Shown: one piece after another, positions 1 through 64,000 of the stretch
Layout of the letters: each line of letters opens with the position of its first letter
How positions within the stretch are numbered: position 1 is the first letter of the stretch
Source: an uncultured virus (IMG/VR IMGVR_UViG_3300021399_004696)
Lineage: Duplodnaviria > Heunggongvirae > Uroviricota > Caudoviricetes
IMG/VR virus record: IMGVR_UViG_3300021399_004696
Length of the DNA: 64,000 nucleotides
Direction: 5' to 3' (one strand)
Made by a program: the position numbers and the translations under genes
Notes under the pieces: model-generated
Database searches by the model: none
Seen by the model: only the letters and a program-made list of their open reading frames with translations
Told to the model about the DNA's origin: nothing

Positions 1-6
1 AAGAAA

Positions 7-243
7 ATGAGGAAGCATAATGTCGATGAAATTCATCTGTCTGTAGATAAGGTTGAGATAGTTAATGATACGGTTATCATTAGCTGGAGCTCGGATATTG
101 GATTCGGCGAGTACGAAATCTGTTGGTCTGAGGAAGCACAGGAATGGTGTGCATACACAGAATGTATGGATAGGGACGACGATAAGGCGTTCGGAGCCAA
201 ACTTTTGGCACTGTGGATGGAGCAGATAAAGATAAGGGATTGA
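7..243 (+). CDS. hypothetical protein
   Basis: 78-aa ORF co-oriented with neighbours, ends just before the tRNA array. Confidence 0.6.
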   Translation: MRKHNVDEIHLSVDKVEIVNDTVIISWSSDIGFGEYEICWSEEAQEWCAYTECMDRDDDKAFGAKLLALWMEQIKIRD

Positions 244-250
244 TCAAGAC

Positions 251-325
251 GGCCGTGTAGTGTAAACGGTAGCACAGCAGACTTTGACTCTGTTAATGTG
301 GGTTCGATCCCCGCCACGGCTGCCA
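251..325 (+). tRNA. tRNA-Gln(TTG)
   Basis: GGCCGTG/CACGGCT acceptor stem, anticodon arm GCAGA-CTTTGAC-TCTGT, GGTTCGATCC T-loop, encoded CCA. Confidence 0.9.
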
Positions 326-348
326 CATAGCAAATAATTTTTGAATAA

Positions 349-425
349 GCGCCCGTAGCTCAGACGGTAGCAGCACTTGACTTTTAATCAAGGGGTCATG
401 GGTTCGAATCCCATCGGGCGTACCA
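349..425 (+). tRNA. tRNA-Lys(TTT)
   Basis: GCGCCCG/CGGGCGT stem, CTTGA-CTTTTAA-TCAAG anticodon arm, GGTTCGAATCC, CCA. Confidence 0.95.
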
Positions 426-492
426 ATATGAAGAATCTTGGCAAATCTGAAGTTGTACTTTGGATCAGTCAAATATACTGGAGAATGTTGAA

Positions 493-792
493 ATGAAAAA
501 ACTGCTGATCTTAGCTACTATGCTGTTTATGGTACTTGCTACTTTACTGGGCATTTGGTGCTATCGTGAATATAGGGCTGAGGAGAATGCCAAGGGCATT
601 TGCATCAGTTATCGTGATCTTGATGTAGGGAGTACGTACGGGTTAGATGTTACATTCTATTCAGACGAAGAGCAGGTCGTAGGAACAGGGTATGTAGAAT
701 TTCAGCCTGAGACAAAAGATTCATCTTGTTGCTTGATAGACTGCGATGTTCCTGAAGGAGCCACACACGCATCTTTCAATATAGTAGAGTAA
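493..792 (+). CDS. membrane-anchored hypothetical protein inside the tRNA array
   Basis: MKK followed by a hydrophobic N-terminal segment. Confidence 0.6.
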   Translation: MKKLLILATMLFMVLATLLGIWCYREYRAEENAKGICISYRDLDVGSTYGLDVTFYSDEEQVVGTGYVEFQPETKDSSCCLIDCDVPEGATHASFNIVE

Positions 793-808
793 ATAGGTTT
801 TATAATAT

Positions 809-882
809 TGCGAGGAGGGTCTGGTTCCCAAGAAGCTCTCATAAGGCTTCCTATCCGAGTTCAAGTCTCGGCTTCGCAACCA
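809..882 (+). tRNA. tRNA with CAT anticodon (Met or Ile2), atypical D-arm
   Basis: TGCGAGG/CTTCGCA stem, GAAGCT-CTCATAA-GGCTTC anticodon arm, GTTCAAGTC T-loop, CCA. Confidence 0.75.
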
Positions 883-887
883 CATAC

Positions 888-978
888 GACGGGGTGGCGG
901 AGTCCGGTCTAACGCGCCGGTCTTGAAAACCGGAGGCCTCGCAAGGGTCCGTGGGTTCGAATCCCACCCCCGTCGCCA
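888..978 (+). tRNA. tRNA-Ser(TGA)
   Basis: GACGGGG/CCCCGTC stem, CCGGT-CTTGAAA-ACCGG, long variable arm, G73, CCA. Confidence 0.95.
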
Positions 979-982
979 TTAT

Positions 983-1058
983 GCTTCCATAGCTCAGTAG
1001 GCAGAGTGCATCCATGGTAAGGATGAGGTCGTCGGTTCGATCCCGACTGGAAGCTCCA
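983..1058 (+). tRNA. tRNA-Thr(GGT)
   Basis: GCTTCCA/TGGAAGC stem, CATCC-ATGGTAA-GGATG, CCA. Confidence 0.93.
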
Positions 1059-1063
1059 ATTAT

Positions 1064-1138
1064 AGCCCGATCGTATAACGGCTAGTATAGCGGTCTCTGG
1101 AACCGCGGATGAAGGTTCGATTCCTTCTCGGGCTGCCA
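1064..1138 (+). tRNA. tRNA-Gln(CTG)
   Basis: AGCCCGA/TCGGGCT stem, GCGGT-CTCTGGA-ACCGC, CCA. Confidence 0.9.
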
Positions 1139-1150
1139 AACTTTTACTAT

Positions 1151-1241
1151 GCCGTGGTACCTTAGTGGGGAGGAGGCGCGGTTTCGAAAACCGTCGGTCG
1201 TGAATAACGATCTGTGAGTTCAAATCTCACCCACGGCGCCA
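1151..1241 (+). tRNA. tRNA-Ser(CGA)
   Basis: GCCGTGG/CCACGGC stem, GCGGT-TTCGAAA-ACCGT, long variable arm, CCA. Confidence 0.88.
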
Positions 1242-1274
1242 GGAATATGAAAGACTATTTAATTGTATAGAAAT

Positions 1275-1363
1275 GTCGTCATGGGGTAATGGTAGCCCAA
1301 GAGCCTGCTAAGCTCTCCAACCCATTACGGGTTGTCCGAGTTCGAGTCTCGGTGGCGACGCCA
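1275..1363 (+). tRNA. tRNA-Ser(GCT)
   Basis: GTCGTCA/TGGCGAC stem, AGAGC-CTGCTAA-GCTCT, long variable arm, CCA. Confidence 0.9.
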
Positions 1364-1369
1364 GATCTG

Positions 1370-1398
1370 AAAGCACTCTCTTCGGAGGGTGTTTTTGT
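1370..1398 (+). terminator. intrinsic terminator after the tRNA array
   Basis: AAAGCACTCTC-TTCG-GAGGGTGTTT hairpin with T-run. Confidence 0.8.
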
Positions 1399-1430
1399 TA
1401 TGTTGCAAAGAAAAAGCGGTGGTCGTAATG

Positions 1431-1461
1431 CCGGGCTTTTTTAGGAGCTGCTGAGTAATAT
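1431..1461 (+). promoter_or_regulatory. CCGGG-N20 promoter
   Basis: CCGGG 1431, TAATAT 1456. Confidence 0.7.
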
Positions 1462-1493
1462 GAAGACATAATACAGAAAAAGGAGTGTTTATC

Positions 1494-2231
1494 ATGCACA
1501 ATTTTAAGAAAGTTATCGGAATGTCGGTTTTAGCAAGTATTTTGCTTATGGGCTGCAGTGCAACCGAACCTACAGCTTCATTGGCGCCAACAGACTCTTC
1601 TGCTGGGGTAGAAGGGACAGCAATCGAGACAAGCGCAGTAGCAGAGACTACAGGGGTAGAGAACGTATCTGACTTGTCAGGTTATACCTTAGATGAAGGG
1701 TTTATGCCGTTCAGCTCAATTACTATTAACGGGACTGAGTACGCGTTCCCTGCAGCTTACAGCACGCTGGCAGAAGTTTTTCCTCTTAACGCCGAAATTA
1801 TGGGTGAATTTGCTCCTAACGGGTTGTACCCCGGAATGGAAGTAGCGTCTTATGTAACGTCTGATGACGGAGCAACACCGATCTATCCCGGTATTACGAT
1901 CTCTGTCGGAAATTATTATCAGGATATGTCCGGCGGCGACACTATCGCTATAGAGGATGGTCTGGTAAGGCATATTATCATTAATACGTGGGGAGACGAG
2001 GGTACCGATTTCGAGATCATCATTCCAGGCGGCGGAAGCTTGGGCATGTCAGTTGATGAGATCGTAGAGCTTTACGGCGAGCCTTCTGAGGATAATATCC
2101 ACGATTACGAAGAGGGCGGTTGTGTATATTGTTATCCCGTATATTCCGAAGCTGACGAGAATCGTGCGATTTTTACTACTTTTACGTTCTTGAACGATCA
2201 GGTCGTAGGCATTGATCTTGAGTGGGTTTAA
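1494..2231 (+). CDS. lipoprotein, paralog of 5360..6064
   Basis: Lipobox LLMGC; shares PGGGxLGMS..EIVxLYGE and VVGIDLEW with 5360..6064. Confidence 0.75.
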   Translation: MHNFKKVIGMSVLASILLMGCSATEPTASLAPTDSSAGVEGTAIETSAVAETTGVENVSDLSGYTLDEGFMPFSSITINGTEYAFPAAYSTLAEVFPLNAEIMGEFAPNGLYPGMEVASYVTSDDGATPIYPGITISVGNYYQDMSGGDTIAIEDGLVRHIIINTWGDEGTDFEIIIPGGGSLGMSVDEIVELYGEPSEDNIHDYEEGGCVYCYPVYSEADENRAIFTTFTFLNDQVVGIDLEWV

Positions 2232-3465
2232 CATTCAGATACCGACCACTGTTCGAAGTGCTATGACGGCGTTAAAGAAGCAGGGGTATCAGGTATACGT
2301 GGTAGGTGGTGCAGTCAGGGATTGCGTTTTAGGTAAAGAGCCCCATGACTGGGACCTTGCTACTAATGCTGAGCCCGAACTTGTTAAAGAATGTTTTTCT
2401 AAAACCATTGACACAGGGTTAAAGCATGGTACGGTTACAGCGGTTATTGACGAATCACTTATTGAGATCACTACCTTCAGGACTGAAGGTAAATATTCAG
2501 ACGGCAGACATCCTGATTATGTTCGTTTTGTCGGAGATATTAAAGACGATCTGTTCAGGAGAGATTTTACTATCAACGCAATGGCTATTGATTATCAAGG
2601 GCGAATTGTCGACCCGTACGGAGGTCTGACCGACATTGAAGCAAAAAGGATTCGTTGTGTAGGCAATCCTCACGATCGATTTAGGGAAGATGCGCTTCGT
2701 ATGTTGAGAGCGCTAAGATTTGAGTCGACTTTGGGCTTTTCTCTTGACGATTCGGTAAAGGCAGCGATCAAACAGGATTTATCGCTTCTCAGTGCTACCG
2801 TATCTAAGGAAAGAGTCAGGGAAGAGCTTTGTAAGATGATCAAGGCTCCTAAGGCTTCGACCGGGTATAAAGATGCTGCCGAGCTTGGCGTGTTAAGCGA
2901 AATACATCCGATACTGGGGCGTTTGAGCAGCAATAGCCCGTGCCTGAAATATTTGGATGAAGCTCCCGAGGATCTTCAGATCCGTTGGGCAATACTTTTA
3001 CAAGAGCTTTGTTTTGCATATTCGGCTAAGGACGTACTGGCCTGCCTGCGTTTTTCATATGAAGATATGCACGGAGTTTGTGAATATATAAAATATTGCG
3101 ATTGTGTTGACATGTCTCTAAAAGAGGCCCGAAGATTTGCAGCTGACCACAACAAAGATTTTCTGCGCGGGCTGGCAGTCACACAAAGAGCTCACGGGCT
3201 TGTAACTACCCCCGGATATTGCAGTCAGGCTGTCGCAAAAGCTTGGGCGGCGATAAAAGACCACACAGCCATTAAGATGAAAGACCTGCTCATTGACGGG
3301 AATGACCTGATACAAATGGGTTATCAGGGCAAAGAAGTAGGGGATATGCTGAAGGATCTGTATGACGATTGTCTTGAAGAGCCTTCACACAATGAAAGAG
3401 AGTATCTGCTTTCTGTCGCAGAGGCGTGCCGTAAAAGGCCGGCAGAGCCTGACAGAACTTTATAA
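2212..3465 (+). CDS. cca: class II tRNA nucleotidyltransferase (CCA-adding enzyme family)
   Basis: VGGAVRD, DWDLAT, RRDFTINAM, DPYGG, EDALRMLRALRF motifs; start uncertain; ends in DRTL. Confidence 0.9.
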   Translation: MILSGFNIQIPTTVRSAMTALKKQGYQVYVVGGAVRDCVLGKEPHDWDLATNAEPELVKECFSKTIDTGLKHGTVTAVIDESLIEITTFRTEGKYSDGRHPDYVRFVGDIKDDLFRRDFTINAMAIDYQGRIVDPYGGLTDIEAKRIRCVGNPHDRFREDALRMLRALRFESTLGFSLDDSVKAAIKQDLSLLSATVSKERVREELCKMIKAPKASTGYKDAAELGVLSEIHPILGRLSSNSPCLKYLDEAPEDLQIRWAILLQELCFAYSAKDVLACLRFSYEDMHGVCEYIKYCDCVDMSLKEARRFAADHNKDFLRGLAVTQRAHGLVTTPGYCSQAVAKAWAAIKDHTAIKMKDLLIDGNDLIQMGYQGKEVGDMLKDLYDDCLEEPSHNEREYLLSVAEACRKRPAEPDRTL

Positions 3466-3574
3466 GATCGCAATCAAGCGACCTTTTTACCATGATCTCG
3501 TGTACCATGTGTACAAGGAGTTTTCGAAGACGTTCGGAGTAATCCGGGCGTCTTTTGTTGTTTTGTTTACTATT

Positions 3575-3605
3575 CCGGGCTATTTGTTTTGTTTATCAGT
3601 ACAGT
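3575..3605 (+). promoter_or_regulatory. CCGGG-N20 promoter
   Basis: CCGGG 3575, TACAGT 3600. Confidence 0.65.
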
Positions 3606-3638
3606 TAACTGTAAATAAAGATACAAGGAGGGGCAATC

Positions 3639-4292
3639 GTGCTTCGGCTACCCGATTTCAGCTACAATATTTTTGAACAGACGTTTGATCAGTTTAAATC
3701 GACGGTGAAAGATAAGTATCAGGAAGAGTTTGATCGTTGGCTGGGCCTCCGACGTGATATAACGGAGTATATCGTCTTTTTTATTGTCAGCATCATAATA
3801 CTTCTGCCGATGCTTGCTTTATTTGCTCTTATCAATCATTTTGTCCTGGGCGTGCTTGCTGTTGTCGGGTGTGTATTAGGGGTATGCATTAGTTGGAAGG
3901 TAATGCTTTATGCAGAACGCCGGTTGAAGACAACAGTGGAATGCATCAAAAACGAGTTTTCCTGGTTTTCTTCTGTAGGATACTGGACAGACGTATCTGC
4001 AGATAAGATCTTTAGTTGGATGACAGGTAAAAAAGATCCGGAGCAGTTCAGAAATTATCTTAATAAGGCCCAATCAGAGTTAACAGTAATTGAAAAATTG
4101 AAGGATTGTCCTTGTAACAAATATTATCAGGGTGGAGCAGTAATTGTAGATCAGAGGGTCCTTTTTGAAAACGCGCCTTTGTTAATGAATGTTAACAGTT
4201 CAGATAAGGTCTACGAATGTTCAGCGGAGTATAGCCGTGCGATGAACTATATGAAGGAATATATAACAAACATAAGTTTGTTAGCGAGTTAA
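3639..4292 (+). CDS. membrane protein (two TM segments)
   Basis: GTG start after AGGAGG; two hydrophobic helices. Confidence 0.65.
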   Translation: MLRLPDFSYNIFEQTFDQFKSTVKDKYQEEFDRWLGLRRDITEYIVFFIVSIIILLPMLALFALINHFVLGVLAVVGCVLGVCISWKVMLYAERRLKTTVECIKNEFSWFSSVGYWTDVSADKIFSWMTGKKDPEQFRNYLNKAQSELTVIEKLKDCPCNKYYQGGAVIVDQRVLFENAPLLMNVNSSDKVYECSAEYSRAMNYMKEYITNISLLAS

Positions 4293-4318
4293 AAAGAAAA
4301 CAGCGGGTGGCAGGGATT

Positions 4319-4750
4319 ATGAAAAAGATAAAAGATGAAGAGTTGATTGATTGGTTTCGCGATAACTATATCTGCAATCACGAGATTCCGGAAGAACTTC
4401 GATCTAACATTGAAGAGCTGGTGGTCAGATTTTGTATCACACAAGATGTTCTTGCAGATCAGCGTGAAATGATGGAGGAGATGAAGAGCGAGCATTATAA
4501 AGATGCAGAACTTGCCAGGGTAGGGAAGGAGAATCGCAGATTGCGAGAAGAAACCCGTAACAACTTTGGCATATCTGATGTTCAGAAGAAAGAGATCGAA
4601 GACTGGGTTGAAAAACATGCAAAGGAGTGCCCCGATAAGGAGGGGAAATTTTTGACCTATCAGCTTACTCCGATCGGCCCGCACGTATGCTGTTTTGTAA
4701 AAGTCATCTGTTCTTGCGGAGCCAGACATCAGATCGCTCACATAAAGTAA
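4319..4750 (+). CDS. hypothetical protein with C-terminal CxC
   Basis: ORF with a coiled-coil segment and TPIG...CSCG ending. Confidence 0.65.
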   Translation: MKKIKDEELIDWFRDNYICNHEIPEELRSNIEELVVRFCITQDVLADQREMMEEMKSEHYKDAELARVGKENRRLREETRNNFGISDVQKKEIEDWVEKHAKECPDKEGKFLTYQLTPIGPHVCCFVKVICSCGARHQIAHIK

Positions 4751-4800
4751 CACAGGGTTTTGTATAATACCGGGCTTTTGAAAGACTCAGCGATTATAAT
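4747..4800 (+). promoter_or_regulatory. GTAACAC box plus CCGGG-N20-TATAAT promoter upstream of tRNA-fMet
   Basis: GTAACAC 4747, CCGGG 4770, TATAAT 4795; tRNA starts at 4813. Confidence 0.8.
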
Positions 4801-4812
4801 AGTAATAGACAC

Positions 4813-4889
4813 CGCGGAGAGGTGCTAATGGTGGCATTCCGGGCTCATAACCCGCGAGGTTGCAGGTTCGAATCCTGCCTCCGCAACCA
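4813..4889 (+). tRNA. initiator tRNA-fMet(CAT)
   Basis: C1:A72 mismatch, GGG/CCC anticodon stem with CTCATAA loop, GGTTCGAATCC, CCA. Confidence 0.9.
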
Positions 4890-4890
4890 A

Positions 4891-5108
4891 GTGCTTTGTA
4901 CGGAAGGTTTCGTCACCCGTACATAAAAACCTGAGGACAAGGTCTTAAGTAAAACGAAACTGCTTAAGAATATTGTGGGGCTGATCGTCCAGGTGTGGCC
5001 TATTCTCCGAGGAGATATAAAGCCCGTGCTTACATTCCGCCACATCCTTATAAGACTTCGTACTGATTTTCCCCACCTCTAGCAGGACAGTGCGAAGTCT
5101 TATTTTTG
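4891..5108 (+). ncRNA. candidate structured RNA downstream of tRNA-fMet
   Basis: Four hairpins, loop-loop complementarity GTTTCGT/ACGAAAC, terminal 16-bp hairpin with T-run. Confidence 0.45.
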
Positions 5109-5119
5109 TTTATTGATTA

Positions 5120-5150
5120 CCGGGAGTTTTGAAAATTTTTGTGCTTTAGT
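5120..5150 (+). promoter_or_regulatory. CCGGG-N20 promoter (weak -10)
   Basis: CCGGG 5120, TTTAGT 5145. Confidence 0.5.
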
Positions 5151-5156
5151 AAAGGT

Positions 5157-5363
5157 ATGAGTATAGATTGGCGAAATGTCAAGTTGTCAAGCGCGGATTA
5201 TGGCAGGCTTCGTTCATCCTTGGGGAAGCCAGATGAATCGGCGCTTCAAATAAGAGATAAAGTGATGGCTGAATTTGATGCTAACGTTACGACTGTAAGC
5301 AGGGAAGACGGAAGTATTGAATTAACTGTTACAGATGATTATATAGGAGGTTTTAGTAAGTGA
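5157..5363 (+). CDS. hypothetical protein, possibly leaderless
   Basis: ATG 6 nt after the -10 box; stop overlaps the next start. Confidence 0.55.
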   Translation: MSIDWRNVKLSSADYGRLRSSLGKPDESALQIRDKVMAEFDANVTTVSREDGSIELTVTDDYIGGFSK

Positions 5364-6064
5364 AAAAGGAAATTGCGTGTTTGCTGGCTTTCAGTGTTAT
5401 TTTCGGTATCGCAGCTTGCAGTAAGGATACGGAAGAGACGACAGGAGCGCCCGAGATCGTTACCGGCTATGAGGCAATCGAGGAAAGTGAAACAACGGCT
5501 ACGGAGTTAGAATCTTTGCCGACTTCTCCCTATTTAGATCTGATGGACAGTGAACAGCTTACCTATAACGGGGAACTTTACAGTATCCCCGCACCTTATC
5601 AGGCACTTCAGGATCTGCTTCCTTTAAGTGATGCGGATGCAGCAAGTTTTTTAACTTCAGAATTGAATGTAAATGAAGAATATATGATAACAGTTTTGTC
5701 TGATCACGATCCTGAAGAGTATCCGATGGTCATGTTTACTGTAGGCAACTATACTGCCGGTACACTTGACGAAGGGCCTGTTGCTTTTATGGATGCACCT
5801 GTAAGGCATTTGGTTATAGAGCAGGGCGGTGTTGAAGCAACGGATTTTGATTTTCAGGCGCCCGGTGGCGGAGCTCTCGGCATGAGTTCTGACGAGATAG
5901 TCATGCTTTACGGTGAAGTTGACGGGGAAAATTATGTAGAGTTTGAAAACGGCGGATATCAGTATACGTATTGTACGTATTCAACAGATGGAATCCACGC
6001 CGTTTATAAGACATTCAGTTTTTATAACGACGTAGTAGTCGGGATCGATCTGGAGTGGTGCTAA
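5360..6064 (+). CDS. lipoprotein, paralog of 1494..2231
   Basis: Lipobox IAAC; shared C-terminal domain ending VVGIDLEWC. Confidence 0.75.
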   Translation: MKKEIACLLAFSVIFGIAACSKDTEETTGAPEIVTGYEAIEESETTATELESLPTSPYLDLMDSEQLTYNGELYSIPAPYQALQDLLPLSDADAASFLTSELNVNEEYMITVLSDHDPEEYPMVMFTVGNYTAGTLDEGPVAFMDAPVRHLVIEQGGVEATDFDFQAPGGGALGMSSDEIVMLYGEVDGENYVEFENGGYQYTYCTYSTDGIHAVYKTFSFYNDVVVGIDLEWC

Positions 6065-6370
6065 ATGAATAAGACAGTCACAGTAAAAGCAATAAAAGAC
6101 GATGATAAGATAGAGCCGGCAACCCCTTGGATCTATTTACACGGTGCAATAGAAAAGGAGAACGGTTTTGATCTGGTATACATACCCGATAAGCCCGATA
6201 AAGACGGTGTGTATGAGGCTAACATCTTAGTAAACGATGACAGCGTCGCAGGTGTACTGTTCTACTGGAAAGCCGGAAAGATAGATCGCGGGCTTGTGGT
6301 AAAGAAGGGGGACAAAGAGTTTTTAAACGATGCTTTGGCAAAGTTTAATAAGAGAACACCATATCTATAA
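6065..6370 (+). CDS. hypothetical protein
   Basis: Abuts both neighbours. Confidence 0.65.
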   Translation: MNKTVTVKAIKDDDKIEPATPWIYLHGAIEKENGFDLVYIPDKPDKDGVYEANILVNDDSVAGVLFYWKAGKIDRGLVVKKGDKEFLNDALAKFNKRTPYL

Positions 6371-6385
6371 GTGGGAGGAAGGCAT

Positions 6386-6985
6386 ATGAGCTATTATTAT
6401 TCTTATTATCTTGGATATAAAGACAATAAAGGGAAAATCATACCTCTGGGGCCTTATGATAACGAAGGCAAATTGAAGGCTGTGATCGAAAGATCCCGTA
6501 GCTTTGCATCGGATCTTCATGAGGACTTCAGAGAAGTTCAGAGAAAAGAGGTTTCAGAGCAGTTCAGAAAAGAGTTTGAATATACTGACTGGGACGGGAA
6601 GAAAACCCTTGCTATGGTTGGGGTTTTACCCGTAAAGGAGCTGCCTTCCGGCAGTTATATCAAGAAGGGGTACTTTTTGATATCTGATGTTCAGGCTTAC
6701 GAAAAGGACCATGATACTTGGGATCTTTTTTATGATCGCTTGACTCCCGAAGTGTATGCGCAGATGGTTCAAAACGAACTTACTTTCGGGCCTCCTAAGA
6801 AAGAAGTAGATTGTGAAGGCGAAGATATCACGCCTCACAGCGCCAGGGATTATATGTATTATGCGTATCCCGATTATAGCAGCAGAGAATATGAAGCGTC
6901 TTTTATACGTGATGTGGCATATTTGTATTTGGATTACAGCAAGGTCAACGAAGACAACCTTTATGTCATAAAGACAGAGGGGTAA
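6386..6985 (+). CDS. hypothetical protein
   Basis: GGAGGAAGG SD, 199-aa ORF. Confidence 0.7.
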   Translation: MSYYYSYYLGYKDNKGKIIPLGPYDNEGKLKAVIERSRSFASDLHEDFREVQRKEVSEQFRKEFEYTDWDGKKTLAMVGVLPVKELPSGSYIKKGYFLISDVQAYEKDHDTWDLFYDRLTPEVYAQMVQNELTFGPPKKEVDCEGEDITPHSARDYMYYAYPDYSSREYEASFIRDVAYLYLDYSKVNEDNLYVIKTEG

Positions 6986-7015
6986 AAAATAAGAACAACG
7001 TCGAAAGGAGAAACA

Positions 7016-7195
7016 ATGAAGAAAGCAGACGTTAACACAATGTACACTAAAGAGGAAAAGATCGGTATTGTAAGGGAGTATTTGATGTCGGATACCAGCC
7101 TTGGCGAGTTGTCCAGAAATTATAATATCCCCAAGAATACGATCCTTAGCTGGGTTACTAAGTTTAGGGCTTTCGTTAAGACAGAAAACGCTTAA
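7016..7195 (+). CDS. small helix-turn-helix protein (not in the ORF track)
   Basis: AAGGAG SD; MKKADVNTMYTKEEKIGIVREYLMSDTSLGELSRNYNIPKNTILSWVTKF resembles a transposase-type HTH. Confidence 0.65.
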   Translation: MKKADVNTMYTKEEKIGIVREYLMSDTSLGELSRNYNIPKNTILSWVTKFRAFVKTENA

Positions 7196-7225
7196 AAATC
7201 CGGCTTATAAACAGAAAGGAGCAAC

Positions 7226-7723
7226 ATGCGCAACCCTAACGTTAATAAATATAACAAGGGGCTTTATTCAGTAAGGACATTAAAGCCTGATGCAGATCCT
7301 GTTTGTTTGCCAAACGCAAAGACAGACTATTTAAAGATGAGTAAAAAGCGCAGGGCTCAACTGGAAAGTCAAAAGAGGCGATTTGGATTTACTGATACCG
7401 AAACGTGGGAGCTGGATTATACAGCTTCCGTTTGGCTCTATTCCCATATCAAGATGATGCTCGATATCGGCGGTAAGATCGTTAATTATGAGTGGGAGGG
7501 CGGATGGTCAGATGATCTGAGAAAAGATCTTCAGGATGTAGGGGTTGATACAGAGATATATCATAATGACAAACTTGTGTTCGGTTATATATGTGAACTT
7601 TTGGAAAAGGCTGATAAAATGTTCGCCACATCTGCAGATATACAGGAGGATGTAACGGCAACAGAACTTCGTGTAAAAGCCTTCAAAATTTTTGCAGTAA
7701 TGTTGCCGAGGGCTTGGTGGTAA
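7226..7723 (+). CDS. hypothetical protein
   Basis: AAGGAG SD; RFGFTDTETWELD...WW ending seen in phage orphans. Confidence 0.7.
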   Translation: MRNPNVNKYNKGLYSVRTLKPDADPVCLPNAKTDYLKMSKKRRAQLESQKRRFGFTDTETWELDYTASVWLYSHIKMMLDIGGKIVNYEWEGGWSDDLRKDLQDVGVDTEIYHNDKLVFGYICELLEKADKMFATSADIQEDVTATELRVKAFKIFAVMLPRAWW

Positions 7724-7779
7724 TATTGCCCTGAAAGAAGGGTAGATGTTATTATAAAAACACAGAAAAGGAGCAGATT

Positions 7780-8769
7780 ATGTACAGATCAATAGACTTA
7801 TTTGCGGGTATTGGCGGTATCCGCAAAGGTTTTGATAATGCTTTTGGGAAAGACATCAAAACCGTTTTTGTCAGTGAATGGGATGAACACGCCCAGAAAA
7901 CATATAAACTGAACTATCAAGATGACTTTGATATAGCAGGGGATATAACCAAGATCTCAGCAGACGAAGTCCCTGAGTTTGATATCTGTCTGGCCGGATT
8001 TCCATGTCAGGCGTTCTCGATGGCGGGGTCGCATATGGGGTTCAACGATAATTTTAAAGGCATGACCCGAGGTACCTTATTCAGGGAAGTTGTCCGGATA
8101 TGTGAACAACACAAGCCGAAAGTGATCTTTTGTGAGAACGTTAAGGGGCTGGTACACCACGATAAGGGCAGAACATTCAAAGTTATCAAAGGAGCTTTTG
8201 AAGAGATAGGTTATACCCTTTTTTGTAAGATCCTGAACAGCAAGGATTTTGGGGTGCCTCAGAACCGTGAGCGTATATACATGGTCGCGTTTAGAAACGA
8301 TCTGGGCATAAATGATTTTCATTTCCCTGAAGGTAGCCATAAAAATGTTTGTATCAGAGATATCCTTGAAGAGGCTCCGATCGACCCGAAGTATTATCTG
8401 TCTGATGTATATGTGGAAACATTGAAAAAGCATCGCGCAAGACATGAGGCTGCCGGACATGGTTTCGGGTATGTTATCCGCGATCTTGATGATATTGCCG
8501 GAACGATTGTTTGTGGTGGTATGGGTCGTGAAGGTAATCTTATCATAGACCATCGTGAACATAGCATGATTCCTACAACGCACATCAAAGGCGAGATCAA
8601 TAAAGAAGATATCAGGAAGATGACACCGAGAGAATGGGCCAGACTTCAGGGTTTTCCTGACGATTTTAAGATCGAACTTGCAGATACTCACATGTATAAG
8701 CAGTTTGGTAACAGCGTAACGGTCAATGTTATCGAGGCCATAGCAAAAGAGATAAAGAAAGTCTTATGA
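7780..8769 (+). CDS. C5-cytosine DNA methyltransferase, M.HpaII-like (predicted CCGG)
   Basis: FAGIGG, GFPCQ, ENV, QNRER, YKQFGNSV; variable region HGFGY...GGMGRE...PTTHIKGEIN...RKMTPREWARLQGFP resembles M.HpaII as recalled. Confidence 0.9.
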   Translation: MYRSIDLFAGIGGIRKGFDNAFGKDIKTVFVSEWDEHAQKTYKLNYQDDFDIAGDITKISADEVPEFDICLAGFPCQAFSMAGSHMGFNDNFKGMTRGTLFREVVRICEQHKPKVIFCENVKGLVHHDKGRTFKVIKGAFEEIGYTLFCKILNSKDFGVPQNRERIYMVAFRNDLGINDFHFPEGSHKNVCIRDILEEAPIDPKYYLSDVYVETLKKHRARHEAAGHGFGYVIRDLDDIAGTIVCGGMGREGNLIIDHREHSMIPTTHIKGEINKEDIRKMTPREWARLQGFPDDFKIELADTHMYKQFGNSVTVNVIEAIAKEIKKVL

Positions 8770-10037
8770 ACTGGAGATTAAACAAAGGCGATTGGGCGGA
8801 AGCCTACGTGTTCTGTAAGCTTTTAGCTGACGGGCGTATATATGCGGGTGACAAGGATCTGCAAAAGATCGCTGATGTTTATATGGACATAATCAAAGTT
8901 ATAAGAAAAAATGCGGGCAAAGATGCGGAATACCTGCGTCAGGCCCGCTATGTCGTGGCCTCCGAAGACGGCGTTGATTTTGTAACAGTTGCTTTAGATG
9001 AGTTTGAAAACGCCACGCAAAATCTCAAAGTCCGTATCACCGAAGGTGGGCAGAGCAGAGCTTTTGATATCCCTGAAGCCCAGGATTTTCTTTCTAATAA
9101 ATTACATATTAATAATATAAAAGAGAAGTGCGTTGCTGACGCGTCTGATGATAAGACAGACATCTTGGTAGAAGTTTTGAACAGTACGGACGGCAGCAGG
9201 GAGAAGGTCGGATTTTCCATAAAATCCCATTTCGGAAGTCCTGCTACGTTGTTTAATTGTTCTCAGGCGTCTAAGCTGGTGTATAAGATAAACGGGTGCG
9301 ACGAACATACAATGTACTTGCTCAACAGCATGAAAAACTCAGCGGGAGGGGCCGATGTGGACGCCAGAGTGCAATACATAGCCCAAAGCCCTTCTTTATC
9401 TTTAGAATTTCTCGGAAGTAAGATCATAAAGAATCAGTTTTACGGTGATCAGAAAGAGACTGGCGAGTTCTTCAGATGGAATCTGGAGCATTATGACGGG
9501 CGTATGCTCGATGTTTTCAGTTCCATGCTTTTATCAAGTTATGGGTATTACGGCGAACGGTCCGGCTCGTCTATGAACGAAGTGGTTGAAGCCGTAGCAA
9601 GCAGAAATCCGCTTCAGGTGCATAACCCCCGTTCAGTATATGAAGCAAAGTTTAAGGACTTCCTTTATAATGCTTTTGCGGGATTGACCGCATCTAAGAA
9701 GTGGAACGGGGTCCGTAAGATAAACGGCGGTTATATAGATGTTAAAAAAGACGGAGAGATCCTTTATTACAGGGCTGTCTCAGATGACCAGTTTACATCA
9801 TATCTTTTTAACAGCGTCCGTTTAGAACGTCCTGAACACGGGTGCATCTGTAAATTGAAGATCGCAGAGGCCGAGCAAAAACTTTCAGGTATTCCTATTC
9901 CGGCGACAGTTTTAGAGGAAGCTTCCAGGAGTGCCAGAAAGAAAGGCGATTACGGGTATGTCTATAAAGATACCGAATGGTATGACGGGAATCCGTATTG
10001 TATAGACCTTAATTATTCCTTCCGTTTCAAAAAGTGA
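8766..10037 (+). CDS. HpaII-family type II restriction endonuclease
   Basis: N-terminal NKGDWAEAY..KLL.DG.IYAGD, KTDI...GFSIKS...TLFN motifs; 4-nt overlap with the MTase gene. Confidence 0.8.
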   Translation: MNWRLNKGDWAEAYVFCKLLADGRIYAGDKDLQKIADVYMDIIKVIRKNAGKDAEYLRQARYVVASEDGVDFVTVALDEFENATQNLKVRITEGGQSRAFDIPEAQDFLSNKLHINNIKEKCVADASDDKTDILVEVLNSTDGSREKVGFSIKSHFGSPATLFNCSQASKLVYKINGCDEHTMYLLNSMKNSAGGADVDARVQYIAQSPSLSLEFLGSKIIKNQFYGDQKETGEFFRWNLEHYDGRMLDVFSSMLLSSYGYYGERSGSSMNEVVEAVASRNPLQVHNPRSVYEAKFKDFLYNAFAGLTASKKWNGVRKINGGYIDVKKDGEILYYRAVSDDQFTSYLFNSVRLERPEHGCICKLKIAEAEQKLSGIPIPATVLEEASRSARKKGDYGYVYKDTEWYDGNPYCIDLNYSFRFKK

Positions 10038-10148
10038 ATTATTAGTGAATTATATTTAGTAAAAAGCTAAATATCAATAACGTTTTATTGTAATTTTTAT
10101 GCCCCGGTGCTATTATCCGGATAAGAAAAAGCAAAGGGGAAATTGCTT

Positions 10149-10541
10149 ATGAAACAGGAGCCGGAGGGTAGCTACATCGATAATGATAATATCGGTGAAG
10201 TGATAAGACAACTAAGGCAGGAGAGAGGCCTCAGCATACAGGAATTGGCTTCCTTGACAGAGTATTCATATAATTACATAAACGGTATCGAGACCGGGCG
10301 TTATCAGCGGATCTCACTAAAATGCCTCAAACGGATTGCTACGGCACTCGGCGTGGAATATGTTGAACTTTTATCTCCCGAACCGTCTGCAGCGGAAGCT
10401 CCCGAACAGCTAACGACATTAACCTTGACTCAAGTGTTAGCCTTGCTTACATCCTTAAATGATCTGGATCTTCAGATCGTTATCCAGAAAGTAAGAGAAC
10501 TTCAGACTCTCCGAAAAAGAGAACGAGAGAACGGGCAATAA
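10149..10541 (+). CDS. XRE-family HTH regulator
   Basis: IRQLRQERGLSIQELA...IETG...SLKCLKRIATALGV. Confidence 0.85.
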   Translation: MKQEPEGSYIDNDNIGEVIRQLRQERGLSIQELASLTEYSYNYINGIETGRYQRISLKCLKRIATALGVEYVELLSPEPSAAEAPEQLTTLTLTQVLALLTSLNDLDLQIVIQKVRELQTLRKRERENGQ

Positions 10542-10616
10542 CATAACTGATGTACCAAAAAAGCCTCAAAACCCGATAAAAAAGAACAAAGCTCTAAACA
10601 AATATTCGAAAAACCG

Positions 10617-10935
10617 TGGCGTAAAAATGGCGTAAAGTACAAACGTTCTGTTTTGTAAACGCTTTATTTGCAGGCGTTTCCAGCTCCGCTTTTTATTTTA
10701 TGAACATTATGAACAAAGAACAAATGTTCTATTCTTGATGATCTTCGGCGGGTCTTTATAATTTGTTATTGGCCGATGTATCTTGGTATTTCTTTATTTT
10801 GCAAGGATTTAGAGTTTTTAGAACAATTTTGCCAAAAGTCCGTAAATTACCATATTTTATTATACTTTCACGGGTAGATGGCGTAAAAATGGCGTAAAAG
10901 TTATCTACATTCTTATTAACATTATTTTGGCGTAA
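10617..10935. repeat. integrase arm-type direct repeats (attP-like region)
   Basis: TGGCGTAAAAATGGCGTAAA at 10617 and 10879, TGGCGTAA at 10928, in non-coding DNA beside the integrase 3' end. Confidence 0.65.
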
Positions 10936-11146
10936 TTTTTCGAGGTCACAGCAAAAAGCCATTTTTGAAAAAAGTGAAACAATTGTCCTTGCTGCGTTTA
11001 TGGCAGATCTTTGCTGAATATCTGTTCAGTATATTACGTTCTTAGCCGAATAATGTTCATAAATTTGTTTCTCACAAAATTTTCCGCAAAAATAAGGCCG
11101 GAGATCTCCGACCTTACGGGCAAAATTTTTCGTTTCTTCTGATGCG

Positions 11147-12358
11147 TTACGACAGCTTTCTTCTTTTCTTTGCGGGCAGGGGTTCCGCTCCGAACAGGTT
11201 CATTGCGTCAAAGAGGTCCTTGTCATCGACATGGACATACAGATCCATCGTAACCGCGAGGGAGGAGTGACCGAGGATCTTTTGGAGAACTTTCGGTTCA
11301 ACGCCTTTCTTGATCGCTCTGGTAGCAAAAGTGTGTCTCAGATCGTGCAAGCTCAACCTGTCTATCCCCGGGATATCTTTGATTATATTTTTCAGCACGC
11401 TGTTATATGAGGCACTGGTTGCGGGGGCTTTCCCATCATTTCTTACAAATAGCAGCGAGTCGCCCTTAAAAGTAACTTTACCTCTGTTATAGTCCAGATA
11501 TGTGAAAGTTTCTTGACTGAGAGGGCCGTCCTGCATATACCTTGATAAACGCTCATCAGAGATCTTTTTAGCTATCTCGTACGCCCTTTGAGTCATCGGT
11601 ACGACACGATTGCCGGCGGGCGTTTTAGGGCCGTTTACGACCCATTTCTTGCACGCCGTATCATAATACAGATTTTTATTGACACGGATCGTTCGGTTAT
11701 ACAGATCGACATCCGCGAAGGTCAGTCCGCGAAGCTCGCTTATACGAAGCCCCGTATCGAGCAGGAATATAAAATGTTCATAGTAGTTACTATATACAGC
11801 CAACTCTTCAAACATTTTCTGCTGGGATTCATTCATATATCTTACCTTAAGCGGATTAGTCCTCAGAGCTGTAGGGAGGTACAGGTTAGCAGCGGGGTCA
11901 CTCTGGATCACGCCGTTTGAACGCGCAGCTTCAAACATCATCCGCCCCGTAGTCAGGATACCTGACACGGTACCGGACGAGAGACGCTCTGCGCACTGTT
12001 TAAGGATCTGCTGCAAGTGGATCGGTTTTACATCTTCCATCTGCATATCTCCGATCGCGTCGTGATAATAATTCTTATAGCGGGAGCGGTGCTGATTTAT
12101 CGTTTGGGGGCGTCTTCCGTAAAGGTGGTATTCCACCCAACGGTCAAACCACTCATCGACGGTCATGGCAGTAAAGGAACCTTTTCGGAACTCCGATTCT
12201 TTCTGAGCATCATAGAGCCATCGGGCAGCTTCGGGAAGGGAACTGAAGTACTTACTGATCCTCTTACCGTACGGAACGACCAAGCGGGCGCAGTACCGGC
12301 CGTCTTTTCTTTGAGACAGCCCGGGGCCGAGTTCCTTTCCTTTAAGATTCTTTCCCAT
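11147..12358 (-). CDS. int: tyrosine recombinase / integrase
   Basis: TGLRISE, KT, HDLRHTFAT, LGHS and Y catalytic motifs; N-terminal arm-binding domain. Confidence 0.95.
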   Translation of the reverse strand: MGKNLKGKELGPGLSQRKDGRYCARLVVPYGKRISKYFSSLPEAARWLYDAQKESEFRKGSFTAMTVDEWFDRWVEYHLYGRRPQTINQHRSRYKNYYHDAIGDMQMEDVKPIHLQQILKQCAERLSSGTVSGILTTGRMMFEAARSNGVIQSDPAANLYLPTALRTNPLKVRYMNESQQKMFEELAVYSNYYEHFIFLLDTGLRISELRGLTFADVDLYNRTIRVNKNLYYDTACKKWVVNGPKTPAGNRVVPMTQRAYEIAKKISDERLSRYMQDGPLSQETFTYLDYNRGKVTFKGDSLLFVRNDGKAPATSASYNSVLKNIIKDIPGIDRLSLHDLRHTFATRAIKKGVEPKVLQKILGHSSLAVTMDLYVHVDDKDLFDAMNLFGAEPLPAKKRRKLS

Positions 12359-12457
12359 ATTTCAAAAAGACCTCCTTATTTTGCGTGCATTTAACAAGGC
12401 CTGCAGTTCTGCACGCTTTTGAAAAAGTTTTTGGTTTTAATAAAAATATTAAAAGGG

Positions 12458-12661
12458 TCAGATAACCAGGTGCTTACTTATAAAGGCTTCGAACTCTTTC
12501 CTCTTAACGAGCTTTTTCGTTCCGACGAACAGGACGAAGGGGCAGTTCGGGGCCCTCAGCATATCGTTCAGTTTGTTGATCCCTATATTACTGTACAGGG
12601 AAGCCTCTTTAATAGTCAGAGTCAGCTTCTGCGGGATCGGTATAATCTCGGTAGCCATCAA
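12458..12661 (-). CDS. xis: excisionase-like protein
   Basis: KLTLTIKEASLYSNIGINKL...VGTKKLVKRKEFE, directly upstream of int. Confidence 0.8.
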   Translation of the reverse strand: MMATEIIPIPQKLTLTIKEASLYSNIGINKLNDMLRAPNCPFVLFVGTKKLVKRKEFEAFISKHLVI

Positions 12662-12905
12662 GCGTATACCTCCTTAGCGTTTTCCACCAGGATATACCAT
12701 CTCCGAACAAAACACCCGGTATTTGAGACATGTATGATAATTCGGATGATATACCGAAACAGAATGGTTTGCAATCGAAATAATTTTAAGGTTTTTGAGC
12801 AAAATTTTAGCAAAAGCATAGTGAAAAAATAATGTAAAAACAGTGAAAATTCACTACTGTCTTTACGGTCTCTCAAAGCTTCTTCCTTTCCAACATCTTT
12901 CATCA

Positions 12906-12949
12906 GTAACACGTGATTCCGGGCGTTAGCGGTTCTTTATAACTAATAT
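12906..12949 (+). promoter_or_regulatory. GTAACAC box plus CCGGG-N20 promoter
   Basis: GTAACAC 12906, CCGGG 12919, TAATAT 12944. Confidence 0.75.
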
Positions 12950-13003
12950 TAAAAGAGATAAAAACGATCGTTGATCGGTACTTTTCGGAGGTAGTTAAAG
13001 ATT

Positions 13004-13774
13004 ATGGGACAGAGACTTGTTATTACACCCTATGCGGAAGAAGATTTTGCAACACCGATCTGTAAGATGTATTTTCACTGGTCGGCATACACGGCATCAG
13101 CGATCTATACGGCATCAGAAGTGCTCTCGTATTTTTACGGCGATACCAAAGGCAATCTGGTAACTTTTGCGAAGAGGCATACGGCATTCGACAGCAGGGA
13201 TTATAACCCCGATAACGGTGCGTGGGTCCCTCAGTATATAGATAAGACATTAAAGCCTCTTTTTGATAAAGACGGTAATATCGACTTTTCTCAGATCCCC
13301 GATTATACGCTCAGGCTCATAAGGATATGTGAATATCTGGGTGGCGGTATCCGCGGCGGTAAGCCTATTGAAGAAAGTGACGATCCCGAGATATGCGAGT
13401 GGGATTTTATCAATAAGAAGTATCCTAACGAGTTCTTTAAGCCCTATATGATGGACAGGAACGACGGACTTATCGCCGTATCCGAAGAGGGTATGGGCAG
13501 CTTCGATCAATGGAGCGAGGGCGATATGGATATAAGACTGACTGAAGATCCTTCAGAATGTCTGGTCTATAATTCCGTTTTCTTTAATGAAGGTACAGAA
13601 GAAGAGCAGGTAAGGGAGTTTAATGAGCTTGAGGATGACGAAAAGATCGAGGAATTCGACCTTGATCTTAACGAGCCTATTCCTTATAAGGATCTTGCTA
13701 AAGTTGCTGAGAAGCTTGAAGAAGCGCCCGGACTTTTTAAGTGTAACGGTTCGTACTATTCGCTTATCGCATAA
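13004..13774 (+). CDS. hypothetical acidic protein
   Basis: GGAGGT SD; MGQRL...YFHWSAYT N-terminus. Confidence 0.75.
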   Translation: MGQRLVITPYAEEDFATPICKMYFHWSAYTASAIYTASEVLSYFYGDTKGNLVTFAKRHTAFDSRDYNPDNGAWVPQYIDKTLKPLFDKDGNIDFSQIPDYTLRLIRICEYLGGGIRGGKPIEESDDPEICEWDFINKKYPNEFFKPYMMDRNDGLIAVSEEGMGSFDQWSEGDMDIRLTEDPSECLVYNSVFFNEGTEEEQVREFNELEDDEKIEEFDLDLNEPIPYKDLAKVAEKLEEAPGLFKCNGSYYSLIA

Positions 13775-13818
13775 AAGGTTTCAGGAATAAAAGAACAGGA
13801 CAGGAGTTTAACAAAAGC

Positions 13819-16572
13819 ATGATTTGTATCTTAACGGAGAAATTTTCGGCAGCCCAGAACTTTGCTAAAGCTTTCGGCGGCATGGAAGGTATTTATAAAG
13901 GCAGCAAGTATAAGATAGTCCATTCGGTCGGGCACCTTTTCAAGTATCCCGACCCGCAGGACATGCTCAAGAACAGAGCTTTGGCCAAGAGGTATGAGAC
14001 ATGGTCTCTTGAATACCTGCCTTGGGATGAGAATGACTTTACGTGGAAGCGCCAGCTTTGTGCCGATAAGAAGGATGTCTTTGATGAGATAGCCTCGGCA
14101 GTAGATGAATGTGACGAGGTCATAATCGCAACTGATGACGATCCTTCCGGTGAAGGTGACCTTATCGGCTGGGAGATCCTTGACGCGATCGGGGTCGACG
14201 ATAAGGAAGTTACGCGTATGCGTTTCGTTGACGAGTCTCCCGCGAGCATTTTAAAAGCATTTGACCGCAGAGACGGCGTTGTTTCCATGAGATCCAGTAA
14301 GCATTATCAGAAGGCTGAGTTCAGGACGCGTTGGGATTATATGTCGATGCAACTTACCAGAGGCGCTACGATCTGCGGTGGTGGTGTTATTCGTCTTCGC
14401 GAAGGCCGTCTCAAGACCTATATGGTCAGAAAGGTCGGCGATCAGTATAAGCTCATTGATGAGTATAAAGAGATCCCGTTCTATGAAAATCGTTTCCGTG
14501 ATGACCACGGCATCGTATATATCAACAAGGACGCCGAACGCTACGAGAAGCCCGAGCAGGTTCCGCAAAACCTTCACGCTTCGGAGGTCGTGCTTGATAA
14601 GACGGAGCGCAAACACTCGTCCCCGCCTAAGCTTTTGGACCTTTCAGCTCTGTCGGCTTTCTGCGAGGAGAAAGGGTTTAAGGCGTCTTTGGTTCTGGAC
14701 ACATATCAGAAGATGTATAATGACCAGATCGTATCGTATCCCCGTACAGAAGATAAGACTATCACGCATGAACAGTTTAACGAGCTCCTGCCTCTGGCTA
14801 ACAAGATAGCCGCCGTGGTCGGAGTCGATCCTGCTATATTGACTCACAGGGCGCCGAGGCCGACGCACGTTAAGAACACAGGTTCGCACGGAGCTAACAG
14901 ACCGGGGCCTGTTGTACCCGCATCTAAAGAAGAACTCAAGGGTAAGTACGAGCACGGTGCGGTCGCAGCTCTTATCTATGAGATCGTAGCAAGAAATTTC
15001 CTGGCCCTTCTTGCAGAGGATTATGAGTACGATAAGCAGACAGGACATATCAAGGATTTTCCCGAGTATATCGGTTCCTGTAATATCCCCGTCAAGCCCG
15101 GATTCAAAGCTATATTCAGTCTGAAGGATGATAAGGACAAAGATACCGAAAACAAAGAGGGGCTTGGTACTAAGGCGGAGCCGTTTGTACATGAAGGATT
15201 CCCTCCGAAGCCTCAGGTACCTACGTGGAAGTGGCTTCAGAAAGATCTGGAGAAGAATGATATCGGTACAGGTGCCACAAGGACAAGTACGTATGCCGAC
15301 GTGACTAATGACGAGTCTAAAAAGGGTAAGAAATTCCCGCTTCTTAAGTCCGAAAAGGGTAAGATAACCATGACCGACTACGGTAAGATGAGCTATGTCA
15401 TCTGCCAGAATACTCATATAAGCGAGCTTGATCTGACTAAGAAGGTTCAGAATCAGATGCAGGCCGTCTTTGAGGGCAACGGTGATGCCAAAGCGTTCAT
15501 TCATGACATTCAGACTCTTGTTAAAGAGGATATCGCGACTATGGCCGAGAACGGTAGGAGCGATGCTTTTAAGGCTGTATGTGTTGCAGGCCCTGAGTTT
15601 GTGGAAGGTAACTGGAACGGAGCGCCCGTTAAGTTCAGGAGAACTTATGACGGATACCGCTTTACCGATGAAGAGTGCGACATGCTTCTTCGTGGCGGTG
15701 AGATAACCATCAAGGTTGTAAAGTCCAAGCACGAGTCGTATATGTGCAAAGGAAAGCTCGAACGTCAGACATGGACTGACAAGAAGACAGGGGAGACCAA
15801 AGAGGGCGTAGGCTTTACCCGTTTAGCATATGTTGATGATCCTACCGTATATTGCCGTGGTGTCTGGAACGGCGAGAACGTACGGTTCCGTCGTGATATG
15901 AAGGGACATTACTTTACTGACGAAGAGTGTGAGCAGCTTCTTAACGGTGAGACTATTACTATTGAAGTCAAGAAGAGCAAGACGGATTCTTATACCTGTG
16001 AAGGCAAGCTTGCCCATCTTACATATGAGAAGGACGGCAAGACGATCGAGTATGTCGGTTTCTCTAAGACCAGCATCCCCATTGATACGGATAAGTATTG
16101 TGTAGGAATGTGGAACGGCGAAGAGATCAAGTTTAAGAGGGTCTGGAAAGACTATTCATTCAGTGAAGAGGAGTGCAGAAAACTCCTTGCCGGCGAAAAG
16201 ATAACTATTTCCGGACAGTATAAGGGTAAAGACTTCACGGCCACAGGCGAACTCCGTCGTCAGGTTTTTGAGAAGAAGGAAGGCAAGAAGGTAACGCAGA
16301 TACCGTTTATCGGGTTCTATGACCTTAACGGCCCTACTGACGATGATTATTATCACGGCACATGGAAGGGCAAGCCTATGAAGTTTAAGAAGAAGTGGTC
16401 CACATATGAATTCAGTCCCGAAGAGGCCGAGAAACTTTTTGCGGGCGAGAGCATTACGATCACTGCCATGAAGAAAGACGGTTCGGGAACTTATACTGCC
16501 GAAGGTTCGCTTCAGAATTATACATATAACGGCCGGAAGCAGTTCGGGTTCCAGCTCAATAAGCGTTCGTAA
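13819..16572 (+). CDS. topB: type IA DNA topoisomerase (TopB-like) with four C-terminal repeats
   Basis: TOPRIM (ILTEK, ATDDDPSGEG), active-site SYPRT, IGTGATR; repeats GxWxG..FxR...FxxEExxxLxxGExITI. Confidence 0.9.
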   Translation: MICILTEKFSAAQNFAKAFGGMEGIYKGSKYKIVHSVGHLFKYPDPQDMLKNRALAKRYETWSLEYLPWDENDFTWKRQLCADKKDVFDEIASAVDECDEVIIATDDDPSGEGDLIGWEILDAIGVDDKEVTRMRFVDESPASILKAFDRRDGVVSMRSSKHYQKAEFRTRWDYMSMQLTRGATICGGGVIRLREGRLKTYMVRKVGDQYKLIDEYKEIPFYENRFRDDHGIVYINKDAERYEKPEQVPQNLHASEVVLDKTERKHSSPPKLLDLSALSAFCEEKGFKASLVLDTYQKMYNDQIVSYPRTEDKTITHEQFNELLPLANKIAAVVGVDPAILTHRAPRPTHVKNTGSHGANRPGPVVPASKEELKGKYEHGAVAALIYEIVARNFLALLAEDYEYDKQTGHIKDFPEYIGSCNIPVKPGFKAIFSLKDDKDKDTENKEGLGTKAEPFVHEGFPPKPQVPTWKWLQKDLEKNDIGTGATRTSTYADVTNDESKKGKKFPLLKSEKGKITMTDYGKMSYVICQNTHISELDLTKKVQNQMQAVFEGNGDAKAFIHDIQTLVKEDIATMAENGRSDAFKAVCVAGPEFVEGNWNGAPVKFRRTYDGYRFTDEECDMLLRGGEITIKVVKSKHESYMCKGKLERQTWTDKKTGETKEGVGFTRLAYVDDPTVYCRGVWNGENVRFRRDMKGHYFTDEECEQLLNGETITIEVKKSKTDSYTCEGKLAHLTYEKDGKTIEYVGFSKTSIPIDTDKYCVGMWNGEEIKFKRVWKDYSFSEEECRKLLAGEKITISGQYKGKDFTATGELRRQVFEKKEGKKVTQIPFIGFYDLNGPTDDDYYHGTWKGKPMKFKKKWSTYEFSPEEAEKLFAGESITITAMKKDGSGTYTAEGSLQNYTYNGRKQFGFQLNKRS

Positions 16573-16589
16573 GGAGAGTTTTGGTAGTT

Positions 16590-16949
16590 ATGGAAGAAAT
16601 GTCTGATATCAGGATAGTCGTTAATGAAGAGTTTAAAACGTTTCGGCCCAATTCCGAGACGGAATATGGTGAGCCTCAGATCTGGATCTATATGTCTGAC
16701 GGCACTTCGGTCGAAGTCTGTTATGAGCAGTACGGGCTTGAGGCTTCTGACTTTTTCTTTTCTGTAAGAAGACACTGTTCTGACGAGGATTTTGACAGCG
16801 ATAAATATCGGGGCACGATGGGTATTATGGAGCACTATACATACAATACCCGTGACGATCTCGAACGCGGACTCGGTATATTTTTGCAGACCCTGAGCGG
16901 TAAAGGCGTTGCGATCAGTGAAGAACTCGGGAAAGAAGGGGGTTTATAA
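16590..16949 (+). CDS. acidic orphan, C-terminus EGGL
   Basis: AAGGAG SD. Confidence 0.7.
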   Translation: MEEMSDIRIVVNEEFKTFRPNSETEYGEPQIWIYMSDGTSVEVCYEQYGLEASDFFFSVRRHCSDEDFDSDKYRGTMGIMEHYTYNTRDDLERGLGIFLQTLSGKGVAISEELGKEGGL

Positions 16950-16957
16950 AAGGTATT

Positions 16958-17737
16958 ATGGCAACAAATTACAGCTATGACTGGAATAAGATCCCTATAG
17001 AGATAAGTAATTACTATCAGGGCAATCTGAATTTTTATGATATTGACGGTGAGCATAACCCCAAGGAGTATATGGATGTTATGATCAAACTTGACTCTGC
17101 ATATAAGTGGGGTGAAGGGTGGACGGAGCCCGGGCAGCGCGAGAAGTTTCGTAAAACAATGTATGACATTTTCCGCAATATGGGTTGGTTTATCAAGGAG
17201 AGCAATATTTCCGGCGGGTGCCCTACGGCGTATAAAATCGGGACCGGAGCAAATCTGTATCTTCATCCGATGGAACTTACGGGGCTTATACCTAAGACGG
17301 AGCTTGCTAACGTATTAAAGACGCTGAAAGAGAACGAGAGCAGTGTTTATAAGATCCGCAGCGTTATGTTGAGAAGGGAGTTTTTTGATCTTTCCGAAAA
17401 GGCTTATGTCAAGTATCTGGTAGAATCCGGTGACGAGATCAAGAAGGCCATCTGCGAGGCGTGGGAAGGCAATAAGAAGGCATCTTTTGCTGATATTATA
17501 AGAGACGCAGTACAGATGATCGCCATTCCCAGAGTAGGAGATCCCGATGACTGTTCAACGAGCGTAGCACCGTATGAGGGGCTTACATACGGTTATATTC
17601 AGGCTCAGGCACTTCTTATGATCAATCAGGGCGAGATAAAGCTTGCGAACGATAAGGATGCGGATTTTGCGTATCAGAACAGTTTTTTGGCCCGGATCGA
17701 GTCAGTCAACCCTGTATTTTTAGACAGGGGGCTGTAA
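16958..17737 (+). CDS. orphan, C-terminus DRGL
   Basis: 259-aa ORF in an operon. Confidence 0.75.
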   Translation: MATNYSYDWNKIPIEISNYYQGNLNFYDIDGEHNPKEYMDVMIKLDSAYKWGEGWTEPGQREKFRKTMYDIFRNMGWFIKESNISGGCPTAYKIGTGANLYLHPMELTGLIPKTELANVLKTLKENESSVYKIRSVMLRREFFDLSEKAYVKYLVESGDEIKKAICEAWEGNKKASFADIIRDAVQMIAIPRVGDPDDCSTSVAPYEGLTYGYIQAQALLMINQGEIKLANDKDADFAYQNSFLARIESVNPVFLDRGL

Positions 17738-17740
17738 GAG

Positions 17741-17974
17741 ATGGTAACTAAGACAAAGAGCGGAAGAGTTTTCTCTTCGGATGAGGATTGTGATATCACA
17801 ACAGTCGGAGGCTTGATAAAAGTCCTGCGTCAGTTCGGTTCGGACAAGAAGATCCAGTATCGCTGGGTAACCGACCCCGAGATCGTTAATGATATGTCCG
17901 AGGATGTCTTGAAGATCGTGTCTATAGAAGATGCGAGTAAATTGATGGAAAATTCCGGGGCAAACGAAAAATAG
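17741..17974 (+). CDS. hypothetical protein
   Basis: Coupled to the upstream gene. Confidence 0.55.
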   Translation: MVTKTKSGRVFSSDEDCDITTVGGLIKVLRQFGSDKKIQYRWVTDPEIVNDMSEDVLKIVSIEDASKLMENSGANEK

Positions 17975-18184
17975 ATGAATATAATAAAAGAGTAAATGAA
18001 TCTGAATCAAGTTCATTTGCGGTATATAACTTCCTTGATAGAGGCTCCCGGACCATGGTTTTTTGGTGTGTTTTCCATCGGTCTGGGGGTCTTGTCTTGT
18101 TTAGGCGACGGAGTAACACAAAACATAACGGCGCAGGTCTTATAGAGGCTAAGATAAAGAAAAACGAAGGAAGGTCTTATTTAT

Positions 18185-18868
18185 ATGGGAACAAGACATC
18201 TTATAGCAGTTCAGAAAGATAATGAATATAAGTTTGCTCAGTACGGGCATTGGGACGGGTATCCCGAAGGCGTCGGTTCCGATCTTTTGGGCGTTTTGCA
18301 AAAGATCACACCTGAAGAGCTTGCGGAAAAGATTAAAAGATGTAAGCCGTTTAATGCGCCCGAATATTTTGCCGATTACGGTATCCCCATGTCGGCCTTG
18401 GATGAAAACGGGGATATAGACCGCCGGAACCTTTCGGCAGAGGAAGCCGATAAATATACCGACATCTATAACAGGTATAAGCCCTCGGAAGTTGATGCTT
18501 ATGCGATAGATGCCATTACGTCGCTTGCGGAAGCAAAAGACAACGTTCTCGGAGATTTTTACTATCACGATTCTCTTAAGTTTGCCGGTGATTCGCTGTT
18601 TTGTGAGTGGGCTTATGTAATAGATCTGGATAAGAACACTCTGGAAGTATATAAGGGCTTTAATCAGGAGCCTTTGACAGAAGGAGACAGGTTCTATCCG
18701 TTGCAGCAGGAAATGTTCGAAGGTTCACTGCTGCAGAAGGAGCCTGAGACGAATATATATTATCCCGTTAAGCTCGCGGCCACTTTTGACCTTCAGGATC
18801 TTCCTGATCCTGATACTTTTGTTGACCGGATATATAACGGCGGGTTGTCCCAGACTTTGGATATTTAA
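18185..18868 (+). CDS. conserved phage/plasmid hypothetical, C-terminus TLDI
   Basis: MGTRHLIAV...QYGHWDGYP and FCEWAYVIDLD motifs. Confidence 0.8.
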   Translation: MGTRHLIAVQKDNEYKFAQYGHWDGYPEGVGSDLLGVLQKITPEELAEKIKRCKPFNAPEYFADYGIPMSALDENGDIDRRNLSAEEADKYTDIYNRYKPSEVDAYAIDAITSLAEAKDNVLGDFYYHDSLKFAGDSLFCEWAYVIDLDKNTLEVYKGFNQEPLTEGDRFYPLQQEMFEGSLLQKEPETNIYYPVKLAATFDLQDLPDPDTFVDRIYNGGLSQTLDI

Positions 18869-18896
18869 TAATTTAATAAGCAGGAGGGAAGGTATT

Positions 18897-19526
18897 ATGG
18901 AAGGATATAAGAATTACGGCGATAAGAATTTTCTTGAATACGGTATCCTGGTTTCGGAAGAGTCCGCGACTGAATTTCGTATCGTTATGTGCAGACCGTA
19001 CAGTGATGTAGATCCCGAAGACGGCCAGATACATTATCAGTTCAGTGAAAACTATGTTGATATCAACGATTCGTGGATCGATAAAAAAGCGGTCGAGAGT
19101 TTTTGCGGGAGTTATGCTAAAAACGATCCCGTCCATTTTGCGATCGCCTGCATAGAATATTACGGGCCTGAAAATTTCGGTGCCGACGGTAATTCATATC
19201 AGTACGACTGGCGTAACTGCACTAAAGAGGATGTATATGCTCAGATCGGAGCTTACGTTATGGATTCTTATGACGACATCAATTTTGACGGGATTCCTTA
19301 TGATCTGTCAAAGCTTAACGGAAACGAATATATAACGGATATGCCCGAATTTGTCCGAAACCATTTTAAAGAGGCTTTGGTAACGCTCGATCTTTCAGGT
19401 GACCGTATTGACGAGCTTATGGACGGCAGACTTGACGGGCTTAGCGAGATAGGGATAAATTTCCGTGCGTATACAGACAATCTGGGTATCGACGGCAGAC
19501 GTTTTTCTAAAGATCACGAATTGTAA
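18897..19526 (+). CDS. acidic orphan, C-terminus DHEL
   Basis: AGGAGG SD. Confidence 0.75.
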   Translation: MEGYKNYGDKNFLEYGILVSEESATEFRIVMCRPYSDVDPEDGQIHYQFSENYVDINDSWIDKKAVESFCGSYAKNDPVHFAIACIEYYGPENFGADGNSYQYDWRNCTKEDVYAQIGAYVMDSYDDINFDGIPYDLSKLNGNEYITDMPEFVRNHFKEALVTLDLSGDRIDELMDGRLDGLSEIGINFRAYTDNLGIDGRRFSKDHEL

Positions 19527-19567
19527 ACGGTTATTCCTATGCTGTTGAAAAAGGAGTTATTAAGAAA

Positions 19568-20008
19568 ATGTTTGATAAGAGCGATTTTTGGATAATGTTT
19601 GACATTAAAGATAAAACGGAAGATGACCGCCTTACGTTCGGGAAGGGTACGGGTTCCTGTTTTATCCACATTACCGAAGGTGACGGGGGCCAGCTTTTAG
19701 ATGAGGATATCAAAGAAGGCTATAGCTGGTATATCAACATCGATTGCGGTTCAATAGACGAAGAGTGGTCACCCGAGAAGCTCAAGAGCATCTTGAAAAA
19801 CGATCAGATCATCGTTGAATGTCTTGAAGGTGACGGCGGAATGTTCCTGTATAAAGAGGATCAGGACCCTTCTGTCGAAGATCTCATTAACGACGCCATA
19901 GGCCAGATGGTCAGGCCGTCTCAGGAAAGCTATTTTAATGACTCCATAACGGCTATTATGGACTGGAAAGGCAACGAGTATCAGCCTGAACTCGGTGTCG
20001 GGCTTTGA
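19568..20008 (+). CDS. acidic orphan, C-terminus GVGL
   Basis: AAGGAG SD. Confidence 0.7.
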   Translation: MFDKSDFWIMFDIKDKTEDDRLTFGKGTGSCFIHITEGDGGQLLDEDIKEGYSWYINIDCGSIDEEWSPEKLKSILKNDQIIVECLEGDGGMFLYKEDQDPSVEDLINDAIGQMVRPSQESYFNDSITAIMDWKGNEYQPELGVGL

Positions 20009-20090
20009 CGTTTTTGTAACACAAAACTCAGGTTTTAATGCGCAGTACCCTCAATAATATTTATAAGAATATTATCGGGGGTATAAGCAT

Positions 20091-20519
20091 ATGACCATTT
20101 CTGAATATTTACAACTTGAAAGACGCGACATGGACATTGCGGATTCTGTTTTTGATATGACTATAACGGCTTGCTATGACGAGTCGATTTTTGCCGAGGA
20201 GATCACAGATCCGTTTACTCTTTTTAATGCCCAGTTTCTAAGCAAGGTTAATCTGGCTTCCGGCGGAGACTATCCCGTTGCGGATTTTTATCAATTTATC
20301 GAGAATAACTTCGATCTTTTTAAAGATTTTACAAAGAATCATTGGATAAGGGATTATCCCGATAAAGATGATTTTATCGAACAGTGGATCTTGGAACTTG
20401 ATCAGTATATGGCAGGCAATGTTTCGGAAAGTTTTTATCAGACTATCTGTGACGAGCTTACAAGTAAGTGTGAGCCTTGCCTCGGGCCTTCAAAAGAGAT
20501 AGGGGATGACAGGTTATGA
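20091..20519 (+). CDS. acidic orphan, C-terminus DDRL
   Basis: GGGGGT SD. Confidence 0.7.
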   Translation: MTISEYLQLERRDMDIADSVFDMTITACYDESIFAEEITDPFTLFNAQFLSKVNLASGGDYPVADFYQFIENNFDLFKDFTKNHWIRDYPDKDDFIEQWILELDQYMAGNVSESFYQTICDELTSKCEPCLGPSKEIGDDRL

Positions 20520-20872
20520 AAAAAGATTATGGCGGTGCTTTTGATATAGACCCTGAGACCTATTGGAGCAGATCGGACCTTGATGAACTTCAAAGTGCGA
20601 TCGAGGACGAACTTAGCAAGATGGGTTATAACAAGCTTGGCAATAACAATGTTGTTTTAGAACGCATGTATTGCGATTCCGATAATAAGTTTGAACTGGA
20701 CTGCAGGGTCGAAGACTGGGAAGACTTTACCGTTGAGGTAAAAGTCGATCTCCGCAGAGCAAAAACACTGCAAGATCTTATACGAGTGTATGCACCTCAG
20801 TTTGTCGAGGAGATCATAACAAAGCAAGAGGAAGTTTCAAACGCGATCGAAGAACAGGAGAGAGGTTTATAA
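20516..20872 (+). CDS. acidic orphan, C-terminus ERGL
   Basis: ATGA overlap with the upstream gene. Confidence 0.7.
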   Translation: MKKDYGGAFDIDPETYWSRSDLDELQSAIEDELSKMGYNKLGNNNVVLERMYCDSDNKFELDCRVEDWEDFTVEVKVDLRRAKTLQDLIRVYAPQFVEEIITKQEEVSNAIEEQERGL

Positions 20873-20873
20873 G

Positions 20874-21686
20874 ATGGGCTACACTAAAGATTGGGAATTT
20901 GATATGTATGACATGGACGGCGTCAAGATGGCCATGCAAAAGTATGCCGAAAAGCCTTCCCGCAGTAATTTTGTTGAGATGATGGAAGAGGTCAGGATCA
21001 ACGTTCTCGAAGAAGACTCTCCTGATTATATCGGCTTTTGGCTGAACCCCGAAAATTCTGACTTTTTATGTGTCTGCGGAGTATCCAGCGATCAGGTCAG
21101 GGGCTTTTTAGAGGAGATGTATGAGAAAAGCTACAATGCACCTTATAACGGCGAAGGCACGACTTTTATTTTTCAGGTCGACGTTCATCGCGGGTTTATC
21201 CGGAACGATCTGGAATCCAGAACAGTATTTTTTGATCCCGACCGCGAAAGTAAGATCAAAGACGGAGCTTCGGCGAACATGATGATGAATAACGTCTCTT
21301 TCCCGGGCGGTACCGCAAAAGCGCGTATTTTAAGCAACATTGAAGACGTTCTGAACGACCCCACAAAAGCAAATATGAAAAAGTTTTTGAGGGATGTTTC
21401 ACAGTTGGTGGAGACGCCGAATGAGACCCGTTTTCACATTATAGATAATTCTCAAATATATATCGCCTTTGATATGGAAGAATTGAAGGCTCTTGGCAAG
21501 CTTTGGGAAGTTGAACAGAACTATCTGGACTATCATCACTGCGATGCCGATATAGATAAACACGCGGTCGCTGAAGAAAGCTTCAGAAAATTTGTTTCTT
21601 TGGGATCGGGTATGGCTTATATCGACAAGGTTGCAAAAGAGGTTATCGTATCGGGGCCCGAAATAGGCGAAGACAGAGGATTATAA
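20874..21686 (+). CDS. acidic orphan, C-terminus DRGL
   Basis: 270-aa ORF. Confidence 0.75.
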   Translation: MGYTKDWEFDMYDMDGVKMAMQKYAEKPSRSNFVEMMEEVRINVLEEDSPDYIGFWLNPENSDFLCVCGVSSDQVRGFLEEMYEKSYNAPYNGEGTTFIFQVDVHRGFIRNDLESRTVFFDPDRESKIKDGASANMMMNNVSFPGGTAKARILSNIEDVLNDPTKANMKKFLRDVSQLVETPNETRFHIIDNSQIYIAFDMEELKALGKLWEVEQNYLDYHHCDADIDKHAVAEESFRKFVSLGSGMAYIDKVAKEVIVSGPEIGEDRGL

Positions 21687-21701
21687 AGAAGGAGAAAGAT
21701 C

Positions 21702-22184
21702 ATGGGAAACTTTTACGGTATTGAAGGGGTAAAGTTCATAGGTCACGGCGAGTGGTCCGACCCTGAGGTCGAGTATGCCGGCGCCCGCTTTAATTACTAT
21801 GACCTGGAAGGCCCTCTTTTCGAAGAATACAGCGAAAAGTGCAAGGAAGAAGGGAAGGACCCCGATGCGGATTTTGCTTCAGGGTTTTCCGATTATCTGG
21901 CCGAGAACACCGACAAGGTATATGAGCAACTCGACTATTTGAAAGAAAACGCTATGGAAGGCGACCCGCTTGTGCTCAAAGAACCTTATTTCCAGCATGT
22001 TTATGAGAATGAGGATCTGGACCGGGAACTTGTTAAATGTTTTTCTCCCTATGCGGTTTCCCAACTTGTTGTTGAAGAAAGTCTGATTGAATACAGCATG
22101 TTTAGAAAAGCTACGGCAGCAGAGATAGAACAATACGGCGTGATCAAAGACATTACCGAGTTAAGAAAAGAGCCCGAGCTTTAA
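21702..22184 (+). CDS. acidic orphan, C-terminus EPEL
   Basis: AAGGAG SD. Confidence 0.75.
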   Translation: MGNFYGIEGVKFIGHGEWSDPEVEYAGARFNYYDLEGPLFEEYSEKCKEEGKDPDADFASGFSDYLAENTDKVYEQLDYLKENAMEGDPLVLKEPYFQHVYENEDLDRELVKCFSPYAVSQLVVEESLIEYSMFRKATAAEIEQYGVIKDITELRKEPEL

Positions 22185-22199
22185 CAGGAGGTGGGATGT

Positions 22200-22811
22200 A
22201 TGGCTAATATTTGTGATTTTGAAATGTTTATCAGAGGAGACGCTAAAAGTATTGATGAGTTTTTAGACGTTCTTTCTTATCAGGCTCCCAAAGAGAAGTT
22301 TTGCAGGATGTGGGACTTTGATTGTCATACATACGGCAAGGTTGTTGATTCAGATGAAGATTATGCCTTCATTTCAGGTAACTGTGCTCATTCTGTATAT
22401 TGTTGCATGGTTGATAACGGCGATGATTGTGTCACCTTGCAAGAGTTGAGTAAGCGTCTCAACTTGTTTATTACCGTAGAATCTTATGAAGGCGGGATCG
22501 GGTTCTCTGAATATTATGTATATGATCACGGGAACGAGCTTATCAACAATTGTGTTGATTATGTAGAAGTCGAACCTAACGAACTCAGAGAGTTTTCAGA
22601 GGATGAAGATTTCAGCGGTAAAGATCCCGGAGACATCATAAAAGAAGTAAAAAGGCAGTTCTTTAAAAACCATCCCGACATTACTGAGGATGATCTGGAC
22701 GTTATCAGCGATGATTATGATGACCTGCGTTTCAGGATCAAGGATGAAGCATTCGAAAAATACAGACCCGATCCTTCAACTCTTGAGCCGAGCGTAGATC
22801 ACGAGCTGTGA
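22200..22811 (+). CDS. acidic orphan, C-terminus DHEL
   Basis: AGGAGGT SD; MANIC N-terminus. Confidence 0.75.
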   Translation: MANICDFEMFIRGDAKSIDEFLDVLSYQAPKEKFCRMWDFDCHTYGKVVDSDEDYAFISGNCAHSVYCCMVDNGDDCVTLQELSKRLNLFITVESYEGGIGFSEYYVYDHGNELINNCVDYVEVEPNELREFSEDEDFSGKDPGDIIKEVKRQFFKNHPDITEDDLDVISDDYDDLRFRIKDEAFEKYRPDPSTLEPSVDHEL

Positions 22812-22815
22812 TTTT

Positions 22816-22846
22816 CCGGGTGTATTAAACGGGTTTTCGATAAACT
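22816..22846 (+). promoter_or_regulatory. CCGGG-N20 promoter
   Basis: CCGGG 22816, TAAACT 22841. Confidence 0.7.
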
Positions 22847-22872
22847 AAGGAGTGTAGGGAGGGCGTTAACTA

Positions 22873-23358
22873 ATGAGCAGAGATTGGACACCGTATGAAT
22901 TGCATCGGGCCGACTTAGAATTCGGTTTTTCTAAAGATACGCTTGAAATGTATATTCCTCAGGAAGACGGTTCCAAAACTTTTGTCGGTTTTTTCTACAA
23001 TCCTGAAGACCCTATTACAAAACAGTATCCCAACTTGGCTTTTCTTTGGGGGCAGAACGAGCTTACCAGATTTATAAGCGGATTGGCAGATAATGCAGGA
23101 GAAGCTTGTGAAGCCGTGTTGTCTGATATAGAACAAATACTTGCGGAAGTAGTTGCTCATTACGATAAACCCAAAACAGAACGAAAGAACGGGCTGTCTT
23201 CTTCGAGTGATTGGACTACCATAGTAAACGATTGGTATTTGGGCAGGTTAGATCCGAATTTTTATTACAATACCGAAAATAATGAACGTTTCGAGTTGTA
23301 TATACTCGACCAGATCCATCAGTTGGATTGTATTACTAAAAGCGGGCGCGATCTGTAA
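22873..23358 (+). CDS. orphan, C-terminus GRDL
   Basis: GGGAGG SD. Confidence 0.75.
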   Translation: MSRDWTPYELHRADLEFGFSKDTLEMYIPQEDGSKTFVGFFYNPEDPITKQYPNLAFLWGQNELTRFISGLADNAGEACEAVLSDIEQILAEVVAHYDKPKTERKNGLSSSSDWTTIVNDWYLGRLDPNFYYNTENNERFELYILDQIHQLDCITKSGRDL

Positions 23359-23372
23359 AGGAGAACAGAGGT

Positions 23373-24032
23373 ATGAAAAACGTTAGAATCTATCAGATAG
23401 ACCTGGACAAACACCCTGAAGCTCCGGCATTTCTTCCTTTTAATGAAAAGAGACTGCCCGACCCCGTAAACTATCATAAAGTTTTTGATTCGGAGCTGGA
23501 ATTTAATAATATCGAAGACCTTTATCGGCAGTTTAATTTCGAAAAACACCCGCTTTATAACGGCTGGTCTATGTCTATGTCCGATATAGTTGTTTTTGAT
23601 AATAAGGCGTTTTATTGCGACCAGATAGGCTTTAAGCAGGTAGATTTTGATGAAAATAAAGTCGATAACTCCAACCAGATCAGGATACTCTTTGTAGAGC
23701 CCCGAAAGGAGCCGTACGAAGCTTGGATTCCCAACACGCTTAAAGCTAAACAGATCGCGGTTGACGGGTATATCGAGTTTGTTTACAACTCTGACGAAAC
23801 GGCCTTAGTCGGAGACGAAGAGGCCAAGATTAAAGGTAAAGAAGGTAACCGCTATCTAAACGGTGGCGGAGTCATGGCCGGAAATTTCTTTGTAATCGGC
23901 TTGAGTGAAGAGGATTGCAGATCTTTAACAGACGCGGAAATTGAAAAGTATAAGAAGATCTACAGTGATCCTCCGACGATAACAAAAGAAGAAGTAGAGA
24001 ACGATACAAAATTCGGATTCATCGGATTTTGA
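23373..24032 (+). CDS. YodL-like plus DUF3846-like domain protein
   Basis: IYQI...FN..HP..SMSMSDIV...FYCD.IGF (YodL-like); VEP.KEPY...DGYIE...EE.K...NR...AG.FFV (DUF3846-like). Confidence 0.75.
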   Translation: MKNVRIYQIDLDKHPEAPAFLPFNEKRLPDPVNYHKVFDSELEFNNIEDLYRQFNFEKHPLYNGWSMSMSDIVVFDNKAFYCDQIGFKQVDFDENKVDNSNQIRILFVEPRKEPYEAWIPNTLKAKQIAVDGYIEFVYNSDETALVGDEEAKIKGKEGNRYLNGGGVMAGNFFVIGLSEEDCRSLTDAEIEKYKKIYSDPPTITKEEVENDTKFGFIGF

Positions 24033-24047
24033 CCTGGGGGGAATAAT

Positions 24048-24395
24048 ATGGACAGCGATAATTTGAAAAAGTATGCGGATTCGATCGATATAATCGCAAG
24101 AAGTCTTCTTGATATAGCGGATCGTACCCTGGATAAAGATCCCGGAGACCAGTTAGGGCTTACGACAAAAGGGCTCGTAGATCAGTTGCTGGATCTTCGC
24201 GATAACATGCAGGCAGATATGCAAGCTTATGTCCCATATAATGACCTGGTTTCTTTTATCCAGAACTATATAACTAAGGACATGGAAGCAGCTGAACCTG
24301 ACTATGTAAGAGAACAGTGTGCCGAGTGCGGCATGACACCGGATATTTTGGAAAAACTTGGTATGGGTTGGATAAACCCGGAACCTGATTTATAA
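24048..24395 (+). CDS. acidic orphan, C-terminus EPDL
   Basis: G-rich SD. Confidence 0.7.
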   Translation: MDSDNLKKYADSIDIIARSLLDIADRTLDKDPGDQLGLTTKGLVDQLLDLRDNMQADMQAYVPYNDLVSFIQNYITKDMEAAEPDYVREQCAECGMTPDILEKLGMGWINPEPDL

Positions 24396-24408
24396 GGAGG
24401 AAGTGTTC

Positions 24409-24825
24409 ATGAATTTCGAACAGTTGGCAAAGAAGTACAACGGTAAGGGCATTGAAGATTGCGGTGCTTATACCGGAGACGAGTTCGCACAGTTTTCTAA
24501 GGATTTCAGATCGGCTTTGAAGGAGTTTGCACATTCTTTCGACGGCCAGTGCGTTAATTACTCCAAGGGTCACTATGACGTAAGCGGGTTTATCGAGCAT
24601 CCCGCCGGATATGTATATGTTTCTTATAGTGTTCCCCGTGGCGAATATCCGATCAACGCTTCCAGAAGAGACCCTATGGAAGGTGTTTTATATCGTAAGG
24701 CAGAAAGCATGACCGATTATCACGGCGGGCCTAATCAGTTTACTTCTCTGAAGGAGTTTACTGAAGACGTAGGTAATTTTATCGATCGCGAGATCAGCAG
24801 ACAGATAGGCAACAGAGGACTTTAA
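24409..24825 (+). CDS. orphan, C-terminus NRGL
   Basis: AAGGAGG SD. Confidence 0.75.
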   Translation: MNFEQLAKKYNGKGIEDCGAYTGDEFAQFSKDFRSALKEFAHSFDGQCVNYSKGHYDVSGFIEHPAGYVYVSYSVPRGEYPINASRRDPMEGVLYRKAESMTDYHGGPNQFTSLKEFTEDVGNFIDREISRQIGNRGL

Positions 24826-24843
24826 GAAGAAAGGATTTTGTAC

Positions 24844-25056
24844 ATGTTAAAGGAGCTTAAAGTAAAAAACTATTCGATTCAGTACGACGACAGCAAGGTG
24901 GATCTGCATCACGAAGCGGTCAAGCGCGAGATCAGGGCTTTTGAAGAGTTGGTCGAAACCCGCCCCGATTTTGTAGAAAACAATATGAACGCAGCAGACG
25001 GATTAACTTTGTGGGTCGCCGAACAGAAAGGGAAACTGGTGGCGTGCATTGATTGA
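24844..25056 (+). CDS. hypothetical protein
   Basis: AAAGGA SD; overlaps the next ORF. Confidence 0.55.
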   Translation: MLKELKVKNYSIQYDDSKVDLHHEAVKREIRAFEELVETRPDFVENNMNAADGLTLWVAEQKGKLVACID

Positions 25057-25606
25057 CTCGTTTCGAAGATCCGATACAGCGGAGCATTTTAACCCTTCAG
25101 GTTTAGCCTACGGCAGGTTAGACCCGGGGGTTATCTTGTTTGGAAAGATGCATTTTCCTGACGGTACCGTGTCAGACAAGGTCAGGTATTACATCGTCGA
25201 GGAAGTTACCCGCAAACACGAGATCTGGGTATATGACATTACCAGCGTGCGCATGTATGAAGAGCACGGGCGCATGATGATAGATCAGGCGCATCTGGAT
25301 AAAAAGATGCAGTATCCCGGCAGCTTCTATCTGCCTAAACAGTACAGCGGGCCTTTTTCCAGACCTTCCGTTATTAAATGTGCGTCCCTTCGCAGGGTTA
25401 CACCTGAAGAGATGTACGATCTGGATATAGCCTTCTGGGGGAACGGACTGTCAAACAGAACGATCCAGATACTCAGGCAGAAAACCGTTGAAGGACTTAT
25501 AAATAATGAATGGGAAAACGTCGAAGGCTGGGAGCTTCCGCATATCATATATGAAATGAAACGCAGGGAAGAGAGAAGGATCGAAAGAGACAGCAGAGAG
25601 CTGTAA
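25049..25606 (+). CDS. possible PemK/MazF-fold protein, C-terminus SREL
   Basis: PGVILF..HFPDG..SDKVRYYIV...DITS...RPSVIK pattern; start uncertain. Confidence 0.45.
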   Translation: MIDSFRRSDTAEHFNPSGLAYGRLDPGVILFGKMHFPDGTVSDKVRYYIVEEVTRKHEIWVYDITSVRMYEEHGRMMIDQAHLDKKMQYPGSFYLPKQYSGPFSRPSVIKCASLRRVTPEEMYDLDIAFWGNGLSNRTIQILRQKTVEGLINNEWENVEGWELPHIIYEMKRREERRIERDSREL

Positions 25607-25632
25607 TTATTTAATACAAGGAGGGAAAAGAG

Positions 25633-26163
25633 ATGTTTACAGTAGAAGTGAGATCCTATATAGACGGAACGATAGCGCAACTTACTTGCCAAAACGCTAA
25701 AGATTTTCTCACTAAAATAACCGGAGAAACGAGTCTGGATAATCTGGAGTATAATTCCGACCCTGCGCTGATCTTGGACAGTCGTGACGACACTGATAAG
25801 ACTATATGTGCAGGTGACGTTGTGGAAAGCTGGAACGGCGGGCCCGAATTTAACAATGTTACATATAATGAGGCCAGATTGGAATCTTTCGGGATCTATA
25901 CGTTACAAGACCTTATCCTGCATACCGCTAATCAGATCCTTACGATCCCCGAAAAGCTGGGTAAAGATTACCGCGACATCATTCTTGTAGATGACTCCGG
26001 CGATATAGGCGGTATAAGCCACGAAAACGAAACTCTTGGTGAGTTTATGGATACGGTAGACTTGACCGCAGAAGATTCTTATGCAGACCTGAAATTGGCG
26101 ATGGTAGATTGCGGAGTCGCACTTCCTGGCACACAAATGTTTGATCCGGAATTGGATATTTGA
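25633..26163 (+). CDS. acidic orphan, C-terminus ELDI
   Basis: GAGGG SD. Confidence 0.7.
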   Translation: MFTVEVRSYIDGTIAQLTCQNAKDFLTKITGETSLDNLEYNSDPALILDSRDDTDKTICAGDVVESWNGGPEFNNVTYNEARLESFGIYTLQDLILHTANQILTIPEKLGKDYRDIILVDDSGDIGGISHENETLGEFMDTVDLTAEDSYADLKLAMVDCGVALPGTQMFDPELDI

Positions 26164-26228
26164 TCTGAGGCATGATAGAATAGGTTAGATATTTTAGTTG
26201 CTTCTACCCGTGTGGCTGAAATATTCAG

Positions 26229-26258
26229 GAGAGGTCCAAGTCGGGCCTCTCTTTTTTT
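26229..26258 (+). terminator. intrinsic terminator
   Basis: GAGAGGTCC-AAGTC-GGGCCTCTC followed by T7. Confidence 0.75.
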
Positions 26259-26261
26259 CTT

Positions 26262-26292
26262 CCGGGACTTTTCTTTTTCAATGTGTGAATAT
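26262..26292 (+). promoter_or_regulatory. CCGGG-N20 promoter
   Basis: CCGGG 26262, GAATAT 26287. Confidence 0.6.
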
Positions 26293-26317
26293 TATGGAAA
26301 AGGAGGTTCTTTTTTAT

Positions 26318-26761
26318 ATGGGCTTGAGTCAGCAACTAACCGGAACGCCCTGGCATAAAGAATACGGGCGTATGGCTGGTAACGATACGCGCAGAAACAA
26401 GAGCAAATGTGTTTGGTACAACAAAGAGACCAAGCGTTGTTCATACTTGTGTATTAAGTGTTTTGGCAGTACGCATTGCGAAAAGTATTCTACAAGAAAA
26501 AGGGTTCCCGATGAGCCTTCCGATTTCACTCCTGCTGTTAAGGAAAGATCAAACAGACCCAGGATAAAGGTTAAGTCGGCGGCGGAGTTTGTTAATGCTT
26601 TAAAGCCGTTTCAGGCAGGAGACCGAGTTAATCTTAAAAAGTACGGTATGGGCAAGATCGTTGCCGTTAATGGTGACCTTATAAAGGTAAAGTTCAAGTG
26701 GGGCGAGAAAGAGATCAGATATTTTGATCTGGTAGCAAGTCAAAGAAAGAAGAAAGGGTAA
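26318..26761 (+). CDS. basic Cys-rich hypothetical with SH3-like C-terminal segment
   Basis: AAGGAGG SD; GDRVNLKKYGMGKIV. Confidence 0.65.
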   Translation: MGLSQQLTGTPWHKEYGRMAGNDTRRNKSKCVWYNKETKRCSYLCIKCFGSTHCEKYSTRKRVPDEPSDFTPAVKERSNRPRIKVKSAAEFVNALKPFQAGDRVNLKKYGMGKIVAVNGDLIKVKFKWGEKEIRYFDLVASQRKKKG

Positions 26762-26820
26762 TACGTTACTAAAGAGGAAGATAATCGAAAATATCGAATA
26801 AGTGGAGAAGAGGAGTGCAT

Positions 26821-27510
26821 ATGAAGATCATATATCCTGAAACGTCTTATAGTGGCGCAAAGAGTCTTCTGAAAAACGAGTGGAATGTCAGATATTCGGC
26901 TTTTATCGGGTCTGACGAATATAAAACAGCAGTCCGTAAAGATGAACAGACCACACTGATCGTCAGAACTCTTGCAATAATTTCGTTTTTGGCACTCGGG
27001 TATGCTTTTTGGAGTGTAATACACGCAAATGGCGGAGAGCTTGTTGTTAAAATAATTGTAGGGAGCATAGTCGCTGTTTTTACACTTGCCTTGATCGAAA
27101 TGCTCTTAGGTGCCATTGTTGGAGACGCAAAGCGCGTCGATAAGCTGAAAATCGCGTTTGTGAAGCGCTTGGAAGAGGACGGTCTTTATCTTCGGGATGT
27201 TGTTGAACTTGCCGAGATCGACGAGAGTACTGAGATCGATGTCGATAAATGGGGGCATATAACTCACGCACTTTGGGGGCTGGAGAGCCTTAATAGCAAT
27301 TGTACTGAAATTTCGGTATCTGTTAAGAACACGCAGGAGATATTGCTTAAAGGAAGCGTCAACGGATATTCACATGACAGCTGTACGATTCATGTAGATG
27401 ATGTAGAAGATTTCAAAAAGATCACGGCACAGACAAATGCCGGAATTTATGATTTTTCATATATAGATGATTATTTTGCAGCTATGAAGAAAAGAGGAGG
27501 AAAGGTATGA
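26821..27510 (+). CDS. membrane protein (two TM segments)
   Basis: GAGGAG SD; two hydrophobic helices. Confidence 0.7.
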   Translation: MKIIYPETSYSGAKSLLKNEWNVRYSAFIGSDEYKTAVRKDEQTTLIVRTLAIISFLALGYAFWSVIHANGGELVVKIIVGSIVAVFTLALIEMLLGAIVGDAKRVDKLKIAFVKRLEEDGLYLRDVVELAEIDESTEIDVDKWGHITHALWGLESLNSNCTEISVSVKNTQEILLKGSVNGYSHDSCTIHVDDVEDFKKITAQTNAGIYDFSYIDDYFAAMKKRGGKV

Positions 27511-28292
27511 GCAGAATTTTTATAACCGGTGATACGCACGGCGATTATGACACTTGGTCTGTTGAGGCTCGTTTTGACCCCGAGATCGGCGAGACTCTTA
27601 CTAAAGACGATTACTTGATCATAGTCGGGGATGTTGGTTGTTGCTGGGTAGGCAAGCACGAAAAGGGAACCCGGATCTACTATCAGCTTGAAGCAGCTGG
27701 CCTTTTGGATCACGATGATGAAATACAGAAGTATTGGGAAGATAAGCCCTATACCGTTTTGTTTATCGACGGGAATCACGAGAATCATGCGCAGCTTGAC
27801 AGCTATCCTGTTGAAGAATGGCATGGCGGTAAGGTGCATTTTATAAAGCCTCATCTGATCCATTTGATGCGTGGTCAGGTATATGACATAGCAGGGAAGA
27901 CCTTTTTTACTATGGGCGGGGCACAGAGCACCGATAAAGCATATCGCGTTGAAGATCTTTCTTGGTGGGCACGCGAGATGCCGTCTAAAGAGGAGTTGGA
28001 CGAAGGCATTGAGAACCTGAAGAAACATAACATGAAAGTCGATGTTGTACTGACTCATTGTGCGCCTGAAAAGACCGTTAATAAGTTTATGCAGCGTATG
28101 TATTACAGGAGCGATAATCAGCTCACAGACTATCTTGAGGAGCTTATCCACGGTTATGATCTGAAGTTTAGGGACTGGTTCTTCGGGCACTATCATTCTG
28201 ATGAGGATACAGGCTATTTTAATCCATACTGGTCTCCTGAGGCAGAAGTGCAGTTTCATTTAATGTATCACAAATTTAAGGAGGTAGAGTAA
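27507..28292 (+). CDS. calcineurin-like metallophosphoesterase
   Basis: GDTHG, GDVG, DGNHEN, THC, FGHYH. Confidence 0.9.
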   Translation: MSRIFITGDTHGDYDTWSVEARFDPEIGETLTKDDYLIIVGDVGCCWVGKHEKGTRIYYQLEAAGLLDHDDEIQKYWEDKPYTVLFIDGNHENHAQLDSYPVEEWHGGKVHFIKPHLIHLMRGQVYDIAGKTFFTMGGAQSTDKAYRVEDLSWWAREMPSKEELDEGIENLKKHNMKVDVVLTHCAPEKTVNKFMQRMYYRSDNQLTDYLEELIHGYDLKFRDWFFGHYHSDEDTGYFNPYWSPEAEVQFHLMYHKFKEVE

Positions 28293-28598
28293 ATGGTTCG
28301 CGGAATAGATGTAATACTCGAAGAAACAAGGCAAAAGAGTGCCAAGCGCAGAAAGATCACAGACATTCTTTTAGGTGTCATAACGGGTCTTTTAGCCGTA
28401 GCGTTTGTTTTAATGCTGGTCATGATGCATGCGGAGGCAAAAGAACGTGCAAGGCAACGCGCGGAACTGGACGAACAGCGTGCCGGATATACAATGTTTC
28501 TTGATGGCCGGGAAGTAGATAACTCGACAATAGATTTCCACCTGTATAATTACACGGTTGACGACAAAAACCAAGTGATCTTTATGTCTTCAAATTGA
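28293..28598 (+). CDS. membrane hypothetical
   Basis: AAGGAGGT SD; one TM segment. Confidence 0.65.
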   Translation: MVRGIDVILEETRQKSAKRRKITDILLGVITGLLAVAFVLMLVMMHAEAKERARQRAELDEQRAGYTMFLDGREVDNSTIDFHLYNYTVDDKNQVIFMSSN

Positions 28599-28618
28599 CC
28601 AGAAGGGAGTGATCAGCA

Positions 28619-28975
28619 GTGTTTTGGTTAGGTCATGGTTGGGCTTTAGCAGCAGTCGGATGTCTTCTTGCGATCGTGATCGTTTGGGGTTTGGTATTTA
28701 ACCGTGCTTGTAACAAGGCGGACGGCATTAAAAACTGCAATATAATCTTGTTAACCGGTATAGTTATCGTTATTGCTTTTGTGGTCGGAGCAGACTTACT
28801 TCGAGACTGGCAGGTAAAAAAGGAAATCTCGACGGATGCTTGGGTCTGGTATCTGGAAAAAGACGAAATTACAGATAAAGAGTCTTATGATCTCGATAGC
28901 TATGAGATTGAGGTAAACATTACAAGAAATACAGTCACGCTACACGAAAAAGGCGACAGGATCGTAACGATCTAA
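28619..28975 (+). CDS. membrane hypothetical
   Basis: GGGAGT SD, GTG start; two TM segments. Confidence 0.65.
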   Translation: MFWLGHGWALAAVGCLLAIVIVWGLVFNRACNKADGIKNCNIILLTGIVIVIAFVVGADLLRDWQVKKEISTDAWVWYLEKDEITDKESYDLDSYEIEVNITRNTVTLHEKGDRIVTI

Positions 28976-29004
28976 GCCCGATATTTTCAGCATTTTGGCT
29001 CTGA

Positions 29005-29049
29005 GTAACACCCGTTCTCCGGGTGTTTTTCAGTGTCCCCTTGTATCAT
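29005..29049 (+). promoter_or_regulatory. GTAACAC box plus CCGGG-N20 promoter of nrdD
   Basis: GTAACAC 29005, CCGGG 29019, TATCAT 29044. Confidence 0.75.
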
Positions 29050-29086
29050 ATAACTAAAGATAAAAGTAATTTTGCGGAGGTGTCCT

Positions 29087-31291
29087 ATGAAGGTTATCAA
29101 GAGATCCGGAAGAGAGGTTGAGTTTGACCTTTCTAAGATAGTAAATGCAGTAAGTAAGGCTAATGCAGCTTGTCCCGATCCTGAGGCAAGACTTCTTGAT
29201 TCTCAGATCCAGACGATCGCTGAGAAAGTTAAGAGAGCAGTAGAGGATATGCCTCATACGGCTCAGATCGAGGAGATCCAGGATCTTGTAGAGAAGGCCA
29301 TTATGGGTCAGCAGGCTTTTACAGTTGCAAAGCTCTATATGGAGTATCGTTATCAGAGAACTCTTGCTCGTAAGGCTAATTCTACTGATGACGCAATCCT
29401 GTCCCTTCTCGACCAGAACAACGAGGAATTGAAGCAGGAGAATTCCAACAAGAATCCGATGATCGCTTCTACTCAGCGTGATTACATGGCCGGTGAAGTT
29501 TCCAAGGATATCACTAACAGACTTCTTCTCCCTCGGGAGATCGTAGAGGCTCATCAGCAGGGAATCATCCATTTCCACGATGCTGATTACTTCGCCATGC
29601 ACATCCATAACTGCGACCTTGTCAATCTTGAAGATATGCTTCAGAACGGTACGGTCATTACTGATACTATGATCGAGAAGCCCCATTCTTTCGATACGGC
29701 CTGCAATATCGCAACACAGATCGTAGCTCAAGTAGCGAGCAATCAGTACGGCGGCCAGACGATCTCTTTGGCGCATCTGGCACCTTTTGTTGAGGTTTCC
29801 AGACAAAAGCACATCAAGACCATTCTTAAAGAAGGTGAAGAGATCGGCGTTACTTATACTGATGAGCAGGTCAAGAAGATCGCAGAGGGGCGTGTTAAGG
29901 AAGAGATCGCTCGTGGTGTTCAGAAGATCCAGTATCAACTTATCACTCTTATGACCACAAACGGTCAGACCCCCTTCGTATCTGTTATGATGTACCTCGA
30001 TGAGGTTCCTGAAGGTCAGGCCAGAGATGACCTCGCTATGGTCATTGAGGAAGTTCTTAATCAGAGAATCCAGGGCGTTAAGAACTATAAGGGTGTTTGG
30101 GTAACTCCCGCGTTCCCTAAGCTTCTCTACGTTCTTGATGAAGATAACATCCATCCTGACAGCAGGTATTACGATCTTACAAGACTTGCAGCCAAGTGTA
30201 CGGCCAAGAGAATGGTTCCCGATTACATTTCCGCTAAGATAATGAAGGAGCTTAAGGGCGAAGTATATCCTTGCATGGGTTGCCGTTCCTTCTTAACACC
30301 AGATCGCTTTACGGATAAGGGCATAGGCAATATCGCAAATGCCATGAACTACAAAGAGGGCGAGCATAAGTACTACGGCCGCTTCAACCAGGGCGTTGTT
30401 ACCATCAATCTTGTTGATGTAGCTTGTTCCTCCGGCGGTGATATGGATAAGTTCTGGCAGATCCTTGACGACAGGCTTGAACTTTGCCACAGAGCACTCC
30501 GTATCCGTCACGAAAGGCTCCTCGGAACTGTTTCCGATACAGCACCTATCCTTTGGCAGTACGGCGCTCTTGCAAGGCTTAAGAAGGGCGAGACAATCGA
30601 TAATCTTCTTTATGACGGTTATTCCACGATCTCTCTCGGCTATGCCGGCATCTATGAGATGACCAGATACATGACAGGGGAGAGCCATACAGAAGAAAAC
30701 GGTAAGCAGTTTGCTCTTAAGGTTATGCAGGCTCTTAATGACGCTTGCGGTAAGTGGAAGGCTGCAGAAAACATTGATTATTCTCTTTACGGCACGCCTA
30801 TGGAGTCCACGACCTATAAGTTCGCTAAGGCCCTTCAGAACCGCTTCGGCATCATCCCTGAGGTTACAGACCATAACTACATCACTAACTCTTACCACAT
30901 CAACGTAAGAGAAGAGATCAACGCTTTTGAAAAGCTTACTAAGGAAGCTGAATTCCAGAAGCTTTCTCCCGGCGGTGCTATCTCCTATGTAGAGGTTCCC
31001 GACATGAAGAACAACCTTGACGCTGTTATGGCAGTGCTTGACCACATCTATAACACGATCATGTACGCAGAGCTGAACACCAAGTCTGATTACTGTCAGG
31101 TTTGCGGTTATGACGGCGAGATCGCAGTTCTCGAAGACGAGCATAAAAAGCTTATCTGGAAGTGCCCTAATTGCGGTAATACCAACCAGTCCAAGATGAA
31201 CGTAGCAAGACGTACTTGCGGTTATATCGGCACTCAGTTCTGGAATCAGGGCAGGACACAGGAGATTAAAGACAGGGTGCTGCACCTTTGA
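29087..31291 (+). CDS. nrdD: anaerobic (class III) ribonucleoside-triphosphate reductase
   Basis: ATP-cone MKVIKRSG, HNCDLV, MGCRSFL, CxxC...CxxC, glycyl-radical motif RRTCGYIG. Confidence 0.97.
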   Translation: MKVIKRSGREVEFDLSKIVNAVSKANAACPDPEARLLDSQIQTIAEKVKRAVEDMPHTAQIEEIQDLVEKAIMGQQAFTVAKLYMEYRYQRTLARKANSTDDAILSLLDQNNEELKQENSNKNPMIASTQRDYMAGEVSKDITNRLLLPREIVEAHQQGIIHFHDADYFAMHIHNCDLVNLEDMLQNGTVITDTMIEKPHSFDTACNIATQIVAQVASNQYGGQTISLAHLAPFVEVSRQKHIKTILKEGEEIGVTYTDEQVKKIAEGRVKEEIARGVQKIQYQLITLMTTNGQTPFVSVMMYLDEVPEGQARDDLAMVIEEVLNQRIQGVKNYKGVWVTPAFPKLLYVLDEDNIHPDSRYYDLTRLAAKCTAKRMVPDYISAKIMKELKGEVYPCMGCRSFLTPDRFTDKGIGNIANAMNYKEGEHKYYGRFNQGVVTINLVDVACSSGGDMDKFWQILDDRLELCHRALRIRHERLLGTVSDTAPILWQYGALARLKKGETIDNLLYDGYSTISLGYAGIYEMTRYMTGESHTEENGKQFALKVMQALNDACGKWKAAENIDYSLYGTPMESTTYKFAKALQNRFGIIPEVTDHNYITNSYHINVREEINAFEKLTKEAEFQKLSPGGAISYVEVPDMKNNLDAVMAVLDHIYNTIMYAELNTKSDYCQVCGYDGEIAVLEDEHKKLIWKCPNCGNTNQSKMNVARRTCGYIGTQFWNQGRTQEIKDRVLHL

Positions 31292-31340
31292 TCTCGATCA
31301 TCACTACGCACAAAAACTTAAACCTCATACTTTTATCTTT

Positions 31341-31373
31341 GCGGAACGCCCTTCTTCGGAGGGGCGTTTTCGC
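31341..31373 (+). terminator. intrinsic terminator
   Basis: AACGCCCTTC-TTCG-GAGGGGCGTT hairpin. Confidence 0.75.
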
Positions 31374-31443
31374 GTGTCTGATGTAACACCCTAAAACCGT
31401 TTTCTTTTCCAGAATCTTTATACTTAAAGCAATATAAGGAGAA

Positions 31444-32283
31444 ATGCCTATGAACCGTTTAACCGTAGATAAGATGCAACAAAGCTCGATAGAGTTGAAT
31501 TCTTTACTTTTTGAAGAGCACCCCGAGGTGTTTTCAAAATATTATTCGGTTGTTTTTCTTGATACGGAAACGACCGGGCTGGACCCCAAGAAAGACAACA
31601 TTATCGAATTGGCTTGTCTGGTATATCACAGGATCAACGATCCGCTTCATCCTTATCCGGCCCCCAACTTTGAGTTGACCGACTCATTATCTACTTTAAT
31701 AAAGCTGCCGGAAGGGAAGAGCGTTCCTGATTTTATCACGAATATCAATCACATTACTGATAAGGACTTGCAGGAAAGAGGTAATGAGGCCCATACGGTA
31801 TTTCAATACCTGACTAACAATCTGACCTTCGCAAATCACGGTAATGCTTCTCTTGTAGTTGCTTATAACGCAGATTTCGATCTGAGGTTTTTATTCTCGG
31901 AATTTCAGAACAGGGGCCGTGAAGGTAACCTTCGTATATTGCAAGAAGTAGATGTTTTAGATCCTTTAACAGTTATGAGGGCCAGATATCCGAACGAGCA
32001 TCATAAACTTGGTGAAGCTTTAGCTAAGTTCAATATAGAAGGCGCCGTAAACGATCATACAGCCCTGCACGATACAGAGGCTTTGTTAAAGCTTACGCAG
32101 GCGTTACAGAAAGAAAAGCCCGACCTTAACGAGTACATTAACGAGCTTACATACAGAGCAAAGTATGGAATCCCTGACTCTGATAATCGGTTGTCCGATC
32201 CTAAATTCAGGTATTTTGATGAAGATGAGATAGTTGGCTGGCATTATGGCTTAAATAACCCTACAGAGGGAAAGGAGATATAA
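31444..32283 (+). CDS. DEDDh 3'-5' exonuclease (DnaQ-like), C-terminus GKEI
   Basis: FLDTETTGL, AYNADFD, HTALHD. Confidence 0.9.
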   Translation: MPMNRLTVDKMQQSSIELNSLLFEEHPEVFSKYYSVVFLDTETTGLDPKKDNIIELACLVYHRINDPLHPYPAPNFELTDSLSTLIKLPEGKSVPDFITNINHITDKDLQERGNEAHTVFQYLTNNLTFANHGNASLVVAYNADFDLRFLFSEFQNRGREGNLRILQEVDVLDPLTVMRARYPNEHHKLGEALAKFNIEGAVNDHTALHDTEALLKLTQALQKEKPDLNEYINELTYRAKYGIPDSDNRLSDPKFRYFDEDEIVGWHYGLNNPTEGKEI

Positions 32284-32286
32284 CTT

Positions 32287-32754
32287 ATGATAATGAATAA
32301 CAGCGACATTGATTTTTTGAAAGGAATTCAGGAACAGATGATCTCGCGTTTAGAGGATCTGAAAAACGAAGATGTTTCTTTACGCGTTTATGAGGTTCCG
32401 GCCAAGCTCATAGAAGACGAGCTTAATGCAGGTTCCTGGTATAGTAACGCGCTCGAACCCAAAATTGACATTAGTAATCACTATGCCGTGTTTGACGCGA
32501 TGTATACGCATCTGAAAGATACCACAGGCGTTGAATATAATCCGTTCGAAGATCCTGAAGGGTTCCATCTCGAAGTGTTAAAAGAGTTGTTTTCTGTTGC
32601 ATATGTCGGTGCGATCGATCAGGCCGGCTTGACTCCTTCTTGGGACTCCTTTGTTGATATAGACAATACCTTTGTTGAAAAGGTTAAAGAGGGGTCGGAA
32701 CATTTTGATCTGTCTATATGGGTCAGAAATATTTCTAATGGCCCGTCTTTGTGA
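32287..32754 (+). CDS. acidic orphan, C-terminus GPSL
   Basis: AAGGAG SD. Confidence 0.7.
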   Translation: MIMNNSDIDFLKGIQEQMISRLEDLKNEDVSLRVYEVPAKLIEDELNAGSWYSNALEPKIDISNHYAVFDAMYTHLKDTTGVEYNPFEDPEGFHLEVLKELFSVAYVGAIDQAGLTPSWDSFVDIDNTFVEKVKEGSEHFDLSIWVRNISNGPSL

Positions 32755-32814
32755 ACATTCTCCAGAATAGGTCAAAGATGTTGCTGGTGTTTTATCTGGT
32801 ATGGAGATGAAATT

Positions 32815-33714
32815 ATGAGAAAACTTGTGTATTTAATGTTTGTATTTGTTTTCGTTTTTGCTTTATGTTCATGTGAAACGGATCACACTGAGACATCTGA
32901 AATTTCAAATAACAGCATTACAAGTAGTGATGACGTAAATGCTTCGGATTCAAGCGAAAGTGTTGAATCTGAGACGACGCTTACCTCTGATAATAATATA
33001 TCAAGTACTACATCATCGGATGAAGGGTTTGTAGTTCAGGATTATATGGTCATGAACTATGTGGGCCTTACATATGATGAAGTCAAAGATGAGCTGGACA
33101 GGAACGGTATCAGCTATGAGGTAGTCTATGAGACTACTGATGATTATGAGCCGGGTGTCGTATTGGATCAGAGCATTGCGGAAGGCGTTGTCATCGCCGC
33201 TAATTCGAGCATTCACACGATCGAGCTTACCATATCAGCCGAAGAAGACCTTATTACTCTCGCCGATTACTATAACCTTGATTACCAGCAGGTATATCAG
33301 TCGCTTCAGGGCCTCGGACTTTCCGTAAGCGTACTTGATGAGGTGAGCGAGGATGTTGAACCTAACCACGTTATCAGAACTGAGCCTCAGGCCGGAACCT
33401 CTGTTGCTCCTGGCTCTTCTGTCGTTATCATCTATTCGATAGAGCCTACCACGAGCGTAGTTTCTAATCTCTGCGGTATGAACCTTACAGGGGCGAGAGC
33501 CACAGTCGAGGAGGCTGGCCTTACTGTTGGTACCATCGAGGGCGCCGATGAAGTAGTCGCACTGCCCGAGAGCCAACAGTACATAATTCTTACAGATCCG
33601 CCTGCAGGCGCAACCGTTCCCAGAAATTCTTCCGTTAAGATCTATGTCGGCACAGTGGAAGATGTTCAGCGCGGCGGTACGCCTACTCCCACACCTATAC
33701 CTGTTGTTGAATAG
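32815..33714 (+). CDS. PASTA-domain lipoprotein (three PASTA repeats, no kinase)
   Basis: Lipobox LCSC, Ser-rich linker, repeats NYVGLTY..VLDQS / VIRTEPQAG / TDPPAG. Confidence 0.8.
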   Translation: MRKLVYLMFVFVFVFALCSCETDHTETSEISNNSITSSDDVNASDSSESVESETTLTSDNNISSTTSSDEGFVVQDYMVMNYVGLTYDEVKDELDRNGISYEVVYETTDDYEPGVVLDQSIAEGVVIAANSSIHTIELTISAEEDLITLADYYNLDYQQVYQSLQGLGLSVSVLDEVSEDVEPNHVIRTEPQAGTSVAPGSSVVIIYSIEPTTSVVSNLCGMNLTGARATVEEAGLTVGTIEGADEVVALPESQQYIILTDPPAGATVPRNSSVKIYVGTVEDVQRGGTPTPTPIPVVE

Positions 33715-33797
33715 ATGGCATAAAGTAACACACCTGGTGCTAAAACTGGCATTAGTAATTATTATATCTCAAACCCTGATAAAGCTCGGTTCTGATG

Positions 33798-33828
33798 CCG
33801 GGCTTTATCTTTCTTAACGTGGGATAAT
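33798..33828 (+). promoter_or_regulatory. CCGGG-N20 promoter overlapping a hairpin
   Basis: CCGGG 33798, GATAAT 33823. Confidence 0.7.
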
Positions 33829-33862
33829 CTAAGTATCAAAAGAGAAAGAGAGGATATCGGTT

Positions 33863-34123
33863 ATGTCACTTAGTCCCAAAGCATTGGAAATCGGAAAAGC
33901 TTTTAATTGTGGCCCACTCGGTAACGAAGTTATCGATGAGCTTGCACACGAGCACAGAACCATTCAGCAGAACATGATGAGATTTTGCGTTAAGTACATC
34001 AAGCGCATAGCTCAGGAAACCTACTACGATGATCGTAACGCAGCTTCAGTAGAACTGGCAAAGGCTCTGCTTAACGTTCCCGGAGTTGAAGAGATCTTGG
34101 ATCGTCCGCTCCCGTTCATTTGA
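33863..34123 (+). CDS. hypothetical protein
   Basis: GAGGA SD; EHRTIQQ..DDRN motif. Confidence 0.7.
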   Translation: MSLSPKALEIGKAFNCGPLGNEVIDELAHEHRTIQQNMMRFCVKYIKRIAQETYYDDRNAASVELAKALLNVPGVEEILDRPLPFI

Positions 34124-34208
34124 CGGGGGCAGAAAAAAGGGGCTTCATACCTAAAAGTTCCGAGAGCAAGCTACAAGAGCAAGAAACAGAGAGGATCAAA
34201 CCCACAGT

Positions 34209-34252
34209 GTAACACCCTTTACCGGGTGTTTCTGTTTGTAAAGAAGGATAAT
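34209..34252 (+). promoter_or_regulatory. GTAACAC box plus CCGGG-N20 promoter
   Basis: GTAACAC 34209, CCGGG 34222, GATAAT 34247. Confidence 0.75.
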
Positions 34253-34282
34253 AAAGAAGAGAAAAATCGGAGGTGTTTTATT

Positions 34283-34942
34283 ATGAAAGACAATTATCTT
34301 CCTAAAGAGCCTATAACAGACGAGCAGGCATGTAATTTCTTGAGTGGAACAGATGATTGGTCCACTTTCGAACACCTTGCTTATGACCGTTATCAGGAAG
34401 TGAAAGATTCGATCGGCATGGATTTCCGCGCCGGTACTTTTGATGATTTCATTAAAGCGACCAGAGATCTTGACTTGATCGATAACGACCTTGTTGCTGA
34501 GGCTTGTAAAATGATACAAGAAGAGGGCAAGATTCCCGAGACACTTGATAAGGAGTTTATGGCGCGTTTGTTTGACCGTACAGTTCCTATCTGGAAAGAA
34601 AACATAATCGAATACTTTTCTTCTGAGTACGGCGATGAGATCAAAAGGATCTACGATGATCAGGTTGATCGTGATAAGTGCGGGGATGCCGGATATCCGT
34701 TTACGGAAAGTGCTTTCTGTGACTTCTGTCCTAATACGGATACTAAACCTATCGTCAAAGCTTGGGTTGAAGAATGTAAGTACAACCTGGACGACATAAC
34801 AGACTCTAATCAGTATGAACAGTGGATCGCCGATAGAATCTGGGATTACTTTGATTTTGATGAAAACGCGTTTAATGATGCCTGGAGAGAGTCGGAAGAA
34901 GAAAGGGCCTATATCGACAGTATGAGGTACGGACCGCTGTGA
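34283..34942 (+). CDS. acidic orphan, C-terminus YGPL
   Basis: GGAGGT SD. Confidence 0.75.
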   Translation: MKDNYLPKEPITDEQACNFLSGTDDWSTFEHLAYDRYQEVKDSIGMDFRAGTFDDFIKATRDLDLIDNDLVAEACKMIQEEGKIPETLDKEFMARLFDRTVPIWKENIIEYFSSEYGDEIKRIYDDQVDRDKCGDAGYPFTESAFCDFCPNTDTKPIVKAWVEECKYNLDDITDSNQYEQWIADRIWDYFDFDENAFNDAWRESEEERAYIDSMRYGPL

Positions 34943-35127
34943 TGGATAGGCCGGACATCAAAACGTATTTGATAATACTCGCGTTCATACTGATATTTGT
35001 TTTTCTAATATGGTATGAAGTCCACTACGTAACAACGTACGACTATACACAAAACACAACACCTTCAAGGTCGGTTCAGACCATTCAGGTGATGGAGGTA
35101 ACAGATGAATCAGATCAGCAATCCTGA
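34939..35127 (+). CDS. small membrane protein
   Basis: One TM segment; overlaps both neighbours. Confidence 0.5.
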   Translation: MMDRPDIKTYLIILAFILIFVFLIWYEVHYVTTYDYTQNTTPSRSVQTIQVMEVTDESDQQS

Positions 35128-35593
35128 TATAAAAGAGGCTTTTTTAAAGGATATCGTAAAGCATGTAGAAGATTTTGTTGTTACAAGGATGTGCAATCTT
35201 GATCTGAATAAAGACCGAGTTATGGCGCTTAAGAGAGAAGACCCCGACGAAGTTGCTCTTATATATGGTGAAGACTACGGGGATCTGTCTGAAGTGTTCA
35301 GAAAAGATATTGTCAATGAAGGTTTTTGTAACTATATGTTGACCGCCGATGCGGACAAAGCTGATTTTGATATTAAGGAAGATGATTGGCCCGAATTTTT
35401 AGGTGAGATGATCGATCTGTTGGAGGATTTTCTTTCTGAAGATGACAGACTTGGTGATATCGCAGGCAGGGAACCCACCACATATTTTGATGATAGGCTT
35501 ATATTTACGCAAACCGAGCGGGAGACGCTTATATGCGCATATGACAAGCTTCTTACGGCTTGGGGCATTATTGCCCCCGAACCGGAGCTTTGA
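35105..35593 (+). CDS. acidic orphan, C-terminus EPEL
   Basis: GGAGGT SD. Confidence 0.75.
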   Translation: MNQISNPDIKEAFLKDIVKHVEDFVVTRMCNLDLNKDRVMALKREDPDEVALIYGEDYGDLSEVFRKDIVNEGFCNYMLTADADKADFDIKEDDWPEFLGEMIDLLEDFLSEDDRLGDIAGREPTTYFDDRLIFTQTERETLICAYDKLLTAWGIIAPEPEL

Positions 35594-35614
35594 TGAAGGG
35601 AGGACATACATAGA

Positions 35615-35851
35615 ATGTCTAAGCAGATAACTATTGAGCCTGAGCTTGAGCGAGCTATCGTTGATATGTGTGATGATGAACTTAATTATCATATTAAGGA
35701 GTCCGGCTGCGCAGAAGAATATGCAAGCGAAATCAGCGTTCAGATAAGGCTTTTGGAAAAGCTCGGGTACAGCCAAAAAGCAAAGCAGTATCAGGAGCAA
35801 TTTCAAAATTACATGACAGAATTAGGCGACGGAAGATTTAGGAGGCGGTAA
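35615..35851 (+). CDS. hypothetical protein
   Basis: GGGAGG SD. Confidence 0.65.
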   Translation: MSKQITIEPELERAIVDMCDDELNYHIKESGCAEEYASEISVQIRLLEKLGYSQKAKQYQEQFQNYMTELGDGRFRRR

Positions 35852-35852
35852 A

Positions 35853-36011
35853 ATGGATATTTATTTTAGTGATTTAAACACCGATGCACAGAAGAGACTT
35901 ATGGAAGAAGCCGGGATCTCGGACCCCAAAGAAGCTAACTGGGATGTTGATATCGTTCCTATCGCAAGCATAGAGTTCGAGCTTGAACACGAAGATTCTA
36001 TCGCGGATTAA
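35853..36011 (+). CDS. 52-aa acidic protein (not in the ORF track)
   Basis: AGGAGG SD; MDIYFSDLNTDAQKRLMEEAGISDPKEANWDVDIVPIASIEFELEHEDSIAD. Confidence 0.65.
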   Translation: MDIYFSDLNTDAQKRLMEEAGISDPKEANWDVDIVPIASIEFELEHEDSIAD

Positions 36012-36023
36012 AGGAGGATTTTT

Positions 36024-36326
36024 ATGGATCTGGAAAGAAATTTCCCCGCTTTCGAGCTTGGTCAGACAGTTATGACTATCGGTATCAGCGCTGCTATCGA
36101 ACAAGATCCCGATTTTAGAAACGAGATTGAAGAAGCATTGGATCGTTATAAGAAGTGTGACTGGGGAGACTTGGACCCTGATGATGCTGCTATGAATGAT
36201 GCAGCTCTTGACCCTGATACACCTGACAGGATTCTGGCGGCTTATCAGACCAGCCATAATAAGATCTGGATCATTACCGAATGGGACAGGTCAGCAACAA
36301 CGATACTGTTTCCTGATGAGTATTAA
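36024..36326 (+). CDS. conserved plasmid-associated hypothetical
   Basis: CDWGDL...NDAAL...RILAAY...IWIITEWDRSATTILFPDEY, a family typical of plasmids/ICEs. Confidence 0.8.
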   Translation: MDLERNFPAFELGQTVMTIGISAAIEQDPDFRNEIEEALDRYKKCDWGDLDPDDAAMNDAALDPDTPDRILAAYQTSHNKIWIITEWDRSATTILFPDEY

Positions 36327-36393
36327 CATCAAGACATAAATCAACACCGAAAGGAAAGAGGCGGCTGTTTATATGGCGGTCTCTTTTCTGATT

Positions 36394-36424
36394 CCGGGAA
36401 TATAAAGCGGAATTTTTTTAAAAT
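36394..36424 (+). promoter_or_regulatory. CCGGG-N20 promoter
   Basis: CCGGG 36394, TAAAAT 36419. Confidence 0.75.
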
Positions 36425-36455
36425 CATTATAGATAAAATGAATATGAGGTGTAAT

Positions 36456-37142
36456 ATGCGCAGGACTATAGAATTACCCAGAATCGATTTTGAGGGTAAA
36501 GGTAAGCCGAGGAATCGTGTTGATGCGACATTATCCTTGGTTGACCTTCCCGATGGTAAATATCAGTTTACGGCTACAGCCCGTGTCTGGTCTGTTTTTC
36601 ACACAAAGATCTTGAAAGCGGGTACTTGTTTCGATATCTTGGATCAGTTTAACGAGCTTAGAAACGATCCTATTTATAAGAACATTTCGCATTTCTATCA
36701 CGAGCATCAGTCCAATGACAAAAGACCCGGAACAGCCGAACAGGAGGAAGCTGTTAAGGAATACTTCAGGGAAAGCGGGGAAACGTACAGTTTTGAAAAG
36801 GCTGTGCAGATCTTGCAGGACAGAGGGCTTTACATAGTCGACCTGCCTTCCGGCGAGAAGTATCGCTACGGCGATAGTTTTATATATCACGAGATCCCTA
36901 AAAACGATATCGACAGCATTAAGCTCCTTATCGAGAGCAATGCTCAGACGGTAACAAATACGGGCAAGCCTATCAAAGAAGCTAAAAAAGGGAAGAAGGC
37001 TCCTGTTCCCGTGCCGAGTGAAGATATTACTGCAGAACAGCCCGCAGATGAGGCCGTAGAGGTTTTTGAAGATGGTGTATCGGAAATGTCCGAAACTGTT
37101 GAAGGGCATGAGCTTTTTGAACCTATTGAAACGGATGACTAA
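36456..37142 (+). CDS. hypothetical protein
   Basis: GAGGTG SD. Confidence 0.7.
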   Translation: MRRTIELPRIDFEGKGKPRNRVDATLSLVDLPDGKYQFTATARVWSVFHTKILKAGTCFDILDQFNELRNDPIYKNISHFYHEHQSNDKRPGTAEQEEAVKEYFRESGETYSFEKAVQILQDRGLYIVDLPSGEKYRYGDSFIYHEIPKNDIDSIKLLIESNAQTVTNTGKPIKEAKKGKKAPVPVPSEDITAEQPADEAVEVFEDGVSEMSETVEGHELFEPIETDD

Positions 37143-37162
37143 GCAAAACAGAGGTAAAGTAT

Positions 37163-38221
37163 ATGAAAGACTGTGTATTGAACGAATTTGTATGTTTAGT
37201 AGGTATACCGGGCTCCGGAAAAAGCACTTGGGCTAAGAATAAAATAGCTGAAGATCCTTCGTATGTCTGGCTGTCCTCCGATAGCATAAGGCAGGAGCAT
37301 CCGACTTGGGACAACGGACAGATCTTTGAATACATGAAAAAGATGTCCATTAAGCTTATATGCGAAGGGAAATCGGTTATCTACGACGCGACTAACCTGA
37401 ACTTTAAGCTCAGGCACGCTTTAAGAAAGACTTTAGATAAGGCTTATCATAAAGGTGCGTTGTTTGGTACCAGATGTATCCTATTTGCAACACCTGAATA
37501 TATCTGCAGGGAGCGTAATAGTATGCGGGAAGGTAACGCCCGTGTTCCTGAAAATGTTATTACAAAATATCTCAAATGTTTTACTCCGCCTATGTCTTTT
37601 GAGGGCTGGGGGCGTATTGAGATCGAATATACGCACAATAAAAAAAATGAATGGGCCGACTTGTTTTGTAATGAAAACGGGATACTGGACACGTTTGATC
37701 AAGAGAATCCGCATCACGAGCTTTCTTTAGGCGAGCACATGAACGAAACTGCCAAAATCGCTTCGCATTTATCGTCTCTTTATGCGGAGACCGACAGTCA
37801 AATTCGCACCCCCGAAATTTTTTTGGCCGCCTTATATCACGACATAGGTAAGGTCCCGACTAAGACTTTCATTAATTGCAAAGGTGAAAAGACCGAAGAA
37901 GCGCATTATTACGGGCATGAGGGTTATGGAGCGTATATGTATGTAATACATATGCTTAAAAACTGGGAATACGCAGCCAATTCCATACCGAGCGGCCCTA
38001 ATACAACTACCATAGTAGATAAAGAGATTGTTGATCACATACTCATACCGGCTTTTTATATAAGCCAGCATATGAGACCTTACATAGCTTGGGAGACAAG
38101 TGACAAAGCTAAAGACAGAGACTCGAAGATCATCCCCGAATGGGATATGAAGGCGTTGGAGATACTGCATGAAGCAGATGTTAAAGCACATAGGCTCGGA
38201 GGCCCGGAACGTGACTTGTAA
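37163..38221 (+). CDS. P-loop polynucleotide-kinase-like domain fused to HD domain, C-terminus ERDL
   Basis: GIPGSGKST, SSDSIR, YDATNL; NPHH..LGEH, LYHDIGK, HYYGHE, LHEAD. Confidence 0.85.
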   Translation: MKDCVLNEFVCLVGIPGSGKSTWAKNKIAEDPSYVWLSSDSIRQEHPTWDNGQIFEYMKKMSIKLICEGKSVIYDATNLNFKLRHALRKTLDKAYHKGALFGTRCILFATPEYICRERNSMREGNARVPENVITKYLKCFTPPMSFEGWGRIEIEYTHNKKNEWADLFCNENGILDTFDQENPHHELSLGEHMNETAKIASHLSSLYAETDSQIRTPEIFLAALYHDIGKVPTKTFINCKGEKTEEAHYYGHEGYGAYMYVIHMLKNWEYAANSIPSGPNTTTIVDKEIVDHILIPAFYISQHMRPYIAWETSDKAKDRDSKIIPEWDMKALEILHEADVKAHRLGGPERDL

Positions 38222-38591
38222 TAATGATAAGATCGGCAGAAACTATCTTCAGGTTCAAAAATTTTCATTGATCCCGAAATATTATTACATCTTTGTGGAT
38301 ACCGTTGAAGACGAAGGTGCCCGAGTGTTAAGCGCCACAGACGGGCTGCGGTACCATTTGATCGGTTGTTTTGCAAGTGAAGAACAGTCTCCTTATGTCT
38401 ATTCGATCGTTAAGATCCCTAAAAACAAAAAGACCCAAAATCTTTTTCTGTCGGCTATGAACAGGTTATATAACAGTATGTGTTTGGCCGACGGTTTAAC
38501 ATATTGTGAAGTTTGCAAGACTTTTCATAACATCCTTCAAACGCCCGACCGGTTCCCTGAGATCAACGACATTCTTGAAGGCAACGAGTAA
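38169..38591 (+). CDS. hypothetical protein
   Basis: ORF between neighbours; true start probably downstream. Confidence 0.5.
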   Translation: MKQMLKHIGSEARNVTCNNDKIGRNYLQVQKFSLIPKYYYIFVDTVEDEGARVLSATDGLRYHLIGCFASEEQSPYVYSIVKIPKNKKTQNLFLSAMNRLYNSMCLADGLTYCEVCKTFHNILQTPDRFPEINDILEGNE

Positions 38592-38650
38592 CACATTTCT
38601 TGTTTTAGCACTGAATAGATACCGTATGCTAAAAGAAGGAGGAGACGTTT

Positions 38651-39319
38651 ATGGACGATACTAAACTGCATGATAAATATGACGTAGTCCGCTATGAAGA
38701 AGTAGAGTGGGAAAAGCGTTATAAGGTTATTGATAAAGTTACCGGTGAGACGATCGACAATGCGAATGGTGCCGGATTTACCAGCAGGCACGCAGCTTGG
38801 GCAGCCATAACATATAAAGAGCACGCCCGAATTAGAAACGAACGTTTCGATAAGATCAAAGCATTTAAAGAATATCAGGATCAAGAGCGGCCTAAATATT
38901 TTGAAGAATTGCGCAAAAGGGCTAATCAGGTTCGCAAATGCGCTCCTCGCATTAACGAAATATTCAGTCTGGCGGCAGAGTGTGAAAAAATAGGTATAAT
39001 TCTACCTAATTCATTTACGATCGATGATGCAAACGGGCAGACTTATACTTATAAGTTCCATATCGATAAGAAGTGTGTTGAGTTTCTTGCTAATGAAGAT
39101 CAAGCGTTTGTTTTCAATCTCGATACGCAAAAGGCGGTATATCCGACTAAAGGGTTTGCTACTAAGGCTGAGTGGATAAAAGCTATAGAAGATGCAAAAG
39201 CTTTTGTACGGAATTACGGTGGAGCAGAAGAGCAATTTTATAAATCTTTTGACACCAATCTTCAGATACCTAAGCAAAGAAAAACACGGAACGAACCTAA
39301 CGACGATAAAGGCCTCTAA
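38651..39319 (+). CDS. orphan, C-terminus DKGL
   Basis: AAGGAGG SD. Confidence 0.75.
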   Translation: MDDTKLHDKYDVVRYEEVEWEKRYKVIDKVTGETIDNANGAGFTSRHAAWAAITYKEHARIRNERFDKIKAFKEYQDQERPKYFEELRKRANQVRKCAPRINEIFSLAAECEKIGIILPNSFTIDDANGQTYTYKFHIDKKCVEFLANEDQAFVFNLDTQKAVYPTKGFATKAEWIKAIEDAKAFVRNYGGAEEQFYKSFDTNLQIPKQRKTRNEPNDDKGL

Positions 39320-39336
39320 CGGGGCCTTTTGTAATT

Positions 39337-39367
39337 CCGGGTGTTTTTGGTTTTTGTTTGCTACGTT
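39337..39367 (+). promoter_or_regulatory. CCGGG-N20 promoter of the RNA ligase operon
   Basis: CCGGG 39337, TACGTT 39362, just after a hairpin terminator at 39308-39330. Confidence 0.65.
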
Positions 39368-39385
39368 ATAGGTGGAGGTGAATTT

Positions 39386-40510
39386 ATGAATCAGAACTCA
39401 AAACTATGCGTGTTCATTTCTGAGCACCCGAACAATTGGGGAAAACTACTTTCAGAAAAAAGGATAAGATCGAGAATTAAAGGCAATCTCTGCATTTTTA
39501 ATTATCTTGCTGGAGCGGATTTCTTTGACGAGATCGTAAGAGAAGCGCGCGGGATCATCATTGACCTCGACAGTCTTGAAGTAGTCTGCTGGCCGTTTAC
39601 AAAGTTCGGCAACTGGAACGATCCGTATGTCGATAAGATCGACTGGGCATCAGCTAAGGTGCAGGAAAAGATCGACGGGTCTATCGTTAAATGTTATTTT
39701 TATGGAGGGGAATGGCATTGGGCGTCAAATGCTCATATCGACGCGGCAGATGCTCAGATTGACGGCCTTACAAATCATTCATTTCAGGATCTGATTGAGT
39801 GGGCCGTTAACTATCCCGAAGTTCAGAAGGTGCTGAGCAACACTGAAGATACCTATATTTTCGAGTTGACTTCGCCTTGGAACAGGGTCGTCATACCCCA
39901 GACTAAGACTCTGTTGACTCTTACCGGCATCAGGAATAATAAGACCGGTGAGGAGTATACATATAACGGAACTTTTAATAAGCCTGATGAGTATCCTCTT
40001 ACTTCTTTTGAGGATTGTGTCAAGATGCTCGCTACTTTTAACAAAGGGGCTGACATCAAACACGAAGGTTTTGTAGTTGTCGATAAGGACTTCCATCGCA
40101 TTAAGATCAAGACTGCCGAATATTTCGAATGGCATCACGTTTGGAATAACGGGCTCGGTATATCAAAAAAGCGTGTTGTTAAAATGCTGATGGAAGAAGA
40201 TGCGGATATGATCGAACGTGTAAGTAAGGTTTATCCTCATGCGCATCCTGTAATAGAGCACTATAAAAGTAGCATAGTGGGTCTTACGGAAAAGATCCAG
40301 GCTTTAATGAACGAAGCACGTGCGCTTTATACGGGCGACAACAGGAGAGAGCTTGTTGAAAAGTATAAGGGCAATAGCTTTACGGAGTTTATCTTTCTGG
40401 CTTTAGACCACCCCGAAGAAACCGCATCGGATTTTTTAAGCAAGCTTACGATCGGCAAGCTTTGCGATCTGATCCCCGATTATGAAACAGGAGGTGCCGA
40501 TAATGCCTGA
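39386..40510 (+). CDS. T4 Rnl1-family RNA ligase
   Basis: EARGII, PFTKFGN, EKIDGS (motif I), YIFELTSPWN, EGFVV, RIKIK. Confidence 0.88.
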   Translation: MNQNSKLCVFISEHPNNWGKLLSEKRIRSRIKGNLCIFNYLAGADFFDEIVREARGIIIDLDSLEVVCWPFTKFGNWNDPYVDKIDWASAKVQEKIDGSIVKCYFYGGEWHWASNAHIDAADAQIDGLTNHSFQDLIEWAVNYPEVQKVLSNTEDTYIFELTSPWNRVVIPQTKTLLTLTGIRNNKTGEEYTYNGTFNKPDEYPLTSFEDCVKMLATFNKGADIKHEGFVVVDKDFHRIKIKTAEYFEWHHVWNNGLGISKKRVVKMLMEEDADMIERVSKVYPHAHPVIEHYKSSIVGLTEKIQALMNEARALYTGDNRRELVEKYKGNSFTEFIFLALDHPEETASDFLSKLTIGKLCDLIPDYETGGADNA

Positions 40511-41729
40511 TAACAGTGCCATCCCGATCCCAAACAAAAAGATCACTGCAAAAGATATTACAGGCATCCGCGTAGAATCCGTTCAGAGTCCTGTTAATGT
40601 TCTGACCCCTTCGACAGACAACACCGATATTTTTTATCAGCAGATAGAAGAGTTGAAGACAAGCAAGCGTTTTAACAGGCTGGTCGAAAAGACATATAAT
40701 ACTGTTTCTGCATACATGAAACAAGCCGAGTGTTCCGGCGACGTTTATAATCTGGCGTTTATGTATATAAATGACAACATCTCAAGCCAAGAGATATTTG
40801 ATGCGTGTACGCAAACTTTGCTCAATCCCGGTTTTACCGGTTATGGCGGAGACTATATCATGAATGTAGACGAGCTTCGAGCGTTTATTAAGGCTAAGCC
40901 CGAATTAGCTGCCAAGGTCTCGGCAGAAGCGTTTAGCGATACGGTTTTTCAGCGTGTTAATCTGTTCTTCCTCGATAACGGGTTTGATCAAGAGAGTTTT
41001 GTTACTAAATGTACATTACCATCCGATAATCAAAGTGTTGAAAAATTTATAGAAGACTATATCAATATATGTTGCCTCGAACTACAGGTTGCTTGTGCGC
41101 TCAACAGCTCAGGCGTCAGAACAGTAGTTAAGACAACGGCTCCCGATAAGGATAAAACAGACGCTAAAATAACACAGCTTGAGCAGGTAGTTGCCAAGAC
41201 CAGATCCGAACTTAATGCTAAAGACAATAAGATAAAGGAACTGGAGCAGGTTATTGCAGATCTGGAAAGTCACGACGAACAGATCGCAGATCTGGAAAGG
41301 CAGCTTCAAAAGGCAAAGCAGAGGGAAGAAAAGCTTACCGAGAAGTATAACGCTCTTAAGGCTAAAGCGGGCGAAGGCAATAACTCTGACGGCGAGTCTG
41401 AAATGGAAACGAACGCCCCTGCTTTTTCTTCAGAATCCAAGGTCCTTTTTGTTTGTGATGAGCCTACTAACAGTGGGGAGGAGCGTTCCATCAGTAAGAT
41501 CGTAGCCAAATTCCCGAACGGGAAGTGGTGTTCTGACATTGAAAAAGTGTCTTTGGATCTATATGAGATCGTAGTTATCTTGACTAAGTATACTTCTCAC
41601 GCCACTTACTACAAGATCATTAACGTGTGTAACAGAAAGAAGATGGAAATACTTCATATACCGCATGTTAACGCGGATCGAGTAATGCAGGAAGTTATCA
41701 ATAAAGAGTCTTTCACCAGCTATGACTAA
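40503..41729 (+). CDS. coiled-coil protein with C-terminal DUF2325-like domain
   Basis: Heptad repeats; IVVILTKYTSHA..YKI...C motif. Confidence 0.65.
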   Translation: MPDNSAIPIPNKKITAKDITGIRVESVQSPVNVLTPSTDNTDIFYQQIEELKTSKRFNRLVEKTYNTVSAYMKQAECSGDVYNLAFMYINDNISSQEIFDACTQTLLNPGFTGYGGDYIMNVDELRAFIKAKPELAAKVSAEAFSDTVFQRVNLFFLDNGFDQESFVTKCTLPSDNQSVEKFIEDYINICCLELQVACALNSSGVRTVVKTTAPDKDKTDAKITQLEQVVAKTRSELNAKDNKIKELEQVIADLESHDEQIADLERQLQKAKQREEKLTEKYNALKAKAGEGNNSDGESEMETNAPAFSSESKVLFVCDEPTNSGEERSISKIVAKFPNGKWCSDIEKVSLDLYEIVVILTKYTSHATYYKIINVCNRKKMEILHIPHVNADRVMQEVINKESFTSYD

Positions 41730-41747
41730 AATTAAAGGAGATATATC

Positions 41748-42779
41748 ATGAAGATCGTTAATGCATCGGCAAAATATTTAAACGCAAGCACACTTCATCC
41801 GTATGCTTTTATGGAGATGGCCGGGCGTACCTGCTATAAGTCTAATGACAACATTACGGATACGAGCGCGGTTAAGTTTGTTCAGGGACTTCAGAAGTCC
41901 GGGCATACAGCTATGCTCGAACATGCACATATCATTCTTAATGTAGGGCGTACGACCCTCATCAGATTCTTGGATGAACTGAGGATCAATGATGTATTTG
42001 CCGGTACTTGTCTCAGCGGGTTCGAGAACGATTTTACGCCGATCCGTTCCGGTAATTATCTGTCTTTCACGATCGACGCGCATGTTTCTGTTATTTCGGG
42101 GTCTTTCCGTGCTTTTTTGAATCTGTATGATCTTGATAAGTATTCATATTCTTTAGCTATAAAGAGCGTTTTAGGGGCCCTGCACGATTATTACCCCGAA
42201 ATCTTTGATAAAGATTACGGTTTAAATGAGATTGATCGGAAGTGTATAAATCTTATGTCTCGTCAGGACTTTGTTGATTATGTACACAAGCGCTGTTCGG
42301 ATAAAGACAGGGCTGACGCCATTATCAGAAAGCATCTAACGCATACGATCCTGTTTACTTGTGACAGAGGTGTCAGCCATGAATTCGTAAGACATCGCGT
42401 ATGCAGTTTTGCTCAGGAGTCGACTCGTTACTGTAACTACAGTAAAGATAAGTTCGGTAACGAGATAACAGTAATTGAACCCTGTTTCTGGGAAAAGGGA
42501 AGTACTCAGTATGCCTTATGGGAGCAATCCTGCAAGGAATCTGAAAAGGCGTATTTCCAGCTGATGGCCGTAGAGGGCGTTAAAGCTCAAGAGGCAAGGA
42601 GTGTCCTTCCTAATTCTCTCAAAACCGAGTTGATCATTACGGCGACTGAAGAGGAATGGCAGCATATTATCAATCTTCGTTATCACGGAACTACAGGGGC
42701 GCCCCATCCTCAGATGGTAGAAGTTATGGCAAAGGCGTATCCGATGTTACAGGGTTTTTCGGACGGCAGGCTGAAGTAA
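41748..42779 (+). CDS. thyX: FAD-dependent thymidylate synthase
   Basis: GHTAMLEH, RHRVCSFAQESTRY, ARSVLP, HPQM. Confidence 0.93.
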   Translation: MKIVNASAKYLNASTLHPYAFMEMAGRTCYKSNDNITDTSAVKFVQGLQKSGHTAMLEHAHIILNVGRTTLIRFLDELRINDVFAGTCLSGFENDFTPIRSGNYLSFTIDAHVSVISGSFRAFLNLYDLDKYSYSLAIKSVLGALHDYYPEIFDKDYGLNEIDRKCINLMSRQDFVDYVHKRCSDKDRADAIIRKHLTHTILFTCDRGVSHEFVRHRVCSFAQESTRYCNYSKDKFGNEITVIEPCFWEKGSTQYALWEQSCKESEKAYFQLMAVEGVKAQEARSVLPNSLKTELIITATEEEWQHIINLRYHGTTGAPHPQMVEVMAKAYPMLQGFSDGRLK

Positions 42780-42806
42780 TCGATAATAAAGAAAGGGTAT
42801 ATATCA

Positions 42807-43148
42807 ATGAAAAAGATAATCAACAGTATTTTGACCGCAACGCTTATCGCTATGTCAATAGCAGGGTGTACAACAGGGAACTCGTTAAATGACAGAGAAC
42901 CCGAGGTTACAGAAGAGGCGATCGAATCTATTGCCGTTGGGCATGAAGTCATTTCAGAGCATACAGATCCTCACTCTGAAGAGCCGAACCTGGAACCCAG
43001 ACACTCCCGCTTTGAAGAACATTATAATGAGCCTGAAAGCGAAGAGGAAGAAGCAACAGGCAACGACGCCGAAACGGAAGCCGCAGTTTGTGCATATTTT
43101 GCACAGCTCATTAAACCCGAAAAGATGCCTGTGCCCAGAAAACTTTAA
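42807..43148 (+). CDS. putative lipoprotein
   Basis: Lipobox IAGC. Confidence 0.6.
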   Translation: MKKIINSILTATLIAMSIAGCTTGNSLNDREPEVTEEAIESIAVGHEVISEHTDPHSEEPNLEPRHSRFEEHYNEPESEEEEATGNDAETEAAVCAYFAQLIKPEKMPVPRKL

Positions 43149-43160
43149 GGAGGGAAGATA

Positions 43161-43517
43161 ATGAAGATCAAGGAATATAAGAGTCGCACGGCCTGGTGGA
43201 TTGCAGCACTGAGCACCGTTATTTACGGATACTGGGTAATACTGTCTATCGCAGCATCGGTATTTGCGGTCATATCTGTTAAGCAAAAATATGATGAATA
43301 CCAGCATCTGGTAGCACAGTATGGAAAGGAAGCATTGGAATACTACAAGATCAGCGCTGTTACCACGCAAACCGTTGCTACCGATATACTCTATATAGCG
43401 ATCGCAGCAATATCGTCTTTGTTTATTTCAACACTATTGTTTTTGGCAATGCGCGGATTTACGTTAGTCGTTGAAGATCACTATAGAAATCTGACAAGCA
43501 AGAAGGAAACGAAATGA
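43161..43517 (+). CDS. membrane protein (two TM segments)
   Basis: AAGGAGG SD. Confidence 0.65.
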   Translation: MKIKEYKSRTAWWIAALSTVIYGYWVILSIAASVFAVISVKQKYDEYQHLVAQYGKEALEYYKISAVTTQTVATDILYIAIAAISSLFISTLLFLAMRGFTLVVEDHYRNLTSKKETK

Positions 43518-44155
43518 TCACTATTCCTATTGATAAGTATCCATACTACGAAGATCAGAAGATGTATGATACCGAGGAAATTATTTTAAAGCCCGGCATC
43601 AACAGTCTGGTCGGTTGTAACGGGTCGGGCAAAACCACTTTTATAGACGAGATGTTACAATCGGAGCTAAAGAAAAAACAGATTGATTATCATCTATATA
43701 ACGATCGCAGACAGGGTGGCACAGGCCTTGCGGAAAAGCGCATGTTGTATGACGATATCTCCGGTTTTGCACGGATGATGACCGCATCTGAAGGGGAGAG
43801 GCTGGTAGAAGGTCTTGCGGATCAATTGGATAAACTTCGAGGCTTTTTTCATCGCAATCAGGGCAAAAATTTTGTCTTGATCTTTGATGCGATCGATTCC
43901 GGAATGTCGGTAGATGAGATCATCGAAATTCGTGATCTGTTTTTAGATCTTGTTATTCCGGACGCCAAACAATCTTTTGATTGTGAACTTTATATAGTAG
44001 TGGCAGCCAATAATTTTGAATGGTGTAACAGCTCGAAGATCAATAATATTGACATTATCACCGGAAAAATCTTGGGTGAAATGACCTATGATCAGTATGT
44101 CAAACAGATCATTGATTCCAGAGAATATAAAAACACCAGGTCGGAGGGGGACTAA
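43514..44155 (+). CDS. ABC/AAA-type P-loop ATPase
   Basis: GCNGSGKT, SEGE signature, LIFDAIDSG Walker B. Confidence 0.8.
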   Translation: MITIPIDKYPYYEDQKMYDTEEIILKPGINSLVGCNGSGKTTFIDEMLQSELKKKQIDYHLYNDRRQGGTGLAEKRMLYDDISGFARMMTASEGERLVEGLADQLDKLRGFFHRNQGKNFVLIFDAIDSGMSVDEIIEIRDLFLDLVIPDAKQSFDCELYIVVAANNFEWCNSSKINNIDIITGKILGEMTYDQYVKQIIDSREYKNTRSEGD

Positions 44156-44157
44156 GC

Positions 44158-44571
44158 ATGGGCGTTTGTTTACACAGCGAAGATCGCGCATATGAAATGG
44201 ATATGGGGTATGGAACATTTTTCCATTTAAGGTCGGTTATAGCAGGCAAACTTGACAGCGAGTTCGGGGCCTTATATACGTCAATACCTAAGTGCCGTTC
44301 AAAGGATGATTATGATGAATTAAACGCTAAAATGAATCAGGTAATAGCCGATAAAAAATTAGAAGCTGTTGCAGACGTGCTGGATTTTTTGTTCGCTTCG
44401 GATTGCGAAGGAGAGATTTCAACTCAAGCTTGCGGTAAAATATTTGAGTTGGTTAAAGACTATTCCGATAATATGATGTACGGGTATCAGGGTACTAACA
44501 ACTCTTTTGAAGATTTTAAGCAGATGCTTAAGGAATGTAATGATACGGGGCAAAAGGTAATATGGAGCTGA
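44158..44571 (+). CDS. hypothetical protein
   Basis: GGAGG SD; FLFASDCEG motif. Confidence 0.7.
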   Translation: MGVCLHSEDRAYEMDMGYGTFFHLRSVIAGKLDSEFGALYTSIPKCRSKDDYDELNAKMNQVIADKKLEAVADVLDFLFASDCEGEISTQACGKIFELVKDYSDNMMYGYQGTNNSFEDFKQMLKECNDTGQKVIWS

Positions 44572-44583
44572 TCAAAACAGCTT

Positions 44584-44614
44584 CCGGGACTTGGGGTTCT
44601 TTTCGTGTGATAAT
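44584..44614 (+). promoter_or_regulatory. CCGGG-N20 promoter
   Basis: CCGGG 44584, GATAAT 44609. Confidence 0.75.
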
Positions 44615-44641
44615 CGAATTAACAGAAAGGAGACAAGCCCT

Positions 44642-45088
44642 ATGATCAAGATTAGACTTAAAAGAGCAGGCGTAAATCCCGGGCGTTGGGATGATGAGCT
44701 TTTTGTAGATTTTACATATCGTGCTCCGGCAATGGCGATCCTGGATCTGGATCGTATCGTTCGTACTTTCAATTTAAGAGATTATTCGAGCGTTTCCATA
44801 TATAACGTTAACGACAACAGGGTAGAAGCCATAATTCCGATCCACGAAGGACGTAAGCTTCCCGTAATCATGGAGGGGGCTTTGGTTAAATACAGCGAGC
44901 CTACAACCGAATACGAAGAAAACCAGATCTTTTTAGTTCGTAATATCAGTGATGTTACCGGATCGGTTCAAATAGAAAATCTTACATCTCCTCTAAGTAT
45001 AGGCCGGCCGATAATGACTGTTCATCTATATGATGTCGAACCTTATGTCGATGTCGATAAAAAGATAGAGATCTATACGACCGCTTAA
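44642..45088 (+). CDS. hypothetical protein
   Basis: AAGGAG SD. Confidence 0.7.
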   Translation: MIKIRLKRAGVNPGRWDDELFVDFTYRAPAMAILDLDRIVRTFNLRDYSSVSIYNVNDNRVEAIIPIHEGRKLPVIMEGALVKYSEPTTEYEENQIFLVRNISDVTGSVQIENLTSPLSIGRPIMTVHLYDVEPYVDVDKKIEIYTTA

Positions 45089-45169
45089 GTTCTTCAAAGT
45101 AAAGTAACACTATCAAGGCGTGTGATGAGCACGCCTTTTATACAATCTGTAAAAAGGAGGATTTGTTAT

Positions 45170-45523
45170 ATGAGTCTGGTTTTACAATTTCGTTGTACGG
45201 TTAATATGGACGTTACCGAACCCTATATCGACAAGCTTATTTTCGAAAAAGATGACGGAACCTTCTTAAAAGTCGGCAGCACATACCACGAGAGTGAAGT
45301 GTTTAATGATATCTGTTATTCCAATTGGAACGGGTTGTATTATCTTAATGGTAAGAACGAATTCTGTGATATTACCTCAGCACAGATGTTTGAAGACGTA
45401 ACTCTTATCGGGGTTGAATATAACGAAAATGCCCCTAATGGATATAATGTTGAAATGTCTCGTTGCGGAGTGTTTTCCGATTACCATCCGATTAACGTCA
45501 GAGTTTTGGATAGGGGGCTTTAA
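45170..45523 (+). CDS. orphan, C-terminus DRGL
   Basis: AAGGAGG SD. Confidence 0.75.
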   Translation: MSLVLQFRCTVNMDVTEPYIDKLIFEKDDGTFLKVGSTYHESEVFNDICYSNWNGLYYLNGKNEFCDITSAQMFEDVTLIGVEYNENAPNGYNVEMSRCGVFSDYHPINVRVLDRGL

Positions 45524-45600
45524 TATGGAAGAATGCGGAAAACTTTTGATGGTTGCACAATACTGAAGAACTTGGAATGAATTAAAGAGTGAGGTTTACT

Positions 45601-46110
45601 ATGAGCAACAAAAAGTACAAGGATATTTTTGATAAAGAGCTTTCAACCTATTTAACTGAAATATTTAAAAGTGCCGATAAATTTATCGCACTGACAGGCA
45701 TGAGAGGGCGCGCGGATGATGAAGATATCGGTGAAGATGAAGACTTAGGTTACGTTCTTCCTAACGTTAAAGAAGTGGATTGTGACCACGATCTTTTAGA
45801 GGATCTCAGTTGTATTCAAGGGGACCTTGGTTATTATTTGCAGGTAGGATATGCAGAACCTGAAGACAGATCGTATGAGACCATATATTCGAGTAATGAA
45901 CTGTTTGAGCTGCTGATGAATGTGTACAATAATGCAGAGAGGTTTATCCAGGCAACCGGATTGGAGTATCGGGTTGATATGGACTTTGAAGGATATGTAG
46001 TCCCCAATGTCGAAGATTGCGACGGGTACCACGACGTATTTGAAGACATCCGATGTGCAAGAGACGATATTAAGTTCTTTTTGAGGATATCTCCTGAACA
46101 CGAAATATAA
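45601..46110 (+). CDS. acidic orphan with internal duplication, C-terminus EHEI
   Basis: Two copies of A.xFI..TG...GYV.PNV...D..HD..ED..C. Confidence 0.75.
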   Translation: MSNKKYKDIFDKELSTYLTEIFKSADKFIALTGMRGRADDEDIGEDEDLGYVLPNVKEVDCDHDLLEDLSCIQGDLGYYLQVGYAEPEDRSYETIYSSNELFELLMNVYNNAERFIQATGLEYRVDMDFEGYVVPNVEDCDGYHDVFEDIRCARDDIKFFLRISPEHEI

Positions 46111-46136
46111 GTAGCCTTATTCTTTAATGCGTTTTG

Positions 46137-46167
46137 CCGGGCTTCGCTTCTTTTAGTCTGCGATAAT
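46137..46167 (+). promoter_or_regulatory. CCGGG-N20 promoter
   Basis: CCGGG 46137, GATAAT 46162. Confidence 0.75.
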
Positions 46168-46209
46168 CTAAGTATAAGAAGAACACAAGATATTAAAGGA
46201 GGCGTTTTC

Positions 46210-46416
46210 ATGGGCAAGATTGCCGATATTATTTATAGAGAACTAAGCTATATGTACTGCGATAATTGCAGACATAGTAAGAATCCGATTGACGAATACG
46301 GTGTTGATCACTGTGAAGATTGCCATCGAAAGCATAACGGTTGGGGTGTTTCAAAGGCCGAAGCTGACCGTATCGAAAAGCTGTGTGAAGAAGAGGAGGG
46401 TAAAGCAGGTGAGTAG
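46210..46416 (+). CDS. small Cys-rich protein
   Basis: AAGGAGG SD; two CxxC motifs. Confidence 0.65.
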   Translation: MGKIADIIYRELSYMYCDNCRHSKNPIDEYGVDHCEDCHRKHNGWGVSKAEADRIEKLCEEEEGKAGE

Positions 46417-46606
46417 CTATATCGCCAACATTCATTGTGAAAAGTGCGGTAAACTTTTAACTTCGATACGCGCTTTTCATGAACCCTCGTCCGCATGGTT
46501 TGTACCGCAGGACATTGTGGAAAAAGATTTTAGGATCGACAGCCAGTTTTGTCAGGGTTGTTTAAACGGCAGAGGAGAAAACGATGGAAAAGAAAAGGGT
46601 TCTTGA
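46409..46606 (+). CDS. small Cys-rich protein
   Basis: GTG after GAGGAGG; two CxxC motifs. Confidence 0.5.
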   Translation: MSSYIANIHCEKCGKLLTSIRAFHEPSSAWFVPQDIVEKDFRIDSQFCQGCLNGRGENDGKEKGS

Positions 46607-46784
46607 TAAGTCTAAGAAGTCAAACATTAAGTGTGAGAATTGTAAATACTACCAGCCGGCGGATAGCGGTAAAAACTATTTCGGCTACAACGATTCCTAC
46701 GGCTGTGTTCACGCGGAAAGCCCTAAGTATAACAGACCGGTTAATTACTGGAATCGCTGCAAGCATTTTGACTGGAAAGCGTAG
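46584..46784 (+). CDS. small Cys-rich protein
   Basis: GAGGAG SD; CENC...C...C. Confidence 0.65.
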   Translation: MEKKRVLDKSKKSNIKCENCKYYQPADSGKNYFGYNDSYGCVHAESPKYNRPVNYWNRCKHFDWKA

Positions 46785-46805
46785 GTAGATCGCATAACCC
46801 CATTA

Positions 46806-46836
46806 CCGGGATGCGTTTTGTGGCTTTGGGTACAAT
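46806..46836 (+). promoter_or_regulatory. CCGGG-N20 promoter
   Basis: CCGGG 46806, TACAAT 46831. Confidence 0.75.
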
Positions 46837-46868
46837 CTAATCAATAAATAAGTTAGAGAGGTGTTAGT

Positions 46869-47123
46869 ATGGCAAATGAAAATCTTAACAACAAGGCAGT
46901 AGATCATCCTTCGTATTATGGTGGGGATAACAACCCGTATGAAGCCATTAAGGTCATCGAAGCGTGGGATCTTGGCTTTTGTTTGGGGAATACGGTCAAA
47001 TATATTTCCAGAGCAGGGAAGAAGAATCCTGAAAAAGAAATAGAGGATCTGGAAAAGGCAGCTTGGTATTTGAACAGACACATCGAAGGACTTAAGAAAA
47101 ATCGTTCTTCGGATGCTGTTTAA
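46869..47123 (+). CDS. DUF3310-family protein
   Basis: VDHPSYY...FCLGNTVKYISRAGKK...EDLEKAAWYL. Confidence 0.85.
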   Translation: MANENLNNKAVDHPSYYGGDNNPYEAIKVIEAWDLGFCLGNTVKYISRAGKKNPEKEIEDLEKAAWYLNRHIEGLKKNRSSDAV

Positions 47124-47166
47124 AGCACAAATATCCCGCCTCCCCGGAAAAGAAAGGAAAGGAATA

Positions 47167-47736
47167 ATGCAGAAGTTTTATATTGCTGATACCCACTTCG
47201 GACATCAGAACATTATCAGATTTGATAACCGTCCTTGGTTTGATACTTCATCCATGGAAGACGACATGATCGCTTTATGGAACGAGAGGGTCACCAAAGC
47301 CGACGAAGTATATATCCTCGGCGATTTCTGTTGGGGAACCGCAGAGGACTGGAAGAGGATCTTACCAAAGCTTCGAGGTAAGAAGCACCTTATCAGGGGC
47401 AACCACGACCTGAGACAGATCCCGCAGGATGTAAGGTGTTTCTTTGTCAGCGTCTCTGATTACAAGGAGACGCGCGACGGGGATCTTTCCATTTGTATGA
47501 GTCACTATCCGATGCTGTCGTATCGACACGACCGCAACCCTGATATTCATATGTTTTACGGCCATGTCCACAATACTGCCGAATACAAGGCTATCAGGGA
47601 AGCAGCTAAGACCTTCAAGGATACTTGTATCGCTTCGGGGTTTGACTCTTATCAGGGCAATCTTCATAACTGCTGGTGCGGTTTTTACGGCTGGGCGCCG
47701 GCGACTGCAGAAGAGATCATCAACAGCGACCATTAA
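47167..47736 (+). CDS. calcineurin-like metallophosphoesterase
   Basis: ADTHFGH, LGDF, RGNHD, SHYP, YGHVH. Confidence 0.88.
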   Translation: MQKFYIADTHFGHQNIIRFDNRPWFDTSSMEDDMIALWNERVTKADEVYILGDFCWGTAEDWKRILPKLRGKKHLIRGNHDLRQIPQDVRCFFVSVSDYKETRDGDLSICMSHYPMLSYRHDRNPDIHMFYGHVHNTAEYKAIREAAKTFKDTCIASGFDSYQGNLHNCWCGFYGWAPATAEEIINSDH

Positions 47737-47839
47737 GCTTTAGCCCGAACTGAAATTTTGCCGAAAGCACCTTGCTTTTTTCCGACATCTCTTTCTCTTT
47801 TTCTCGTAACTTGTCGGAGGAAACAAGGTGTTTTTGTGT

Positions 47840-47883
47840 GTAACACATGGCTCCGGGTGCTTTCTTATTATTTATTTAATAAT
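47840..47883 (+). promoter_or_regulatory. GTAACAC box plus CCGGG-N20 promoter of the RecD2 gene
   Basis: GTAACAC 47840, CCGGG 47853, AATAAT 47878. Confidence 0.75.
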
Positions 47884-47889
47884 AAAGCC

Positions 47890-50427
47890 ATGGATAACAG
47901 CTTAAAGACAATCAAGGGGAGGATCACCCGCATATTTAACGGCTATCCGAAAGCGGACGGTTTGTACGGCTTCGGTCTTGAAGTTGACCCCCAATACGCT
48001 AATCTGGTTGAATACAATCAGTACGGAAACATTACTTGTTTCGGGCGTACTACTCTGGATCTTGATACCGGAGATCAGGTAGAGCTTACCGAGGTCTCAA
48101 AATCCAAAAGCAAGACTTATCAGGGTACCTACAACTTCGGGCATCTTGACATGGTCTTAGACGAACGTCCGCAACTTATCAAATTCCTGCAAAATTTTCA
48201 CGGGATCGGACCCGTAGCTGCTACCCGTATCGTTAACGGTTTCGGTATGGATGCCAGAGAATATATCAAACAAAATCCTGAACTGGTCAAAAATACCTGC
48301 CGTCTGACAGACAAGCAGATCCAGGCTTTGCACGGCGGTCTTATCGCCAACGACGAAAAGGCAGTCCTGTCCCAGTTCCTTTACGAGCTCAGTTCTAAGA
48401 TGATCGACAATATCCTTGAGCATTTTATAGGGAAGAATAAGGATTATCAGACGGTTAAAGGCCTTATGAAAGCCATTGAAGATAATCCGTACATCTTATG
48501 TAAGGTGCCCAGGATATCTTTCCTGAAAGCAGACCCCGTTGCTTTACGACTGGGCATTGACCGATATTCAGAGCTTCGTCTTTCGGAGGCTTTGCTGTAT
48601 TACATGAAACAGAACGGGGTTAAAAACCTGTATATCAACCTGTCAAATAAGTATGAATATACCAGACTGATAAATGATATGAACAAGCTTCTGGGCATTA
48701 CTTTTAATTCAGGAGCTGAATGCTCGCACTTTTACGCGAGCTTTATCAAGAGCTGTCATTCTCCCGATCCCGAGGACGACGCTTATTTTACGCTGGATTA
48801 TTACAAGAATCCGCAGACAGGAAATTCGGAAGCGCATCTTTATTTGAAAGATATCTTTATTGCTCAACAGCACTGTCTTCATTTTTTACAGAATAAGGCA
48901 GTCATCAGCAACCGTAATCCGCAGCCCTTCGATTTTGAAGATTTCAAGTATACTATCCAGGATTATCAGGACGCCAAAAATCTGACTTTGACAGACGAGC
49001 AGATCAAAGCGGCTCAGAATGCTCTGGCTTCAGAAGTGAGTATCATTACGGGGGGCCCTGGCCGTGGTAAGACCTGCATGATCGATTTTATTGCCTCAAC
49101 GTGGGAAAATTACAGCAGTTTCAACCGGGTTATATTGTTGGCGCCTACCGGAAAAGCCATGAATAAACTGAAAACGGTAACGCATAACGACTACAATACT
49201 ATGACGGTCGACCGTTTTATCTGTCAGCTTAAATTTGCAGATCAGGGAAGCCGTTCTGATGTTGACGACAGGCATACTTTTATTATCATAGATGAGAGTT
49301 CTATGATCGACATATGCAAAGCATCGGAGCTGTTTAAGATAGCCCCTCTTTGCCGTTTCTGTTTTGTCGGGGACGCTGATCAGTTGCCTCCGATAAGCCC
49401 GGGGGACTTTTTTAAAGATCTCATTGAATCTGATAAATTCCCTGTCAGCCGATTAACTACACCTCTTCGAAATCACGGGTTGATCTTGCAGAATGCTGAA
49501 AAGATAAACGCAAAGAACACGCAACTGGAGTTTGATAACAAGGAAATGTCTTTCATCAAGACAACAGGCGATTCCCAAGAAGTAACGGAGCAGATAATCG
49601 ACAAGTATCTTCAAGAAGTCGCAGAAATCGGAGATCCTTCTTCTGTAGCGTTATTGTGTCCGGTAAAGAGCGGGGAGACCGGAGTTGCAGACCTTAACAT
49701 AATCGCACAAGACCGTTTGTGCCCCAAATCAGGATCGGGGGTTCCTGTTAAGATTCATCCGTTTGGTGAGTCCGCGATCGTAGAAAAAGGCTTTGAGCTT
49801 GATAGTTGGTATGGCTGCAAAGGCAAGGCGACCAAGTTCCGCATAGGGGATCTTGTTATGAATACTGAAAACGACTACGAAGCACAGCTTTACAGTCAAA
49901 AAGATCCCGTTGATGAATATGTTTATAAGAAAGCCGAAGATCAGGGTATCTTTAACGGAGAGTGGGGTTTTATCACTTCTTATATCCCTACTTTCCAAAA
50001 TCCTGAAAACGATCAGACTATAAGTCTTGTCGGTATAAAAATGTACAACAACATGACGGTCTTTGTACCTTTACAGGAGCTGTCTGAAAGATTCGATCTC
50101 GGGTATGCTATAACGGTACACAAAGCACAGGGCTCGGAATATAAGTCTGTTATCTATGTATCGCCTCATCGTATGGCGGCCTGGGCGAATACATCATCAG
50201 ACATCGGGGGTTTTGTAACTAAAAACCTTATCTATACCGGCGTTACCAGGGCACAGGAGAAAGTGCTGATCGTAGGGTCTGAAAAATCGGTAGCGGCTTG
50301 TATCATGCACGACTATCCAAAATATAACAGTACTTTCCTTTCAAGGCTTCAAAATGATGTTGAAAAAACAATTCCGATTGAAGAAAAATACGATTTCGAA
50401 GAACTGAATTACAGGGATGATCTGTAA
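47890..50427 (+). CDS. recD2: RecD2/TraA-like SF1B helicase, C-terminus RDDL
   Basis: HhH GIGPV.A, GGPGRGKT, APTGKA, DESSM, GDADQLPP, YAITVHKAQGSEY, YTGVTRA. Confidence 0.9.
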   Translation: MDNSLKTIKGRITRIFNGYPKADGLYGFGLEVDPQYANLVEYNQYGNITCFGRTTLDLDTGDQVELTEVSKSKSKTYQGTYNFGHLDMVLDERPQLIKFLQNFHGIGPVAATRIVNGFGMDAREYIKQNPELVKNTCRLTDKQIQALHGGLIANDEKAVLSQFLYELSSKMIDNILEHFIGKNKDYQTVKGLMKAIEDNPYILCKVPRISFLKADPVALRLGIDRYSELRLSEALLYYMKQNGVKNLYINLSNKYEYTRLINDMNKLLGITFNSGAECSHFYASFIKSCHSPDPEDDAYFTLDYYKNPQTGNSEAHLYLKDIFIAQQHCLHFLQNKAVISNRNPQPFDFEDFKYTIQDYQDAKNLTLTDEQIKAAQNALASEVSIITGGPGRGKTCMIDFIASTWENYSSFNRVILLAPTGKAMNKLKTVTHNDYNTMTVDRFICQLKFADQGSRSDVDDRHTFIIIDESSMIDICKASELFKIAPLCRFCFVGDADQLPPISPGDFFKDLIESDKFPVSRLTTPLRNHGLILQNAEKINAKNTQLEFDNKEMSFIKTTGDSQEVTEQIIDKYLQEVAEIGDPSSVALLCPVKSGETGVADLNIIAQDRLCPKSGSGVPVKIHPFGESAIVEKGFELDSWYGCKGKATKFRIGDLVMNTENDYEAQLYSQKDPVDEYVYKKAEDQGIFNGEWGFITSYIPTFQNPENDQTISLVGIKMYNNMTVFVPLQELSERFDLGYAITVHKAQGSEYKSVIYVSPHRMAAWANTSSDIGGFVTKNLIYTGVTRAQEKVLIVGSEKSVAACIMHDYPKYNSTFLSRLQNDVEKTIPIEEKYDFEELNYRDDL

Positions 50428-50467
50428 ATATAAAAAGTCTGAAAACGCCGTGTTTTAGCGTGTTTTG

Positions 50468-50498
50468 CCGGGCTTACAACCTCTTATTCTGCGATAAT
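50468..50498 (+). promoter_or_regulatory. CCGGG-N20 promoter of the PARP gene
   Basis: CCGGG 50468, GATAAT 50493. Confidence 0.75.
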
Positions 50499-50537
50499 CT
50501 AAGCATAGAAGAACAGAAGATATTAAAGGAGGTTTTT

Positions 50538-52040
50538 ATGCGCAACATCGTTATCAGCAGCCAGAATAAAGGTGAGCTTTATCGCGGAACTGTCGAGTTT
50601 GAAGAGAGTGCTATCTATCATCTTATCGGTGAGCAGCTTCTTAAGGTAGCGGATAAGTTGCCTGATACTGTAAGCGTAGATCTCGGAGAGGATTCCATGA
50701 CATTCAAGTGTGGTGTCAGGGGCCATTACACAAAGAACGGTGTGGAAATGCCTTCCATGTATGTTACCGAGACTTGGAACTCTACGTGGCGCATTCCCAG
50801 AAACGAGATGTACGAGGATAAGTATCTTACTTGTGTCAATCCCGAATCAAACAATTATAAGTTTTATTGGCTTAGGCCCGACACTAATGGTGTGGGTGCT
50901 ACATACGGGCGAATCGGAAGTGAGAGGGGAGAGGCTTTCGGAACAAAAGACCTGATGACTCCTTATCCGCTTCACATGTTCTGGATTAGATATTTTGAAA
51001 AGATCTCTAAGGGTTATATCGATCAGACGGATGTATATCTCAACTATGAAAAGCCGGAAGAGGTCAAGCCTGCAGACAAGGCCGAAGAGGAAGTTAAGAA
51101 GGTTAAGGTAAATGAGGCGTCTCGTAAGCTTTATGATATCCTTCGTGCTTGCAGCCGTCAGTACGTCAGTGAGAGAGTTGCAGTTGATGTAGATAAGATC
51201 ACATATGCACAGTATAAGAAGTCCAGAGAGCTTCTTGACGATCTTAAGGCTAAGAATGGCAATGCAGACGATCTTATGAAAGTGGACGAGTTTAACAAGA
51301 TCTTAACTGAACTCCTGGCAGTCGTACCCAGAAAGACCAGAGATGTAAGATTGCAGTTAGCCAACCGCGCAAAGGATTACACTTCTATCCTTGACAGAGA
51401 AGAAAATCTCGTTAACGCTATGCAGGCCGTTGTAGGGTCGGTAAACGTTAAGACAACAGACGAGGAAAGCTTTGAGGGTATGGGTATCAAAGTATATCCT
51501 GCTACCGATAAGCAGAAGGAAGAGGTCTATAAGCACCTTGGAGACGGTCTTAAGGGCAAGGTAAAGAACGTATACCGTGTTATCCACAAGGCACAGAAGG
51601 CACGTTTCGACAAGTATCTTAAGGATAACAACATTCATCACGTCAAAGAGCTTTGGCATGGGTCCAGAACAGAGAATTGGTATTCGATCATCCTGAATTC
51701 TTTGTCTTTAACACCTAATGCCGCTATCACAGGTAAGATGTTTGGTAAGGGTATCTACTTTGCCCCTTCCGCACAGAAGTCTTTCGGATATACGTCTTGC
51801 TACGGTACTTATTGGGCGCATGGCCACTCAAATAGCGGATATATGGGGCTTTTTGCCACCGCATACGGAAAGCCTTATGACACATCATCAGCGCTTCCGC
51901 ACTTTGATAAGAGCGCTCTTCACAGGACAGGAAAGGATTGTGTTCATGCACATGCCGGAGCGAGTCTTAGGAATGACGAAATCATCTTCTATGATGAAAA
52001 TGCATGTCTTATAAACTACATTGTCGAGTTCGTAGCTTAA
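50538..52040 (+). CDS. WGR-like plus PARP catalytic domain ADP-ribosyltransferase
   Basis: NNYKFY...YGRIG (WGR-like); LWHGSR, GKMFGKGIYFA..AQKS.GY, LRNDEIIFY giving an H-Y-E triad. Confidence 0.88.
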   Translation: MRNIVISSQNKGELYRGTVEFEESAIYHLIGEQLLKVADKLPDTVSVDLGEDSMTFKCGVRGHYTKNGVEMPSMYVTETWNSTWRIPRNEMYEDKYLTCVNPESNNYKFYWLRPDTNGVGATYGRIGSERGEAFGTKDLMTPYPLHMFWIRYFEKISKGYIDQTDVYLNYEKPEEVKPADKAEEEVKKVKVNEASRKLYDILRACSRQYVSERVAVDVDKITYAQYKKSRELLDDLKAKNGNADDLMKVDEFNKILTELLAVVPRKTRDVRLQLANRAKDYTSILDREENLVNAMQAVVGSVNVKTTDEESFEGMGIKVYPATDKQKEEVYKHLGDGLKGKVKNVYRVIHKAQKARFDKYLKDNNIHHVKELWHGSRTENWYSIILNSLSLTPNAAITGKMFGKGIYFAPSAQKSFGYTSCYGTYWAHGHSNSGYMGLFATAYGKPYDTSSALPHFDKSALHRTGKDCVHAHAGASLRNDEIIFYDENACLINYIVEFVA

Positions 52041-52043
52041 CAG

Positions 52044-52075
52044 ACGAGGCCCTTCTTCGGAAGGGTCTTGTTTTT
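52044..52075 (+). terminator. intrinsic terminator
   Basis: GAGGCCCTTC-TTCG-GAAGGGTCTT followed by T-run. Confidence 0.8.
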
Positions 52076-52076
52076 G

Positions 52077-52107
52077 CCGGGCTTTTACCCTTTGGTTGTG
52101 AGACAAT
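52077..52107 (+). promoter_or_regulatory. CCGGG-N20 promoter
   Basis: CCGGG 52077, GACAAT 52102. Confidence 0.7.
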
Positions 52108-52137
52108 GATCATAGAAGTATATAAGGGGGAGTGTTT

Positions 52138-52455
52138 ATGGATGACAGAACGGTTATATTTTGTAATTTGTTGGCCCTTTTAGAAGCTTTGAAAGAAAAA
52201 CCGGATGTAGATCGCAAGACCCAACTTGCAGGCATTATAGATATTTTATCAGGTGTTTCCTTTGATCTGGACGATTGTGTTGATTGTATGGAACTTCTTC
52301 AACAAAGCGAAATAAATAAAGCTGAAAAAGAAGGGGCAGATAATAAGTGCTTGATTGAATTTCTTGGTGAAACACGGGAACAGTGCATATCAATTTTAGA
52401 CCAGATAGACGATCTGATTGAAAGGCTCGTTAACAAGCTTGACGATTTAATGTAA
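52138..52455 (+). CDS. hypothetical helical protein
   Basis: GGGGAG SD. Confidence 0.65.
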   Translation: MDDRTVIFCNLLALLEALKEKPDVDRKTQLAGIIDILSGVSFDLDDCVDCMELLQQSEINKAEKEGADNKCLIEFLGETREQCISILDQIDDLIERLVNKLDDLM

Positions 52456-52472
52456 CAATTCACGTTCTGGTG

Positions 52473-52501
52473 TTGAAAAGGGTAAAATCGTGTGTTAATA
52501 C
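52473..52501 (+). promoter_or_regulatory. SigA-like promoter upstream of the divergent sigma gene
   Basis: TTGAAA-17 bp-TAATAC. Confidence 0.45.
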
Positions 52502-52560
52502 AAAGACGTAGTGTAATAGTTTAAGGAATTGTTTCGACTAATACAAGGTGTGTGAACCAA

Positions 52561-53598
52561 ATGACATTAAATTGTAATGTTGCTTTACAGGACATCGAAA
52601 AACTGGTTGCGGTCAGTAAGAATGGAGAAATATCGGAGAAGGACTTTAACAGCGTAGGAGAACTGCGTAATCTTTCTCCTGATGAGTTGGAAGAATTATA
52701 CGACGTTGTTTCTCAGAAGTTTACTATCGTTTCAGACCCGGGTACAACAGAGGATGAATCAGATCTTGCTGACGGCAGCCTGGACAGTGTTACTATGTAC
52801 TTTAAAGAAATCGCCGGCTTCCCCTTATTGACCAGAGAGCAGGAAAAGGAGTATTTTACCCGCTATAGAGAGGGAGAGAAGGACCTCAGAGAGCTCCTTA
52901 TTACATCAAACTTAAAGCTCGTAGTGCCCGTAGCTAAGCAGTATCTTAATAACGGAGTCCCGCTGAACGATCTCATTCAGGAGGGCAACTGCGGACTTAT
53001 GACGGCTGTAGATAAATTTGATGTCAGTAAGGGTTTTAAGTTTTCGACGTATGCTCGTTGGTGGATTGTCCGCTATGTGAGGACATGTATTGCTGAAGCA
53101 GGCCGAACCATAAGGATTCCTCTTAACGTAGGAATTCTTTTAAATAAGATCAAATACGCAGAGCGTATGTTAACGCAGGAGTTTAACCGCCAGCCTACCG
53201 AAGAGGAATTGTCAAACAAGACCGGTATTCCGGAGGAAAAGATTCGTCTCATAAAGCAGAGTACCTTACAACCGCTGTCATTAGACACCCCCTTATCAGA
53301 TGAAGAAGGAGCCTGTACTATAGCTGACTTCATTCCGTATGACGGGGAAGAGCCTGACCAGGAAGCTAATCTTTATATATATAATCAGGATATGTCTGCT
53401 TTGTTAAGTCTGTTGACCGAAAAGGAATACGAAGTCCTTAAATACAGACTCGGTCTTGAAGGCGAGACGCCTCACACTTTAAAAGAAATAGGGAATTTGG
53501 TTGGTTTGAGTAACGAAAGAGTCCGTCAGATCGGGGCTAAAGCTATAAGAAAGCTTGGCAGATCTTCTTTAGCTAAAAGGCTGAAAGACTCTTATTAA
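52561..53598 (+). CDS. sigma-70 family sigma factor, divergent
   Basis: DSVTMYFKEI, SNLKLVV, DLIQEGNCGL, FSTYARWW, RTIRIP, TLKEIG..SNERVRQI. Confidence 0.92.
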   Translation: MTLNCNVALQDIEKLVAVSKNGEISEKDFNSVGELRNLSPDELEELYDVVSQKFTIVSDPGTTEDESDLADGSLDSVTMYFKEIAGFPLLTREQEKEYFTRYREGEKDLRELLITSNLKLVVPVAKQYLNNGVPLNDLIQEGNCGLMTAVDKFDVSKGFKFSTYARWWIVRYVRTCIAEAGRTIRIPLNVGILLNKIKYAERMLTQEFNRQPTEEELSNKTGIPEEKIRLIKQSTLQPLSLDTPLSDEEGACTIADFIPYDGEEPDQEANLYIYNQDMSALLSLLTEKEYEVLKYRLGLEGETPHTLKEIGNLVGLSNERVRQIGAKAIRKLGRSSLAKRLKDSY

Positions 53599-53613
53599 GC
53601 CCGCATTTTTTTG

Positions 53614-53644
53614 CCGGGCACTTTGATTTCAGAGTTGCTATCAT
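53614..53644 (+). promoter_or_regulatory. CCGGG-N20 promoter
   Basis: CCGGG 53614, TATCAT 53639. Confidence 0.75.
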
Positions 53645-53681
53645 ATCTCCAGAACACAAGATATGGAAAGGAGATACCGTT

Positions 53682-54017
53682 ATGAAGGCAACAACAATTT
53701 CTAAGAGGGAAGATAGAATACTTCGCAGAATGCGTAAAGTCGTCCGTGGAATCGAATCGCTTGCAGATTACGAGGGCGGCGGTCTTGTTATGATGTTTAT
53801 CGGAGTGTCGCTTACATTCATTACTTTCTTAGCATATGCTTATGAGCTGATCCATAATATGGCTCTCGTGCTTGTTCCCAGTTTGTCGGCTATATTCCTG
53901 TGGTATGTATGCTACACGATCACATTCGTTCTTTCCAAAGTAGAAGATAAGGTCAGGAGCGAAAAGCTTCGTGAGGCTTATTTTAAGGCGGTAGCCGAAG
54001 GAAGGGTACGTAAATAA
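53682..54017 (+). CDS. membrane protein (two TM segments)
   Basis: AAGGAG SD. Confidence 0.65.
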   Translation: MKATTISKREDRILRRMRKVVRGIESLADYEGGGLVMMFIGVSLTFITFLAYAYELIHNMALVLVPSLSAIFLWYVCYTITFVLSKVEDKVRSEKLREAYFKAVAEGRVRK

Positions 54018-54018
54018 A

Positions 54019-54603
54019 ATGCAGTATTTTATCTCTGATACACATCTGGGTGATTTCGGTATTGCCAAATATCAAAGTGATTTTTCATCCCTGAAAGAGC
54101 GTGATGAAATGATCATTTCTAATTGGAATTCGATCGTTAAGCGTCAAGATGATGTATATATAATCGGAGATCTGATATCTCATCAGTACGGAGATTTTTA
54201 TCATATCCTTCGCAGGCTTGAAGGTCAGAAACATCTTATAATCGGCAATCATGACCATGATCTCATATTAAACAGAAAGGCCCGCACTTATTTCGTCTCT
54301 ATTGATGACATTAAATTCATAAGAGATGAGGAAACGGGGCAGGGGCTTGTTCTGTGTCATTATCCCATGGCCGAATGGAACGGATATCAGCGCGGAGTAG
54401 ATCACATCTACGGTCACATTCACGAAAACTCCAAGGATGTGTTCAGATTCATGTTCGAAAAAGGTATGAATGAACCGGATAAGGGCCGAGCTTATAATGC
54501 TTGCGTTATGATCAATAATAATAAGCCTTGTACTCTGGAAGAGATAAAAGCAAATAATCTCATTTACTATAACAGCCTCAATGTAACACCAAAAGAGCTG
54601 TAA
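54019..54603 (+). CDS. calcineurin-like metallophosphoesterase, C-terminus PKEL
   Basis: SDTHLG, IGDL, IGNHD, CHYP, YGHIH. Confidence 0.88.
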   Translation: MQYFISDTHLGDFGIAKYQSDFSSLKERDEMIISNWNSIVKRQDDVYIIGDLISHQYGDFYHILRRLEGQKHLIIGNHDHDLILNRKARTYFVSIDDIKFIRDEETGQGLVLCHYPMAEWNGYQRGVDHIYGHIHENSKDVFRFMFEKGMNEPDKGRAYNACVMINNNKPCTLEEIKANNLIYYNSLNVTPKEL

Positions 54604-54656
54604 TCCGGATTTTTTCGTGATAGACGGTAGTTAAAACAGTTTGGAGGTTATCGTCT

Positions 54657-54932
54657 ATGACAAACGAAGAAATTGATATGCTCCTGGCAGGGCAGGGAAG
54701 TATCGAATGCTATGGAGATACTTATATCTGTTTAGGCCGTGTAGGGGATATGGATTTTGATTCATTCAAAAAGGATATTAAAGAAAAAAGCGGAATCCGT
54801 GTTCCCGATCTTGCGGAAGAGATGATCGTGCTGCAATGCGAGGCCGATGACGTTCCTGTTTATTTCAGTGAGCAGGCTTTAAAACAGAAAAGGGACTTCC
54901 GGTTTGTGCCACATATTGAGAAAAGCCTGTGA
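54657..54932 (+). CDS. orphan, C-terminus EKSL
   Basis: GGAGGT SD. Confidence 0.7.
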   Translation: MTNEEIDMLLAGQGSIECYGDTYICLGRVGDMDFDSFKKDIKEKSGIRVPDLAEEMIVLQCEADDVPVYFSEQALKQKRDFRFVPHIEKSL

Positions 54933-54967
54933 CAGTTTTGTTTCCAGGTTTTTGTTAATGCGTTTTG

Positions 54968-54998
54968 CCGGGTGTTTTACATAAAGACCGGCTATACT
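54968..54998 (+). promoter_or_regulatory. CCGGG-N20 promoter
   Basis: CCGGG 54968, TATACT 54993. Confidence 0.78.
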
Positions 54999-55029
54999 TT
55001 AAGTATCAAATAACAAAGGAGATTTTTAT

Positions 55030-55617
55030 ATGGCACTTACAACAGAGCAGATGGAAGCTAACAAGAAGGAGTTTATTGACCTTCTCAAGAGCAGCAATAG
55101 AGCCGGAATCGATAAGCTCATTACTTGGCTTGAGTCAGGTAGCGACTTCTTTACAGCTCCCGCATCTACTAAGTATCACTCATCTTATGAGGGTGGGCTT
55201 GTCAGGCATTCCCTGAACGTTTACGAGTGTTTGAAGGCTAAGGTGGACTCCGGACTTATCGATCTTAAGCCTGACGTAGTTATCATCACGGCGCTTCTTC
55301 ACGACATTTGCAAGGCAAACTTTTACGAGAAGCAGACTAAGAACAAGAAGATCGACGGTGTATGGCACGAGGTCCTTGAGTGGGGCGTTAACGAGAAGCT
55401 CCCTATCGGTCACGGTGAGAAGTCTTGCTATATCGCATCTCTTTTTATCAGGCTTTCCCCCGAAGAGTTTGCAATGATCCGCTTCCATATGGGAAGAGAG
55501 TCACAGGATTACAACGATTATTTTTCCAAGAGCGCAAAGCTCTTCCCCGGAGTAGTGGCGATCCACGCAGCAGATCTTGAGGCTGCGTATATAAAGGAAA
55601 TCGAAGTCGACCAGTGA
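55030..55617 (+). CDS. HD-domain hydrolase
   Basis: FFTAPASTKYH...GGLVRHSLNV, LLHDICK, GHGEKS, IRFHMG, HAAD. Confidence 0.88.
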   Translation: MALTTEQMEANKKEFIDLLKSSNRAGIDKLITWLESGSDFFTAPASTKYHSSYEGGLVRHSLNVYECLKAKVDSGLIDLKPDVVIITALLHDICKANFYEKQTKNKKIDGVWHEVLEWGVNEKLPIGHGEKSCYIASLFIRLSPEEFAMIRFHMGRESQDYNDYFSKSAKLFPGVVAIHAADLEAAYIKEIEVDQ

Positions 55618-55633
55618 GAGGAGGTCAGGTTTC

Positions 55634-56578
55634 ATGAAGGTCATCAAGAATAATAAGAAGGGCTTTACTCTTATAGAGATAATGCTTGTTATTGCTATAA
55701 TTGTTATCCTGTCCGCGGGCGTTCTGGTTGGTGTTACGGACCGTATCCGTGCAGCCAGAGAAAAGCAGGCGGCCCTGCAGGCACACGAGAACTATTGGGA
55801 TATCGCCTATAGGCAGGTTGATGAAATCTTGAGAAGGCCGACAGACACTCCCGGTGGCGGAGGCGGTGCCGGCGGTGGTGGCGGTGCCGGTGGCGGAGGC
55901 GGTATCGGCGGCGGTGGCGGTACTAGTTCGGAGGATGACGATTACTGGTATCAGCAATATCTTAATCTTCTGAATGACCCTAATATTGTCATCGACTATG
56001 TAAGTGACGATTATCGTACGGTTCTCTGGCATTACAGATCGTCAGAGCCTACAAGCGCTCCTACATCAGCACCTACAAGCGCTCCTACATCAACACCTAC
56101 AAGTGCCCCTACATCAGCTCCTACGACTGCACCTACAAGCGCTCCGACATCAGCACCTACAACTGCTCCTACGAGTGCTCCCACAAGCGCTCCTACATCA
56201 GCTCCTACGACCGCACCTACGGTGGCTCCTACGGCGGTTCCTACGACAGCACCTTCGGACGATGATACACCCGTAACATATGACGGTGAGTTTGTTACAA
56301 GCGGTGGTACGACAGGTGTAAGAGGCATTACTCCGAATTCTGACGGTACCGTTACTCTTGAACTGCAGTATCAGTACAACACAGGTACTGTAAAGATCCG
56401 CCAGAATGATGACGGCACATACAGCATGTGGATCAATCCCGGTGATACAAACTTTATCGGTGCCGTTATCGGATATAACGCAGACAATCAGTGGTGCGCC
56501 ACTAACAGGTGGGTAAATCTCTCACCTACGGCCGTATCTCAGATGGAAGATGCATACGGCGTTTCATTTAGCGGGTAA
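55634..56578 (+). CDS. prepilin-type (type IV pilin N-terminal) protein with Gly-rich and Pro/Thr/Ser linker
   Basis: NNKKG|FTLIEIMLVIAIIVILS class III signal peptide. Confidence 0.85.
   Translation: MKVIKNNKKGFTLIEIMLVIAIIVILSAGVLVGVTDRIRAAREKQAALQAHENYWDIAYRQVDEILRRPTDTPGGGGGAGGGGGAGGGGGIGGGGGTSSEDDDYWYQQYLNLLNDPNIVIDYVSDDYRTVLWHYRSSEPTSAPTSAPTSAPTSTPTSAPTSAPTTAPTSAPTSAPTTAPTSAPTSAPTSAPTTAPTVAPTAVPTTAPSDDDTPVTYDGEFVTSGGTTGVRGITPNSDGTVTLELQYQYNTGTVKIRQNDDGTYSMWINPGDTNFIGAVIGYNADNQWCATNRWVNLSPTAVSQMEDAYGVSFSG
56048..56251 (+). repeat. 12-bp tandem repeat encoding 17 PT[S/T]A-like units
   Basis: Degenerate units such as CCTACAAGCGCT and CCTACATCAGCA. Confidence 0.9.
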
Positions 56579-56603
56579 GTTTGCCATATAGATTACCTCT
56601 TGG

Positions 56604-56640
56604 GAAAGGACGCTCTCGGTTTCGGGGGCGCCTTTTCTTT
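56604..56640 (+). terminator. intrinsic terminator
   Basis: AAAGGACGCTCTCG...CGGGGGCGCCTTT hairpin with T-run. Confidence 0.7.
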
Positions 56641-56665
56641 ATTTTATAAATACTTTAAGACCATT

Positions 56666-56696
56666 CCGGGTGTTTTGCATTTCCGCGGCTCATAAT
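56666..56696 (+). promoter_or_regulatory. CCGGG-N20 promoter
   Basis: CCGGG 56666, CATAAT 56691. Confidence 0.75.
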
Positions 56697-56734
56697 GTGT
56701 ATGTTATCTATATATCAGTATAAAGGAGGGACAT

Positions 56735-57190
56735 ATGAGCAACGTTACACCGATCGAACAGTATCTGGATGATCAGGCAGACCAGTCTAAAAATCCGTAT
56801 AATATCCAGCATTTGATAGAATTCTTCGCTTTTAAACAAATGCTCGATGACTTGGCCCGCAAGACCGGGGGCGGGTTTAAAGACATATCCAAGGTGTATA
56901 AGTATGATAAAGATTCTTTGTTTGTAGCATATGATCCCGAAATATATAAAACCGTTGTTGCCGGCGTTAATCATGATCGTGTTGTTTACCATAGGATCGT
57001 GAAAAGTGCCGTGAAACAGGAAGATGGAGCACACGCAATAGTCGAGTTATTTCCGAATTATGAAGATTTCATGACTTTATGCGTAATTCCTGATGACAAG
57101 GGTCAGGAGCCCTGGATCGAAGTCACACTTAAATCGGAACAGAGAAATGTAAGAATAGTGATCGAAAATGCAGTGTGGAGGGTAGTGTAA
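56735..57190 (+). CDS. hypothetical protein
   Basis: AAGGAGG SD. Confidence 0.7.
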   Translation: MSNVTPIEQYLDDQADQSKNPYNIQHLIEFFAFKQMLDDLARKTGGGFKDISKVYKYDKDSLFVAYDPEIYKTVVAGVNHDRVVYHRIVKSAVKQEDGAHAIVELFPNYEDFMTLCVIPDDKGQEPWIEVTLKSEQRNVRIVIENAVWRVV

Positions 57191-57501
57191 TGGAAAACGT
57201 TTATTACGTCACCGAAGATAAACAGGGCGGATATTTCGGCATGGGACGTTTATATACCGCTAAAGAGTGGCTAGACCAAACAGTTGAATGGCATGACCAC
57301 GATGATTACTGGGATTACGATACAGAAAGACAGGAGTTTATCGATAAATGGACAAAGGTTATCGAAGAGGGTAATGAACAGGATTTTATCGATTATATTG
57401 CAGGTTGCTGGGAGCTTGAGTTTGTGAAAGGAGATCCTGAAGTCGGTATTCCCGCAGAATACGACCCGGATGAATTGCAGTATCCCGATGAAAGTTTATA
57501 A
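57190..57501 (+). CDS. acidic orphan, C-terminus DESL
   Basis: GGAGG SD; TAATG overlap. Confidence 0.7.
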   Translation: MENVYYVTEDKQGGYFGMGRLYTAKEWLDQTVEWHDHDDYWDYDTERQEFIDKWTKVIEEGNEQDFIDYIAGCWELEFVKGDPEVGIPAEYDPDELQYPDESL

Positions 57502-60040
57502 AAATTGGTTAAGCATACTGGTTTGCGCCTGTTTGACAGCAAACATTTTTGCCGTAAACGTTTATGGTGACGTTGATGATACCACGGAATCTTCAGGGGA
57601 GGGTCAGGAGACAACGCAGGAACTTGTTCAGGCAGAGCTGCCAGACGATCCCGAAGATCCTGATAATACAGCCGAGATGTCGGAAGATCTGTCGGATTCT
57701 TCGGAAGATCAAGACAATTCCGATGTTTCCGAATCGTCAAGCGATGTTGAAAATAATGAAGAGGGCAATCCTGTCGAATCACCATCAGACGATAACACAG
57801 AGGGTTCAGATGAGCTTATGCCGGATAATGCTGTTTCGGAGGATCTGCCTGAGCCCGAGATTAATTCGGATGAGATCGAGTCGGAAGTAACCGAGTCAGG
57901 CGCGACAGCATCAGTCCAGCCTTTGGATTTTGTTGATGCACCTTTAACTCTTTCCAGAAACGCAACTCTGATTGAACTTTCATATGTCAACGGGAAATAT
58001 GTATATAACAACGAAGAGCACAACAGCTTCCCAACGTCAGGCTCTTATATCTTGATGTCAGATATGCCCATTTCCGCTCAGGTTGCCGTAAACGGGGAAC
58101 TGAGTATTGATCTGGGCGGATTCACTATTACAGACACTATTACGACCAGCAAGCAGCCGTTTTCGGTTCAACAGAATGATATTCTTAACATAAGCGGTAC
58201 GGGGACGATTCAAGGTAACTCTAATGTTTCTCATTGTTGCATTTTTATAAACAACGGCGGCGTAGTTAACATGTCCGGAGGCACTATTGACGGATTCCGA
58301 GCTACCGGAGTCGGCGGTGGTGTCAGCGTTAATCATAAAGATGACGTATTTACAATGTCGGGCAACGCCACCATTCAAAACTGCGGTGTAACGAACAACG
58401 GCCACGGCGGAGGTGTTGGTGTACGTCGCGGTACTTTTTATATGACCGACAATGCATGCGTTACCGGTTGCTATATATTAGGAACACCAGCTGAAAAGAA
58501 CGGGAACGGGGCAGGAATTTCTATAGGTGAAAGCGCCACAATGTATCTGTCAGGGAATGCAACGGTTACCAATAATACCGGAGTAGGATACCATGGTGCC
58601 GGCATCGACTTATGGAGCAACAGCCATCTTTATCTTTCAGGATCGCCTACGGTTCTGAATAACACTAACGGCAGGAATGAACCATGTAATCTCTATGTCG
58701 GCCCGACTCTTACCATAAACGGGCCTCTTACCGGAGCGCCTAATTCTATCGGCATCTCCATTCAGACTTATCCGACTTTTACTTCAGGGCTGTTAGCTAA
58801 CAACCCGGGTTCCACTATAGATGATCTTCTTGCTATATTTGATGCAGACCGTTATCACTGGACTTCTATTCCGAGAGCTTCTGAATATGAGATCATAGAT
58901 GACAACGGGACGGAAGCTAAAGTAGCGCCTACCATTACCGTTTATTACATGACTAACTATGGCAACAATACGGTTTGGAAGACTCAGGAAATGGCCCCCG
59001 GCGGTCAAGCGGTCAGTCCGGGCAACCCTACGCGTACCGGCTATAATTTCGGAGGCTGGTATCGCACCCCGCAAACAACAGGCAGTGCTTGGAGTTTTAG
59101 CAATAACAATGTTCCGCATGATGCTGATCTGTATCTATACGCAAAGTGGACCTTAAAGACGTATAACATGACGGTAACCGTTACAGGAGATTCGGACCAA
59201 GTAGTTGCATCGTCTTCCGCTACGGTAAATTACGGTTCTGACTGGACGTTCTCGGCTACGGCTAATCAAGGCTATAAGATCGTTTCTGTAAAGATAGACA
59301 ATGTAACTCAGACTTTAACGGATGATCCGACAACCGATTATACGCATCTTTTCAGTGCCATTGACAGAGCACACTCGGTTACGATCGACATTGCGCCGAT
59401 AACTTACACAGTTCAGGCAACGGTAGTCAACAATGCTGATGCGGCGCACTGGACCTTCTCAAATTATACTGCACCCGTTCAAGTGCAACACGGGTCTGGT
59501 CTGAACATATCGGGCAGTGTAGATGCTCAATATTATCTCGTTTCGGCGACGCTTAACAATCAGCCATTAACGCTTTCCGATTACGCTGTTTCCGATACTG
59601 ACTATTCCTTTGATCTGACAAACATTACTGAAGATACAACATTGGAAATCGAGGTAGGGCAGATGGTACCCATTACCATTACTGCTTCGGGGGAGCCGAC
59701 AGCTCTTTCTGTATCTTCGACACCTTCGCATTATTCAGTACCGAACAGTTCAGAGCAGATAACGATTCAGGTCGAACAGGGATATATTATCGAGGCCATT
59801 TATATCGACAACGTACTTCTGCCCACTCCTTTAGGTTTAGATGTCTATACCTGGGAACAGAATGTAGGGGGCAGCGGGCACTCTATTGAAGTCCGGATCA
59901 CACAGGCCCGAGTTATCATTCCGGAGGCCACAGGTTTTGCTCAAAACAAAGCTCCGATCATTGCGTTGTTAGCAGTTGTCGGAACGCTTTTCGGGCTTGC
60001 ATTAAAGACAAAAAGGCGCGGTAACACTACAGAACAGTAA
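57488..60040 (+). CDS. cell-surface protein (signal peptide, beta-helix-like GGG repeats, InlB B-repeat-like domain, C-terminal anchor)
   Basis: PTRTGYNFGGWY...LYAKW; IPEATG followed by a TM segment and KTKRR. Confidence 0.8.
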   Translation: MKVYKNWLSILVCACLTANIFAVNVYGDVDDTTESSGEGQETTQELVQAELPDDPEDPDNTAEMSEDLSDSSEDQDNSDVSESSSDVENNEEGNPVESPSDDNTEGSDELMPDNAVSEDLPEPEINSDEIESEVTESGATASVQPLDFVDAPLTLSRNATLIELSYVNGKYVYNNEEHNSFPTSGSYILMSDMPISAQVAVNGELSIDLGGFTITDTITTSKQPFSVQQNDILNISGTGTIQGNSNVSHCCIFINNGGVVNMSGGTIDGFRATGVGGGVSVNHKDDVFTMSGNATIQNCGVTNNGHGGGVGVRRGTFYMTDNACVTGCYILGTPAEKNGNGAGISIGESATMYLSGNATVTNNTGVGYHGAGIDLWSNSHLYLSGSPTVLNNTNGRNEPCNLYVGPTLTINGPLTGAPNSIGISIQTYPTFTSGLLANNPGSTIDDLLAIFDADRYHWTSIPRASEYEIIDDNGTEAKVAPTITVYYMTNYGNNTVWKTQEMAPGGQAVSPGNPTRTGYNFGGWYRTPQTTGSAWSFSNNNVPHDADLYLYAKWTLKTYNMTVTVTGDSDQVVASSSATVNYGSDWTFSATANQGYKIVSVKIDNVTQTLTDDPTTDYTHLFSAIDRAHSVTIDIAPITYTVQATVVNNADAAHWTFSNYTAPVQVQHGSGLNISGSVDAQYYLVSATLNNQPLTLSDYAVSDTDYSFDLTNITEDTTLEIEVGQMVPITITASGEPTALSVSSTPSHYSVPNSSEQITIQVEQGYIIEAIYIDNVLLPTPLGLDVYTWEQNVGGSGHSIEVRITQARVIIPEATGFAQNKAPIIALLAVVGTLFGLALKTKRRGNTTEQ

Positions 60041-60093
60041 TGGGTTTGGTGTAAGGGTATACTAAGCATAAATATAGTCGGAGGTACATTAGT

Positions 60094-60714
60094 ATGGGAC
60101 AATTTTCATGGCTTGATTGTGTAACGGGCGAACAGATATTTGATGATTACGAGAGGGATTCGTATGTTTTAGTTCCCAGAGAATTCCGTGATACATACGG
60201 GGTGGCTATTACCGAGGATTGTTATGATGGTTATGGTCGTTTCGGAGGTTATGACATATATGATCTCGTTGCAGACTGGAACAAAAAATATATCGATCCG
60301 GATAATTTTACCAGTCGTTGCCTTAATGTCGGATCGGAAGATAATTACGGCGGTTTATGGCCTGACGAAAAGGAAGATCTTAAAAAACAGGGGATGAGTG
60401 CCAAGGAAATAAACGCTTTGGATAAGGCTAAAAAGCATGAACATTGGCAAAATGCCGTTAACAGAGCTAATAAATCTATAGCCAAGATCAGAGATTTTTG
60501 TGAGGGTAGATCCGATGAGTATATGAAGACGATGTACGGCGCGGAATATAAGCGCAACATCGGCATTACTTTAGCTTGTTATGACGAAGATAACGAGAAG
60601 CTCCACTATCCGATAAAAATTACCTATCAGCAGGGCTATACGTATGAACAGTGTGATCCTTCTCCTTCAGACCCTGACCAGGGCTGGAATCTTGGCCACA
60701 ATAGAGGAATGTGA
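60094..60714 (+). CDS. conserved hypothetical, C-terminus NRGM
   Basis: MGQFSW...YDGYGRFGG.D.Y...DPDQG. Confidence 0.75.
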   Translation: MGQFSWLDCVTGEQIFDDYERDSYVLVPREFRDTYGVAITEDCYDGYGRFGGYDIYDLVADWNKKYIDPDNFTSRCLNVGSEDNYGGLWPDEKEDLKKQGMSAKEINALDKAKKHEHWQNAVNRANKSIAKIRDFCEGRSDEYMKTMYGAEYKRNIGITLACYDEDNEKLHYPIKITYQQGYTYEQCDPSPSDPDQGWNLGHNRGM

Positions 60715-60723
60715 GGGTAATAT

Positions 60724-61080
60724 ATGAGAATTATACCCGCAGACAAATATCGCGGTCTTCCGTGTTCTTATGTCGGCACCGGCTGTGCTTATGAAGATAT
60801 TACAAAGAAAGAGTTTGATGTCGATCTGCCAGACAGTTTGAGATCTGACGGTTACATGACACTGGAAGGCGAGAATAAATTTTTAAGGCAGTTTTTGCCC
60901 GTTAAAAAGAAAGTTTATTATAAAAGGTCCGAACGCATTTTGTTAAGAGACTTTTTACGTTCTAACACAGACTGTTGCTGCATCTGTGTCTTGGGGCATT
61001 TTATCTATGCTAAGGGCGGAGACTATTGGTCGTTTTTTAACAATGATAACGATCCGGTCGTATGTGTCTGGTATCTGTAA
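60724..61080 (+). CDS. hypothetical protein
   Basis: GAGGGT SD. Confidence 0.7.
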   Translation: MRIIPADKYRGLPCSYVGTGCAYEDITKKEFDVDLPDSLRSDGYMTLEGENKFLRQFLPVKKKVYYKRSERILLRDFLRSNTDCCCICVLGHFIYAKGGDYWSFFNNDNDPVVCVWYL

Positions 61081-61119
61081 ACAAAGGGGGTTCAACCTCC
61101 TTTTTTATTGCGCGTTTTA

Positions 61120-61150
61120 CCGGGTGTTCTTGATTTAATCGTGAAATAAT
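61120..61150 (+). promoter_or_regulatory. CCGGG-N20 promoter
   Basis: CCGGG 61120, AATAAT 61145, after a terminator at 61083-61106. Confidence 0.75.
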
Positions 61151-61181
61151 AGAGTTAAGAAGAACACAGGAGGTGATCGGA

Positions 61182-61667
61182 ATGTTATATTTCGGCAGCT
61201 TTAAAGATATTGATACAACTAAATATTATAAGGTTGTATTGGCAGTTCGCCATCTTCAGCATCCTGTAAAGGGGGATAATGTTATTCACGCACCTGTTCT
61301 TGCTCCGTCTGCGTATCTGGTTGCTAAGATCAGAAAGGAAAAAGAAGCCGGAACGTTTGATTATCCTATGTGGCGTGCTGTTTTTGTTGCTGAGTATATG
61401 TCGGAACTGATTGCCAGTGTTAACGCTCAGAAGACCTTGATAAATCTTTATAAGGCGGGATGTGAAAAGGATATTCTTGTATGTTGCTACTGCCCTGATG
61501 ATACTGTATGCCACAGAAGCGTGATCCAGGGACTTATGCAGGGAAGAGGAAGAAAGCAGAACAACGATGTGGTTGTGTCAGATAAGGATTACAGCTATTT
61601 CTATGACGACTTCCGCAGGCTTGTGGATTACAAGATAAAGCAACATCAGATACGCCCGAATAGTTAA
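61182..61667 (+). CDS. DUF488-like protein
   Basis: LAPS..L, LVCCYCPDDTVCHRS. Confidence 0.65.
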   Translation: MLYFGSFKDIDTTKYYKVVLAVRHLQHPVKGDNVIHAPVLAPSAYLVAKIRKEKEAGTFDYPMWRAVFVAEYMSELIASVNAQKTLINLYKAGCEKDILVCCYCPDDTVCHRSVIQGLMQGRGRKQNNDVVVSDKDYSYFYDDFRRLVDYKIKQHQIRPNS

Positions 61668-61717
61668 TTCCGGGCGTTTTGCTTATTTATGTGGTTGATT
61701 TAAAGAGGAGAAAGCAA

Positions 61718-61981
61718 ATGAAAAAAGAAAAAAGACAGGCTTACAAAATAAGATATTTATCAAAGATCCAGAACAAAAGACTGAAGACCTTGTTGTTTGC
61801 GCACAGCAGACGAATGGTTGGAGGTTTTACTTTAGGAGATTGTTTAGGGTTGGAGTATTACGAAGACGATAAAGCTTCGATCGAGTTCGATCCTAAGACC
61901 GGGGAGCCGGTTTGTAAATTTGCAGACGGGGATTCGGCGATCTCATATTTAGAAGAAATCAGAAGGAGGTGTTCGAGATGA
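61718..61981 (+). CDS. hypothetical protein
   Basis: GAGGAG SD; overlaps the sigma start. Confidence 0.6.
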   Translation: MKKEKRQAYKIRYLSKIQNKRLKTLLFAHSRRMVGGFTLGDCLGLEYYEDDKASIEFDPKTGEPVCKFADGDSAISYLEEIRRRCSR

Positions 61982-62979
61982 CCGAGTTGGCTGAAATTTT
62001 AAAGAAGGTTGTCAATAACACAATTAAGATGAAGGATCTTGAGCCTTTCGTTGAAGGTTTGGATGAAAAAGATTCCAAGGCTTTGTTCGATCTGCTCGTA
62101 GACAGGGGTATTGACATTATTGAAGAGGATGAGCCTTTGACATATACAGGCAATGACAGCAGCGTAGCCCAATATCTGAAGGAAATGGCACGCTATCCTC
62201 TGTTGACCCACGAGGAAGAAATTGACCTGGCAAACAGAGTTCAGGCCGGGGATGAAGAAGCTAAGGAGATCTTAGTTTGCAGCAATCTTCGTCTGGTTGT
62301 ATCCATTGCTAAGAAATATACTAACAGGGGTCTGCCTATCCTGGATCTCATACAGGAAGGAAATATAGGTCTTATGAAGGCTGTTTCTTACTTTGATCCA
62401 GAAAAAGGATTCCACTTCAGTACTTATGCTACCTGGTGGATCAGGCAGTCTGTTACCAGAGCTATTGCGGACCAGGCCAGAACGATCAGGATTCCTGTTC
62501 ATATGGTAGAGCAGATCAATAAGCTTGCCAGAACACAGAGAACTTTAACGCAGACCCTCGGCAGAGAGCCTACGATCGAAGAGCTTGCTGAAGCAACAGG
62601 GCATTCAATAGAAAAGATTCAGGACATCCAGAAAGTGTCTCAGGACCCCATCTCTTTGGATATGCCGGTCGGGGAAGACAAAGAAACACCTCTTTCCGAG
62701 TTTTTGAGTGTAAACGAAAGCACTTACAGTGCTCCGGATGAAGAAGCAAATCGAGAGGCGTTCAGAGAGGCGCTCAGTAAGAGTATGACTATTCTGTCCG
62801 AAAGAGAACAGATCATACTTAATCTGCGTTTCGGTCTGGATGACGGCAGATCGAGAACTTTGGAAGAAGTCGGTAACAGACTTGGAATAACCAGAGAAAG
62901 AGTCCGTCAGATAGAAGCAAAAGCTCTTAGAAAGCTTGGCAAGAATTCTCACGCAAGAATACTCCAGGGGTTCTATTAA
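61978..62979 (+). CDS. RpoD/SigA-like sigma factor with canonical regions 2 and 4
   Basis: SNLRLVVSIAKKY, DLIQEGNIGLMKAV, FSTYATWWIRQ, RTLEEVG..TRERVRQIEAKALRKL. Confidence 0.95.
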   Translation: MTELAEILKKVVNNTIKMKDLEPFVEGLDEKDSKALFDLLVDRGIDIIEEDEPLTYTGNDSSVAQYLKEMARYPLLTHEEEIDLANRVQAGDEEAKEILVCSNLRLVVSIAKKYTNRGLPILDLIQEGNIGLMKAVSYFDPEKGFHFSTYATWWIRQSVTRAIADQARTIRIPVHMVEQINKLARTQRTLTQTLGREPTIEELAEATGHSIEKIQDIQKVSQDPISLDMPVGEDKETPLSEFLSVNESTYSAPDEEANREAFREALSKSMTILSEREQIILNLRFGLDDGRSRTLEEVGNRLGITRERVRQIEAKALRKLGKNSHARILQGFY

Positions 62980-63005
62980 GTTGAATTTTGCTTTAAGCAT
63001 TTCAT

Positions 63006-63059
63006 GTAACACGTATAAAAGCGTCATTCCGGGCGCTTTTATATTGTCATTTATATATT
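63006..63059 (+). promoter_or_regulatory. GTAACAC box plus CCGGG-N20 promoter
   Basis: GTAACAC 63006, CCGGG 63029, TATATT 63054. Confidence 0.72.
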
Positions 63060-63084
63060 GAGATCAAGAAAGGACGGTGTAACA

Positions 63085-63330
63085 ATGTTACAAACACTGA
63101 AAAATATATCATATGAGCGGTTCGGTTCCAATTTAAGACAGGCTTTGGCCAACAACAAAATGTCTGACGAAGATTTCGGAAGATATGTTTTTGATCGCTT
63201 ATATTTTGCCAACGATAAGAAAATATTGGCAGCTAGAAAAGAAATGGTAGAGAGGATGTGTGGGGTGTCCGTCGCAGAAATGGCCGACAAGTCCCGCAGG
63301 ACAGATTTGAATGCTTCGGAAATATCGTGA
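63085..63330 (+). CDS. hypothetical protein
   Basis: AAGGA SD. Confidence 0.55.
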   Translation: MLQTLKNISYERFGSNLRQALANNKMSDEDFGRYVFDRLYFANDKKILAARKEMVERMCGVSVAEMADKSRRTDLNASEIS

Positions 63331-63331
63331 C

Positions 63332-63805
63332 ATGGGTCTGGATGTCCAGGACATCATATTGACCATTATAGAAAAAGAAACAGACAGAGAGTTGTCGTAC
63401 GAGGAGGTTGTCAGCTTTTTACAGGATCAAGCAGATATTTTTTCTTTAGAATTAATAGATGAATTAAGTAACAGTTCCAATTCAAAAGTGAAAAAACTGG
63501 CCACAAAATGGCAAACAGTTTATAAGCAGATCGTTCGTGTGACGCCTGCTGTTTTTATTGCACGGATTTGGGGTTTGGCTTTGGGGCTTAATTATGAGTC
63601 TTACGAAGAAGAATGCTTGTTTTGTGACCTGGTAGGATATTTGATCTATGAAACTTTATTCCAAAACGGTTATGTTTCAGGAAATCTGCACCAAATAACA
63701 CCTCCGACAGCTAAAGATGAGAGACGCGACATTCAGCTGAAAGTTTATCAAAGAGCTTTTGAAATAGGAAAGCAGATTAAAAGTTTAGAGGAGGTAATTC
63801 GATGA
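63332..63805 (+). CDS. hypothetical protein
   Basis: ATGA overlap with dut. Confidence 0.6.
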   Translation: MGLDVQDIILTIIEKETDRELSYEEVVSFLQDQADIFSLELIDELSNSSNSKVKKLATKWQTVYKQIVRVTPAVFIARIWGLALGLNYESYEEECLFCDLVGYLIYETLFQNGYVSGNLHQITPPTAKDERRDIQLKVYQRAFEIGKQIKSLEEVIR

Positions 63806-64000
63806 AAATCAAAAAATTGGCCCCGGATGCGAAGATTCCGGTAAAAGCTACCAGCAGCGCGGCAGGAGTGGATCTGTGTGCATATCTTCCCGAATACGGA
63901 GATAAGGATATTGATATCGAAAGCCATCAAACCATTAAAGTCCCGACCGGGATTGCAGTTGCCATACCGGAAGGCTATGTAGGGCTTATTTTTGCAAGAT
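63802..64000 (+). CDS. dut: trimeric dUTPase, truncated by the window end (not in the ORF track)
   Basis: MKIKKLAPDAKIP...SAAGVDLCA...VPTGIAVAIPEGYVGLIFAR. Confidence 0.9.
   Translation, partial: MKIKKLAPDAKIPVKATSSAAGVDLCAYLPEYGDKDIDIESHQTIKVPTGIAVAIPEGYVGLIFAR

Follow-up and report, generated by a model that had tools for sequence, protein, structure and literature searches.

Occurrence and geometry of the CCGGG motif

The question raised by this locus is which signal starts the genes of the element and which protein reads it. The window is a 64,000-nt stretch from an uncultured virus (IMGVR_UViG_3300021399_004696). The element appears to be about 200 kb in size and phage- or plasmid-like, and, as read here, it would start most of its genes from promoters of a type peculiar to it. 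The window contains neither a capsid gene nor a terminase gene. An earlier note had proposed a private promoter class in which CCGGG precedes a -10-like hexamer by 20 nt. All 23 plus-strand CCGGG sites that it listed are present, and the hexamers are as quoted (five GATAAT, two AATAAT, and one each of TATAAT, TACAAT, TATACT, CATAAT, and TAAAAT). T occupies position 6 of the hexamer in 23/23 sites and A occupies position 2 in 22/23, the exception being the site at 5120 (TTTAGT).

The pattern CCGGG-N20-NANNNT was matched 33 times in the window, 27 times on the plus strand and 6 times on the minus strand, compared with an expectation of 5.10 ± 2.32 and a maximum of 11 in 100 dinucleotide shuffles. 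Intergenic and coding sites were separated by our own rough ORF calls, made with a crude caller that left 15.3% of the window intergenic. On this division, NANNNT followed at a gap of 20 nt in 22/29 intergenic plus-strand CCGGG sites, in 0/6 intergenic minus-strand sites, and in 11/55 coding sites (5/24 plus, 6/31 minus). The difference between intergenic plus-strand and coding sites was significant (Fisher P = 1e-6), as was the excess over the intergenic NANNNT baseline of 8.2% (binomial P = 1e-18). As the earlier note had anticipated, the A/T pattern was less frequent at coding sites. The spacing was sharp, with 22 sites at 20 nt and 0 to 7 at each other gap from 12 to 29.

The motif also emerged without prior selection. 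In an unbiased k-mer count, CCGGG was the most enriched intergenic 5-mer, and TTCCGGG, CCGGGTG, and CCGGGCT were likewise among the top intergenic words. In a matrix scan, the highest ranks were taken by 24 intergenic plus-strand CCGGG sites; the best site lacking CCGGG scored 10.8 bits, inside the shuffle range. Sequence identity among sites outside the core was low (median, 32%; maximum, 55%); thus, the sites did not arise by recent duplication of one another. CCGGG was found in 23 of the 36 gaps that precede plus-strand genes.

Sequence features of the predicted promoters

Several columns that played no part in selecting the sites were conserved. T stood two bases before CCGGG in 20/22 sites, and the box was followed by a T-rich stretch (T at +7 and at +8 in 17/22 each). 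A was found at hexamer position 4 in 16/22, at hexamer position 5 in 17/22, and at index 37 in 17/22. When these unselected columns were scored by leave-one-out, the 22 sites had a median of +6.9 bits, and the remaining 68 CCGGG sites had one of -16.5 (P = 9e-11). The hexamer consensus, t/g-A-t-A-A-T, with A second and T sixth in 22/23, is that of a SigA-type -10. TGn preceded the hexamer in 9/22 sites against a baseline of 6%, and six of the seven promoters with G at -12 also carried TGn. A pyrimidine-purine step lay 7 nt past the hexamer in 17/22 sites.

The earlier note had placed CCGGG in the position of TTGACA, and the sequence agrees with this: in 0/23 CCGGG gaps did a TTGACA-like hexamer 16 to 18 nt upstream of a -10 give a combined -35/-10 match of at least 9/12. 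The would-be -35 hexamer positions read GGG-y-k-T instead. Canonical matches of at least 9/12 were present in three gaps, two in a foreign restriction-modification/HTH module and one before a sigma gene described below (sigma-2). The latter (TTCACG-18-TAAAAT) is no better than chance, as about 0.13 such matches are expected per gap of that size by our own estimate (55 matches in 20 kb, both strands).

Within the sequences compared, the term "private" was supported as well. The motif was not found in the foreign module, where TTG-type promoters occur instead, in viral contigs matching a strict pattern, or in a related Butyrivibrio megaplasmid. Besides restriction-modification genes, this inserted module contains part of a transposase as well as an integrase and an excisionase of the Tn916 type; its C5-methyltransferase gene adjoins an HpaII-family endonuclease gene (7780-10037). 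Each computational check suggested by the earlier note gave a favorable outcome. Taken together, these sequence data support its interpretation, and we put the probability that the CCGGG-N20-NANNNT sites are promoters of a genuine class confined to the element, with the layout proposed below, at roughly 0.55.

Genes downstream of the CCGGG sites

Transcription starts were predicted 7 nt after the hexamer. From there, the distance to a Shine-Dalgarno-led start codon was 12 to 48 nt. All sites described here are on the plus strand. The first two predicted promoters lie at 1431-1461 (TAATAT), before ORF 1494-2231 and a CCA-adding enzyme gene, and at 3575-3605 (TACAGT), before ORF 3639-4292. At 4770-4800 (TATAAT), the predicted start, 4807, is 6 nt before the tRNA-fMet (4813-4889) that the earlier note had reported here. 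This tRNA has the anticodon CAT and carries two hallmarks of initiators, namely three G-C pairs adjoining the anticodon loop and the mismatch C1xA72. At the variant site 5120-5150 (TTTAGT, position 2 not A), the predicted start coincides with an in-frame ATG (5157).

Further predicted promoters are found at 12919-12949 (TAATAT; before ORF 13004-13774 and a topoisomerase-like gene), 22816-22846 (TAAACT; before ORF 22873-23358), 26262-26292 (TGtGAATAT; preceded by a strong terminator), 29019-29049 (TATCAT; before NrdD), 33798-33828 (TGgGATAAT; the top matrix score), 34222-34252 (GATAAT), 36394-36424 (TAAAAT; preceded by a terminator), 39337-39367 (TGcTACGTT; before an RNA ligase gene), 44584-44614 (TGtGATAAT), 46137-46167 (TGcGATAAT), and 46806-46836 (TACAAT). 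The one at 47853-47883 (AATAAT) precedes a RecD-like helicase gene, which is possibly leaderless, its in-frame ATG being the predicted start (47890). The remainder lie at 50468-50498 (TGcGATAAT; before a PARP-like ADP-ribosyltransferase gene), 52077-52107 (TGaGACAAT; before ORF 52138-52455 and then a divergent sigma gene, with no terminator-like site listed in the gap between the two), 53614-53644 (TGcTATCAT; the same in the near-identical metagenome contig L006), 54968-54998 (TATACT), 56666-56696 (CATAAT; preceded by a terminator), 61120-61150 (TGaAATAAT; heading a unit that ends with a canonical sigma gene), and 63029-63059 (TATATT; a terminator-like hairpin has the box in its loop).

The observation that many sites follow a terminator was confirmed for 9/23, which have a separate, complete terminator-like hairpin within 80 nt upstream. 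In the window, Rfam 15 gave only eight tRNA matches at gathering score, none overlapping a site.

A second box and two sigma genes

A second promoter-like class is marked by GTAACAC about 30 nt before a -10 hexamer. In four promoters, GTAACAC lies 6 to 7 nt upstream of CCGGG; it is 6 nt upstream at 12919, 34222, and 47853, and at 29019 it forms an 8-bp hairpin with the box. In six cases it stands alone, all on the plus strand: 18113-18155 (N30, TAAGAT), 20016-20058 (N30, AATAAT), 31383-31424 (N29, TATACT; before a DNA polymerase exonuclease-like gene), 38588-38630 (N30, TATGCT), 45104-45146 (N30, TACAAT), and 60021-60063 (N30, TATACT). Neither this box nor the sigma genes described next figured in the earlier note.

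Two sigma genes are encoded on the plus strand. Sigma-1 (61969-62979) is a canonical RpoD/SigA-like protein whose DNA-reading helices are close to those of Bacillus SigA, and it retains all canonical reader residues. Sigma-2 (52552-53598) is a divergent RpoD-like protein in which regions 1.2, 2, 3, and 4 are present, and it is 42% identical to sigma-1, its canonical paralogue. In a set of 122 sequences (119 canonical, 3 of the sigma-2 type), its helices 2.4 (WWIVRYVRT), 3.0 (RIPLNVGILLNKI), and 4.2 (SNERVRQIG) are unique. Sigma-2 is unlike all 119 nearest homologues at the equivalents of E. coli R436, Q437, T440, H455, E458, and R584. The changed helices are those that read -12, TGn, and -35; reader roles are described for Q437, T440, H455, E458, R584, and E585 (PMC2613000; bioRxiv 10.1101/2022.11.29.518332). 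Altered DNA-reading residues are present in this sigma-70-family protein, which the element itself encodes.

Candidate readers of the CCGGG box

In the proposed mechanism, a sigma-70-family factor on the host core RNA polymerase would read a SigA-type -10 (nATAAT, often with TGn), and transcription would start 7 nt downstream of the hexamer, at a pyrimidine-purine step. The upstream contact would be the invariant CCGGG at -37 to -33, replacing TTGACA, with a T at -39 on one side and a run of T from -30 to -27 on the other. At its rigid 20-nt distance from the hexamer, the box would fall within the normal footprint of sigma region 4.

We infer that sigma-2 is the most likely reader of the class, a candidate whose chances fall somewhat short of even. 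In sigma-2, the Glu that reads G:C at -33 is kept, the Arg that reads C:G at -31 is lost, and both residues that read T at -12 are lost. This fits the motif, since the last G of CCGGG is at -33, C is found at -31 in 2/22 only, and the base at -12 is free. Against sigma-2, its TGn readers (the H455 and E458 equivalents) are lost, whereas 9/22 promoters carry TGn, including six of the seven in which -12 is G, a pattern that suits a reader of the SigA type, be it sigma-1 or the sigma of the host. In addition, region 4.2 of sigma-2 has a single known base-contacting residue changed (R584 to N), which alone seems too little for a switch from TTGACA to CCGGG. With sigma-2 downstream of the CCGGG promoter at 52077, the class would feed back onto its own expression. 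Because both sigma genes are downstream of CCGGG promoters, the class must first be read by something present at entry.

A fuller version is doubtful at present: a private code of two boxes, in which sigma-2 would read CCGGG (-37 to -33) plus nATAAT, a second factor would read GTAACAC (about -49 to -43), and box recognition might depend on methylation by the element's own HpaII-type m5C methyltransferase. If so, CCGG methylation within each box would let the element tell its own marked DNA apart.

The best-surviving alternative, rather unlikely in our estimate, is sigma appropriation: host SigA or sigma-1 would read the -10 and TGn, and a separate element protein would bind CCGGG in lieu of the -35 contact. 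T4 middle promoters work in this manner, with MotA together with AsiA replacing the -35 contact. An activator would account for the class firing ahead of the synthesis of the element's sigma factors. It also agrees with the SigA-like -10/TGn signature, in which TGn compensates for G at -12 in 6/7 promoters, with the full set of readers in sigma-1 and the missing TGn readers in sigma-2, and with GTAACAC, which by occurring both beside CCGGG and alone resembles modular activator sites. However, 95 window ORFs compared with PHROGs and 80 ORF queries against Pfam yielded neither MotA nor AsiA, and the sole matches to known regulator types in those scans were an XRE-type HTH and a transposase-type HTH, both in the foreign module. 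Where a 5-bp box is asymmetric, rigidly spaced, and inside the footprint of sigma region 4, contact by a sigma is the more typical case, and an activator would leave the unique changes in sigma-2 without explanation.

A very improbable view is that CCGGG is not a positive element, the sites being extended -10 promoters and the box a repressor operator or a mark for CCGG methylation or restriction. The methyltransferase and HpaII-family endonuclease have their presumed CCGG target in each box, and TGn, present in 9/22 sites, can make a -35 dispensable (PMC2613000). However, TGn is missing from 13/22 sites, and at several the hexamer is weak enough that a contact farther upstream would be required. 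CCGG is neither avoided nor enriched (209 observed versus 251 expected), the conserved word (CCGGG plus T at -2) is asymmetric and confined to a single strand, and the restriction-modification genes, lying in an inserted module, are unlikely to be part of an ancestral circuit. That CCGGG(C/T)(T/G)TTT is a terminator by-product, the descending arm and U-tail ahead of the next promoter, is hardly credible: the T-run after the box, the 7- to 12-bp stems by which the box pairs with upstream sequence at 29019, 33798, and 34222, and a CCGGG hairpin at 61670 with no hexamer after the box speak for it, but 14/23 sites lack a box-using stem of at least 5 bp, only 4/23 resemble an intrinsic terminator (a GC-rich stem using the box, then a T-run), the 9/23 with a terminator have it complete and separate upstream of the box, and an exact 20-nt spacing to the -10 is not expected of terminators.

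Comparison with known systems

The proposed private promoter class resembles T4 middle promoters in design: a host-type -10 (TAnnnT) is kept, the -35 is swapped for a box specific to the mobile element, and the genes served include those for nucleotide metabolism, replication, and tRNAs. The MotA box is about 9 bp, centered at -30, with a gap of 12 ± 1. Here, CCGGG spans -37 to -33, keeps a fixed 20-nt gap, and matches the MotA box in neither position nor sequence, and the element, with no MotA or AsiA homologue among the 95 window ORFs compared with PHROGs, encodes full-length sigma factors.

At the middle and late promoters of Bacillus phage SPO1, which are read by the phage sigmas gp28 and gp33/34, the host core is directed to private promoters by a sigma-70-family protein of the element, as proposed here. 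Those sigmas are small, diverge strongly, and use -35 and -10 boxes both unlike those of the host, whereas here the -10 is SigA-like and the candidate is a complete RpoD-like protein. The SPO1 cascade is described as using host SigA first and then phage sigmas (PMC13401047). "Group 2" jumbo phages without their own polymerase are described as having sigma factors that are "more complete" and closely resemble cellular RpoD (PMC7824862), and the present element likewise has RpoD-like sigma genes. The portion of that source drawn on here gives no promoter motif for those sigmas; here, a motif and altered readers can be paired, and the pairing of the motif with specific altered residues of sigma-2 is a testable hypothesis.

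Extended -10 promoters share the TGn at -15/-14 seen in 9/22 sites, and TGn can compensate for a poor -35 (PMC2613000), but an invariant upstream box at a fixed distance is foreign to that class and 13/22 sites have no TGn. Comparable with the proposed reader are engineered sigma-70 variants altered at residues 584 to 589, which take GC-rich -35 targets such as CCGCCG and GGAACC (bioRxiv 10.1101/2022.11.29.518332); in both cases, -35 specificity would be shifted toward GC-rich boxes via changes in the recognition helix. Those variants were designed, whereas sigma-2, with a putative CCGGG target, would be natural and also differs in regions 2.4 and 3.0. If the assignment is true, sigma-2 would represent an orthogonal RpoD-type factor of natural origin, with rewired -12, TGn, and -35 readers.

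The CCGGG sites as a probable promoter class

The intergenic plus-strand CCGGG sites very probably form a real promoter class (probability of about 0.85), as predicted from sequence. The 23 sites and hexamers described in the earlier note were all present; 22 fit the full pattern CCGGG-N20-NANNNT, and the site at 5120 is a variant (TTTAGT). In the window, which covers 64 kb of an element of about 199 kb, the pattern occurred 33 times (27 on the plus strand and 6 on the minus strand) versus 5.10 ± 2.32 times in shuffles. When CCGGG sites were divided into intergenic and coding sites by rough ORF calls, NANNNT was found at a gap of 20 nt in 22 of 29 intergenic plus-strand sites, compared with 5 of 24 coding plus-strand, 6 of 31 coding minus-strand, and 0 of 6 intergenic minus-strand sites (Fisher P = 1e-6; binomial P = 1e-18 versus a baseline of 8.2%). 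Thus, the A/T pattern at +20 is not equally frequent at coding sites. The distance between box and hexamer was exact, with 22 sites at a gap of 20 and 0 to 7 at each other gap from 12 to 29.

In an unbiased word count, CCGGG was the top intergenic plus-strand 5-mer, above the ribosome-site words, and TTCCGGG (11 intergenic versus 1 coding) led the 7-mers, followed by CCGGGTG, CCGGGCT, and GTAACAC. A leave-one-out score calculated from unselected columns only had a median of +6.9 bits for the 22 sites versus -16.5 bits for the 68 other CCGGG sites (P = 9e-11). The 11 other CCGGG sites with a chance NANNNT at +20 scored at most 1.6 and were likewise separated from the 22 sites (P = 9e-6). In a matrix scan, the best 24 matches were all plus-strand intergenic CCGGG sites (the 22 sites, 5120, and 61670), and no near-miss of the core scored above the shuffle range; therefore, the CCGGG core is effectively invariant. 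Recent duplication of the sites was rejected because identity outside the core had a median of only 32% and a maximum of 55%. The top minus-strand match (17.3 bits) was a full pattern at 43566 to 43596 (CCGGGCTTT ... TATCAT) inside the ORF at 43514 to 44155, possibly an antisense promoter.

Among the unselected columns, T was present two bases 5' of CCGGG in 20 of 22 sites, and the box was directly followed by C or T and then by G or T. The spacer was T-rich, with T at +7 and at +8 in 17 of 22 sites each, and 9 of the 22 sites had TGn at the extended -10 position. The hexamer consensus across the 22 sites was t/g-A-t-A-A-T. With the first base of CCGGG as index 0, both A at index 37 and a pyrimidine-purine step at index 36/37 were found in 17 of 22 sites. 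When the hexamer is set at -12 to -7, CCGGG spans -37 to -33, and its last G falls at -33, where TTGACA has its G. Whereas the spacer of ordinary promoters is 17 nt in about 50% and 16 or 18 nt in about 20% each (PMC2613000), the CCGGG class has a rigid 20-nt geometry.

Gene starts, canonical promoters, and terminators

In a survey of 36 curated gaps of at least 50 nt preceding plus-strand genes, 23 contained CCGGG, 7 contained GTAACAC without CCGGG, and 6 contained neither box. The predicted start lay 12 to 48 nt, mostly 19 to 36 nt, upstream of a start codon with a ribosome site. The predicted starts at 47890 (RecD-like helicase ORF) and 5157 (68-codon ORF) coincided exactly with an in-frame ATG, and the messages from both may be leaderless. 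The site that the earlier note had placed just before tRNA-fMet is indeed there: its predicted start is 6 nt 5' of the tRNA at 4813, and this tRNA bears hallmarks of an initiator. Four predicted leaders (46168 to 46205, 50499 to 50535, 53645 to 53680, and 61151 to 61180) had AGAACA(C/G)A in common just 5' of the ribosome site, three of them in the longer form AGAACA(C/G)AAGATAT, which may represent a shared translational or RNA-binding signal.

The proposal that CCGGG stands in place of TTGACA agrees with the survey, in which no CCGGG gap had a canonical -35/-10 match of at least 9/12; none was found in the GTAACAC gaps either. Only three such matches were obtained among the surveyed gaps. Two were TTG-type promoters with TGn in the foreign module, an inserted restriction-modification/integrase segment: TTGCCC-18-TGnTATTAT preceding the methyltransferase gene and TTGTAA-17-TGnTATTAT preceding the XRE-type HTH gene. 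The third, TTCACG-18-TAAAAT preceding the gene for the divergent sigma factor sigma-2, was no better than chance. The foreign-module cases, only two in number, suggest that the host reads ordinary promoters. Canonical promoters were not enriched in the 44- to 64-kb region (55 versus 41.8 ± 8.1).

The statement that many copies follow a terminator must be narrowed to 9 of 23 sites, which have a separate complete terminator upstream of the box. Convincing stems between the box and upstream sequence were found at 29019, 33798, and 34222. The box as a terminator arm was rejected, with 14 of 23 sites lacking a stem of at least 5 bp that uses the box and 4 of 23 being terminator-like. An Rfam search of the window returned tRNAs only. 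The CCGGG at 61670, without a -10 hexamer at +20, belongs to a strong hairpin (61643 to 61685; 7 G-C-rich pairs and then TTTTG), probably a terminator or attenuator between the ORF at 61182 to 61667 and the unit ending with the gene for sigma-1, the canonical sigma factor.

A second box, GTAACAC

GTAACAC was found 14 times on the plus strand and twice on the minus strand versus 4.7 expected in all, and 12 of the 14 plus-strand copies had a good -10 hexamer 29 to 32 nt downstream. At the six plus-strand sites without CCGGG (18113, 20016, 31383, 38588, 45104, and 60021), the gap was exactly 30 in five and 29 in one, and TGn was absent. The occurrence of five of 14 at a single gap had a P value of 2e-5 (4-of-6 hexamer match required). 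At four other plus-strand sites (12906, 29005, 34209, and 47840), GTAACAC preceded CCGGG by 6 to 7 nt, with a hexamer gap of 31 to 32. The box, placed at about -49 to -43, probably defines another promoter class or else serves as an upstream activator site.

Sigma factors and the candidate reader of the box

The window contains two sigma-70-family genes, both complete and both downstream of CCGGG promoters: sigma-2 (52552 to 53598, plus strand; promoter 52077) and sigma-1 (61969 to 62979, plus strand; promoter 61120). Sigma-1 aligns with Bacillus SigA over residues 62 to 335 and has canonical helices, namely, WWIRQ (region 2.4), RIPVHMVE (region 3.0), and TRERVRQIE (region 4.2). Sigma-2 is 42% identical to sigma-1 and retains all sigma regions, with the helices WWIVRYVRT (region 2.4), RIPLNVGILLNKI (region 3.0), and SNERVRQIG (region 4.2). 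In a set of 122 sequences, the 119 homologues not of the sigma-2 type had TRERIRQIE in region 4.2 (119/119), WWIRQ (n = 118) or WWIRH (n = 1) in region 2.4, and RIPVHM in region 3.0 (n = 113; six were outside the search pattern).

The Escherichia coli residue numbering was checked against residues named in PMC2613000 and bioRxiv 10.1101/2022.11.29.518332. According to these sources, the base readers are Q437 and T440 (-12), H455 and E458 (TGn), R584 (-31), and E585 (G:C at -33). In sigma-2, Q437, T440, H455, and E458 are changed, R584 is changed to N, and E585 is kept. In the motif, -33 is always G, -31 is C in just 2 of 22 sites, and -12 is T in just 12 of 22, which the sigma-2 residues match in part. 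Sigma-2 is the leading, though tentative, candidate for the reader of the CCGGG class. One altered base contact in region 4.2 seems too little for a box so unlike TTGACA, and the TGn pattern (present in 9 of 22 sites and in 6 of the 7 sites where -12 is G) misfits sigma-2. A SigA-type reader would require such a pattern, which favors a SigA-type sigma acting with a separate box-binding protein; this arrangement is somewhat less likely than reading by sigma-2. A scan of 95 ORFs against PHROGs and of 80 ORF queries against Pfam revealed no MotA, AsiA, or other known regulator except two HTH proteins, both in the foreign module.

Three genes follow one another behind two CCGGG promoters at 50538 to 53598: those for a PARP-like ADP-ribosyltransferase and sigma-2, with a 105-codon all-helical ORF between them. 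Together they may form a polymerase-takeover cluster. For the ORF that separates promoter 52077 from sigma-2, the only structural look-alikes were of the long-helix type. In several large metagenomic or viral contigs (L004/L038, L017, L019-L021, L028, and L046), a pair of RpoD-like sigma genes fell within about 20 kb; the region 2.4 helix was canonical in one member and altered in the other. All these sigmas kept Q where sigma-2 has R.

The element and its foreign module

The contig bearing the proteins of the window comprises 198,822 bases. Two variant contigs, of 10.3 kb and 12.6 kb, encode members of the same 90%-identity protein clusters. Nearly all genes of the window are on the plus strand with GGAGG-type ribosome sites, and nine tRNA genes are present. 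Gene products include a CCA-adding enzyme, NrdD, a ThyX-like protein, RNA ligase, and a polynucleotide-kinase-like protein; a RecD-like helicase, a DNA-polymerase exonuclease-like protein, and a topoisomerase-like protein; and a PARP-like ADP-ribosyltransferase and YodL/DUF3846. The element is jumbo-phage-like or megaplasmid-like. CTAG was almost missing from the whole window (5 versus 63 expected by a maximal-order Markov estimate), and the other 4-base palindromes were at 0.67 to 1.20 of expectation.

The segment at 7016 to 12912 is an inserted mobile module with a transposase-type HTH fragment (7016 to 7195), a C5 methyltransferase (7780 to 8769), an HpaII-family endonuclease (8766 to 10037), an XRE-type HTH protein (10143 to 10541), and, on the minus strand, a Tn916-type integrase (11147 to 12358) and excisionase (12458 to 12661). 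It contained no CCGGG promoter. CCGG, the presumed target of its restriction-modification enzymes, sits within every CCGGG box.

No close relative of the element was found in collections of phages, plasmids, viral contigs, or genome contigs, and 8 kb of the window had no megablast match among phages and plasmids. The RecD-like protein had no relative among viral or genome contigs, homologues of the topoisomerase-like protein reached at most 53% identity, and the best plasmid match of the PARP-like protein was on Butyrivibrio pCY360 (31%). A member of the Clostridia is the likely host, because the nearest named homologues were Clostridia RpoD proteins (sigma) and one Butyrivibrio megaplasmid protein.

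Comparison with other elements and known systems

Sigma-2 relatives in viral and metagenome contigs were at most 50% identical, apart from one 2.2-kb contig (L006), which differed from the window by only 2 coding SNPs and was too alike to show box conservation. Five viral loci had at most one pattern match each. Over the viral contigs, the strict pattern gave four single matches; a CCGGG class in these four contigs was rejected because the looser pattern gave just 1 to 5 matches each, both strands together. Plasmid pCY360 (361 kb) does not share the motif, as 17 matches were found versus 12 in the control. The motif had been regarded as private to the element, and this holds insofar as it was found neither in viral contigs beyond the four single strict matches nor in pCY360.

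In Butyrivibrio proteoclasticus pCY360 (L085; NC_014389.1), ATGTCAG recurred with T-rich sequence before it and a ribosome site 10 to 20 nt after it, in at least 5 of the 14 gaps shown (before genes at locus positions 14944, 16617, 19493, 23084, and 28999). The word appears to be a distinct promoter-like motif private to this plasmid; no mention of a promoter motif was found in the available part of the pCY360 genome paper.

RpoD-like sigma genes are known in large phages. Many occur in uncultivated large phages and megaplasmids, and the available part of a jumbo-phage comparative paper names no target for them (PMC7824862). By titles and abstracts, a literature search for a CCGGG promoter motif with a sigma factor or phage returned nothing relevant. 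The new features are the CCGGG box, its rigid 20-nt geometry, the GTAACAC box, and a primary-type sigma with unusual residues at base-reading positions.

For mobile elements with a sigma factor and promoter code of their own, the known cases come from a few model phages. Here, about 23 predicted promoters with a noncanonical box occur beside a full-length primary-type sigma in which only base-touching residues are unusual. The pairing of CCGGG with sigma-2 would be a directly testable natural example of housekeeping sigma retargeting and may yield an orthogonal sigma/promoter pair for Firmicutes. The CCGGG sites also outline the operons of an element in which most genes have no known function. 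The CCGGG class follows the same logic as the T4 middle promoters and the SPO1 sigma cascade.

Follow-up and report, generated by a model that had tools for sequence, protein, structure and literature searches.

Leucine-ended tails in the window

About 30 unrelated proteins encoded in the window (the whole stretch of 64,000 nucleotides analysed here, recorded as DNA of an uncultured virus) displayed a common short C-terminal tail closed by leucine, which was a real tag, acting at the peptide level, specific to this lineage and appended to folds. A shared tail on 21-29 unrelated proteins had already been proposed in an initial annotation of this DNA, whose interpretation as a whole was partly supported. 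The 21 principal tails were all found at the stops listed for them (21/21), and the eight looser versions (EGGL, TLDI, GVGL, DDRL, ELDI, YGPL, RDDL and DESL) were likewise located (8/8). Paralogous carrier pairs were not detected at BLASTP E<=1e-3. The tails covered about a third of the window's otherwise unrelated soluble proteins.

All tails lay on the + strand and their coordinates are given here with the stop. Carriers were densest within 16581-26163, where they made up 15 of the 18 ORFs. This region harbored, among others, TLDI (loose; 18854..18868, ORF 18185-18868), DDRL (loose; 20505..20519, ORF 20091-20519), EPDL (24381..24395, ORF 24048-24395) and SREL (25592..25606, ORF 25049-25606). 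Further downstream were YGPL (loose; 34928..34942, ORF 34226-34942), EPEL (35579..35593, ORF 35105-35593) and DESL (loose; 57487..57501, ORF 57175-57501). The loose tail PRKL (43134..43148, ORF 42807-43148) was absent from the earlier list.

Enrichment was measured on 86 hand-curated + strand ORFs of the window. Leucine was the last residue of 29, with 6.7 expected by composition (p=5.6e-12), while terminal isoleucine was not enriched (6 versus 5.9 expected) and valine and phenylalanine together closed five ORFs in total. The strict motif, x-[RHPK]-[GEDST]-[LIM]-stop, was displayed by 21 of the 86 ORFs versus 0.89 expected from its internal rate (193 of 18,680 positions); its definition is post hoc and degenerate, and the test of leucine as last residue is independent of it. 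Enrichment was also seen for G and E at -2, R at -3, E and D at -4, and P at -5. None of the 36 small (20-59 aa) + strand ORFs between the listed genes bore the motif.

The same automatic gene caller was applied to the window and to control loci. It returned 32 leucine ends and 22 motifs among 91 ORFs of the window. The corresponding counts were 131 and 19 among 1719 ORFs of 80 viral loci (sigma-factor scan matches, unrelated in content and used as background), 171 and 17 among 2155 ORFs of a second viral set (the loci with at least eight ORFs among 80 further viral loci), and 104 and 10 among 881 ORFs of 53 metagenome loci, a count which takes in the relative L163. Across the 213 control phage and metagenome loci, leucine ends amounted to 7.6-11.8 % and the motif to about 1 %. 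Spurious ORFs, read out of frame in the DNA of the window, gave 64 leucine ends (14 %) and six motifs (1.3 %) out of 457. A scan with an alignment of acid-tailed kinase-HD homologs (A1) yielded 80 loci, none of them with an excess of leucine ends. The tag is specific to this lineage. Leucine is generally disfavoured as last residue in bacteria, according to PMC7246954, so the bias of the window opposes the general trend.

Gene junctions and codon-level signal

Gene junctions were divided into class A, in which the tail overlaps the Shine-Dalgarno sequence (SD) of the next gene, class B, comprising the other coupling junctions, and class C, the 46 genes without a start preceded by an SD in the next 30 nt. 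Coupling junctions accounted for 16 of the 31 L/I/M-ended carriers (10 class A, six class B). Class A included EGGL (loose; 16935..16949, ORF 16581-16949), ERGL (20858..20872, ORF 20516-20872) and NRGM (60700..60714, ORF 60094-60714), and class B included EPEL (22170..22184, ORF 21702-22184) and GRDL (23344..23358, ORF 22873-23358). Class C was represented by the uncoupled DHEL of ORF 18786-19526 (19512..19526), GVGL (loose; 19994..20008, ORF 19568-20008), a second DHEL (22797..22811, ORF 22191-22811), ELDI (loose; 26149..26163, ORF 25633-26163), GPSL (32740..32754, ORF 32287-32754), DKGL (39305..39319, ORF 38651-39319), EHEI (46096..46110, ORF 45589-46110) and EKSL (54918..54932, ORF 54657-54932).

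Where the next start was close downstream (35 genes), 19 genes held an SD-like 4-mer in their last 15 nt, versus a background of 19 %. As had been remarked earlier, some R-G tails double as SD, being encoded by the SD-like AGRGG, and EPEL, DHEL and EPDL do not; PKEL and EHEI were not SD-like either. Loss of the enrichment once SD overlaps are taken out had been named in the initial annotation as a refutation, but the enrichment survived this step: class C genes displayed 14 leucine ends (3.6 expected, p=6.6e-6) and nine strict motifs (0.48 expected, p=1e-9). Overlap with the ribosome-binding site of the next gene is therefore not the explanation.

Within the last four codons of the tails, the information content sat in positions 1-2, with no conservation at wobble positions or 3' of the stop. 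Terminal leucine codons followed internal usage (TTR in 11 of 29 versus 33 % internally). Since the signal is carried by codon positions 1-2 and leucine codons are chosen as they are internally, the tag acts at the peptide level, in agreement with the selection on peptide proposed before.

A prfB-like +1 frameshift reading was considered for AGGGGG-CTT-TAA (45509-45523), which encodes the end of the class C tail DRGL (45509..45523) of ORF 45122-45523. It was dropped because terminal leucine codons vary and no long +1 ORF follows.

Carriers, non-carriers and relatives

Carriers shared more than the motif. Proline at -5 to -8, a feature not used in picking them, was found in 14 of 31 carriers versus five of 55 other proteins (p=2.4e-4). 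They were acidic (median pI 4.3-4.6), with net charges averaging -1.3 for the final 20 residues and -0.65 for the final 10, and 14 of the 31 displayed Asp or Glu at -2. TM-like segments were encountered in three of 31 carriers versus 13 of 55 others, and none of the eight proteins with a pI above 9 displayed the tag. A block of small acidic ORFans lies directly downstream of TopB and adjoins a YodL/DUF3846 gene. ThyX, both sigmas, TopB and PARP had been described as devoid of the tag and indeed lacked the motif. The same had been said of the MTase, which lacked the motif but ended in leucine all the same (KKVL). The RNA ligase adjoining the kinase-HD gene was without the tag.

Enzyme tails had been placed beyond the conserved domains by the initial annotation, and this held in two families by comparison with homologs. 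In the kinase-HD (Pnkp-like) protein 37163-38221, which ends in ERDL (38207..38221), a nine-residue extension (RLGGPERDL) followed the conserved ..AH end, the C-terminus of 89 out of 120 homologs among the matches listed. In its AF2 model (pLDDT 89.7), the last helix ended at residue 344 and residues 350-352 fell below pLDDT 50. In metallophosphoesterase 54019-54603, which ends in PKEL (54589..54603), the tail extension was absent from the window paralog 47113-47736, and the motif occurred in none of 119 non-identical homologs of the family. Both tails are lineage-specific extensions beyond the conserved fold. The tails of the CCA-adding enzyme (2212-3465; DRTL, 3451..3465, no start within 30 nt) and the RecD2-like helicase (47758-50427; loose RDDL, 50413..50427, class C) may likewise lie beyond the conserved domain, to judge by Pfam envelope ends. 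The DEDD/RNase_T exonuclease (31444-32283) ended in GKEI (32269..32283, class A with SD overlap).

ORF 16958-17737, whose DRGL (17723..17737, class A) doubles as the next SD, was a member of an unnamed family with 263 remote homologs, and no Pfam family was found for these relatives. ORF 20874-21686, ending in DRGL (21672..21686), was an ORFan; the only homolog found was 96 % identical and kept the tail.

Relative L163, part of a record of 234,848 bp, was about 50 % identical to the window (TopB 49 %, PARP 52 %, phosphoesterase 52 %). Seven of its 18 + strand ORFs ended in leucine (p=4e-4). Ortholog pairs of the window and L163 ended NRGL/PRSL (NRGL at 24811..24825 of ORF 24403-24825) and PKEL/STLL, their C-terminal regions having diverged. 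Six of the seven leucine ends of L163 stood directly before TAA and GGAGG, and six of seven terminal leucine codons were TTR, whose internal share was 34 % (p=0.007); in L163 the leucine ends may partly reflect an effect of the junction at the nucleotide level. Near relatives displayed 30 amino-acid differences, none of them in the last five residues, where only about 0.6 were expected, so that the distance to these relatives is too small for purifying selection to show. Copies 95-99 % identical to the window were contained in four sequencing runs; among the 40 of about 1,094 variants listed, one fell inside a tail (16940 G>A) and was synonymous. Relatives were not encountered elsewhere: phages and plasmids searched by megablast with the TopB gene gave no match, viral-contig scans with ORF 20874-21686, TopB, RecD2 and alignment A4 gave no relative, and a metagenome scan with RecD2 gave no match. 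A genome-contig scan with P0011 returned one short, unrelated contig, and a viral scan with an L163 helicase returned high-GC unrelated phages only.

Possible role and known C-terminal signals

The tails are best explained as a peptide-level docking or address tag read by one shared partner, with a probability of about one half. The tag would be a short linear motif under selection at the protein level, in which [DE]-[RKHP]-[GDE/ST]-Leu-COOH comes after a flexible linker that often contains Pro or Gly. It closes some 30 unrelated proteins, soluble and for the most part acidic, of a large mobile element whose host is a Gram-positive bacterium of the ruminant gut. A single reader, the product of another part of the element or of the host, would take up the free carboxylate and the side chain of the last leucine in a peptide-binding pocket. 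In this way the tag would gather early-block ORFans and nucleic-acid repair enzymes at a common machine or place. Among the 92 ORFs scanned with Pfam, no PDZ or TPR domain was detected, nor any other domain known to bind C-terminal peptides. As to the purpose of docking, we rank recruitment to a shared machine first, ahead of loading for the next cell, with turnover control in third place. A bolder version, rather improbable as a whole, takes the Pro/Gly linker and [DE]-[RKHP]-[GDE]-Leu-COOH as the element's own code, with one co-evolving receptor that gathers about one third of the soluble proteome and possibly loads counter-defence and repair proteins for the next host, and with related elements using shifted codes. 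The L163 version of the tail is x-[STH]-Leu. The literature searched held no account of a C-terminal tag shared across a whole phage or plasmid.

Delivery would mean that the tail loads proteins into a virion or T4SS channel for co-delivery with the DNA; counter-defence and repair enzymes would then reach the next host cell ready-made. The carriers would suit such a cargo, including as they do tRNA/DNA repair-type proteins (CCA enzyme, kinase-HD, exonuclease, RecD2-like) and the block of small acidic ORFans downstream of TopB. Conjugative plasmids provided the best plasmid matches of TopB (3324 of the 4350 records that matched), and the published Dot/Icm signals are also C-terminal, acidic and bound by DotM (PMC5802825). 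However, the tails span four to nine residues and lack a Glu-rich block, their charge over the last 20 residues is slight, a 10-residue peptide was not bound by DotM (PMC5802825), and the RNA ligase, expected partner of kinase-HD, is untagged. No match to T4SS components (VirB4 and VirD4 included), relaxase, capsid, portal or terminase was obtained in the window (92 ORFs with Pfam, 73 with PHROGs). The link to T4SS, virion or proteolysis put forward in the initial annotation found no support, the tails being devoid of published T4SS-signal and ssrA-degron features, and delivery is considered unlikely. Turnover control, in which the Leu-tipped tail is a degron or protective cap timing early proteins, their half-life being tuned through a host or element protease, is held to be less probable still. 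An acidic residue at -2 blocks ClpX recognition, as in the ssrA-DD control, and the Asp or Glu found there in many carriers speaks against a degron, as do the lack of ssrA-like [LAV]AA ends (0/86 ORFs) and the presence of the tag on enzymes needed throughout the element's cycle. The clustering of carriers within 16581-26163 is compatible with timing. In PMC7246954, Mycoplasma pneumoniae reporters were lowered by hydrophobic last residues (Leu 0.70x), partly through faster degradation, and raised by acidic residues at -1 or -2, but effects of single terminal residues were reported as small.

The tails could finally be without function, as by-products of tight gene packing in which SD and A/T-rich spacers are read in frame, or as relics of such readings after rearrangement. 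The excess of SD-like 4-mers at close junctions, the R-G tails encoded by AGRGG and the TTR-biased leucine ends of L163 before TAA and GGAGG are in its favour. This reading is already weakened by the equal enrichment in class C, by tails such as EPEL, DHEL, EPDL, PKEL and EHEI, and by wobble and downstream positions devoid of conservation. It also leaves aside that Val, Phe and Ile share the middle T of their codons with Leu yet are not enriched, that proline at -5 to -8 accompanies the tail, and that tails are appended to conserved folds; it is the least probable of those considered. If the docking tag is indeed read by one reader, a single short peptide would organise a third of the element's soluble proteins, and the identity of that reader would assign a common fate at once to some 30 proteins annotated without function. 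The tag would also be portable and could steer proteins inside Gram-positive bacteria of the gut. The element itself is very large and almost entirely uncharacterised. Clean tests are possible, since the tag is short, sits at the C-terminus and follows folded enzymes.

Several known systems resemble the docking tag in part. The T7 helicase-primase gp4 has an acidic C-terminal tail that docks on the DNA polymerase gp5. The tail of the T7 SSB gp2.5 docks on a basic patch of this shared partner; it resembles the window tails as a disordered stretch that holds acidic residues, and it needs its hydrophobic last residue (PMC12339929). More than one protein of the same phage thus bears such a tail. 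T7 tails are however long, strongly acidic and Phe-ended, a type (at least five D/E in the last 10 residues and an F/W/Y end) displayed by none of the 86 ORFs, and T7 has two carriers against about 30 in the window, for the majority of which no role on DNA is known. Clamp-binding C-termini (bacterial QL[SD]LF; T4 gp45 ligands gp43, gp33 and gp55) plug into a hub pocket and are similar in that many unrelated proteins share one short C-terminal motif. They are hydrophobic, and no Q-[LIVM]-x-[LIVM]-x-[LF]-like motif occurred in the last 12 residues of the 86 ORFs. Most window carriers are not DNA enzymes. The ssrA/ClpX C-motif degron resembles the window tails as a C-terminal tag that has a free carboxylate and a non-polar end. 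It requires non-polar last three residues, such as L-A-A, with no acidic residue nearby, in contrast to the window, where [LAV]AA ends are absent and an acidic -2 is frequent. VirB/D4-type T4SS signals are net positive, Arg-rich C-termini, whereas the last 6, 10 and 20 residues of the carriers were negative on average.

Dot/Icm (T4BSS) signals are similar in that hundreds of unrelated proteins carry a C-terminal acidic signal for one reader, DotM, and in that the consensus signal depends on its terminal hydrophobic residue; they extend over about 20-30 residues with a Glu block (PMC5802825), as compared with four to nine conserved residues in the window. The carriers did not display such an E-block (Glu-rich, low-pI last ~20-30 residues), and the Dot/Icm system is Gram-negative, with no T4SS gene found in the window (92 ORFs, Pfam). 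The eukaryotic sorting peptides PTS1 ([SAC]-[KRH]-[LM]) and K/HDEL are Leu-ended codes of three to four residues by which unrelated soluble proteins are recognised by one receptor. Neither PTS1 nor the KDEL-type pattern ([KRHQSA]-[DENQ]-E-L-COOH) occurred in any of the 86 ORFs; the charge order of the window tails is reversed (acidic -4, basic -3) and their host is bacterial. The window tails nevertheless share the logic of these signals, a short Leu-ended code at the free C-terminus of unrelated soluble proteins.

Abundance and sequence level of the C-terminal tails

The initial annotation had described short tails ending in Leu, Ile or Met on unrelated proteins; all 21 tails that it listed and all eight looser versions were found in place, and their occurrence was confirmed as lying well above chance. 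Leucine was the last residue in 29 of the 86 hand-curated plus-strand ORFs of the window, against 6.7 expected (p=5.6e-12), and the strict motif [RHPK][GEDST][LIM]-stop was present in 21 copies, where its frequency inside the proteins would predict 0.89. In these 86 ORFs the terminal excess was Leu-specific: isoleucine was at expectation, and valine and phenylalanine together amounted to five. Tail-bearing proteins (31 carriers ending in L, I or M, strict and loose) were densest at 16.5-26.2 kb: of the 18 ORFs that follow one another there, 15 displayed a tail.

The window and comparison loci were compared with the same automatic ORF caller. Leu ends and motifs numbered 32 and 22 out of 91 in the window, 131 and 19 out of 1719 in 80 viral loci, 171 and 17 out of 2155 in further viral loci, and 104 and 10 out of 881 in 53 metagenome loci; the window's own out-of-frame and antisense ORFs displayed 64 and 6 out of 457. 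According to a survey of 1,582 bacterial genomes, the last position is depleted in hydrophobic residues including leucine (PMC7246954), a general trend to which the bias of the window is opposite. Another terminal-residue bias is possible in an unrelated viral contig (IMGVR_UViG_3300021387_000036, 63422-83862), where 13 of 36 called ORFs ended in Glu (p=5e-7 against its own composition).

The last four codons of the 37 L/I/M-ended genes held their information in codon positions 1 and 2, with values such as 0.70 bits at -12, 0.34 at -11 and 0.54 at -6; wobble positions carried only 0.06-0.14 bits, and no conservation was seen 3' of the stop. Terminal Leu codons (CTG 9, TTA 8, CTT 7, TTG 3, CTA 1, CTC 1) matched internal usage, TTR making up 11 of 29 versus 33 % internally (p=0.69). 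Proline at -5 to -8, which played no part in defining carriers, was present in 14 of the 31 carriers versus five of the 55 other proteins (p=2.4e-4) and thus marks carriers, so that the fuller motif is roughly P-x(0-3)-[DE]-[RKHP]-[GDE]-L. Selection on the tail at the peptide level is supported.

Overlap with the Shine-Dalgarno (SD) sequence was genuine for some R-G tails (those ending at 17737, 20872, 60714 and others). Genes were classed according to how close an SD-preceded start lay, ORFs of 50 aa or more being considered. Where the start overlapped the stop or lay at most 13 nt from it (n=27), nine Leu ends and seven motifs were counted; with a start 14-30 nt past the stop (n=13), six and five. 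The 46 genes with no start within 30 nt still displayed 14 Leu ends versus 3.6 expected (p=6.6e-6) and nine strict motifs versus 0.48 expected (p=1e-9), and a coarser test agreed. The enrichment persisted in this class, so the loss on removal of SD-overlap genes that the initial annotation had named as counter-evidence was not seen, and an explanation of the tails by SD overlap alone is rejected. At 45509-45523, GAT AGG GGG CTT TAA resembles a prfB +1 frameshift cassette (SD-like AGGGGG, then CTT and stop); no long +1 ORF followed it.

Carriers, homologs and relatives

That the tag lies on unrelated proteins was borne out by all-against-all BLASTP (1e-3), which returned three paralog pairs, none between two carriers. 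Carriers are soluble and acidic: median pI was 4.6 (strict) and 4.3 (loose) versus 5.3 in the other proteins, three of 31 carriers had a TM-like segment versus 13 of 55 others, and none of the eight proteins of pI >9 was tagged.

In the kinase-HD protein, a conserved ..AH formed the end of 89 among the best 120 homologs, while in the protein of the window and in a relative 97 % identical to it the chain ran on past this point with [RK]LGGPERDL. In its AlphaFold2 model (pLDDT 89.7) the final helix is predicted to stop at residue 344, residues 350-352 having pLDDT <50. About nine of the 120 homologs, from other contigs, displayed C-terminal extensions of their own (P0011, P0013, P0015, P0020, P0024, P0041, P0044, P0045 and P0058), which were acidic and mostly ended in a hydrophobic residue (EKDV, EKEL, DKEV, DREI, DNSI); the family seems to have gained tail tags in other lineages too. 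The TPKEL end of the phosphoesterase (54019-54603) was common only to a 99 % relative, the motif occurring in none of 119 other homologs, and its window paralog (47113-47736) ended 13 residues earlier in the alignment. ORF 16958-17737 had 263 remote homologs, and the motif was found in four of the 150 listed, one being a 97 % relative. Many members of this unnamed family, of any length (204-450 aa), had Glu-rich ends (for example EEREEI, ERDEI, EEMEL, EIEDIER; homologs P0250-P0263, P0298, P0314, P0338 and P0381), in place of which the ORF itself displayed DRGL. Judged by Pfam envelope ends only (residue 403 of 417 in the CCA-adding enzyme, 217 of 279 in the exonuclease and 839 of 889 in RecD2), the tails of these three enzymes may also lie beyond the conserved domain.

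Close relatives (96-99 % identical) retained the tails, although the absence of differences in the last five residues (0 of 30) was statistically powerless. The one more distant relative found, L163, covered 20.5 kb of a metagenome contig of 234,848 bp, with identities of 49 % for TopB, 52 % for PARP, 52 % for the phosphoesterase, 37 % for a sigma factor and 37 % for ORF 24403-24825. Leu ends were found in seven of its 18 plus-strand ORFs (p=4e-4), and the strict motif in three of the 18. Ortholog ends in the window and L163 read NRGL/PRSL and TPKEL/ISTLL, the preceding regions having diverged with indels; TopB, PARP and sigma lacked the tail in both. Six of the seven Leu ends in L163 stood directly before TAA and GGAGG, with TTR codons (p=0.007), and a DNA-level junction effect may contribute there, though not in the window. 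In L163 (16047-20304), TopB was followed by an SNF2-type helicase (phrog_62) ending in DHTL, and the opposite strand held an integrase and a clamp-loader-like AAA protein. Lineage specificity of the tag is supported.

Gene content of the window

Nine tRNA genes (251-1363 and 4813-4889) were accompanied by the CCA-adding enzyme (2212-3465), the Pnkp-like kinase-HD protein and an RNA ligase (37163-40510), a set for supplying and repairing tRNA of the sort usual in very large phages or megaplasmids. Two paralogous acidic proteins (1485-2231 and 5360-6064; 39 % identical), with hydrophobic N-termini and the common end VGIDLEW[VC], flanked the CCA enzyme region. An HpaII-type restriction-modification pair and a tyrosine integrase were on the minus strand. 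The long plus-strand run comprised, besides the kinase-HD protein and the RNA ligase, a TopB-like topoisomerase, YodL/DUF3846, NrdD, a DEDD exonuclease, a PASTA protein, ThyX, a RecD2-like helicase, a PARP-domain protein, two sigma-70-family factors and a prepilin-like protein; most remaining ORFs had no Pfam or PHROG family. The prepilin-like gene (55634-56578; G/FTLIE N-terminus) adjoined that of an 856-residue surface protein (57470-60040) with a signal peptide, a Listeria-Bacteroides repeat and a sortase-type anchor (IPEATG, hydrophobic segment, KTKRRG); by this anchored surface protein the host is classed as Gram-positive. DNA 95-99 % identical was found in contigs of four runs, from gut, rumen and sheep-gut metagenomes and one coded organism.

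The sequence TTCCGGGYGT (at most one mismatch) was present in 23 copies versus 4.8 expected. Eleven intergenic plus-strand copies (3542, 12917, 22814, 29017, 34220, 39335, 54966, 56664, 61118, 61668 and 63027) lay 6-97 nt upstream of gene starts, with a TAnAAT-like hexamer about 17 nt further on, and in a few cases hairpin pairing with upstream ACACCC was seen. They may make up one class of the element's promoters, perhaps recognised by one or other of the two sigma factors.

Possible roles and known C-terminal codes

The evidence fits best with the tail being a short linear motif that ends in the free C-terminus and is most likely recognised by a shared partner; among the 92 window ORFs scanned for a candidate reader, none had a PDZ, TPR or similar domain. 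The roles proposed in the initial annotation are both possible. A T4SS or virion cargo signal is weakened by the lack of transfer or virion genes within the 64-kb window, where Pfam and PHROG scans gave zero matches to T4SS, relaxase, capsid, portal and terminase, and a degron by the frequent acidic residues at -2.

No match was obtained among the known C-terminal codes examined: ssrA-like ends, clamp motifs, the SSB tip, T7-like acidic-aromatic tails, PTS1 and K/HDEL patterns were each found in none of the 86 ORFs. A literature search of titles and abstract openings returned no published description of element-wide C-terminal tags. The tag is classed among the C-terminal short linear motif tags and is noteworthy for its scale and for its testability by simple peptide and reporter experiments. 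Closest to it in logic are the tails of T7 gp2.5 (PMC12339929) and gp4, docking on the polymerase, and the Glu-rich signals of Dot/Icm that DotM binds (PMC5802825); both far exceed the tails of the window in length and acidity.

Follow-up and report, generated by a model that had tools for sequence, protein, structure and literature searches.

Can a restriction-modification (RM) system regulate the element that carries it by methylating a promoter box shared by the element's genes? The question is raised by the stretch of DNA analysed here (the window, 64,000 nucleotides), which belongs to a large, phage-like element of ruminant-gut Firmicutes of about 199 kb. It has tRNA genes of its own, genes for nucleotide metabolism and two factors of the sigma-70 family. 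Its RM pair lies in an accessory region next to an attP-like site, an integrase and an excisionase (Table 1), and, given CCGG specificity, the target of the methyltransferase lies within the upstream CCGGG box of each promoter of a class found in the window. A sequence-only reading had proposed that methylation at these boxes times or licenses a regulon.

An HpaII-family methyltransferase and endonuclease pair

The two RM genes overlap by four nucleotides, an ATGA, read directly from the sequence, that joins the methyltransferase stop to the endonuclease start. In profile searches the methyltransferase matches PF00145 with an E-value of 8.2e-99 (331.5 bits) and TIGR00675 with 335.4 bits (cutoff 100.65), and its translation shows DLFAGIGG, GFPCQAFS with the catalytic PC dipeptide, ENV, QNRER and GNSV, which we take to be motifs of C5 methyltransferases. 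The endonuclease matches PF09561 (RE_HpaII; E 2.7e-61, 208.3 bits, cutoff 25) over profile positions 1-333 of 359 and keeps 51 of the 51 family-invariant columns of a 17-sequence alignment. Judged by these residues and by the adjoining C5 methyltransferase, it is a member of the HpaII family. The pairing noticed earlier from the open reading frames is thus borne out, with exact frames and all three family models above their cutoffs.

The endonuclease has 349 homologues, of which a twin of 99% identity comes first and the next closest is 62% identical; a query of IMG/VR with this protein returned no relative. Homologues of the methyltransferase number more than 8000, and the best 120 of these are 77-82% identical. 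In 70 of 80 loci with an HpaII-family endonuclease, drawn from Bacillota, Bacteroidota, spirochaetes, cyanobacterial relatives and archaea, a methyltransferase homologue (38-77% identical) lies directly upstream on the same strand, and in 7 of the other 10 the endonuclease is too near the start of the locus for a whole upstream methyltransferase gene. No other gene of the window was found near the RM pair in any of the 80 loci, which indicates that the cassette moves on its own. As far as gene order and content tell, the pair is a self-contained mobile cassette, and it looks ordinary for HpaII-family systems. HpaII-type cassettes occur widely among gut and rumen taxa. A methyltransferase 72% identical to that of the window is encoded by a Blautia phage, where the annotation within 5 kb shows no HpaII-family gene. 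With the HpaII system itself (R.HpaII and M.HpaII, PF09561 and PF00145) the pair shares a clear PF09561 endonuclease, a family-typical C5 methyltransferase and a layout in which the methyltransferase gene precedes the endonuclease gene on one strand, as in the 70 genomes above. It differs in its place on a large phage-like element beside an integrase, in the 4-nt gene overlap, and in that its specificity and methylated position are deduced from the family.

The HTH gene that follows the pair was considered as an RM controller protein and rejected, since none of the 80 other RM loci contains it. Its candidate promoter has CCGG 3 nt before and again directly after the -10 hexamer.

HpaII cuts CCGG and M.HpaII makes CmCGG. 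By family-level reasoning, from the Pfam family and the conserved pairing with HpaII-family endonucleases, the methyltransferase of the window most probably makes CmCGG at all CCGG sites of the element, and both enzymes are presumed active. In 68 full-length partner methyltransferases the variable region (residues 200-280) shows 0.56-0.68 identity to the protein of the window and the catalytic core 0.51-0.66; the variable region is as conserved as the core, which points indirectly to an M.HpaII-like specificity. The best solved relative is M.HhaI, which recognizes GCGC and aligns well over residues 3-196 only. M.SpyI is 44% identical and is reported to make CmCNGG (PMC6597129). NCBIfam, solved structures, source names, plasmid annotations and a protein atlas gave only generic names for the RM proteins.

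The composition of the element bears on the same point. CCGG occurs 209 times in the window, compared with 148.5 in dinucleotide shuffles, and at 0.83 of expectation by a Markov estimate, while CTAG is nearly absent (5 versus 63 expected). A lineage that purges CTAG but not CCGG fits long-term self-methylation. In the pooled flanks of RM-bearing genomes (603 kb) the observed-to-expected ratio of CCGG is 0.74, compared with 0.88 in controls, an avoidance that is mild and not specific.

The cassette is kept in all variants of the element, which are 97-99% identical and come from three DNA runs of three studies. In one variant (X2) the divergence of the long piece holding the cassette is 0.75%, compared with 0.7-1.8% in neighbouring pieces; in another (X3) the cassette piece differs by 2.0%, compared with 2.6-3.8%. 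The cassette thus diverges in step with its flanks. A close relative that lacks it was not found among these variants or in searches of phages, IMG/VR, GTDB and JGI metagenomes. Megablast of positions 40000-64000 against phages gave no match, exact-peptide scans of IMG/VR and GTDB genomes with a 917-aa topoisomerase-like protein gave no relative, and this protein and sigma factor 2 gave only distant or bacterial-like matches among the proteins of phage records.

Table 1. Features of the window and the basis of their assignment.
Feature	Position	Strand	Details
CCGGG-class promoter	1431..1461	+	box and -10 scan
CCGGG-class promoter	3575..3605	+	second CCGGG at 3544 within terminator-like hairpin
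CCGGG-class promoter	4770..4800	+	TATAAT 6/6; precedes tRNA-Met 4813-4889
CCGGG-class promoter	5120..5150	+	heads gene string 5139-10037, RM pair last
Candidate SigA-type promoter of RM pair	7726..7755	+	TTGCCC, 18 nt, TATTAT, upstream TG; 9/12 positions match
C5 cytosine DNA methyltransferase	7780..8769	+	329 aa; PF00145, TIGR00675
HpaII-family type IIP restriction endonuclease	8766..10037	+	423 aa; PF09561
Candidate SigA-type promoter of HTH gene	10088..10120	+	TTGTAA, 17 nt, TATTAT, TG
HTH (Cro/C1-type) regulator	10143..10541	+	PF13560/PF01381; PHROGs repressor and regulator families
Non-coding attP-like region	10542..11146	.	perfect 20-nt direct repeat at 10617 and 10879; adjoins integrase gene
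Tyrosine integrase	11147..12358	-	PF00589, E 4e-25
Tn916-type excisionase	12458..12661	-	PF09035, E 4.3e-28
CCGGG box upstream of excisionase gene	12715-12719	-	weak -10
CCGGG-class promoter	12919..12949	+	box and -10 scan
CCGGG-class promoter	17955..17985	+	TATAAT 6/6
CCGGG-class promoter	22816..22846	+	box and -10 scan
CCGGG-class promoter	29019..29049	+	box is 3' arm of terminator-like hairpin, z -5.3
CCGGG-class promoter	33798..33828	+	box in hairpin, z -6.4
CCGGG-class promoter	34222..34252	+	box and -10 scan; hairpin scan
CCGGG-class promoter	36394..36424	+	box and -10 scan
CCGGG-class promoter	44584..44614	+	box and -10 scan
CCGGG-class promoter	46137..46167	+	box and -10 scan
CCGGG-class promoter	46806..46836	+	box and -10 scan
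CCGGG-class promoter	47853..47883	+	box and -10 scan
CCGGG-class promoter	50468..50498	+	box and -10 scan
CCGGG-class promoter	52077..52107	+	upstream of 52132-52455 and sigma 1
Sigma-70 family factor 1	52552..53598	+	regions 1.2 to 4; alignment to SigA 8x6f_E
CCGGG-class promoter	53614..53644	+	box and -10 scan
CCGGG-class promoter	54968..54998	+	second CCGG in spacer
CCGGG-class promoter	56666..56696	+	box and -10 scan
CCGGG-class promoter	61120..61150	+	upstream of operon holding sigma 2
Sigma-70 family factor 2	61969..62979	+	canonical region 4.2 helix (TRERVRQIEAKA)
CCGGG-class promoter	63029..63059	+	box in hairpin, z -3.4

The CCGGG promoter class and its candidate reader

Promoters of the class consist of CCGGG, 20 nt and a TATAAT-like hexamer, lie almost only on the + strand, and occupy 19 of the 31 intergenic gaps. 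An unbiased scan of k-mers and offsets ranks CCGGG at offset 20 first, with 17 occurrences observed and 0.77 expected. On the + strand CCGGG occurs 23 times between genes, in 9.2% of the bases, and 30 times within them; the figures for the opposite orientation are 4 and 33. A hexamer with at least four of six matches to TATAAT stands exactly 20 nt downstream of 25 of the 53 + strand copies and 4 of the 37 on the - strand, compared with a background of 5.4% of positions; other offsets from CCGGG give 1-13. The class described by the sequence-only reading therefore stands, with its orientation along the genes, its intergenic enrichment and its fixed spacing to the -10 hexamer, and the CCGGG box is on this evidence a real promoter element, placed at about -37 to -33. 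The accompanying statement that CCGG is present in all promoters of the class holds by definition, since CCGGG defines the class. Of 26 boxes examined, about a third are part of strong hairpins or adjoin them. We rejected the idea that terminator hairpins, with CCGGG as their 3' arm, fully account for the box, since the 20-nt spacing to the -10 is kept with and without hairpins.

Phage-encoded sigma factors with promoter classes of their own exist, for example gp28 and gp33/34 of Bacillus phage SPO1. The element resembles this arrangement: it encodes sigma factors of its own, and its promoter class combines a non-canonical upstream box with a -10 element at a fixed distance. It differs in that its sigma factors are full-length and SigA-like, and in that one of them has a canonical region 4.2. 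In sigma factor 1 the region 4.2 helix is altered (SNERVRQIGAKA versus TRERIRQIEAKA in SigA), and this protein is a candidate reader of the CCGGG box. A scan of IMG/VR with the promoter pattern gave no match, and a scan of JGI metagenomes gave one, the same element at 99.97% identity. Among distant relatives, with sigma factors 35-49% identical, no CCGGG promoters were found (33 loci checked, 8 of them scanned for boxes); these have TTGACA-like boxes or no enriched box and are too distant to judge dependence on methylation.

The promoter supply of the RM pair itself was less simple than first described. The SigA-like site upstream of the methyltransferase is present, but as a candidate promoter only: matches of this type are no commoner than in shuffles (21 versus 17.7, sd 3.8), and the same bases also fold as a weak hairpin. 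The 56-nt gap before the pair indeed contains no promoter of the CCGGG class, nor any CCGG, but the class promoter at 5120 heads a packed gene string that ends with the RM pair. A terminator scan found no terminator-like site on the + strand from 5139 to 7725, and the promoter at 5120 may drive the string, which would allow feedback. Contigs from an RNA library of what may be the source sample of the window match positions 5321-5531, 6991-7219, 8102-8268, 8630-8713 and 13733-13995 with 0-2 differences; DNA carry-over is possible, starts and levels cannot be read from such assembled contigs, and the parts that they leave uncovered are uninformative.

Probable methylation of the boxes: by-product, selected match or signal

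The probable explanation, which we hold with moderate confidence, is that the two genes form a resident type IIP cassette of the HpaII type for defence and self-protection, and that methylation of the boxes is a by-product and no switch. The methyltransferase would mark every CCGG in the window, 22 of the 209 sites lying in CCGGG boxes and the other 187 outside them, and the endonuclease would cut unmethylated CCGG. The job of the cassette would be defence, addiction and self-protection where HpaII-type systems are common. Box methylation would follow automatically from methylation of CCGG throughout the element, whose transcription machinery would then work on boxes that are essentially always methylated, and for this reason methylation would not act as a switch. 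That methylation is constant and plays no regulatory part is what we infer here. The location beside the attP-like region, which contigs of other samples also span, the integrase and the excisionase, together with the SigA-like candidate promoter, supports a resident cassette. Against it counts the overlap of the two sequences: we estimate the chance that a 4-bp RM site falls within a 5-bp invariant promoter box as small, a few per cent, and coincidence is therefore not a comfortable explanation. The mild avoidance of CCGG also speaks against this explanation, as do the different targets of the related M.HhaI and M.SpyI and the effect of promoter cytosine methylation on transcription in other bacteria (PMC7708080, PMC11662147, PMC12707154).

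The alternative that survives best, though unlikely, regards this overlap as selected. The element would be unable to mutate away the CCGG of its boxes (22 or more per 64 kb), and permanent exposure to the HpaII-type endonucleases of its habitat would select a matching methyltransferase with no regulatory role; as part of the same explanation, the linked endonuclease would be a weapon against unmethylated kin with the same promoter box. The abundance of HpaII-type cassettes in gut and rumen taxa, the purging of CTAG but not of CCGG and the co-divergence of cassette and element are in line with such selection, and the Blautia phage methyltransferase is what would be expected of a protective orphan. 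However, the 187 sites outside the boxes already create vulnerability, so that the boxes add little selection, and our searches found no kin elements on which exclusion could be tested. The account also overlaps with that of a resident cassette and differs from it only in holding the coincidence to be selected.

The regulon proposed by the sequence-only reading, in which 5mC in the box alters the binding of a sigma factor or an activator and the state of methylation, for example hemimethylation soon after replication or transfer, times or licenses transcription of the whole regulon, has no support here and appears improbable. Its premise is partly sound: with an HpaII-like enzyme, 5mC would lie at -36 on the top and -35 on the bottom strand, a position at the upstream edge of the usual region 4 contact. 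No part of the box other than the one that holds CCGG (about -37 to -34) is invariant, and the altered helix of sigma factor 1, the possible feedback through the promoter at 5120 and the stable retention of the cassette in the variants are all compatible with regulation. Promoter cytosine methylation is reported to control genes, a sigma-factor gene among them (PMC7708080, PMC11662147 and, for CfrBI, PMC12707154). But an intact and active endonuclease should cleave unmethylated CCGG, which should therefore not persist, and short-lived hemimethylation would be the sole signal left. DNA packaged or replicated in the presence of the methyltransferase would reach a new cell already methylated, most CCGG sites lie outside promoter boxes, and the cassette is a generic mobile one that occurs in unrelated genomes, with no link to other window genes in 80 of 80 other loci.

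It is very doubtful that the machinery, probably sigma factor 1 with its altered region 4.2 or else an activator, has become adapted to read CmCGGG, which would make roughly two dozen promoters per 64 kb strictly dependent on the methyltransferase as a cofactor. Equally hard to credit is that the methyltransferase does not methylate CCGG or that the pair is inactive, leaving the boxes unmodified: related C5 enzymes do vary in target, as illustrated by M.HhaI and by M.SpyI (PMC6597129), and NCBIfam has no model for the endonuclease, but the latter is a strong PF09561 member with every family-invariant residue, the methyltransferase is one of the conserved family that accompanies such enzymes and has a conserved variable region, and both reading frames are intact and retained in the variants.

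Precedents and implications

Promoter methylation by an RM system has been described for CfrBI, where the methylated site lies in the system's own overlapping promoters (PMC12707154). The likeness lies in a methyltransferase target within a promoter element, so that modification could alter the binding of RNA polymerase; here about 22 promoters that belong to other genes contain the sites, and the upstream gap of the RM pair contains none. In the reports on Leptospira LomA with an ECF sigma gene and Synechocystis M.Ssp6803II with hemJ, promoter cytosine methylation changes expression, and in one of the two cases a sigma factor, and hence its regulon, is affected (PMC7708080, PMC11662147). Those enzymes are orphans that make m4C, and each acts at a single decisive promoter of a cellular gene, whereas here the methyltransferase would make m5C, belongs to a complete RM pair and would act on the upstream box common to the whole promoter class of a mobile element.

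The element is more unusual than its RM pair: it is about 199 kb long, encodes two SigA-like sigma factors and has a promoter class of CCGGG, 20 nt and TATAAT. If methylation of the box affects transcription, this would be the first known complete RM cassette to mark the shared element of a whole promoter class, as judged from a narrow literature search by which we do not claim that others are absent. If CmCGGG is what is read, fully methylated DNA and hemimethylated DNA, newly replicated or transferred, would be transcribed differently, and the RM cassette, the sigma factor and the promoter class would form one epigenetic circuit on a mobile element. If methylation is irrelevant to transcription, the case would still illustrate cleanly how a phage-like element can retain a site that it is unable to purge and carry the matching methyltransferase.

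The restriction-modification pair and the element that carries it

The sequence-only reading placed a C5 methyltransferase and an HpaII-family endonuclease at 7780-10037, and both are confirmed by the open reading frames and by matches to PF00145, TIGR00675 and PF09561 (Table). Stop and start codons overlap in an ATGA, as read from the sequence. No NCBIfam model matches the endonuclease; its gene is intact and, in the family alignment, all family-invariant residues are retained. The solved structure nearest to the methyltransferase is M.HhaI, and since the best alignment is limited to residues 3-196, the variable region is not HhaI-like.

Table. Features of the cassette, the integration module and the sigma factors
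Feature	Coordinates	Strand	Matches or remarks
C5 cytosine methyltransferase, 329 aa	7780-8769	+	PF00145, E 8.2e-99; TIGR00675, 335 bits vs cutoff 100.65
HpaII-family endonuclease, 423 aa	8766-10037	+	PF09561, E 2.7e-61, 208 bits vs cutoff 25
HTH gene	10143-10541
Non-coding DNA, 600 nt, HTH gene to integrase	10542-11146		perfect 20-nt direct repeat at 10617 and 10879
Tyrosine integrase	11147-12358	-
Tn916-type excisionase	12458-12661	-
Sigma 1, full-length SigA-like sigma-70 family factor	52552-53598
Sigma 2, full-length SigA-like sigma-70 family factor	61969-62979

Neither the gap 5' of the pair nor its candidate SigA-like promoter contains CCGG, so the statement that the operon lacks a CCGGG promoter holds for its immediate upstream DNA. 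However, the pair stands last in a closely packed run of genes that starts behind a promoter of the CCGGG class at 5120, and as no terminator-like site was found between 5139 and 7725, transcription of the pair by read-through from this promoter is possible. A weak hairpin at 7726-7745 overlaps the candidate -35. A 59-aa ORF (7016-7195), 600 nt upstream of the pair, matches the IS3-type transposase HTH (PF01527, E 3.6e-07) and may be the remnant of an insertion event.

Almost every gene of the window lies on the + strand. The gene set includes nine tRNA genes, eight of them also detected by Rfam, and encodes a CCA-adding or poly(A) polymerase family enzyme, a topoisomerase-like protein, NrdD, an exonuclease, a polynucleotide-kinase-like protein, a T4-type RNA ligase, a ThyX-like protein, a RecD2-like helicase and a PARP-domain protein. 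Together, the tRNAs, CCA-adding-type nucleotidyltransferase, kinase-like protein and ligase (251-4889 and 37163-40510) resemble a set for supplying and repairing tRNA. The PARP-catalytic-domain protein has 526 aa; farther along come a pilin-like protein carrying an N-terminal methylation motif and a protein of 856 aa that contains a Listeria-Bacteroides repeat (50460-52040 and 55634-60040).

Contigs from other samples span 2132-9610, 7932-10715 and 10701-12034, and their depths resemble those of the remaining first 20 kb. Based on this and on the gene content, the window is taken to be one large mobile element with the pair in an accessory region adjacent to the module for attachment and integration; calling it phage-like is a judgement, because neither capsid nor tail genes were identified in these 64 kb. 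The non-coding DNA before the integrase would be an attP-like region, and it diverges between samples more than its flanks (37 differences in 695 nt in X2, one of the samples with matching contigs). In the candidate promoter of the HTH gene (10088-10120) one CCGG lies 3 nt ahead of the -10 hexamer and another follows the hexamer directly, and variants from other samples carry one or two additional A's at 10125.

The CCGGG promoter class and its candidate reader

On the + strand of the window CCGGG occurs 23 times in intergenic DNA, which is 9.2% of bases, and 30 times in genes, compared with 4 and 33 in the opposite orientation. A hexamer with at least four of six matches to TATAAT starts exactly 20 nt past the box in 25 of the 53 + strand occurrences (background rate 5.4%; other offsets give 1-13) and in 4 of 37 on the - strand. 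CCGGG at offset 20 is also the top signal in a scan of 5-mers and offsets from -10-like hexamers, with 17 observed vs 0.77 expected. The promoter class is thus real. Three of the 25 (17130, 31574 and 49399) were removed as likely chance, since they are located within genes and no start codon is close by; 22 are left. Of the 31 + strand gaps that are 45 nt or longer, 19 contain a class promoter, including those upstream of tRNA-Met (4770) and of both sigma-gene operons.

In about a third of 26 boxes examined, a strong hairpin followed by T's is formed by the box or lies just before it; terminator and promoter are often fused, and the 20-nt spacing holds also where there is no hairpin. The T run just past the tRNA-Met box (4775) is one T longer in samples X3 and X7, changing the spacing from 20 to 21 nt. 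The motif GTAACAC occurs 16 times, 14 on the + strand, vs 4.7 expected (16 reached in 0 of 100 shuffles). Its sites, e.g. 4747, 12906, 29005, 34209, 47840 and 63006, are mostly at gene ends, 10-25 nt 5' of CCGGG boxes, and in many cases they supply the hairpin's 5' arm.

If the hexamer is placed at -12 to -7, the box falls at -37 to -33. The region 4.2 helix of sigma 2 is canonical (TRERVRQIEAKA), while sigma 1 has SNERVRQIGAKA vs TRERIRQIEAKA in SigA, with R replaced by N and E by G in the -35-reading helix. The altered arginine presumably corresponds to sigma-70 R584 (E. coli numbering), a -35 specificity determinant, which makes sigma 1 a candidate reader of the box; an activator is equally possible.

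Specificity and distribution of the cassette

HpaII cuts CCGG and M.HpaII makes CmCGG. At the family level, the pair is very probably specific for CCGG. The names given in all sources searched are generic. Using the endonuclease family alignment we collected 80 loci in species-representative genomes, among them Coprococcus, Eubacterium, Lachnospiraceae, Ruminococcus, Treponema, Prevotella, Bacteroidales, Gastranaerophilales, Flavobacterium and methanogens. A methyltransferase homologue is present in 74 and lies directly upstream on the same strand in 70; in 7 of the other 10 the endonuclease is too near the locus start for a whole methyltransferase gene upstream. The 68 full-length partners among these 70 are 38-77% identical to the window protein, and their variable region (residues 200-280) is as well conserved as the catalytic core, which argues for a specificity common to all of them. 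CCGG is only mildly avoided in the pooled flanks of genomes bearing the pair (O/E 0.74 vs 0.88 in control loci).

No homologue of any other window gene accompanies the pair in the 80 loci, apart from an unrelated sigma-like match in one; the pair is a generic mobile cassette in which the partner methyltransferase is conserved. Methyltransferases of this family are very abundant, with at least 8000 homologues, the best 120 of these 77-82% identical; the endonuclease has 349, a 99% twin and then the next at 62% identity. Among the matches listed, the exact methyltransferase protein is found on four contigs, the longest of 198,822 bp. A Blautia phage enzyme is 72% identical, and the annotation within 5 kb of it shows no HpaII-family gene. 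M.SpyI, 44% identical, has neighbouring genes that are not of HpaII type; it reportedly produces CmCNGG (PMC6597129).

As for variants of the element, contigs that extend over the cassette come from three DNA runs, belonging to three studies, and no cassette-free variant was seen among them. The X2 piece 2132-9610 has 56 differences in 7479 nt and the X3 piece 7932-10715 has 55 in 2787 nt, with neighbouring X3 pieces at 2.6-3.8%; the cassette has therefore diverged along with the element. Searches of phage records, IMG/VR, GTDB genomes and JGI metagenomes for more distant related elements found none, and the elements examined whose sigma factors are 35-49% identical do not use CCGGG.

Predicted methylation of the promoter boxes

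If the enzyme is HpaII-like, every box would carry 5mC at top-strand -36 and bottom-strand -35. The overlap on which the sequence-only reading built a candidate epigenetic regulon is thus physically real; that interpretation is supported in part, with regulation as a hypothesis. We consider it most likely, with reasonable confidence, that a resident HpaII-type cassette would protect and defend the element, and that methylated boxes would be a by-product of its activity. A selected but non-regulatory link, in which a site that cannot be purged favours carrying the matching methyltransferase, is unlikely.

Lower still we place regulation of the promoter class by box methylation. Promoter methylation has precedents: the CfrBI promoter is methylated by its own methyltransferase (PMC12707154), and cytosine methylation within promoters changes how an ECF sigma gene of Leptospira (PMC7708080) and hemJ of Synechocystis (PMC11662147) are expressed. 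In a limited full-text search we found no case of a complete cassette that marks the box shared by a promoter class of a mobile element, a thin basis for calling this arrangement novel. Against regulation stands an intact endonuclease gene that overlaps with that of the methyltransferase, so unmethylated CCGG should not persist and only transient hemimethylation could carry information. Moreover, boxes make up just 22 of the 209 CCGG sites, the cassette is generic and mobile and, unlike in CfrBI, the CCGG-free upstream DNA of the pair gives no sign of self-control. That there is no CCGG methylation at all is the least probable reading.

CCGG is not avoided in the window (209 vs 148.5, sd 11.3, in dinucleotide shuffles; Markov O/E 0.83), and GATC is slightly enriched (1.20). 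CTAG, with 5 sites vs 63.4 expected by the Markov estimate (O/E 0.08), is far below all other 4-bp palindromes, the next lowest being ACGT at 0.67. The lineage is able to purge a site and yet has kept CCGG, which would fit long residence of a protecting methyltransferase.
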